DNA of 22,972 bases from an uncultured virus (IMG/VR IMGVR_UViG_2627854101_000001) (Duplodnaviria > Heunggongvirae > Uroviricota > Caudoviricetes): positions 62,001-84,972 of the IMG/VR virus record IMGVR_UViG_2627854101_000001. One strand, 5' to 3'. This document shows positions 1 through 22,972 of the stretch, piece by piece. Each line of letters starts with the position of its first letter. Position 1 is the first letter of the stretch. The notes below the pieces were generated by a model, which worked only from the letters and a program-made list of their open reading frames with translations, made no database searches and was not told where the DNA came from. Made by a program: the position numbers and the translations under genes.

Positions 1-45
1 ACAAATGATGTCTTTAGGTGATAAACAAAAAAGGAGCATAGAGCC

Positions 46-519
46 ATGGAAACATTAGATGCACCAATTTACGAGATTAAGCAAGAAAGCGATTGGTATA
101 AAACTGAGAAGAAACGAAGAGAAGGCATTAACAAGTTCTTTGATGAATTCGAAGCAGCCTACGGAATTAAGGATGGTTTTTCGTTTTATAATTCTGAGTA
201 TTTCGGGGTTCGAGCAGGAACAGAAGCATATGTCTTCTTTAAAGATGAAGTGATGAAAAACCCTACAAAAGATGGCTTCTATGCATTTAAAAAACGTTCT
301 AAGTATTTTTCCGAGATTGGGTCTATGCTAGAGAAAGCAGAAGAGGTAAATCCTTTCAAAGGTCATGAGGTACTTGGGAGAAATAATATAGCTGCATACC
401 AATGGATAGGCGATAGATGGTTTTTTAGCGTATGGGATGAAAAACGTGTAGAAGGTGAAGAAGCTACACCTATTGACTATAAAGAGTATCTGAAAATTGT
501 AATGGAGCATTTAGATTAA
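46..519 (+). CDS. Hypothetical phage protein, 157 aa (possibly YosH-like, from memory)
   Basis: ORF with AAAGGAG RBS upstream. Its stop codon forms the left arm of a junction motif. Confidence 0.85.
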   Translation: METLDAPIYEIKQESDWYKTEKKRREGINKFFDEFEAAYGIKDGFSFYNSEYFGVRAGTEAYVFFKDEVMKNPTKDGFYAFKKRSKYFSEIGSMLEKAEEVNPFKGHEVLGRNNIAAYQWIGDRWFFSVWDEKRVEGEEATPIDYKEYLKIVMEHLD

Positions 520-557
520 AATTCAATTTTTAAAGAGACTTTTAAGGAGGTGAAAAA

Positions 558-965
558 GTGGGACGGCATAAAGCAACATTTGAGGGTAAGGTAATTAAGA
601 AAAGTTGGACATTAGACCTGTGTGATGCCCTTGTCCCAATTGAGAAGCAATGTAGATACCAGCCATTTTTTGAAGGGATCATCGACTTAGATCCAATTGA
701 AGTCGGAGGGAAAGTGTATATCCCAGGGTTTAACGAATACGTAGTCGTAACAGACAGGCAGCGCAACACAAAAAATGAATGGGCATATCAGACTGACAAG
801 GTAATTAAAACAATTGAAGATAAAGAGAGCCTTGAAAAAGCGATTCAAACACAAGAAAAAATACAGAAATGGAATCAACAAGTTAAAGAAAAATATGAAC
901 GCTTTAAAGAGGAAGGAGAAAAACGTAAAGCTTCTTGGTGGAAGAGGCTAATTAAAAAAGACTAA
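558..965 (+). CDS. Hypothetical phage protein, 135 aa (YosD-like)
   Basis: GTG start after a perfect AAGGAGGTG RBS; charged helical C-terminus ending SWWKRLIKKD. Confidence 0.85.
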   Translation: MGRHKATFEGKVIKKSWTLDLCDALVPIEKQCRYQPFFEGIIDLDPIEVGGKVYIPGFNEYVVVTDRQRNTKNEWAYQTDKVIKTIEDKESLEKAIQTQEKIQKWNQQVKEKYERFKEEGEKRKASWWKRLIKKD

Positions 966-979
966 AGGAGAGATATTTA

Positions 980-1327
980 TTGAATAAGAATACAAAAGAT
1001 ATTTGGAACGGTTTCTTTATCGGATCAGGTTCTCTGATTGTAGTTGGGTTACTCATTTTTGTTGAAGCATTGACTATGTCACTAGTTGTCTATTATGGAT
1101 TGAATCACGTGTTAAACCCATTGCTTATTGATACATACAGTATTCAAAATGTTCATGTCACTTTACCTCATTCATTTGTTATTGGTGTTTTACTCAACGT
1201 ATTTGTCAAAGGTGTAAAACGGTCAGATCAGGAAAAAGATGAGAACATTTTCAAGAAAGCCGGTAAGTCTTTACTTCATTCAGCTTTCGCACTGATCGTT
1301 CTGTATGTGAGCACACTGTTTATCTAA
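980..1327 (+). CDS. Membrane protein, 115 aa (YosE-like)
   Basis: TTG start after AAAGGAG; three hydrophobic segments. Confidence 0.85.
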   Translation: MNKNTKDIWNGFFIGSGSLIVVGLLIFVEALTMSLVVYYGLNHVLNPLLIDTYSIQNVHVTLPHSFVIGVLLNVFVKGVKRSDQEKDENIFKKAGKSLLHSAFALIVLYVSTLFI

Positions 1328-1344
1328 CGAGGAGAAACAAATAC

Positions 1345-1662
1345 ATGGAGGGTGATGTTATGGAATTAACAAAGAAGATTACAACGGTTAGAGGTACATA
1401 TGAAATTAAATTATCCGTTAAAGAAGGGGAAGTTTTACGATGGCATATTTTAGAATGGGAGGTTAAGGATTTTATTACGAAAAATACATTAGCTGCAGGC
1501 AATCAAGTTCCGGGGTTAATCATATACACAGGTTTAAGAAAATGGAGTCTAATTGAACAAGTTAAAAAAATTATTGGAAAAGTAGAAGCAGATGAATTGC
1601 GACATAAGGAAAAGAACGAGGATATTGAAGAATTTAATGACTGGAACGGAGTTCTTGTTTAA
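1345..1662 (+). CDS. Hypothetical phage protein (alternative start at 1360)
   Basis: GAGGAG precedes 1345 and GGAGGGTGA precedes ATG 1360. Confidence 0.8.
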   Translation: MEGDVMELTKKITTVRGTYEIKLSVKEGEVLRWHILEWEVKDFITKNTLAAGNQVPGLIIYTGLRKWSLIEQVKKIIGKVEADELRHKEKNEDIEEFNDWNGVLV

Positions 1663-1706
1663 TCGGTTAAAAGTTTTATTTTATCTAAACAGAGGGGGAA
1701 CTAAAT

Positions 1707-2204
1707 ATAGAGACTAAAACAAATTTTAACCAGGGGGTATTTTTTAACCCAGAGGAACGAACAGATGTCTGGGCAACCCCAATTGACTTTTTTAATAAAA
1801 TCAATGAAAGGTATAAATTAAATCTTGATGTGTGTGCCAAGCCATCAAACGCTAAGTGTAAAAACTTCTTTACTCCTGAAATTGATGGTTTGAAACAAAA
1901 ATGGGTTGGCAGGGTATGGATGAATCCCCCATATGGAAGGGAAATTAAAAAGTGGATTAAAAAAGCTTATGAAGAAGTTGAAAATGGGAATTCAGAAATT
2001 GCAGTTTGTCTTGTTCCTGCAAGAACTTGTTCTGCTTGGTGGCATGAATACTGTATGAAAGGTGAAATCTTATTCATTAGACACAGACTAAAGTTTGGAG
2101 GGAGTAAAATTAATGCTCCATTCCCTAATGCACTAGTCATCTTCAGTAATGAGCATGTGAATACATATAAAGCTATTGATAGAGAGGGCAACTTAGTTAT
2201 TTAA
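1707..2204 (+). CDS. Phage DNA N6-adenine methyltransferase (Dam-like, small phage family), probable ATA start
   Basis: NPPY catalytic motif plus LDVCA, DGLKQKW, LVPART and RLKFGG...APFP. The conserved WATP..FF segment lies upstream of the GTG at 1830. The frame is open back to ATA 1707, 8 nt after GAGGGGG. Confidence 0.88.
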   Translation: METKTNFNQGVFFNPEERTDVWATPIDFFNKINERYKLNLDVCAKPSNAKCKNFFTPEIDGLKQKWVGRVWMNPPYGREIKKWIKKAYEEVENGNSEIAVCLVPARTCSAWWHEYCMKGEILFIRHRLKFGGSKINAPFPNALVIFSNEHVNTYKAIDREGNLVI

Positions 2205-2251
2205 ATAAAAAAGTGTGGCTTTAAACCAATTTTGCAAAAGGAGATTCAGAT

Positions 2252-2605
2252 ATGATTTTAAAGGAAATCTCTGTTTATAAAGAAAAATTTAATAATTATT
2301 TACCGAAGGAAACGAAAATTGTCCTTCACTGCAAGAACATTGAAGCTGTTGAGGATGGGGACAAAATCATAATAAACACTGGTAAGGATTCATTAGCTTT
2401 TAAAGTGTTTGGTTTAGACGGAACACATACAGACACATTGAAAATGAAATTGACAAGCTATGAGGGAGAAACAAAAGTGATCAAGGTGAACGTAGATAAA
2501 ATTAAATTCAACACAGATGGAGACTTGGCAGTTAAATTAGAGTTTAAAGCACTTAGTTCATTAGGGGACGACATAGGCGAACCTGGAATTTATTCATTAC
2601 ATTAA
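2252..2605 (+). CDS. Hypothetical protein, 117 aa
   Basis: ATG after AAAGGAG; its stop is part of a junction motif. Confidence 0.8.
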   Translation: MILKEISVYKEKFNNYLPKETKIVLHCKNIEAVEDGDKIIINTGKDSLAFKVFGLDGTHTDTLKMKLTSYEGETKVIKVNVDKIKFNTDGDLAVKLEFKALSSLGDDIGEPGIYSLH

Positions 2606-2633
2606 AAGGATGATTTTAAGGAGTTGATTAGAC

Positions 2634-2930
2634 ATTAGTATAAGTCAAAGGCAGTCTCAACGTATTCGAGAAGCTCTGATAAATTCAAACACAACTGCTG
2701 AGGAAATTGGAATGGATAAGGCATTATCAGAAGTTCTCAATCTATTCAAGAGAAGAATTTTGGAGCTGGAAACTTTGTATTATCCAGAGTGGGAATATGA
2801 AAATGCAAAAGTGAAGCTTGAAGAGCTTAGAGAAATGGTGAATAGAATTAATGCACTTCGAGGAACCGGGAAGGATGAACAAAGTGAATTTGAAAATGCA
2901 GGAAGCGGTTTTACATCTAAACAAATATGA
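2634..2930 (+). CDS. Hypothetical protein; start uncertain (ATT 2634 by RBS position, first ATG 2712)
   Basis: AAGGAG at 2618-2623; frame open from 2628 to 2930. Confidence 0.65.
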   Translation: MSISQRQSQRIREALINSNTTAEEIGMDKALSEVLNLFKRRILELETLYYPEWEYENAKVKLEELREMVNRINALRGTGKDEQSEFENAGSGFTSKQI

Positions 2931-3192
2931 CAGCAGTTCAAAAAGTGCTCAAGATGCACAGAAGTTGTTGAATGCTTTGAAGGATACATACGATGTAGTC
3001 GGTTGTCGGTTTAGACATTATAAAGGCGGTCTTTATAAGGTTATTGGAGAGGTCATTCACACTGAAACAGAAGAAAAGCTGGTTACATATGAAGACCAAG
3101 ACGGATTACTTTGGGCAAGACCTAAAGAAATGTTCTTTGGAAATGTGGCTGTTGAAGGTAAAGAGATTAAGAGGTTCACAAAAATAAATTAA
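2875..3192 (+). CDS. DUF1653-family protein
   Basis: Signature G.RFRHYKGGLYKVIG...HTETEEKLV.Y...LWARP..MF. Start chosen at ATG 2875 after a purine-rich RBS-like stretch. Confidence 0.82.
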   Translation: MNKVNLKMQEAVLHLNKYDSSSKSAQDAQKLLNALKDTYDVVGCRFRHYKGGLYKVIGEVIHTETEEKLVTYEDQDGLLWARPKEMFFGNVAVEGKEIKRFTKIN

Positions 3193-3205
3193 AAGGATGA
3201 TGACA

Positions 3206-3538
3206 ATGAATAAAAAACACGGACTTTATTGCATGGGAACACTTGTTGGCACTTATGATGATGCTATTGAGGCTCATAAAGATGCTGTGTACGCTCAAGA
3301 AGAAAGCGGATTACCGCATGAGGTAAGAGAGATTGATGAAGTAGCTGATTTAAACGAATTTAAATTTAAGCTATCAGAAGAAGCTATTGCTGTAGTCAGC
3401 AATACTGTATACACAGCAAGAATGAATCATAATACTGAACAATTCGAAATAACTGACACTACAACCGACAGTACTCTTACTTATACAAAATCAGAAATAG
3501 ACAAGTACATCAAAAACAATGTTTTGGTTTTAGTTTAA
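3206..3538 (+). CDS. Hypothetical phage protein
   Basis: ORF 3197..3538; ATG 3206 is best spaced from AAAGGA. Confidence 0.78.
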   Translation: MNKKHGLYCMGTLVGTYDDAIEAHKDAVYAQEESGLPHEVREIDEVADLNEFKFKLSEEAIAVVSNTVYTARMNHNTEQFEITDTTTDSTLTYTKSEIDKYIKNNVLVLV

Positions 3539-3572
3539 ATAAAATCACAGTTTCATAGGAAGGGGACGCAAA

Positions 3573-3722
3573 ATGAGTGTAGCAAGGAAGTGGAGAGATC
3601 TAAGAAGTAAATTAATTGGATATAAGGCATTCGGTAAGTTTAGTGATGTTGTTATTGACCATATTCTCAATGATATGAATGAGTTAGATGTAAGACATGA
3701 AAAAGATAAAAACAAAAAATAA
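3573..3722 (+). CDS. Small hypothetical protein, 49 aa (MSVARKWRDLRSKLIGYKAF...)
   Basis: Read manually: GGAAGGGG RBS, ATG 3573, TAA 3720-3722; fills the gap between neighbours. Confidence 0.72.
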   Translation: MSVARKWRDLRSKLIGYKAFGKFSDVVIDHILNDMNELDVRHEKDKNKK

Positions 3723-3740
3723 AGAAAAGGGAGTTGTGGA

Positions 3741-4091
3741 ATGGGAGCTGCTAAACAGTTGTACGTTAAGCGCAGTCACTTTGTAACCTTGGATGAAGCA
3801 AAAGAAAATACGCAAGTACATATGAAAAATGGTGGTTCATACACTGCTTTAAAAGGCGAACTGATTGCGACCAATCTTGAAGGGGATCAAATGGTTATCA
3901 CGCAAGAGCAGAAGGATAACTACATTCCAGTACCGATGACAGAGCTATCAGACTATGAAGCTCAAATGGCCAAAGGTTATGCTGAGATGGCTGAGATCAA
4001 TTTAGAAATGTCTGAAGCATTCCATCATGCTGAAAATGAAGCAGAAACAACCACGAACAGCTTAGTTAACGGGGAATATAAAGAGTATTGA
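3741..4091 (+). CDS. Hypothetical phage protein, 116 aa (YosL-like by position)
   Basis: AAAGGGAG RBS; overlaps the nrdI start (TTGA). Confidence 0.82.
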   Translation: MGAAKQLYVKRSHFVTLDEAKENTQVHMKNGGSYTALKGELIATNLEGDQMVITQEQKDNYIPVPMTELSDYEAQMAKGYAEMAEINLEMSEAFHHAENEAETTTNSLVNGEYKEY

Positions 4092-4483
4092 TTATTACAT
4101 ATGAAAGCAAGACAGGAAACGTGAAAAGATTTGCTCAAGCACTGCAAAGGGAGTTAAACTTCGACATCATTGAAATTACAGATGATTTAATTGTGGAAGA
4201 AGAATTCATACATATTACATATACGATAGGCTTTGGGGAAATACCTGAAAGGACTTTGAATTTTATTATTAAGAATAAAAATAAAATAAAAGGAGTTGCT
4301 GTGAGTGGTAACAAGGTTTGGGGTGATAACTATGGTCTAGCTGGGGACAAACTTTCAGCAATGTTCCACGTACCATTGTTATTAAAATTTGAACTAAGTG
4401 GAACAAAACTAGATTTGCAGAAGATTAATCGGGAGGTACAACTTATTGACAAACACAATACCAAAGTGGATCAAGCTCAATAA
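4088..4483 (+). CDS. nrdI: Class Ib ribonucleotide reductase flavodoxin NrdI
   Basis: YESKTGNVKRF, TYTIGFGEIP, GVAVSGNKVWG and LLKFELSGT motifs. Confidence 0.97.
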   Translation: MIITYESKTGNVKRFAQALQRELNFDIIEITDDLIVEEEFIHITYTIGFGEIPERTLNFIIKNKNKIKGVAVSGNKVWGDNYGLAGDKLSAMFHVPLLLKFELSGTKLDLQKINREVQLIDKHNTKVDQAQ

Positions 4484-5588
4484 TGAGATCATGATTCAGA
4501 AAGACGGGAAGTTTCAATTTGAGAAGGATAAGGAGGCAGTACACAGTTACTTTGTAGATTATATTAATCAAAACACAGTCTTTTTCCATGACTTAAAAGA
4601 GAAACTGGATTATCTGATTAAAAATGATTATTACGAAGAAGAATTCTTAAGCGAATATACATTTGAGCAGATTAAATCAATTTATAAGATTGCTTACAGT
4701 TACAAATTCAGATTCCCTTCTTTCATGAGTGCTTTCAAGTTCTACAATGACTATGCATTGAAGACAAACGATAAAACAAAGATCCTAGAGAGATATGAGG
4801 ATCGTGTCTCAATTGTAGCTTTGTATTGTGCAGATGGTGATTATGATAAGGCTATTGAGGAAGTACACGCCATGATGAAACAAGAGTATCAGCCGGCAAC
4901 GCCTACTTTCCTTAATGCAGGACGTAAGCGAAGAGGTGAAATGGTAAGCTGTTTCTTGCTTGAAGTGGGAGACAGTTTGAATGATATTTCACGGGCGATC
5001 GATATTTCCATGCAGCTGTCTAAAGTGGGCGGCGGCGTTGCATTAAACCTAAGCAAATTACGAGCCAAGGGTGAAGCGATTAAAGACGTAGAGAATGCAA
5101 CTAAAGGCGTCGTAGGTGTTATGAAACTATTGGATAATGCTTTTAGATATGCAGATCAAATGGGACAAAGGCAAGGGTCTGGAGCAGCTTATCTAAATGT
5201 ATTCCATCCAGATATTACAGACGTCCTTGATACCAAAAAAATAAGTGCTGATGAAGATGTCCGAGTTAAAACACTATCTATTGGGGTAGTTGTTCCTGAT
5301 AAATTCATTGAATTGGCAAGAGAAGATAAGGATTTTTACATGTTCTATCCTCATTCAGTATACAAAGAATATGGGCAGTATCTTGATGAGATGGACATCA
5401 ATAAAATGTATGATGAACTTGTTGAAAACCCTAAAGTTAGGAAAACAAAGGGGAATGCTCGAAAGCTATTGGAGCAATTGGCCATTCTAAGAAGCGAATC
5501 TGGCTATCCTTATATCATGTTTGCTGACAATGTAAATAAAGTGCATCCAAATGAACATATTTCAAAAGTGAAGTTTTCTAATTTGTGT
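4446..5588 (+). CDS. nrdE: Class Ib ribonucleotide reductase alpha subunit, exon 1
   Basis: PATPTFLNAG, VSCFLL and GGGVALNLSKLR motifs; ends at FSNLC, the thiyl-radical cysteine. Confidence 0.97.
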
Positions 5589-5868
5589 TAACTGTAGCAC
5601 CTTCGGTCAGCAATGATCGTAGCAAACCCGTCTAAACGGTGAAACTCTATTCAATAGACAATACCGTGCTAAACCGCACCTTGCGGAAATGCCGAACGAC
5701 TATCGAAACCACGCATAAGCGTAAGGGAGTAGAGTACATCGCAAGCATATGGCGATGGAAACGGCGGGCGGCCTTATAGGTCGATGATATAGTCTATTCT
5801 TACGAGTGATCGTAAGCAGTTCATAAGAGAACGGACGAGAGTGTTGCGCCTTTCGTTGAATATAAAAG
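5589..5868 (+). ncRNA. ORF-less group I self-splicing intron, 280 nt
   Basis: Exon ends in U5588, which pairs with G5597 in P1 (GUGU/GCAC). P7 strands GACTA 5698-5702 and TAGTC 5790-5794; terminal G5868. Removal restores NLC-SEVLQ in frame. Confidence 0.95.
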
Positions 5869-6825
5869 TCAGAGGTGCTCCAAGCGTCACAAGTGTCAGT
5901 CTATACAGATTACGATCAGGAAGATGAAATTGGATTAGATATTTCATGTAATCTTGGATCCATGAACATTGTAAACGTAATGAGTAATCAATCAATTGCC
6001 TCAACGGTCAGAATCGCAGTTGACTCATTGACAACTGTTACAAGAAAAACAAACATTGTTAATGCCCCAGCTGTTGCGAGAGCAAATACACTAATGCGAT
6101 CAATTGGTCTAGGGCAGATGAACCTGCATGGTTTTCTAGCTCAAAATAAAATCGCTTATGAAAGTGAAGAGGCTAAGGACTTTGCAAATACATACTTTAT
6201 GATGGTTAACTTCTACTCCCTGCAACGTTCAATGGAAATTGCAAGAGAAACAGGGGAGACGTACTACAAGTTTGATGGATCAACTTACAAATCAGGCGAG
6301 TATTTTGATAAGTACGTGACAATTGATTATAGCCCTAAATATGAAAAGGTCAAAATCCTGTTTGGAGATCAACATATTCCTAACATTGAAGATTGGACGA
6401 AGCTTAAAGAGGATGTCATGAAATATGGCTTGTATCATTCATATAGGCAAGCTGTTGCACCTACTGGAAGCATCTCATATGTTCAATCATCTACAGCCGG
6501 TGTAATGCCTATTATGGAGAGAATTGAGGAACGTACATACGGAAACAGTAAGACATATTATCCGATGCCAGGTTTATCGGCTCAGAATTGGTTCTTCTAT
6601 AAGGAAGCATACGACATGGATATGTTTAAGGTAGTTGATCTTATTGCAACAATTCAGCAGCACGTCGACCAAGGAATTTCTTTTACGTTGTTCTTAAGGG
6701 ATACGATGACGACAAGAGATTTAAACCGGATCGACTTATATGCGCATCATAAAGGAATTAAGACGCTGTATTATGCTCGAACGAAGGATACAACACAAGA
6801 GGGTTGCCTTAGTTGTGTAGTGTAG
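5869..6825 (+). CDS. nrdE: Class Ib ribonucleotide reductase alpha subunit, exon 2 (spliced product 699 aa)
   Basis: SEVLQ, ISCNLGS, AVAPTGSIS, KTLYY and C-terminal CLSCVV. Confidence 0.97.
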   Translation, partial: SEVLQASQVSVYTDYDQEDEIGLDISCNLGSMNIVNVMSNQSIASTVRIAVDSLTTVTRKTNIVNAPAVARANTLMRSIGLGQMNLHGFLAQNKIAYESEEAKDFANTYFMMVNFYSLQRSMEIARETGETYYKFDGSTYKSGEYFDKYVTIDYSPKYEKVKILFGDQHIPNIEDWTKLKEDVMKYGLYHSYRQAVAPTGSISYVQSSTAGVMPIMERIEERTYGNSKTYYPMPGLSAQNWFFYKEAYDMDMFKVVDLIATIQQHVDQGISFTLFLRDTMTTRDLNRIDLYAHHKGIKTLYYARTKDTTQEGCLSCVV

Positions 6826-6838
6826 GAGGTCAGATTCT

Positions 6839-7354
6839 ATAAAAAACAAATATGAAATCAGAGGCGACACTACAGCCATATTTATTGAGAGTGAAAAATT
6901 TGGATTGATAGAAACAATAATTGCTACAGAAGATTTACCAAAAGCCCAAGAAATTGAAGGTTGGTGGTGCGTTAGTTGGGATTCTTGCATTAAAAACTTT
7001 TATGTGAGAGGAAACAAAAAAGTGAAAGATGGTGTTTGGAAAAAGGTTAGACTTCACAGATGGTTGATGGGAGTGACTGATCCAAAAACGCAAGTTGACC
7101 ATATGTTACGAGATACTTTAGATAATTGTCGATGGGCTTTACGTATTGTATCAGCATCTGAAAATAGCCAAAACAGAAGAGTTCCTTCAAACAACACTAG
7201 TGGACATAGGGGTGTCTATTGGAATAGCAATAGGCAAATGTGGGAAGCGAGGATAGACGCAAATCGAAAAACGATATACTTAGGTTATTTCAGCAATAAA
7301 TCCGATGCTGCCAGAGTAAGAAAAGAAGCAGAGGAGAAGTATTGGATTATTTAG
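6839..7354 (+). CDS. Free-standing HNH endonuclease with C-terminal AP2 DNA-binding domain, probable ATA start
   Basis: LHRWLM...VDH...DN...EN..N HNH-type motif; [10 protein letters not shown]...WEARI...YLGYF AP2 motif. AGGAGGT 6824-6830 lies 8 nt before an in-frame ATA. Confidence 0.9.
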
Positions 7355-7365
7355 GAGGAACAAAA

Positions 7366-7961
7366 TTGACAAATTACACAGCAGCAAACTGGTCAAAGCA
7401 TGAAGATGATTTCACCCAAATGTTTTACAACCAAAACGTAAAGCAGTTTTGGCTTCCGGAAGAGATCGCATTAAACGGCGATCTTCTCACTTGGAAGTAT
7501 CTTGGAACAAAGGAACAAGATACTTATATGAAAGTTTTAGCTGGGCTTACATTATTGGACACAGAGCAGGGGAACACAGGCATGCCGATTGTGGCCGAGC
7601 ACGTCGAAGGCCATCAGCGAAAAGCAGTATTAAACTTTATGGCGATGATGGAAAACGCGGTGCACGCAAAATCTTACAGCAACATCTTTCTAACTTTGGC
7701 TCCAACCGAGAAGATCAATGAAGTGTTTGATTGGGTGAAAAACAATAAGTTTCTTCAAAAGAAAGCAAGAACAATTGTTTCAATTTATAAAGCAGTTCAG
7801 AAAAACGATGAAATTTCCTTATTCAAAGCAATGGTTGCATCTGTGTTTCTGGAGAGTTTCCTTTTCTATTCAGGGTTTTATTATCCACTTTACTTTTATG
7901 GACAAGGGAAGCTCATGCAGAGCGGGGAAATTGTAAATTTAATTATCCGTGACGAAGCCAT
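7366..7961 (+). CDS. nrdF: Class Ib ribonucleotide reductase beta subunit, exon 1
   Basis: TTG after [31 protein letters not shown] and [10 protein letters not shown]; ends IRDEA plus AT. Confidence 0.96.
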
Positions 7962-8949
7962 TAAGTGCTAGTGGCATTTAGCAGTAATGTTAAATGAAAA
8001 CCTATCTAAAAAGGGGAAGTCTTATAGCTAAGATAATCCTTTGCTAAATTCTAATCATCATTAAATTCAATATTTAGGAGTGTTGCCTTGTATTATGTCT
8101 ATATGATAATGAATAAACAAAATAAGAAGATTTACATTGGCTTAACCAAAAATGTTAACAACGCTGACGATAGATTTAAACAACATATTCGCTATTTAAA
8201 AGGAAACTATCATCATAATCATAAATTGCAAAGAGACTTTAACTTGCATAAATGCACTGATATGTATACACATCACTTATTATGCAAATGTTCTAGCATC
8301 AAACTTGCTGAAAAAATGGAGAAGTTTTTCATTGCATACTATAACAGTAAATATTGTGGATTTAACCTAAATGACGGCGGGCTTTCAAATAAAGGATACA
8401 AGCAATCTGATTATGCAAAAAAGGTTGCAAGTGAAGTTCACTCTAAGCTAATTGGAGAAAAAAATCCTTTCTTTGGAAGACGACATTCTGAGAAAACAAA
8501 AATGATTATTTCTAAAAAGAACAAAGGGAGAAATAAAGGTATCCCTAAGAGCGATAGTCATATAAAGAAAATGATTGAAAATAATGCTAGAGCAAAAAAA
8601 GTCTTCGTTGGCGGTCAAATATACAGCAGTTGTTCGCAAGCTCAATTACATACGGGCATAGATAGGAAGAAAATATCAAAGCTTGCATCAGACGATTCAA
8701 TAACAAACATATACTTTATAAAATAAAAACAATTTTAATGATGATTAGATAAATGCCCAACGACTATTCCATTGGCGGTGGAATTCCGCAACAGAAGTAG
8801 GGCGCAAGTGATTGGCGTGGGTGAGAATCCCTTAAATCGAAACGGTAGGAATCCTAAATTAGGATTGTGATATAGTCTGCTCTGCATGGCGACATGCAGC
8901 TGTGGTTAGTCCACGCTTTAAGTATAGCGAACTTAAGGGAACATCAAGG
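7962..8949 (+). mobile_element. Group I intron, 988 nt, carrying a homing endonuclease ORF
   Basis: P1 GCCAU/GUGGC with U7961.G7971; AACGACTA 8759-8766 and GATATAGTC 8869-8877; terminal G8949. Splicing gives AT|A CAC, restoring DEAIHG in frame. Confidence 0.95.
8088..8726 (+). CDS. Intron-encoded GIY-YIG homing endonuclease with NUMOD3-type DNA-binding region
   Basis: YVY-x10-YIG motif, RFKQH, E..FI, GFNL and GEKNPFFGRRHSEKTK; AGGAG RBS and TTG start. Confidence 0.92.
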   Translation: MYYVYMIMNKQNKKIYIGLTKNVNNADDRFKQHIRYLKGNYHHNHKLQRDFNLHKCTDMYTHHLLCKCSSIKLAEKMEKFFIAYYNSKYCGFNLNDGGLSNKGYKQSDYAKKVASEVHSKLIGEKNPFFGRRHSEKTKMIISKKNKGRNKGIPKSDSHIKKMIENNARAKKVFVGGQIYSSCSQAQLHTGIDRKKISKLASDDSITNIYFIK

Positions 8950-9340
8950 ACACGGTGTATATATCGGTTTATTAGCTCAAGAGATATACAAGAAACAAAC
9001 TCCTAACAAGCAAAAAGAACTGTATGCATGGGCTTTAAGATTTTTACAGGAGCTTTATGAAAATGAATTGGAGTATACAGAAGATGTTTATGATCAGGTT
9101 GGTTTAGCTCCAGATGTGAAGAAATTCATCAGATACAATGCGAATAAAGCTTTAAACAATCTTGGATTCGATCATTGGTTTGAAGAAGAGGATGTTAATC
9201 CAATTGTTATTAATGGATTGAGCACAAAGACTAAATCCCATGACTTCTTTTCAACTAAAGGAAATGGATACAAAAAAGCAACTGTTGAGCCATTAAGGGA
9301 TTCTGATTTCATTTTTACCGAGAAAGGATGTATTCAATGA
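8950..9340 (+). CDS. nrdF: Class Ib ribonucleotide reductase beta subunit, exon 2 (spliced product 328 aa)
   Basis: [20 protein letters not shown] and [11 protein letters not shown]. Confidence 0.96.
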
Positions 9341-9585
9341 GATTAATTAAATTAGAGCAGCCTAATTGCAATCCGTGTAAAACGGTGTCCAATTACTTAA
9401 AACAAGCAAATATTCATTTTGAGACAGTTGACGTTACACAGGAACCAGAAGTAGCAGCAAGATTTGGTGTCATGGGAGTACCGGTAACCATTCTTCTGAG
9501 TGAACAAGGAGAAGAAGTAAAGCGGAGTATTGGCTTTAAGCCAGGTGAGTTAGACGCCTTAATAAGTGATTCAAGGGTTCAATAA
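9337..9585 (+). CDS. yosR: Thioredoxin/NrdH-like redoxin (YosR-like)
   Basis: CNPC active site and GVP cis-Pro motif; ATGA coupling to the nrdF stop. Confidence 0.9.
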
Positions 9586-10091
9586 TGGGATTATTGATAT
9601 TGGCTGGGATTGTTCTTGTTATAACAATAATAGTTGTTTTAATAGATACATACGGGGAATTGATTTTATCTGTAATCTGTGGATTCGTTGCTGCAGTTGT
9701 TGTACTAATTGTTGCTGGACTTATTGCAGTGTTTTTCCCCTTTGATAACCACGCAGTATTAGAAGAAAAGGTAAGTGTTTATTCAATCAAAGACAACATT
9801 AATGTCAGTGGAAAATTTGTACTGGGTTCAGGGATCATCGACGATACACAATATTTGTATTTCGTAATAGAAAAAGAAGGGTTTAAGTCAGTACATAAAG
9901 TTAAAGCAGAAACTTCTAGAGTAAAAGAAGGAAACTATAAAACTCCATATGTGAAAAAGTATCGTTATGAATATACGAATAAATTTGTAAGGTTCATGTT
10001 TGGGGAATCTCCGCCTTTTAAGGATAGCTCATACGATTTCTTTTTACCGGAACATACGGTTACCCAGGAATATAAAGTTGACCTTGAATAG
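9585..10091 (+). CDS. Membrane-anchored hypothetical phage protein, 168 aa
   Basis: Two N-terminal hydrophobic helices; TAATG coupling to the redoxin gene. Confidence 0.83.
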   Translation: MGLLILAGIVLVITIIVVLIDTYGELILSVICGFVAAVVVLIVAGLIAVFFPFDNHAVLEEKVSVYSIKDNINVSGKFVLGSGIIDDTQYLYFVIEKEGFKSVHKVKAETSRVKEGNYKTPYVKKYRYEYTNKFVRFMFGESPPFKDSSYDFFLPEHTVTQEYKVDLE

Positions 10092-10142
10092 TCAATAAAC
10101 GGGTAAGTTTAAACAAACTAAAATTAAAGGAGCTAACACATA

Positions 10143-10571
10143 ATGCAAATTAAAATCAAATACTTAGACGAAACTCAAACAAGAATCAGCAAAATTGAGC
10201 AGGGGGATTGGATTGATCTTCGAGTAGCTGAAGATGTAGCCATCAAAAAGGACGAATTTAAACTTATCCCGTTAGGAGTAGCAATGGAGCTACCGGAAGG
10301 TTATGAGGCTCATGTTGTTCCGCGTTCAAGCACATTTAAAAACTTTGGCATCATTGAGACAAACTCAATGGGTGTTATCGATGAGTCCTACAAGGGAGAC
10401 AATGATTTCTGGTTCTTTCCGGCTTATGCATTACGTGATACAGAAATTAAAAAAGGGGAACGTATCTGTCAGTTCAGAATCATGGAGAAGATGCCTGCAG
10501 TTGAATTGATTGAGGTAGATCATCTAGGCAACGATGATCGAGGTGGGCACGGATCGACTGGAACTAAGTAA
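10143..10571 (+). CDS. dut: Trimeric dUTPase (YosS/YncF type)
   Basis: [21 protein letters not shown] and RGGHGSTG motifs. Confidence 0.97.
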
Positions 10572-10780
10572 TACAAGCCCTGGCTTAGATCATGATGTTT
10601 GTCCAGTGGAGGGTCTTAGCCAGGGTACAACTTAAAATACTCAAAAAGCTCAATAATTATGCCAAACAAAGAGGTTGTTTCAGGAAAAGGTTTTACAAAA
10701 AGGCGTCGATACAGGGATGTTGATGGGATGAACATCTCAATAAAAGAAGACTTTTATCTAAAACAATAAGGAGGAAAAAC

Positions 10781-11179
10781 ATGAATAAACGGACAGAATA
10801 CTTAAATCCAAATGAACAGATTGCCTTCTTTTTTAAAAGAAGCGGTTATTTAGATGATTATCATAGAGACTTAAAAAATCTTAAGCTTGGGCATGTGTCT
10901 TATGATGAAAGTGTTAACGAAGAATTTGATTATAAACTGACTGCAAATAGCACACATGATGGGACTCTGTTATTTGAAATTCAAACCATTGAAGAAGCTC
11001 TAATTAAATTGATAAATCGAAAAACATACTGTCCAAACACTTTTCCGGTTGATAAAAAAATCGAAGAACTTAAAGACATTAGCTATATAGTTGGTGACAT
11101 TGAGCTGGTGAATGATTTTTATAGAGCTAAGCAGAAAACTGCAGTCTCAATCCCAGTTGTGTGCAACTATGTGTTTTAG
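10781..11179 (+). CDS. Hypothetical protein, 132 aa
   Basis: AAGGAGG RBS and ATG. Confidence 0.82.
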   Translation: MNKRTEYLNPNEQIAFFFKRSGYLDDYHRDLKNLKLGHVSYDESVNEEFDYKLTANSTHDGTLLFEIQTIEEALIKLINRKTYCPNTFPVDKKIEELKDISYIVGDIELVNDFYRAKQKTAVSIPVVCNYVF

Positions 11180-11240
11180 ATAAAATTCCATTGATTATAT
11201 GAGACAGAATCAAATTAAAGCAAAAAGGGGCAAAGGAAAA

Positions 11241-11345
11241 ATGAACAAACTCGATCAGAAACAAAAAACAGACCTGGGAAGACAGCTAACAGATAAGCTC
11301 GCTGAAGTTTTAGAAATTGTTGAAAGGTTTAGCAATCATGGATAA
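11241..11345 (+). CDS. Small hypothetical protein, 34 aa (MNKLDQKQKTDLGRQL...)
   Basis: Read manually: AAAGGA RBS; overlaps the next start. Confidence 0.5.
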   Translation: MNKLDQKQKTDLGRQLTDKLAEVLEIVERFSNHG

Positions 11346-11637
11346 ACACATAGAGAAAATAAAAGCCCATCTAAAAGAAATAGAAAATCTTAAACAAGGC
11401 CTCCAATTATTTAGCGAGGATGAAGAGGAACATATAAGCTTACTAGCTAAGATTCAACATCAGTTTGATTTAATTTCAGACGAATCAATGGAAGGGTTTA
11501 AAGAGTTAACTTTACATATAAGAAATACAGGTCAGAAAAGAATACAACGGGGAATTGACCAGCTACCTCATGCAATCAAAGAAAGTGTAAGTGAAGAAAT
11601 TAAAGACATGAAGAGAGCAGGAGAGTTGTTTGATTAA
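11338..11637 (+). CDS. Hypothetical coiled-coil protein (YosV-like by position)
   Basis: ATG 11338 after GAAAGGT. Confidence 0.78.
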   Translation: MDKHIEKIKAHLKEIENLKQGLQLFSEDEEEHISLLAKIQHQFDLISDESMEGFKELTLHIRNTGQKRIQRGIDQLPHAIKESVSEEIKDMKRAGELFD

Positions 11638-11683
11638 GTATAGTCATTTATAGAATAAAAATAAAATAAGGAGATGTATTAGA

Positions 11684-12094
11684 ATTACATACTTTACGTT
11701 ATTACTTGCAGCATACTTATTTGCATTAAACATTAATGAAATTAGATTAATTACACGAGGAGAACAGAACGTATACGCTAAAGTTGCGCATTTTCTTTCT
11801 AACATACCGTATAAAGAACTGAAGAAAAATAAGAACTTAGTATATGTCATTACATTGTTCAAGGGGATTTCATTCATCATCCCCTTGGCTACTATTGGAT
11901 TGATTACGCACGGTAACTTGTTAATGTTAGCTTGGACAGCTTTTGCTTTAATATATACCGGTTTAACAATGTTTAAAATCCTTGATGTTTTGGAAGGTGA
12001 CTCAAACAATAAGCAAAACAAGTTCGTGTACATGCTGTTTGTTTGCGGTAATATTGTCTTCGTGATTAACTTTATTATTGGTCGTTTCGTTTAA
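11684..12094 (+). CDS. Membrane protein, about 136 aa, probable ATT start
   Basis: TAAGGAG 11667-11673; frame open from 11654 with no canonical start until TTG 11855; four hydrophobic segments. Confidence 0.68.
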   Translation: MTYFTLLLAAYLFALNINEIRLITRGEQNVYAKVAHFLSNIPYKELKKNKNLVYVITLFKGISFIIPLATIGLITHGNLLMLAWTAFALIYTGLTMFKILDVLEGDSNNKQNKFVYMLFVCGNIVFVINFIIGRFV

Positions 12095-12705
12095 GCGTCT
12101 AATTCATGTTCATGATACGGTTCAAGCCATTTAAGCTCTGGTCTAGAAGGATGTCTTGGTGAATTCTTAACTGTGAGAAGCCTGTTGTAATGGGTTTTGA
12201 TAACAAATGCCTCGTCTTTATTTATTCCTTTTAGGAGTTGTTTAACATCTTGGCATTGCTTATTAAAACTTCGTTTATCGAATCGCTTTGGACAATCACC
12301 CCAAGCAAAGATTACCTTTTTAGATTCTTTGGCTAAATTGGCTATAATTTGATGATTATTCTTAACAGTGGCTTCATACAGGCTACTGTCCTCTTTTTGA
12401 AGCTTATGAATTATTGAGGACAATTCTGCTGAATTTGTTTCGTAAAAAGGATAGAGATTGACAATATGAATGGTTCCAACTTCATTTAATGAGTGGCTAA
12501 AATTACATAACTTAGTTATAGTGAGGTCGGATAGTTCTTTGTCAGCAATACTTGGATTTAACATAATAAACACATATGAAGAGTCTAAATTATTATTAAG
12601 CTTTATTGATAAACAATATCTTGCTTCAATTGAGTCTGTTAATCTTTCAGTTTTACATTCCAGTACTTCTTTAACCACCGCTGGCTTGTATTTATAAACA
12701 GACAA
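12091..12705 (-). CDS. DUF1643-family protein, putative uracil-DNA-glycosylase superfamily fold
   Basis: FIMLNPSIAD...D.TI, IVNLYPF, IFAWG and PRHPSR motifs. AAAGAGGTGAT RBS precedes TTG 12705 (ORF track start 12714). Confidence 0.85.
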   Translation of the reverse strand: MSVYKYKPAVVKEVLECKTERLTDSIEARYCLSIKLNNNLDSSYVFIMLNPSIADKELSDLTITKLCNFSHSLNEVGTIHIVNLYPFYETNSAELSSIIHKLQKEDSSLYEATVKNNHQIIANLAKESKKVIFAWGDCPKRFDKRSFNKQCQDVKQLLKGINKDEAFVIKTHYNRLLTVKNSPRHPSRPELKWLEPYHEHELDA

Positions 12706-12775
12706 AAAGATCACCTCTTTCCATTATGTGGGCAAGAATATTTTACCAAACGATGGAATTGAAAGGAAGGGAATT

Positions 12776-13615
12776 ATGAGTCAATTTGATATGCAGTACA
12801 ACACAATCATAAATGACATAATTAATAATGGAATATCTGACGAAGAATTCGATGTCAGAACCAAGTGGGATACAGATGGAACACCAGCACATACATTAAG
12901 TGTAATCAGTAAGCAAATGCGCTTTGATAATTCCGAAGTACCGATTTTAACAACTAAAAAAGTCGCCTGGAAAACAGCAATCAAGGAATTGCTTTGGATA
13001 TGGCAGCTTAAATCAAACAATGTGAACGAATTAAACAAGATGGGTGTACACATCTGGGATCAATGGAAACAAGCAGACGGCACAATCGGCAAAGCATATG
13101 GCTATCAGCTTGGTAAGAAAAACAGAATGCTAAACGGTGAGAAAGTTGATCAGGTTGACTATCTTCTCCATCAGTTAAAGAACAACCCATCTTCACGTAG
13201 GCATATTACAATGCTTTGGAATCCTGATGAATTAGCCTCAATGTCCTTGACACCTTGTGTATATGAGACGCAATGGTACATAAAACAAGGTAAGCTTCAT
13301 TTAGAGGTAAGAGCACGTAGTAACGATATGGCTTTAGGGAATCCGTTTAATGTATTCCAGTACAATGTATTGCAGCGTATGATTGCTCAAGTTACTGGAT
13401 ATGAGCTAGGTGAGTATATCTTCAATATCGGAGACTGTCACGTGTACACTCGTCATATAGACAATTTGAAAATTCAAATGGACAGAGAGCAATATGAAGC
13501 ACCTGAACTATGGATTAATCCAGATGTAAAGGACTTCTATGATTTCACAATTGACGATTTCCAGCTGATTAATTATAAGCATGGAGACAAGCTTTACTTT
13601 GAGGTAGCAGTATAA
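12776..13615 (+). CDS. thyA: Thymidylate synthase (ThyA/ThyP3 type), 279 aa
   Basis: PILTTKK, ELLWIW, SSRRH, LTPC (catalytic Cys), RSND, PFNVFQY and GDCHVY; ATG after AAAGGAAGGG. Confidence 0.98.
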   Translation: MSQFDMQYNTIINDIINNGISDEEFDVRTKWDTDGTPAHTLSVISKQMRFDNSEVPILTTKKVAWKTAIKELLWIWQLKSNNVNELNKMGVHIWDQWKQADGTIGKAYGYQLGKKNRMLNGEKVDQVDYLLHQLKNNPSSRRHITMLWNPDELASMSLTPCVYETQWYIKQGKLHLEVRARSNDMALGNPFNVFQYNVLQRMIAQVTGYELGEYIFNIGDCHVYTRHIDNLKIQMDREQYEAPELWINPDVKDFYDFTIDDFQLINYKHGDKLYFEVAV

Positions 13616-14121
13616 TGCTATCTCTTATTGCTTGCTGCGACAAATCAATGGCCATTGGGTATGAGAATAATTTGCTTTACCATATTCCTGAAGACATGAA
13701 ACGTTTTAAAGAAATCACTACAGTAAAGTTGTGTATTCAGGGAAGGCTTACATACGAATCGATCGTACACATTACAGGAAAACCACTTCAAAACCGAAGG
13801 AATATCATATTGACTAAAAATAAAGATTTCAAGCCTGATCACTCTTCATTTGTTTATCATTCGGTTAACGATGTATTAAAGCTTATACGAGGACAATTGG
13901 ATAAAAATGAAGAGGTAATGGTCATTGGAGGAGGCGCTATATACGAGGCATTCTTACCACATGCTGATAAGGTTTATTTGACGATTGTTGATTCACTTGC
14001 TGAGAAGGCAGATTCATATTTTCCCAGGTTAAATGACGATTGGAGAGTAATTGAAAAGGATCACAGAAAAGCAAACAACAATACCACATTTAATTATTCA
14101 TTTGTGACTTACTCAAAATAA
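13615..14121 (+). CDS. dfrA: Dihydrofolate reductase
   Basis: AIG..N.L..HIPEDMKRF, GR.TYESI, PL.NRRNIILT, VIGGGAIY and ADSYFP; TAATG coupling to thyA. Confidence 0.95.
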   Translation: MLSLIACCDKSMAIGYENNLLYHIPEDMKRFKEITTVKLCIQGRLTYESIVHITGKPLQNRRNIILTKNKDFKPDHSSFVYHSVNDVLKLIRGQLDKNEEVMVIGGGAIYEAFLPHADKVYLTIVDSLAEKADSYFPRLNDDWRVIEKDHRKANNNTTFNYSFVTYSK

Positions 14122-14146
14122 ATTAAGAATAAAAATAAAATAGTTA

Positions 14147-14175
14147 TAGACTTTTGAGAAGTTGAATGATAAGAT
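14147..14175 (+). promoter_or_regulatory. SigA-type promoter with extended -10
   Basis: TAGACT-17 nt-TAAGAT with TG at -15/-14; flanked by two copies of AGAATAAAAATAAAATA. Confidence 0.65.
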
Positions 14176-14205
14176 AAAGACAAGTTAAAAGCTTGTCTTT
14201 TTTTT
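14176..14205 (+). terminator. Intrinsic terminator after thyA-dfr
   Basis: AAAGACAAG / CTTGTCTTT stem followed by a T run. Confidence 0.85.
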
Positions 14206-14250
14206 ACATACTTTTAGAATAAAAATAAAATAATAAATAGGAGTGACGAT

Positions 14251-14616
14251 ATGAAAACTGCAACAGATTATCTTGTTTCCATTTCAAAACCTCTTGTAGC
14301 AATTGAAGAGACTAAACAACGACTTCAAAATGAAATTGATAACCTTTATAAAGAGCTAGGGAAAGTTGATAAAGAGCTCAATGAATTTTATCACAAGTTA
14401 GAAGAGGACAAATTTAATGCATCAGAGGGATATCATCTTTCATTAAAAGGTCAAAAGATATTGAGAAAGCGAAGAAGCTTAAAGCAAGAGCTCCAATTAC
14501 TGAACACGCTTTTCGGCAGCTTAAACAAAAATGGATGGACTCTTGAATCACTGAAGATTGCAGAATATAAAATTAGTAAAAAGAAAAACAAGCATTTACA
14601 GTATGAATCGGTTTAA
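14251..14616 (+). CDS. Hypothetical coiled-coil protein, 121 aa
   Basis: AGGAGTG RBS and ATG. Confidence 0.83.
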   Translation: MKTATDYLVSISKPLVAIEETKQRLQNEIDNLYKELGKVDKELNEFYHKLEEDKFNASEGYHLSLKGQKILRKRRSLKQELQLLNTLFGSLNKNGWTLESLKIAEYKISKKKNKHLQYESV

Positions 14617-14638
14617 GAACAAGCCTACATAATTAAAT

Positions 14639-14661
14639 AAAAAAGAGAGGGAAGCCCTCTC
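14639..14661 (-). terminator. Intrinsic terminator of the secreted-protein gene (possibly bidirectional)
   Basis: GAGAGGG-aag-CCCTCTC stem with an A6 run on its left, which is a U-tract on the - strand. Confidence 0.82.
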
Positions 14662-14667
14662 AATGTA

Positions 14668-15198
14668 TTAGTAATTATAATCCCAATAAACATCAACATT
14701 AACCTTTACTTGAGCTACACTGTCATTGTTATGTGCTCGGATATACAATTGTTTTCCTGAAATAAGTGATGTGTTCACGCTAAATACTTTGTAAAATTGT
14801 TCACTGATATAATTTCCGCCACTTGGTGTAACAGAAGCCAGCACAGTACCATCTGACTTCATTAATTCATAAGTCACATTTGCACTTCTACTTCCTGTTC
14901 CTGTTGACCATTGTTTCCCCATGATGGAAATCTTGGTTACGTTGTTTGGTGTAAAGCTGGAGACTACTGTTGCGTAAGATGCAGGGCCTGAAGAAGATCT
15001 ACCTATGTTGACTTCACCAACACCATTTTTGCGATCTGTGCCAGTTTTTAAAACATGGAAGCTATCAGTATTTGTTAAGGCTTCAAGATTACTGTGAGGC
15101 ACGGCAGCTGGCTCACTTTTAGCAGTGGCATTCGCTGACGCAGCTACACCGGTAAGACCAATAGTTGAAACTAATAAAGCAATTGCTGTCTTTTTCAT
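14668..15198 (-). CDS. Secreted protein of unknown function (moron-like), about 176 aa
   Basis: MKK + hydrophobic core + ASA/ANA signal peptide; Ser/Thr/Gly-rich mature part; AAAGGGAG RBS 9 nt before ATG 15198. Confidence 0.87.
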   Translation of the reverse strand: MKKTAIALLVSTIGLTGVAASANATAKSEPAAVPHSNLEALTNTDSFHVLKTGTDRKNGVGEVNIGRSSSGPASYATVVSSFTPNNVTKISIMGKQWSTGTGSRSANVTYELMKSDGTVLASVTPSGGNYISEQFYKVFSVNTSLISGKQLYIRAHNNDSVAQVKVNVDVYWDYNY

Positions 15199-15236
15199 TA
15201 AAAACATCTCCCTTTTTAGGTATGTAATACAACTAT

Positions 15237-15245
15237 ATTATAACA
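15237..15245 (-). promoter_or_regulatory. Extended -10 SigA promoter for the secreted-protein gene
   Basis: TGtTATAAT on the - strand; poor -35. Confidence 0.6.
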
Positions 15246-15342
15246 ATTAATTTTGAAATAAATGGAGAATATTGTGGATATATAGTGAATTTTCTGAATG
15301 AGGTGTAAATTTCTTAAATGCGAACTTTAAGGAGGTGATTAA

Positions 15343-15690
15343 TTGCAACAAAAAGAGCAAGAATTGGTGTCAAAGAAAGAACGGGTTGAAATTGATGTTT
15401 TAGAAAAGGAAGCAGCTTTACTCCGGCTGGAAGTGGAACAAGAAGATTTTAATCTCCACAAAATTGAGGAGATCGGTGTACTCAAAGATTTTCTTTTATA
15501 CATAAAGAAATACAGAGCAATGTTTACTGTGCAGCAAGCAGAAGAAATTAGAAATATGGATGACCGAATGAAAGAAATTATCAAAGTCCATGATGGACAA
15601 GTAATTGTTGATGAAGGATCTTTAGAGGCGTTTATTGAGGAAATTGAGAATCAAATTAATTTAGATATAAGTGGAGGGAATAAGCGATGA
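15343..15690 (+). CDS. Hypothetical protein, 115 aa (YosX-like)
   Basis: Perfect AAGGAGGTGA RBS and TTG start. Confidence 0.85.
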   Translation: MQQKEQELVSKKERVEIDVLEKEAALLRLEVEQEDFNLHKIEEIGVLKDFLLYIKKYRAMFTVQQAEEIRNMDDRMKEIIKVHDGQVIVDEGSLEAFIEEIENQINLDISGGNKR

Positions 15691-15735
15691 AGGAGTGGTT
15701 AATACATGGTTTTAAAAACTCGGAGGGATTGCGTA

Positions 15736-16785
15736 ATGGCTGAAACGAAAGAGTACGTACAGATTAAGAAGGCGCCCTGTAGATCGATATGGTATGCAGA
15801 TAAGATTGGGAGCATATTTCCTTCGTTAGGGACGTGGGAGAACGCGTATAAGGTCGATAGTCCGGATAGGGCGCTGTATATTCGAAAAGAGGACGCTGAG
15901 CTTATCATCACTGAAAATCGTCGCCCCAAAGTCGACGAGCGCGTGTTAATTACGGAAGTACTATTGTCATCAAGCGACTATAAGATTGGCGATATCTGCA
16001 CGGTACGAAGCGTAGTAGACGCCTACGGGACTATTACCGTAAAAGAGAACGCTAATTGTGTACTAGCGAGGGAATACGAAGTCATCATCAATAGCGAAGT
16101 TAAAAACGAGGAGGCTAACGGAATGAAAAGGGAATACGCATTTAAACCGAACTTGGACGCAATGGGATACGACGAGTTAATCGCGCACGGTGAAGGATAT
16201 CGGCAAGGCAAGTTCGATGCGGAGACGGATACTACGCACGGGCAGGCTCCGGCTCACAAAAGCGCCCAAGTCCTACGCGATGAAATCGTTGAGATGGCAA
16301 AGGCGGACGTTGAGAATTTGAAGGCGTACGGAAAGCAGTCGTCAAGATCTACCAGCCTCGGAAATTTAACGTATAGAGAGTATTATTATTCGGTTGAGTT
16401 TAAGGTTAGCTCCAATAAGCGGAAGGTAAGCGCATTAATCTATCCTATCGGTCGTCTCGGCTTCATATCAGGTAGACCCATTCATGTCGGCCGAGCAAAA
16501 GCCGCACCGGACGACTGCTTCAACGTTCACATCGGCAAAGCTATTGCGCTAAGACGTGCGCTAGGCTTGACGGTGCCGGATGAATACTTGAACGCTCCGC
16601 AGCCGACTGAGGTTCGTGTAGGCGATGTTATAGAAGTTACATTAGATAGCGGAGAAATAGAGAAAAAGCCCGTTATTTCTTTAAAAGCAGGAAGTCTAAA
16701 TGCGCATTTGCCGGGAAGGATTGTACAGTACCCATCGCATTATGCAAAAATCATCGACGACTCACGCGAAGAGGTGGGCGAATGA
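15736..16785 (+). CDS. Mosaic phage protein, about 349 aa, function unknown
   Basis: GGAGGG RBS before ATG 15736. Contains G.AKAAPDDCFNVHIGKAIALRRALG, a motif I recognise from Bacillus siphophage hypothetical proteins. Confidence 0.85.
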   Translation: MAETKEYVQIKKAPCRSIWYADKIGSIFPSLGTWENAYKVDSPDRALYIRKEDAELIITENRRPKVDERVLITEVLLSSSDYKIGDICTVRSVVDAYGTITVKENANCVLAREYEVIINSEVKNEEANGMKREYAFKPNLDAMGYDELIAHGEGYRQGKFDAETDTTHGQAPAHKSAQVLRDEIVEMAKADVENLKAYGKQSSRSTSLGNLTYREYYYSVEFKVSSNKRKVSALIYPIGRLGFISGRPIHVGRAKAAPDDCFNVHIGKAIALRRALGLTVPDEYLNAPQPTEVRVGDVIEVTLDSGEIEKKPVISLKAGSLNAHLPGRIVQYPSHYAKIIDDSREEVGE

Positions 16786-16928
16786 CTTACGATCCCGCGA
16801 AAGTGACGACCGATCTTGATTTCGTAGACGGCATGCTACGTGTCGTAAAGGATTCGGGATACACCGTGTACCTCATCGTAGATAGAGATACCGGAAAGAT
16901 TCACGTAATAAACGTAATTGAGAATTAA
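16782..16928 (+). CDS. Small hypothetical protein, 48 aa (MTYDPAKVTTDLDFVDG...)
   Basis: Read manually: GAGGTG RBS and ATGA overlap. Confidence 0.72.
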   Translation: MTYDPAKVTTDLDFVDGMLRVVKDSGYTVYLIVDRDTGKIHVINVIEN

Positions 16929-16945
16929 CGAAAGGAGGCGCGTGA

Positions 16946-17149
16946 GTGACGTATCATAGACGCTTGAAAACAACGGTGTTTAAAAAATATAGCAGGTACG
17001 ATTGGACTTACGATGGAATGTTTGAAAAACCAAGAGTGAAAGGCAGCGATAAAAGAAAGCGATCGAAACATGAGCGAATAATCCGAAAAGTGATGGATAA
17101 AAAAGAAATTAGTTATTACGACCAAGTTAATATGAAATCTGTATTTTAA
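16946..17149 (+). CDS. Small basic hypothetical protein, 67 aa
   Basis: AAAGGAGG RBS and GTG start. Confidence 0.75.
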   Translation: MTYHRRLKTTVFKKYSRYDWTYDGMFEKPRVKGSDKRKRSKHERIIRKVMDKKEISYYDQVNMKSVF

Positions 17150-17167
17150 AGAGAAGGATAGTGAGCT

Positions 17168-17473
17168 ATGGAGAAAATCAATGGCAGGTATAGGATTAAA
17201 ACACCTTGTCCAAAGGGAATTTCAGGATGTGCTGTTTGTCATTATTTATGGATAGACGAAGATGCGTACGACCAGATTTTCGATTGTTATTATGATTATT
17301 ATGGCAAAAAACTAGACCCATCATCTGTGGTCAAAATACATAAACACCTGCCGAAAGATATTCACTTGTTAGCAGAAGAATGGGGATGGAATGACACAGA
17401 GGTCAGAGAAAAAATTTATAAATGGTTGAGAGAAGAGATGATCTGGGTGTTCGGGCTTGGGAAAGGAGTATAA
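17168..17473 (+). CDS. Hypothetical protein, 101 aa, with CP...GCAVCH Cys/His motif
   Basis: GAAGGA RBS and ATG. Confidence 0.8.
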   Translation: MEKINGRYRIKTPCPKGISGCAVCHYLWIDEDAYDQIFDCYYDYYGKKLDPSSVVKIHKHLPKDIHLLAEEWGWNDTEVREKIYKWLREEMIWVFGLGKGV

Positions 17474-17495
17474 AAATAGAGGGGATTAACCCCTC
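17472..17495 (-). terminator. Intrinsic terminator of sspC
   Basis: GAGGGG-attaa-CCCCTC stem with AAAAATA on its left. Confidence 0.78.
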
Positions 17496-17500
17496 ATACA

Positions 17501-17713
17501 TTAATGAAATTGTCCATTCATGCTTTGTTGAGCCAGGCGAACCAAACGTTTTGTAATTTCTCCACCTACTGATCCGTTTGCTCGGCTAGTTGTCTCAGGC
17601 CCTAAGTTCACACCGAACTCAGAAGCAATTTCATACTTCATTTGTTCAAGGGCACCAGCAGCTTGAGGTACAAGTAATTCATTGCTGTTGTTTGATCTGT
17701 TTTGTTGAGCCAT
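17501..17713 (-). CDS. sspC: Alpha/beta-type small acid-soluble spore protein, 70 aa
   Basis: LLVPQA...[41 protein letters not shown] before ATG 17713. Confidence 0.96.
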
Positions 17714-17757
17714 TTGATCATCTCCTAAAGTAGTATGTAAACAAGTTTGTTCAATTG

Positions 17758-17787
17758 TATTGTGTGGAGATGTTTTGAAAATATACA
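17758..17787 (-). promoter_or_regulatory. SigG (forespore) promoter of sspC
   Basis: TGTATA-17 nt-CACAATA on the - strand. Confidence 0.72.
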
Positions 17788-17812
17788 AATTAATTTGAAG
17801 TGAGGGGATTAC

Positions 17813-18043
17813 ATGGATTTTTCAAGTGTTAAAGAAGGAGACGTAATTAAATATATCGGTGATTCTTGGGCTTACGGTGGAACCTATACAACTGTTACAG
17901 CCGAATCTACATACAGTAACCCAGATAGCTGCCCAAGAAATGAACAAGATCGATTGATGATTATTGAGTTTATGAACGACGGTACGCCAATGTTCTTCAC
18001 ATTAGATCAACTTAATCCTGGAGAGTGGGAATTAGTTAATTAA
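17813..18043 (+). CDS. Hypothetical protein, 76 aa
   Basis: GAGGGG RBS and ATG. Confidence 0.78.
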
Positions 18044-18090
18044 TACGATTCGGGTGAAATTCTAATTTTATACAGGAAGGGTTGATAGCC

Positions 18091-18282
18091 ATGACAATTG
18101 AAGAAATTGAAGAAAAGGCATTTTACGCATCTGAAACAATGGTTGAATTAGATAGGGTGTCATATGAATGGCTTATTGAAAGAGCCAAGAGAGCAAATCT
18201 TCTTGAAAAGGAGTTTCAAGGGATTGCTGAATCTGCTTACAAATTAAAACAAGAATTAGATGGAGAAGTCGAAGAGGATTGA
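18091..18282 (+). CDS. Hypothetical protein, about 63 aa
   Basis: GGAAGGG RBS; ATG 18091 within ORF 18082..18282. Confidence 0.75.
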   Translation: MTIEEIEEKAFYASETMVELDRVSYEWLIERAKRANLLEKEFQGIAESAYKLKQELDGEVEED

Positions 18283-18318
18283 TAAAATGTTGATTTCATT
18301 TAGAAGGGATAAATCTCA

Positions 18319-18471
18319 ATGAAAGAAATTGAATTTGAAGAAATTAAGCAATTCGTTGAAGTGATGTCTCGGCAAGCTGGATCGACCAAGGTGATGAAAA
18401 TTCACATAAGTTATGCAGAATGGTTGGTCGCTGAAGTCGAACGCTTAAGGGGGTTAACCAGTCATGGATAA
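18319..18471 (+). CDS. Small hypothetical protein, 50 aa (MKEIEFEEIKQFVE...)
   Basis: Read manually: GAAGGGA RBS; overlaps the next start. Confidence 0.72.
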   Translation: MKEIEFEEIKQFVEVMSRQAGSTKVMKIHISYAEWLVAEVERLRGLTSHG

Positions 18472-18898
18472 TGGATCAGGTACAAAGGTAAATATTCATT
18501 TTAATAACGGTTCTCTAATTGAGGGTTTCAAAGTGTCTAGTGAACTAACCGAACCTTCGACTATATATGAACAAATAATGAATCATCCGGAAAGCAAAAA
18601 GGCAGTGTTAATCAAGTTTGGTTTTGGGCAATTGTCCCCGATTAAAGTGGAAAAATGGTTTAAGTCATACAATCCACCCAAATACTACGAATTTAGAAAA
18701 GTAGCTAACCACAGAAAGGTTACTGACCTACATACTCAAGCAATGACAAAGGATCAAAGGACGCATTTATTAAACTTGGAAGAGGTCTTTAATGATGAAA
18801 AGTCTAGAAATGCGTTATTAAAATTAGCAGAACAAAACACTAAGAGAAATAAGGATGGACTGACTATTATCGAAAAACATGATCCTTGGAGGGGCTAA
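18464..18898 (+). CDS. Hypothetical protein, 144 aa
   Basis: AAGGGGG RBS and ATG. Confidence 0.8.
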   Translation: MDNGSGTKVNIHFNNGSLIEGFKVSSELTEPSTIYEQIMNHPESKKAVLIKFGFGQLSPIKVEKWFKSYNPPKYYEFRKVANHRKVTDLHTQAMTKDQRTHLLNLEEVFNDEKSRNALLKLAEQNTKRNKDGLTIIEKHDPWRG

Positions 18899-19327
18899 AT
18901 GCAGGCGAACATTACTAAGGAACTGTCGTGGTGGGGAGTTACTTTGACTGGAAGTATGAAAACCGTAAAATCTTTAAGTGAGCTGATGGAAATAAACAAA
19001 GAACTGTTCGAGAATCTCTACAAAGTCCAAACAGACACAATTGAAGAGCTTGTAAACAAATTATATGAACAGGTTCCTGAGTATGAGAAGAAATTCTTGA
19101 AGTATGTTAATGAGCAGCTACCTAATCTGAGGAGGTGCTTACAAGTCGAACTGCCCTATAATACTCAACTAATATCAAGCATAGAATATGAAATTTACAT
19201 ATCAGGTGCCGAAATTGATTGTGAATACCCTTTTGATGCGAGAGGTTGTATTATTACTTTCTTTCAACGGGTACCAGAAATAATCGATTTGCACAGGGAG
19301 GAATTAGATGAAGAATACAGAGTTTAA
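18899..19327 (+). CDS. Hypothetical acidic protein, 142 aa
   Basis: GGAGGGG RBS; abuts the upstream stop. Confidence 0.8.
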   Translation: MQANITKELSWWGVTLTGSMKTVKSLSELMEINKELFENLYKVQTDTIEELVNKLYEQVPEYEKKFLKYVNEQLPNLRRCLQVELPYNTQLISSIEYEIYISGAEIDCEYPFDARGCIITFFQRVPEIIDLHREELDEEYRV

Positions 19328-19856
19328 GGTAACAAGTTTATTAGAGGAGTATAAACGAAGAGATGAGGAACGTAGGGAATTCATCATTCATGAAGGTTAC
19401 AGAGCTATCGAAGAGATCATTAAAGAAGTGAGCCAAAGAGGAACACTAAATGAAGCAGATATTTATTATGGAACACCTAAACCACAGATAAGCTTCTCGG
19501 ACGTCGAATTAGGCTACATGCTTACTTCTATGATGGAATATGCTACAAATCATGTTGGAAATCCAGTTGATGAGGAATGTGAACTTGAAAATAAGCTGGC
19601 TTACTTTGAGCATAAGGACGAAATTGTTCAAGTTTTTGAAGTATATGGACAAGGTACTGACAGCTGGTTTTTGAAACCAAGTGACGATACCGTTTATAAA
19701 TTGAATAACACAGCTTACGGAGTATATTTAAACCAGTTCGATGATTTCATTAATTACACTAAAAATAAAGACAATGAGAGTAAAAAGGTTTCTTCTAGTA
19801 CCACGATCTTAAATGACATTACCGACGGGTATGCAGTTGGAAGAGGTTCTAAGTAG
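19308..19856 (+). CDS. Hypothetical acidic protein, 182 aa
   Basis: GGGAGG RBS and ATG. Confidence 0.82.
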   Translation: MKNTEFKVTSLLEEYKRRDEERREFIIHEGYRAIEEIIKEVSQRGTLNEADIYYGTPKPQISFSDVELGYMLTSMMEYATNHVGNPVDEECELENKLAYFEHKDEIVQVFEVYGQGTDSWFLKPSDDTVYKLNNTAYGVYLNQFDDFINYTKNKDNESKKVSSSTTILNDITDGYAVGRGSK

Positions 19857-20027
19857 ATGATTGTGACAGCTTGGATCTTGTTCGTCGCATTTGGGCTTGT
19901 GTTGTTAGCAAACATGGATTCTCATGGGGATATTAAATTTGCAGTCTATATTGGTGTAATAAAACTTGTTTCAATTTTTATTGTTGCTATTGCAGCAGGA
20001 GTTATATGGGGAGGATTATTTCAATGA
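19857..20027 (+). CDS. Small two-helix membrane protein, 56 aa (YotH-like by position)
   Basis: Read manually: AGAGGT RBS; two hydrophobic segments; ATGA overlap with the next gene. Confidence 0.78.
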   Translation: MIVTAWILFVAFGLVLLANMDSHGDIKFAVYIGVIKLVSIFIVAIAAGVIWGGLFQ

Positions 20028-20455
20028 AGACGATTAAATTATATGAACTTGTATTACAAGGTAAAAAACCGATTATTAAATTTAATGACAATGTGTATGA
20101 ATGGATTGAAGAATCAGTCGATCCCATGATGATGGGGAAAATAATTGGGGCTTCAATTGAGTATGATGAGATTAAATTTTCACTAGATTTGAATCCTTTT
20201 GAAGCATACAATCGAAGCGTTGCGCGGCATGATTGGAGAGATGATGAAGGGAATAATGTTTTATCATGGTTTGACACTTCTTTCTATCCGAAAAACGGAA
20301 TTGCAGCTATTTACTTACCTATTAATGAAAAAACAGAAATCGCATTTGATTTTATAGAAGAGGATTCTTTATTAAATGAATATGCAAAAAACACTCAAGA
20401 CATCTCGTATGTTGAATGGCTGGAAAATGAAGTTAAGAAATTGAGGAGTAAATAA
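20024..20455 (+). CDS. Hypothetical protein, 143 aa
   Basis: GGGAGG RBS before ATG 20024. Confidence 0.82.
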   Translation: MKTIKLYELVLQGKKPIIKFNDNVYEWIEESVDPMMMGKIIGASIEYDEIKFSLDLNPFEAYNRSVARHDWRDDEGNNVLSWFDTSFYPKNGIAAIYLPINEKTEIAFDFIEEDSLLNEYAKNTQDISYVEWLENEVKKLRSK

Positions 20456-20493
20456 AATCGGTCTTTTATATAGAAGAAAAAAGGAGTGTAAGG

Positions 20494-21242
20494 ATGTACG
20501 TACCATTTAAAACAAAGAAAGAACGAGATAAATACGGAGCAGAAGTTAACATTCTAACTAAAGTTAAAGATTTGGCATTTTTAGAAGATGGGGAAAGTAT
20601 GACAAGAAGCATGGTCGCTGATTACTTTGAGGTCAAAGATTATGAAATTAAAAGACAATGGTGAAAATCTACAAGCGTGAATTACAAGAAAATGGATTAG
20701 AAGTATTAACTGGCAAGGGTTTAAACGCATTTAAGCAAGCATATTTATCAGACAGAAGTGAATATGAGGACAGTTCTCATTCATTAGAAATCTTTTCTCC
20801 GACAGCAGTTCTGAGAATTGGCTTATTATTAAAAGATTCTGCTATTGCAGTTCAAATAAGAAAAGCAGTGCATAATAAAAACCTTCCCGTTGTTCGTTAT
20901 TCAAGAAACAATAACATTACAAGTATTGAATGGAGTCAAGAACTTGAAGACTTAGTTTTCGATTACACAGAACGTGGTCTTCAGGAAGGGAAAACATTAA
21001 AAAGCTTACATAAAAATTTGTCGGATATTCTAGGTATTGAAACTAGATTTATCAGCAACAGATGGTACAACAATTGGAATAACAAACTGCCACTAAAAAA
21101 GCGTCTCAGTAAAGAATTAGAGACAGCTGTTGCTAAAGGAGAACATTTACATAAAAATGCATTAGAACATAGAGTGAATAAATTAGAAGATGAGCTAAGA
21201 GCTTTAAAAAGCCAACTAGGGTTATTACTGGGGGTCAATTAA
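20494..21242 (+). pseudogene. Frameshifted phage antirepressor-like protein with RsfA-like C-terminal domain (ORFs 20494-20664 and 20658-21242)
   Basis: L.KVK.L...MVADYFEV in the first frame continues into ELQENG..VL.G..L..FK...AVLRIGLLLKDS.IA in the -1 frame. The break is at ATTAAAAG 20647-20654. Confidence 0.7.
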
Positions 21243-21695
21243 ATGATCAAAATTATCAATGGCAATATTCTCAGTGCATCTGAGGATATCATTTGTCATC
21301 AAGTAAATTGTCAAGGAGTTATGGGGGCTGGATTGGCGAAGCAAATCAAAGAAAAGTATCCATCTGCATACAGAGTTTATAAATACATGTGCGACAACGT
21401 AGTGTACAAGCCTGACCTGTTGGGAAAGGTTCGAGAAGTAAAAGAGCACGATGGAAAGATTATCGCCCATATCTTTGGACAACTCTCTTATGGAAGAGGA
21501 AGGGTGTTCACCGACTATGAAGCTTTAAAGTGTGGCTTAGAGCTAATAAAAACCTCAGCTATGACAAATAGAAGATCCATTGCCTTGCCTTATGGAATCG
21601 GGTGCGGTTTGGCGGGTGGAAATTGGAATGAGGTAAACAAAATGATCGAATCCATATTCGAGGACTTCGATGTGACAATTTACAAGTTAGATTAA
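21243..21695 (+). CDS. Macrodomain (ADP-ribose binding/hydrolase) protein, DarG/TARG1-like class
   Basis: I..I.GNIL, ICHQVNCQGVMGAGLAKQIK.KYP and IALPYGIGCGLAGGNW. Confidence 0.93.
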   Translation: MIKIINGNILSASEDIICHQVNCQGVMGAGLAKQIKEKYPSAYRVYKYMCDNVVYKPDLLGKVREVKEHDGKIIAHIFGQLSYGRGRVFTDYEALKCGLELIKTSAMTNRRSIALPYGIGCGLAGGNWNEVNKMIESIFEDFDVTIYKLD

Positions 21696-21738
21696 GACTA
21701 ATTTTAGGATAAAAATAAAATAAGAGAATTAGAGGTGG

Positions 21739-21930
21739 ATGGTAATAGCTGAAGAACATAAAACTATTCAAATACTATTCAACAAAATGGAAAGACAATT
21801 GGGCACGGTGAAAGAAGCTCTCGAGAACAAAGAATACGAAAGAGCCCACCGTAACCTGATTAACCTTTCAGATAATAATGAAGAATTGATGCAGGAAATT
21901 AGATGGGCTCGGAAAGGGATTAAGATTTAA
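21739..21930 (+). CDS. Small helical protein, 63 aa (YotK-like)
   Basis: AGAGGTG RBS; lies next to the XRE gene, as in SPbeta. Confidence 0.78.
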   Translation: MVIAEEHKTIQILFNKMERQLGTVKEALENKEYERAHRNLINLSDNNEELMQEIRWARKGIKI

Positions 21931-22159
21931 CTTTTCTTCTTTCTTTATGGTTCCATTCGTACAGCTCTTCAATTGAGCAACCAATGGCATCAGCAAAAGT
22001 CATGCCCGTAGCTAAGTTCATATTTGCTTTAGCTCCACTTATATAATCGTGGATACGTTGTCTCGGGTATCCTGTGCGTTTGAATAGGTCATCAACTGTG
22101 AGGCCATATTCAAACATTAATTCATTTAAACGAGGGCGTAGAGGTGTCCATTGCTTCAT
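21920..22159 (-). CDS. yotL: XRE-family HTH transcriptional regulator (YotL-like), 79 aa
   Basis: RLNELM...LTVDDL...TGY....IHDY.SG...NL......ADAIGCSIEELY. Confidence 0.85.
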   Translation of the reverse strand: MKQWTPLRPRLNELMFEYGLTVDDLFKRTGYPRQRIHDYISGAKANMNLATGMTFADAIGCSIEELYEWNHKERRKVKS

Positions 22160-22195
22160 TTCGTACACTTCTTTCAATATTAATTGACATAAAAC

Positions 22196-22224
22196 AGTGT
22201 AACAAAGGTTTATTTTAATATCAA
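22196..22224 (-). promoter_or_regulatory. SigA promoter of the XRE gene
   Basis: TTGATA-17 nt-TACACT with extended TG on the - strand. Confidence 0.68.
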
Positions 22225-22256
22225 TTTTAGTTTCAATATTTTAGGAGAGTGATTGA

Positions 22257-22811
22257 TTGGCAGGTACAAACCAAGGCAAGGTTTTTGAAGCAAATATAGA
22301 AAAATCAGCTGCAGATCAAAAGCTGTTCTTCTATAGAATTAAAGATGTTAACCCAATGTTTTTGAAAAGGGGAGCAGCTGTATCAAAAAACAAATACGAT
22401 TGCTTCCTGCACTTTAAAGGTTATCTTTTTCCTTTTGAACTTAAATCAACAAAGAACAAGTCTGTATCTTTCAGTGAAAAGATCATCAAGCCACAACAGA
22501 TTAAACACTTAAAAGAGGCAACGCAGTATCCAAACATAATTCCTGGTTTTCTGTTTCAATTTAGAGAGCCACAAAACAAAGTTTATTTCGTACATATTAA
22601 TGATTTCCTTACATATAAGAACATAGCTGAAAATCAGTTAGCACATACATATAGGAATAAAGTAAACAAATCCAGCATTCCAATTGCAATTTGCGAAGAG
22701 ATCGGCACAGAAGTCCGTTCGATGAAGAAAAAAGTTAACTATACATATTACTTGAACAAGCTTTGCGATGATTTGATTAAAAAAGAACAGCATAGTGTGA
22801 GCGCTGTATGA
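22257..22811 (+). CDS. yotM: RecU-like Holliday junction resolvase (YotM-like)
   Basis: GKVFE, YDC and FELKST (PD-D/ExK type), KPQQIKHL; AGGAG RBS and TTG. Confidence 0.85.
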   Translation: MAGTNQGKVFEANIEKSAADQKLFFYRIKDVNPMFLKRGAAVSKNKYDCFLHFKGYLFPFELKSTKNKSVSFSEKIIKPQQIKHLKEATQYPNIIPGFLFQFREPQNKVYFVHINDFLTYKNIAENQLAHTYRNKVNKSSIPIAICEEIGTEVRSMKKKVNYTYYLNKLCDDLIKKEQHSVSAV

Positions 22812-22972
22812 GTGAATTCGTTAAATCATCGTCAAAGCAATCGTTTGAAATAGAAAAATATCGTATAACGATTGAAAGCATGAATCAACCATCGGCTGAT
22901 GCAATTAAGAAAGTGAATCTTAAAGTGAATGAAGTAATGTCTAATTTATTAGCAAAAGAAAAGAGCCATTAA
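22808..22972 (+). CDS. Small protein, 54 aa, candidate recombination directionality factor
   Basis: Read manually: ATGA coupling to the RecU-like gene, TAA 22970-22972; same position as SPbeta sprB/yotN. Confidence 0.65.
   Translation: MSEFVKSSSKQSFEIEKYRITIESMNQPSADAIKKVNLKVNEVMSNLLAKEKSH

Follow-up and report, generated by a model that had tools for sequence, protein, structure and literature searches.

Palindromic 16-mers with slot-specific centres at gene junctions of SPbeta-like phages: possible sites of gene exchange between co-resident genomes

Introduction

The locus belongs to an SPbeta-like Bacillus phage and raises the question of why, in such phages, the same short palindromes stand between accessory genes that differ from one phage to the next. 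A preliminary description of the window (the whole 22,972-nt stretch of DNA analyzed here) had listed nine copies of the palindrome TRAAA-N6-TTTYA and proposed an integron-like cassette system, with a dimeric protein or an RNA-processing site as the alternative. We compared the window with the 85-kb contig, with SPBc2, and with about 100 related phage loci. The reading that we favor, with a probability of roughly 0.55, is that the 16-mers are the cores of double-stranded DNA sites of ~28 bp, and that exchange between sites of the same slot swaps genes between co-resident SPbeta-like genomes. No published description of these sites was found.

Occurrence and position of the motif

The TRAAA-N6-TTTYA motif is real and family-wide in SPbeta-like phages. 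Matches numbered 10 in the window and 36 each in the 85-kb contig and SPBc2, whereas 100 dinucleotide shuffles of the window gave 0.98 ± 0.98 matches (largest, 4), in agreement with the earlier estimate of about one chance copy per 23 kb. Among spacer lengths from 0 to 15, a length of 6 gave these 10, 36, and 36 matches and each other length gave 0–10. Across 100 related IMG/VR loci, the 6-nt spacer yielded 617 matches and the other lengths 28–144, and six was again the sole enriched spacer length in five distant phages. Enrichment over shuffled intergenic DNA, which the preliminary description had put forward as a refuting test, was assessed on the annotated intergenic DNA of SPBc2 (19,481 nt), and the motif withstood it, with 30 copies vs. 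0.80 ± 0.89 (largest, 4) in 300 within-segment shuffles and 0–3 copies for spacer lengths other than 6. The arms varied by A/G at position 2 or the mirror T/C at position 15 and in no other way, and tolerating one arm mismatch gained no extra site. Three degenerate copies mentioned earlier, at positions 1, 2208, and 11181, had at least two arm mismatches each and were left out of the site count.

All nine listed copies were recovered at their coordinates, and they consistently lay between the stop codon of one gene and the ribosome-binding site of the following gene. A stop codon lay within 11 nt of eight of the nine, as had been described, the exception being the joint at 10741..10756 (centre GAAGAC), upstream of ORF 10781-11179. 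Unrelated genes terminated precisely on the TAA of the arm; this TAA is the stop of ORF 46-519 at the joint 517..532 (centre TTCAAT, next start at 558), of ORF 20006-20455 at 20453..20468 (TCGGTC), and of ORF 2252-2605 at 2603..2618 (GGATGA), where it is the terminus of several unrelated genes. The joints at 3540..3555 (TCACAG, right arm TTTCA), 1668..1683 (GTTTTA), and 18055..18070 (TTCTAA, left arm TGAAA) begin 1, 5, and 11 nt past the stops of ORFs 3197-3538, 1345-1662, and 17813-18043, respectively. The joint at 18283..18298 (TGTTGA, right arm TTTCA) abuts the TGA of ORF 18082-18282, and the right arm of that at 17133..17148 (TCTGTA, left arm TGAAA) is overlapped by the stop of ORF 16946-17149. 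The nrdI-E-F and thyA-dfr blocks contained no copies, as previously stated. A tenth match, TGAAA TTGATG TTTTA at 15387..15402, was absent from the earlier list, and both of its flanks were homologous in 14 of 17 recurrences. Because it is internal to ORF 15343-15690 and moves along with this gene, it is probably a chance in-gene copy and not a joint.

The constant location between stop codon and ribosome-binding site would also suit an RNA element of polycistronic early transcripts that forms a hairpin, is processed, or acts as a translation signal, and intergenic processing of early mRNAs does occur in other phages. However, the nine predicted folds had energies of 0 to -3.2 kcal/mol with z-scores of -1.79 to +1.44, pairing stopped at five A-U pairs, and no Rfam matches were obtained; an RNA element would also leave the slot-specific centres described below unaccounted for. 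We therefore consider this explanation very improbable. Within the alternative offered earlier, RNA processing thus found no support from the folds, whereas a dimeric protein is compatible with our reading of the joints.

Slot-specific centres and free flanks

Across the approximately 100 related phage loci, identical 16-mers recurred and their order was fixed. For 18 recurrent centres, 1,546 of 1,550 ordered pairs agreed, and the four exceptions all involved the in-gene copy at 15387. About 15 of the 16-mers recurred 20–49 times each, with 5–17 upstream and 2–16 downstream context clusters, and four-gamete quartets were present at 12 of the top 20 recurrent 16-mers. In the example lists, the genes flanking one shared 16-mer were unrelated on both sides and combined freely. 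In the window, the 16-mer at 517 had 36 occurrences in relatives, in 19 of which neither 60-nt flank was related; the joints at 1668 and 20453 were found in 24 and 29 distinct contexts, respectively, that at 2603 in 17 upstream x 16 downstream context clusters, and that at 10741 in 49 instances with 8 x 10 clusters. A search for isolated identity islands that was blind to the motif recovered 9 of 9 intergenic sites, including those at 517 (common to 18 loci), 1668 and 18055 (29 loci each), 17133 (27 loci), 18283 (26 loci), and 20453.

The centres persisted over larger distances as well. Phages whose YopP, a recombinase considered below, was 28–35% identical shared 3–10 centres with the contig, their 40-nt flanks being 0.28–0.45 identical, and a separate clade of larger phages had its own shared centre set. 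Gene families remained in their own slot across loci, and within a slot the conservation of the centre exceeded that of the genes. The spacer, which had been called freely varying, is indeed so between slots, but within a slot it outlasts the genes. By these comparisons, the centres are slot-specific and collinear and the flanks combinatorial. No identical centre pairs occurred within the contig or within SPBc2. With regard to a requirement for like centres, there was no order violation among true joints, yet the centres of one genome were no more dissimilar than expected by chance and hence gave no sign of selection for heterospecificity.

The fixed order bears directly on the integron-like system first proposed, in which an integrase would cut out, insert, and reorder promoterless cassettes. 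Inverted-repeat sites do bound small genes here, and the phage does encode a tyrosine recombinase. However, an IntI-type integrase was absent, the sole candidate, YopP, scoring 27.6 bits where the TIGR02249 cut-off is 265, and so was an attC-type folded site, as there was no complementarity past the 5-bp arms and the folds were as weak as given above. Moreover, the order of the centres was invariant, the cassettes stayed in their slot, and each site stayed with its position and not with its cassette. Cassette shuffling of the integron type is thus disfavored as the explanation, and we give it hardly any probability.

Symmetry of the site and point of exchange

When the flanks of 326 distinct upstream and 326 distinct downstream cassette ends were included, the site widened to a mirror-symmetric layout of 11-6-11, which is that of Xer/dif cores. 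The upstream ends had a consensus of T (56%), Y (80%), and T (59%) at -6 to -4 and A (76%) at -1, and the downstream ends mirrored it with T (56%) at +1 and A (61%), R (87%), and A (77%) at +4 to +6. Each of the two dyad half-sites of ~11 bp thus comprises 5 invariant bp and a mirrored weaker consensus at ±1, 4, 5, and 6, with an information content in the outer part of 0.2–0.5 bits per position. The mirrored positions showed no covariation, and the symmetry is therefore not that of base pairing. The core geometry of a tyrosine recombinase site, which had been suggested from the inner arms, was borne out by the dyad arms, the 6-bp centre, and the weaker mirrored extension. The invariant arm, at only 5 bp, is short for a recombinase half-site.

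Arm variants also allowed the point of exchange to be placed. The left-arm allele was linked to the upstream flank at three of four centres (p <= 0.008) and weakly to the downstream flank at one of four (p = 0.04), and the right-arm allele was linked to the downstream flank at three of three centres (p <= 0.04) and to the upstream flank at none of three. In the window, the left-arm allele at 17133 was linked to the upstream flank (p = 0.008), that at 18055 went with the upstream (p < 0.001) and not the downstream flank (p = 0.66), and the right-arm allele at 3540 was linked solely to the downstream flank. Since arm variants go with the flank of their own side only, exchange takes place inside the 16-mer. 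As judged from these alleles, it maps between core positions 2 and 15, the cleavage points being finer than that resolution.

Boundaries of mosaic regions

Boundaries of recent replacements and indels lay within 10 nt of a joint in 36 of 152 cases, vs. 2.4 expected (maximum, 8) in 500 simulations, which is an enrichment of ~15-fold. Public-run contigs broke at 17132, 18075, and 18283; homology resumed in one at 17132, beside the joint at 17133, and a contig piece ended at 18075. One public isolate contig had a replacement of the single-gene cassette at 18082-18282, between the joints at 18055 and 18283. The mean swap fraction was 0.97 at 8 motif junctions and 0.68 at 25 motif-free junctions. 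Together with the segregation of arm alleles with their own-side flank, this enrichment of breakpoints upholds the earlier view of the motif copies as recombination-type joints at accessory-gene junctions.

The joints were, however, not the sole swap points, and in this respect the prediction that gain, loss, and replacement breakpoints fall on the motif held only in part. They accounted for about a quarter of the recent swap boundaries, for 13 of 106 BLAST end-clusters in the window, and for 17 of 106 non-homologous replacement boundaries. Between SPBc2 and phi3Ts, 8 of 72 boundaries lay within 10 nt of a joint, vs. 3.7 (maximum, 12) for random intergenic positions. Many boundaries fell on other short shared strings, e.g., ribosome-binding sites. 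In three laboratory hybrids of phi3T and SPbeta, the crossovers lay in blocks of 1.36, 4.8, and 18.2 kb without parent-specific 21-mers, and therefore ordinary homologous recombination is sufficient there.

Such observations would also be expected if the sites were short-homology linkers, that is, if the 16–21 bp of identity within a slot were used by general or relaxed homologous recombination through a Sak4-like annealase or host RecA, and the arms were kept for another reason, for instance as a landing site for a regulatory protein. Genes for both a Sak4-like annealing protein and a Holliday-junction resolvase are present in the phage, similar centres are not avoided, and there is a precedent in the mosaicism that Rad52-like phage recombinases are described as driving via relaxed homologous recombination (PMC3945230). 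The hybrids formed in long identical blocks and the boundaries at ribosome-binding sites point in the same direction. However, this account leaves unexplained the dyad arms, the fixed 6-bp centre, and the mirrored outer consensus, which are also found in clades with different centre sets, and where flank identity is at the random level, a shared stretch of 16 bases is very short for an exchange driven by homology. We regard it as unlikely, though of some weight.

A further alternative is that the sites do not take part in exchange and serve solely as operators or architectural elements to which a dimeric protein binds, their centres being shared by common descent. Dyad symmetry without covariation is what such a site would show, and SPbeta provides a precedent in MrpR, a protein with a recombinase fold that is described as merely binding DNA at SPBRE (PMC10516654). 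Nevertheless, a given centre persists through many combinations of replaced genes on its two sides, the arm alleles part at the core, and the boundaries are enriched at the sites; descent alone would not keep six bases beside 40 nt of random-level identity. An operator function by itself thus appears improbable.

Proposed mechanism and candidate recombinase

In the mechanism that we favor, the 16-mer would be the invariant core of a dyad-symmetric double-stranded DNA site of ~28 bp with an 11-6-11 layout. The arms and the outer consensus (T-Y-T-n-n-A on the left and T-n-n-A-R-A on the right), common to all copies, would most likely hold two molecules of a single protein, and the six-base centre would serve as a slot label, unique to each slot and common to that slot in related phages. 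With two SPbeta-like genomes in one cell, strand exchange would occur inside the core of same-slot sites, and the recombinant would consist of one phage to the left of the joint and the other phage to the right, in register, despite neighboring genes without homology. From these sequence comparisons we infer that a tyrosine recombinase with a requirement for identical centres would carry out the reaction, as conservative site-specific recombination.

The conserved Xer-like YopP would be the best candidate for this enzyme, on the grounds of its presence and conservation. The catalytic residues R173, K202, H263, H289, and Y299 were kept in five of five homologs (24–33% identity) and R266 in four of five. 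Its best family matches were XerA, XerC, and XerD, each under its cut-off, and its predicted fold matched XerA, XerH, lambda Int, and Cre, with a pLDDT below 50 in the model at residues 287–302, around the catalytic tyrosine. YopP and the motif occurred together in all complete distant relatives checked, a co-occurrence confounded by common descent. YomM or host CodV/RipX may be considered as alternative recombinases. The fuller proposal, that the phages carry a natural array of 30–50 heterospecific sites and that YopP crosses the same-slot sites of two co-resident genomes, is put forward tentatively, as falling somewhat short of an even chance.

Comparison with known systems and implications

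The sites resemble Xer/dif cores (XerA/dif, XerH/difH, XerS/difSL, and Bsdif of B. subtilis) in the 11-6-11 layout and in inner arms made of an A-tract and a T-tract, as described for difSL and difH (PMC5357621), and XerA and XerH are the proteins nearest to the candidate YopP, by sequence family as well as by predicted fold. Unlike dif, of which a genome has one, the phage sites number dozens per genome, each with its own centre and at gene junctions, and their apparent outcome is gene exchange between genomes and not dimer resolution. In the account of Acinetobacter plasmids by Mindlin et al. (2019, PMC6449649), pdif sites likewise are multiple Xer-type sites that flank accessory genes and mark mobile modules; they resemble the host dif, are assigned to the dif/Xer system, and their modules move between replicons. 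The phage sites differ from these dif modules in that their centres are slot-specific, their order is fixed, and exchange appears to be in register.

Short conserved intergenic motifs amid small non-essential genes, with modular shuffling, are also described for the PeSL cassettes of T4-type phages (Arbiol et al. 2010, PMC2839356; PMC4122927), where promoter and terminator stem-loop units, mutually alike, recombine with one another to give deletions and mini-circles (PMC2839356). Identity with PeSLs was rejected, as the joints had no terminator-like matches, which also agrees with the earlier statement that they are not terminators, and no stable fold, and as their centres differ between slots. 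One promoter-like match overlapped a joint (18283) and was read as a chance occurrence. SPBRE, described as the 15-bp operator of MrpR (YopR) at about ten SPbeta promoters, likewise recurs in the intergenic DNA of this phage family and is bound by a protein with a tyrosine-recombinase fold (PMC10516654). It differs in sequence, does not lie at junctions of stop codon and ribosome-binding site, and has no slot-specific part. SPBRE was also rejected as the identity of the motif, since the upstream string shared by the SPBRE-bearing genes of SPBc2 was unrelated to the 16-mer.

Heterospecific lox and FRT variants, an engineered arrangement, have common arms and differing centres, and only like centres recombine. 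The phage sites likewise combine common arms with different centres, but these centres show no selection for dissimilarity. A natural array with heterospecific centres was not found in print. A like-centre rule as in lox/FRT would account for the slot fidelity and also for the lack of internal deletions. If the proposed reading is correct, the sites would allow in-register exchange between phages whose genes have no homology, and they would constitute a natural equivalent of recombinase-mediated cassette exchange, so that phage mosaicism would have a mechanism dedicated to it.

Gene content of the window

The window constitutes the final 23 kb of an 85-kb virus contig and showed about 86% identity to SPBc2, phi3T, Goe11-14, and SPbetaL1-8 across roughly one third of its length. 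It contained the yos/yot early region, including small genes without assigned function, nrdI, nrdE, and nrdF, as well as genes for thioredoxin, dUTPase, thyA, dfrA, a SASP, a macro-domain protein, and a YotM-like Holliday-junction resolvase. Outside the window, the contig encodes YonO, AimR, a YopP-like tyrosine recombinase, YopQ, MrpR, a Sak4-like annealase, and replication genes. A full-length homolog of Gad1 (Gabija anti-defence, E 7.7e-150) was identified in its variable early region (contig 37993-38883; L106:7993-8883), and a gene for a tubulin/FtsZ-family GTPase (contig 6270-7382; L104:6270-7382) adjoins the YonO-like RNA polymerase gene.

Both nrdE and nrdF are interrupted. Two ORFs represent nrdE, with a gap at 5592-5874, and two represent nrdF, with a gap at 7972-8893 carrying a GIY-YIG/NUMOD3 endonuclease ORF (8088-8726). 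Between the two genes, ORF 6905-7354 gave a weak AP2-domain match (21.8 bits, cut-off 33.3). Rfam detected no group I intron in the window at gathering score; the SPBc2 record annotates introns at genes homologous to nrdE/nrdF.

A spaced palindrome at gene junctions

The preliminary description listed nine copies of the 16-mer TRAAA-N6-TTTYA (hereafter joint; two five-base dyad arms and a six-base centre) and considered them more than chance. Our count bears this out, with 10 matches in the window against 0.98 expected. Nine are those listed, at 517 (centre TTCAAT), 1668 (GTTTTA), 2603 (GGATGA), 3540 (TCACAG), 10741 (GAAGAC), 17133 (TCTGTA), 18055 (TTCTAA), 18283 (TGTTGA), and 20453 (TCGGTC), and the tenth (15387, TTGATG) lies within a gene. 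The whole contig and SPBc2 each contained 36 copies. Only a spacer length of 6 is enriched: among spacers of 0 to 15, the window, contig, and SPBc2 had 10, 36, and 36 copies at 6 and 0-10 at any other length, and 100 related IMG/VR loci (1.54 Mb) had 617 copies at 6 versus 28-144 at other lengths. Variants with one mismatch were confined to A/G at position 2 and the mirrored T/C at position 15.

Placement was assessed in SPBc2 from the CDS table of the record itself, a crude gene caller serving for orientation only. Thirty-one of the 36 copies were not wholly within a CDS, non-coding DNA making up 13.8% of the genome; the arm TAA is the stop codon of the upstream gene in ten copies, and most copies finish 20-36 nt ahead of the next start codon. 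Intergenic DNA alone held 30 copies, against 0.80 +/- 0.89 in mononucleotide shuffles within segments, and the excess over intergenic background on which the preliminary description made its proposal depend was therefore found. One joint, at SPBc2 position 111029 and with a ribosome-binding site after it, falls within the CDS annotated as yorM (110881-111597); the start given for yorM may be too far upstream.

Several other identities were considered for the joints. They are not the SPBRE, the MrpR operator being a different string located at about ten promoters. As RNA hairpins or terminators they were rejected, as folds of the nine sites gave 0 to -3.2 kcal/mol (z-scores -1.79 to +1.44), and an extended hairpin was likewise rejected, as mirrored positions beyond the arms pair no more than column composition predicts. 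The Rfam scan of the window at gathering thresholds returned no matches. A promoter and terminator scan of the joints found none except one promoter-like match overlapping 18283, which we read as chance.

Centres as slot addresses

The exact 16-mer of each intergenic window site recurs in other loci, mostly with both 60-nt flanks unrelated; neither flank was related in 19 of 36 instances at 517, 34 of 37 at 1668, and 31 of 34 at 20453. Unrelated upstream genes were paired with unrelated downstream genes in 24 contexts at GTTTTA and 29 at TCGGTC. Across the 100 loci, the contig, and SPBc2, about fifteen 16-mers recur 20-49 times each, their contexts falling into 5-17 clusters upstream and 2-16 downstream (ungapped 30-mers, at most 35% mismatch), and four-gamete quartets were present at 12 of the 20 most frequent; since many loci derive from the same or near-identical contigs, the cluster counts represent distinct contexts and not independent events. 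Additionally, a motif-blind search for identity islands (exact identity of at least 15 nt to at least three loci, both 30-nt flanks below 50% identity) recovered all nine intergenic sites, in 5-29 loci each. It returned 47 islands in all; those other than the joints were a 17-mer repeat found at dispersed places, a single ribosome-binding site, and numerous weaker strings. The centre is an address, differing freely between slots (the places along the genome that each centre marks) and kept within a slot.

The centres are also ordered. In 42 NrdI-anchored loci, the order upstream of the nrd block was GAATCA/GAGTCA, TATCTC, GATCAA, TTTGTC, TATTCC, TTCAAT, GTTTTA, GGATGA, and TCACAG, and downstream it was GGGTAA, GAAGAC, GAATAC, CTAATA, and TCTGTA, with highly variable spacing. 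Among 18 recurrent centres, 1,546 of 1,550 ordered pairs agreed, all four exceptions involving TTGATG, the centre of the in-gene copy; a single reverse-complement centre was seen. Gene families keep their slot as well; for instance, TTCAAT and GTTTTA enclose the homologs of ORF 558-965 in 29 of 36 cases. The in-gene copy (15387-15402) travels with its gene. It occupies a different slot in locus L006, between TTCAAT and GTTTTA about 2.9 kb upstream of nrdI, and one-base variants lie likewise between these centres in L014 and L022, which shows that gene families can, on occasion, move between slots.

The Dam-like methyltransferase ORF at 1830-2204 looks truncated, its Pfam profile being matched only from position 34. 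On one side of it lies the GTTTTA joint and on the other a cassette that in relatives is immediately adjacent to this joint; at the junction downstream of the ORF (2205-2225), the motif is present only in degenerate form.

In distant relatives, with YopP 26-35% and YotM 38-60% identical, enrichment was again confined to a spacer of 6, with 40, 50, 38, 13, and 7 copies over a background of roughly 1-10, and 24 distant yopP loci had 1-15 copies versus 0.2-1.9. In 13 loci whose YopP is about 30% identical, 3-10 centres were common to the locus and the contig, collinear in nine of the loci (the four exceptions involve TTCTAA or GTTTTA), and the 40-nt flanks of these common centres were 0.28-0.45 identical, about random. 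The larger phages had a different set of centres common among themselves. So the arms are family-wide and the centres clade-wide, and both outlast the genes beside them.

Site symmetry and position of exchange

For centres with arm polymorphism, the left-arm allele was linked to upstream context at TTCTAA (p<0.001), TCTGTA (p=0.008), and GTTTTA (p=0.007), with no significant linkage at TATCTC; its only linkage to downstream context was a weak one at GTTTTA (p=0.04). The allele of the right arm was linked to downstream context at TCACAG (p<0.001), TGTTGA (p=0.002), and GTTTTA (p=0.038), and never to upstream context at these three. Arm alleles linked to the flank on their own side place exchange between core positions 2 and 15. 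In addition, several unrelated genes terminate exactly at the arm TAA, and random breakage would not give unrelated genes all ending there. Among the possible mechanisms we rank first site-specific recombination between sites with matching centres, at a probability of roughly 0.55 that includes the uncertainty about the enzyme; recombination through short homology at these same joints is the main rival and the less likely of the two.

Among distinct cassette ends, 326 upstream and 326 downstream, a weak mirrored flank consensus was found (left, T-Y-T at -6 to -4 and A at -1; right, T at +1 and A-R-A at +4 to +6). Because of this mirrored consensus and the absence of covariation, the evidence points to a dimer acting on double-stranded DNA, with a site of about 28 bp in an 11-6-11 layout. 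In PMC5357621, the same 11-6-11 layout is given for dif, Bsdif, and archaeal dif, and the inner A-tract arms of the joints resemble those printed there for difSL and difH.

The preliminary description had suggested an integron-like system of recombination sites. A recombination-type site seems right in kind, but the integron model was rejected in favour of labelled joints in order. Such an ordered set would allow in-register exchange, the labels holding the register.

Joints at mosaic boundaries

Joints are enriched at mosaic boundaries, yet account for a minority of them. In the window, 13 of 106 BLAST end-clusters lay at joints, which make up 1.7% of the sequence. Between SPBc2 and phi3Ts, 8 of 72 boundaries were within 10 nt of a joint, with 0.72 expected for random positions and 3.7 (maximum 12) for random intergenic positions. 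Events were classed as recent when the two relatives compared were close, their flanks being 96% or more identical over 300 nt or more. Of 152 distinct boundary contexts of such events, 36 were within 10 nt of a joint (chance 2.4, maximum 8) and 47 within 25 nt (chance 4.4, maximum 11). Both ends lay at joints in 4 of 108 recent events, one end in 22, and neither in 82. By kind, boundaries at joints numbered 17 of 106 for non-homologous replacements, 6 of 32 for indels, and 3 of 34 for divergent-allele swaps. Many swap boundaries away from the motif fall at ribosome-binding sites or start codons, and in a noisy probe test the mean swap fraction was 0.68 at 25 junctions without the motif versus 0.97 at eight motif junctions. 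No selection for dissimilar centres within one genome was seen, the centres not being unusually dissimilar.

The public runs, all of which were contigs and each of which contained at most 24% of the sampled words, provided an independent data set. In one isolate contig, homology resumes at 17132, breaks at 18075, and resumes at 18283; thus, a one-gene cassette between two adjacent joints was replaced. The same contig has further breaks at places without the motif. In three laboratory phi3T x SPbeta hybrids (Hyb1-3), crossovers lie within blocks of 1.36, 4.8, and 18.2 kb that lack parent-specific 21-mers, so that exact crossover points cannot be placed; four edges of the hybrid blocks coincide with joints. 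These hybrids neither need nor test the joints.

YopP as a candidate recombinase

The YopP homolog, which is encoded outside the window at contig 26229-27287, carries a SAM-like domain together with an integrase domain. Its best NCBIfam matches were XerA, XerC, and XerD, all far under cut-offs, and the same profile comparison rejected its assignment as IntI. Residues R173, K202, H263, H289, and Y299 are kept in five YopP homologs at 24-33% identity, and R266 in four of the five. The structural model (pLDDT 74.8, weak around the tyrosine) matched XerA, XerH, Tn1549 Int, lambda Int, and Cre. A phmmer search against PDB gave no match at E<=0.01 and weak Xer matches only at E<=10. In the accessible text of PMC8612738 and PMC10516654, YopP is placed in the XerC superfamily and its gene among the core genes of the phage family, with no function given, and phage integration is performed by the serine recombinase SprA. 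YopP and the motif were never uncoupled in the relatives checked, so their co-occurrence is uninformative. These sequence and model comparisons make YopP a reasonable candidate recombinase for the joints, and nothing more.

A second dispersed repeat

The window also contained five copies of AGAATAAAAATAAAATA (0.12 expected), all on the + strand, at 4272-4288 (inside nrdI), 11652-11668, 14126-14142, 14216-14232, and 21706-21722. These copies are identity islands common to 61-71 loci. In relatives, the repeat is often placed between a joint and a ribosome-binding site, and one promoter-like match takes its -10-like TAAAAT from a copy of the repeat. Possible roles for the repeat are those of a promoter, a regulatory element, or a further linker that bears no address.

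Implications for the phage family

Ever since the modular theory of phage evolution was put forward, it has been asked how tailed phages can exchange genes precisely at gene boundaries in the absence of homology. The labelled joints are a concrete, sequence-defined candidate for such boundary-exact swapping in a model phage family. Literature searches, covering work other than the original SPBc2 genome paper (Lazarevic et al. 1999), found no published description of the motif. The accessible text of PMC8270828 and bioRxiv 10.1101/2021.11.22.469490 does not mention it. Bacillus subtilis 168, together with SPbeta and phi3T, offers a direct test of the labelled-joint hypothesis. Were the sites linked to an enzyme, YopP, a core gene without known function, would gain one, a set of orthogonal recombination sites would become available for engineering, and the high variability of the early accessory regions, including their anti-defence genes, would be explained.
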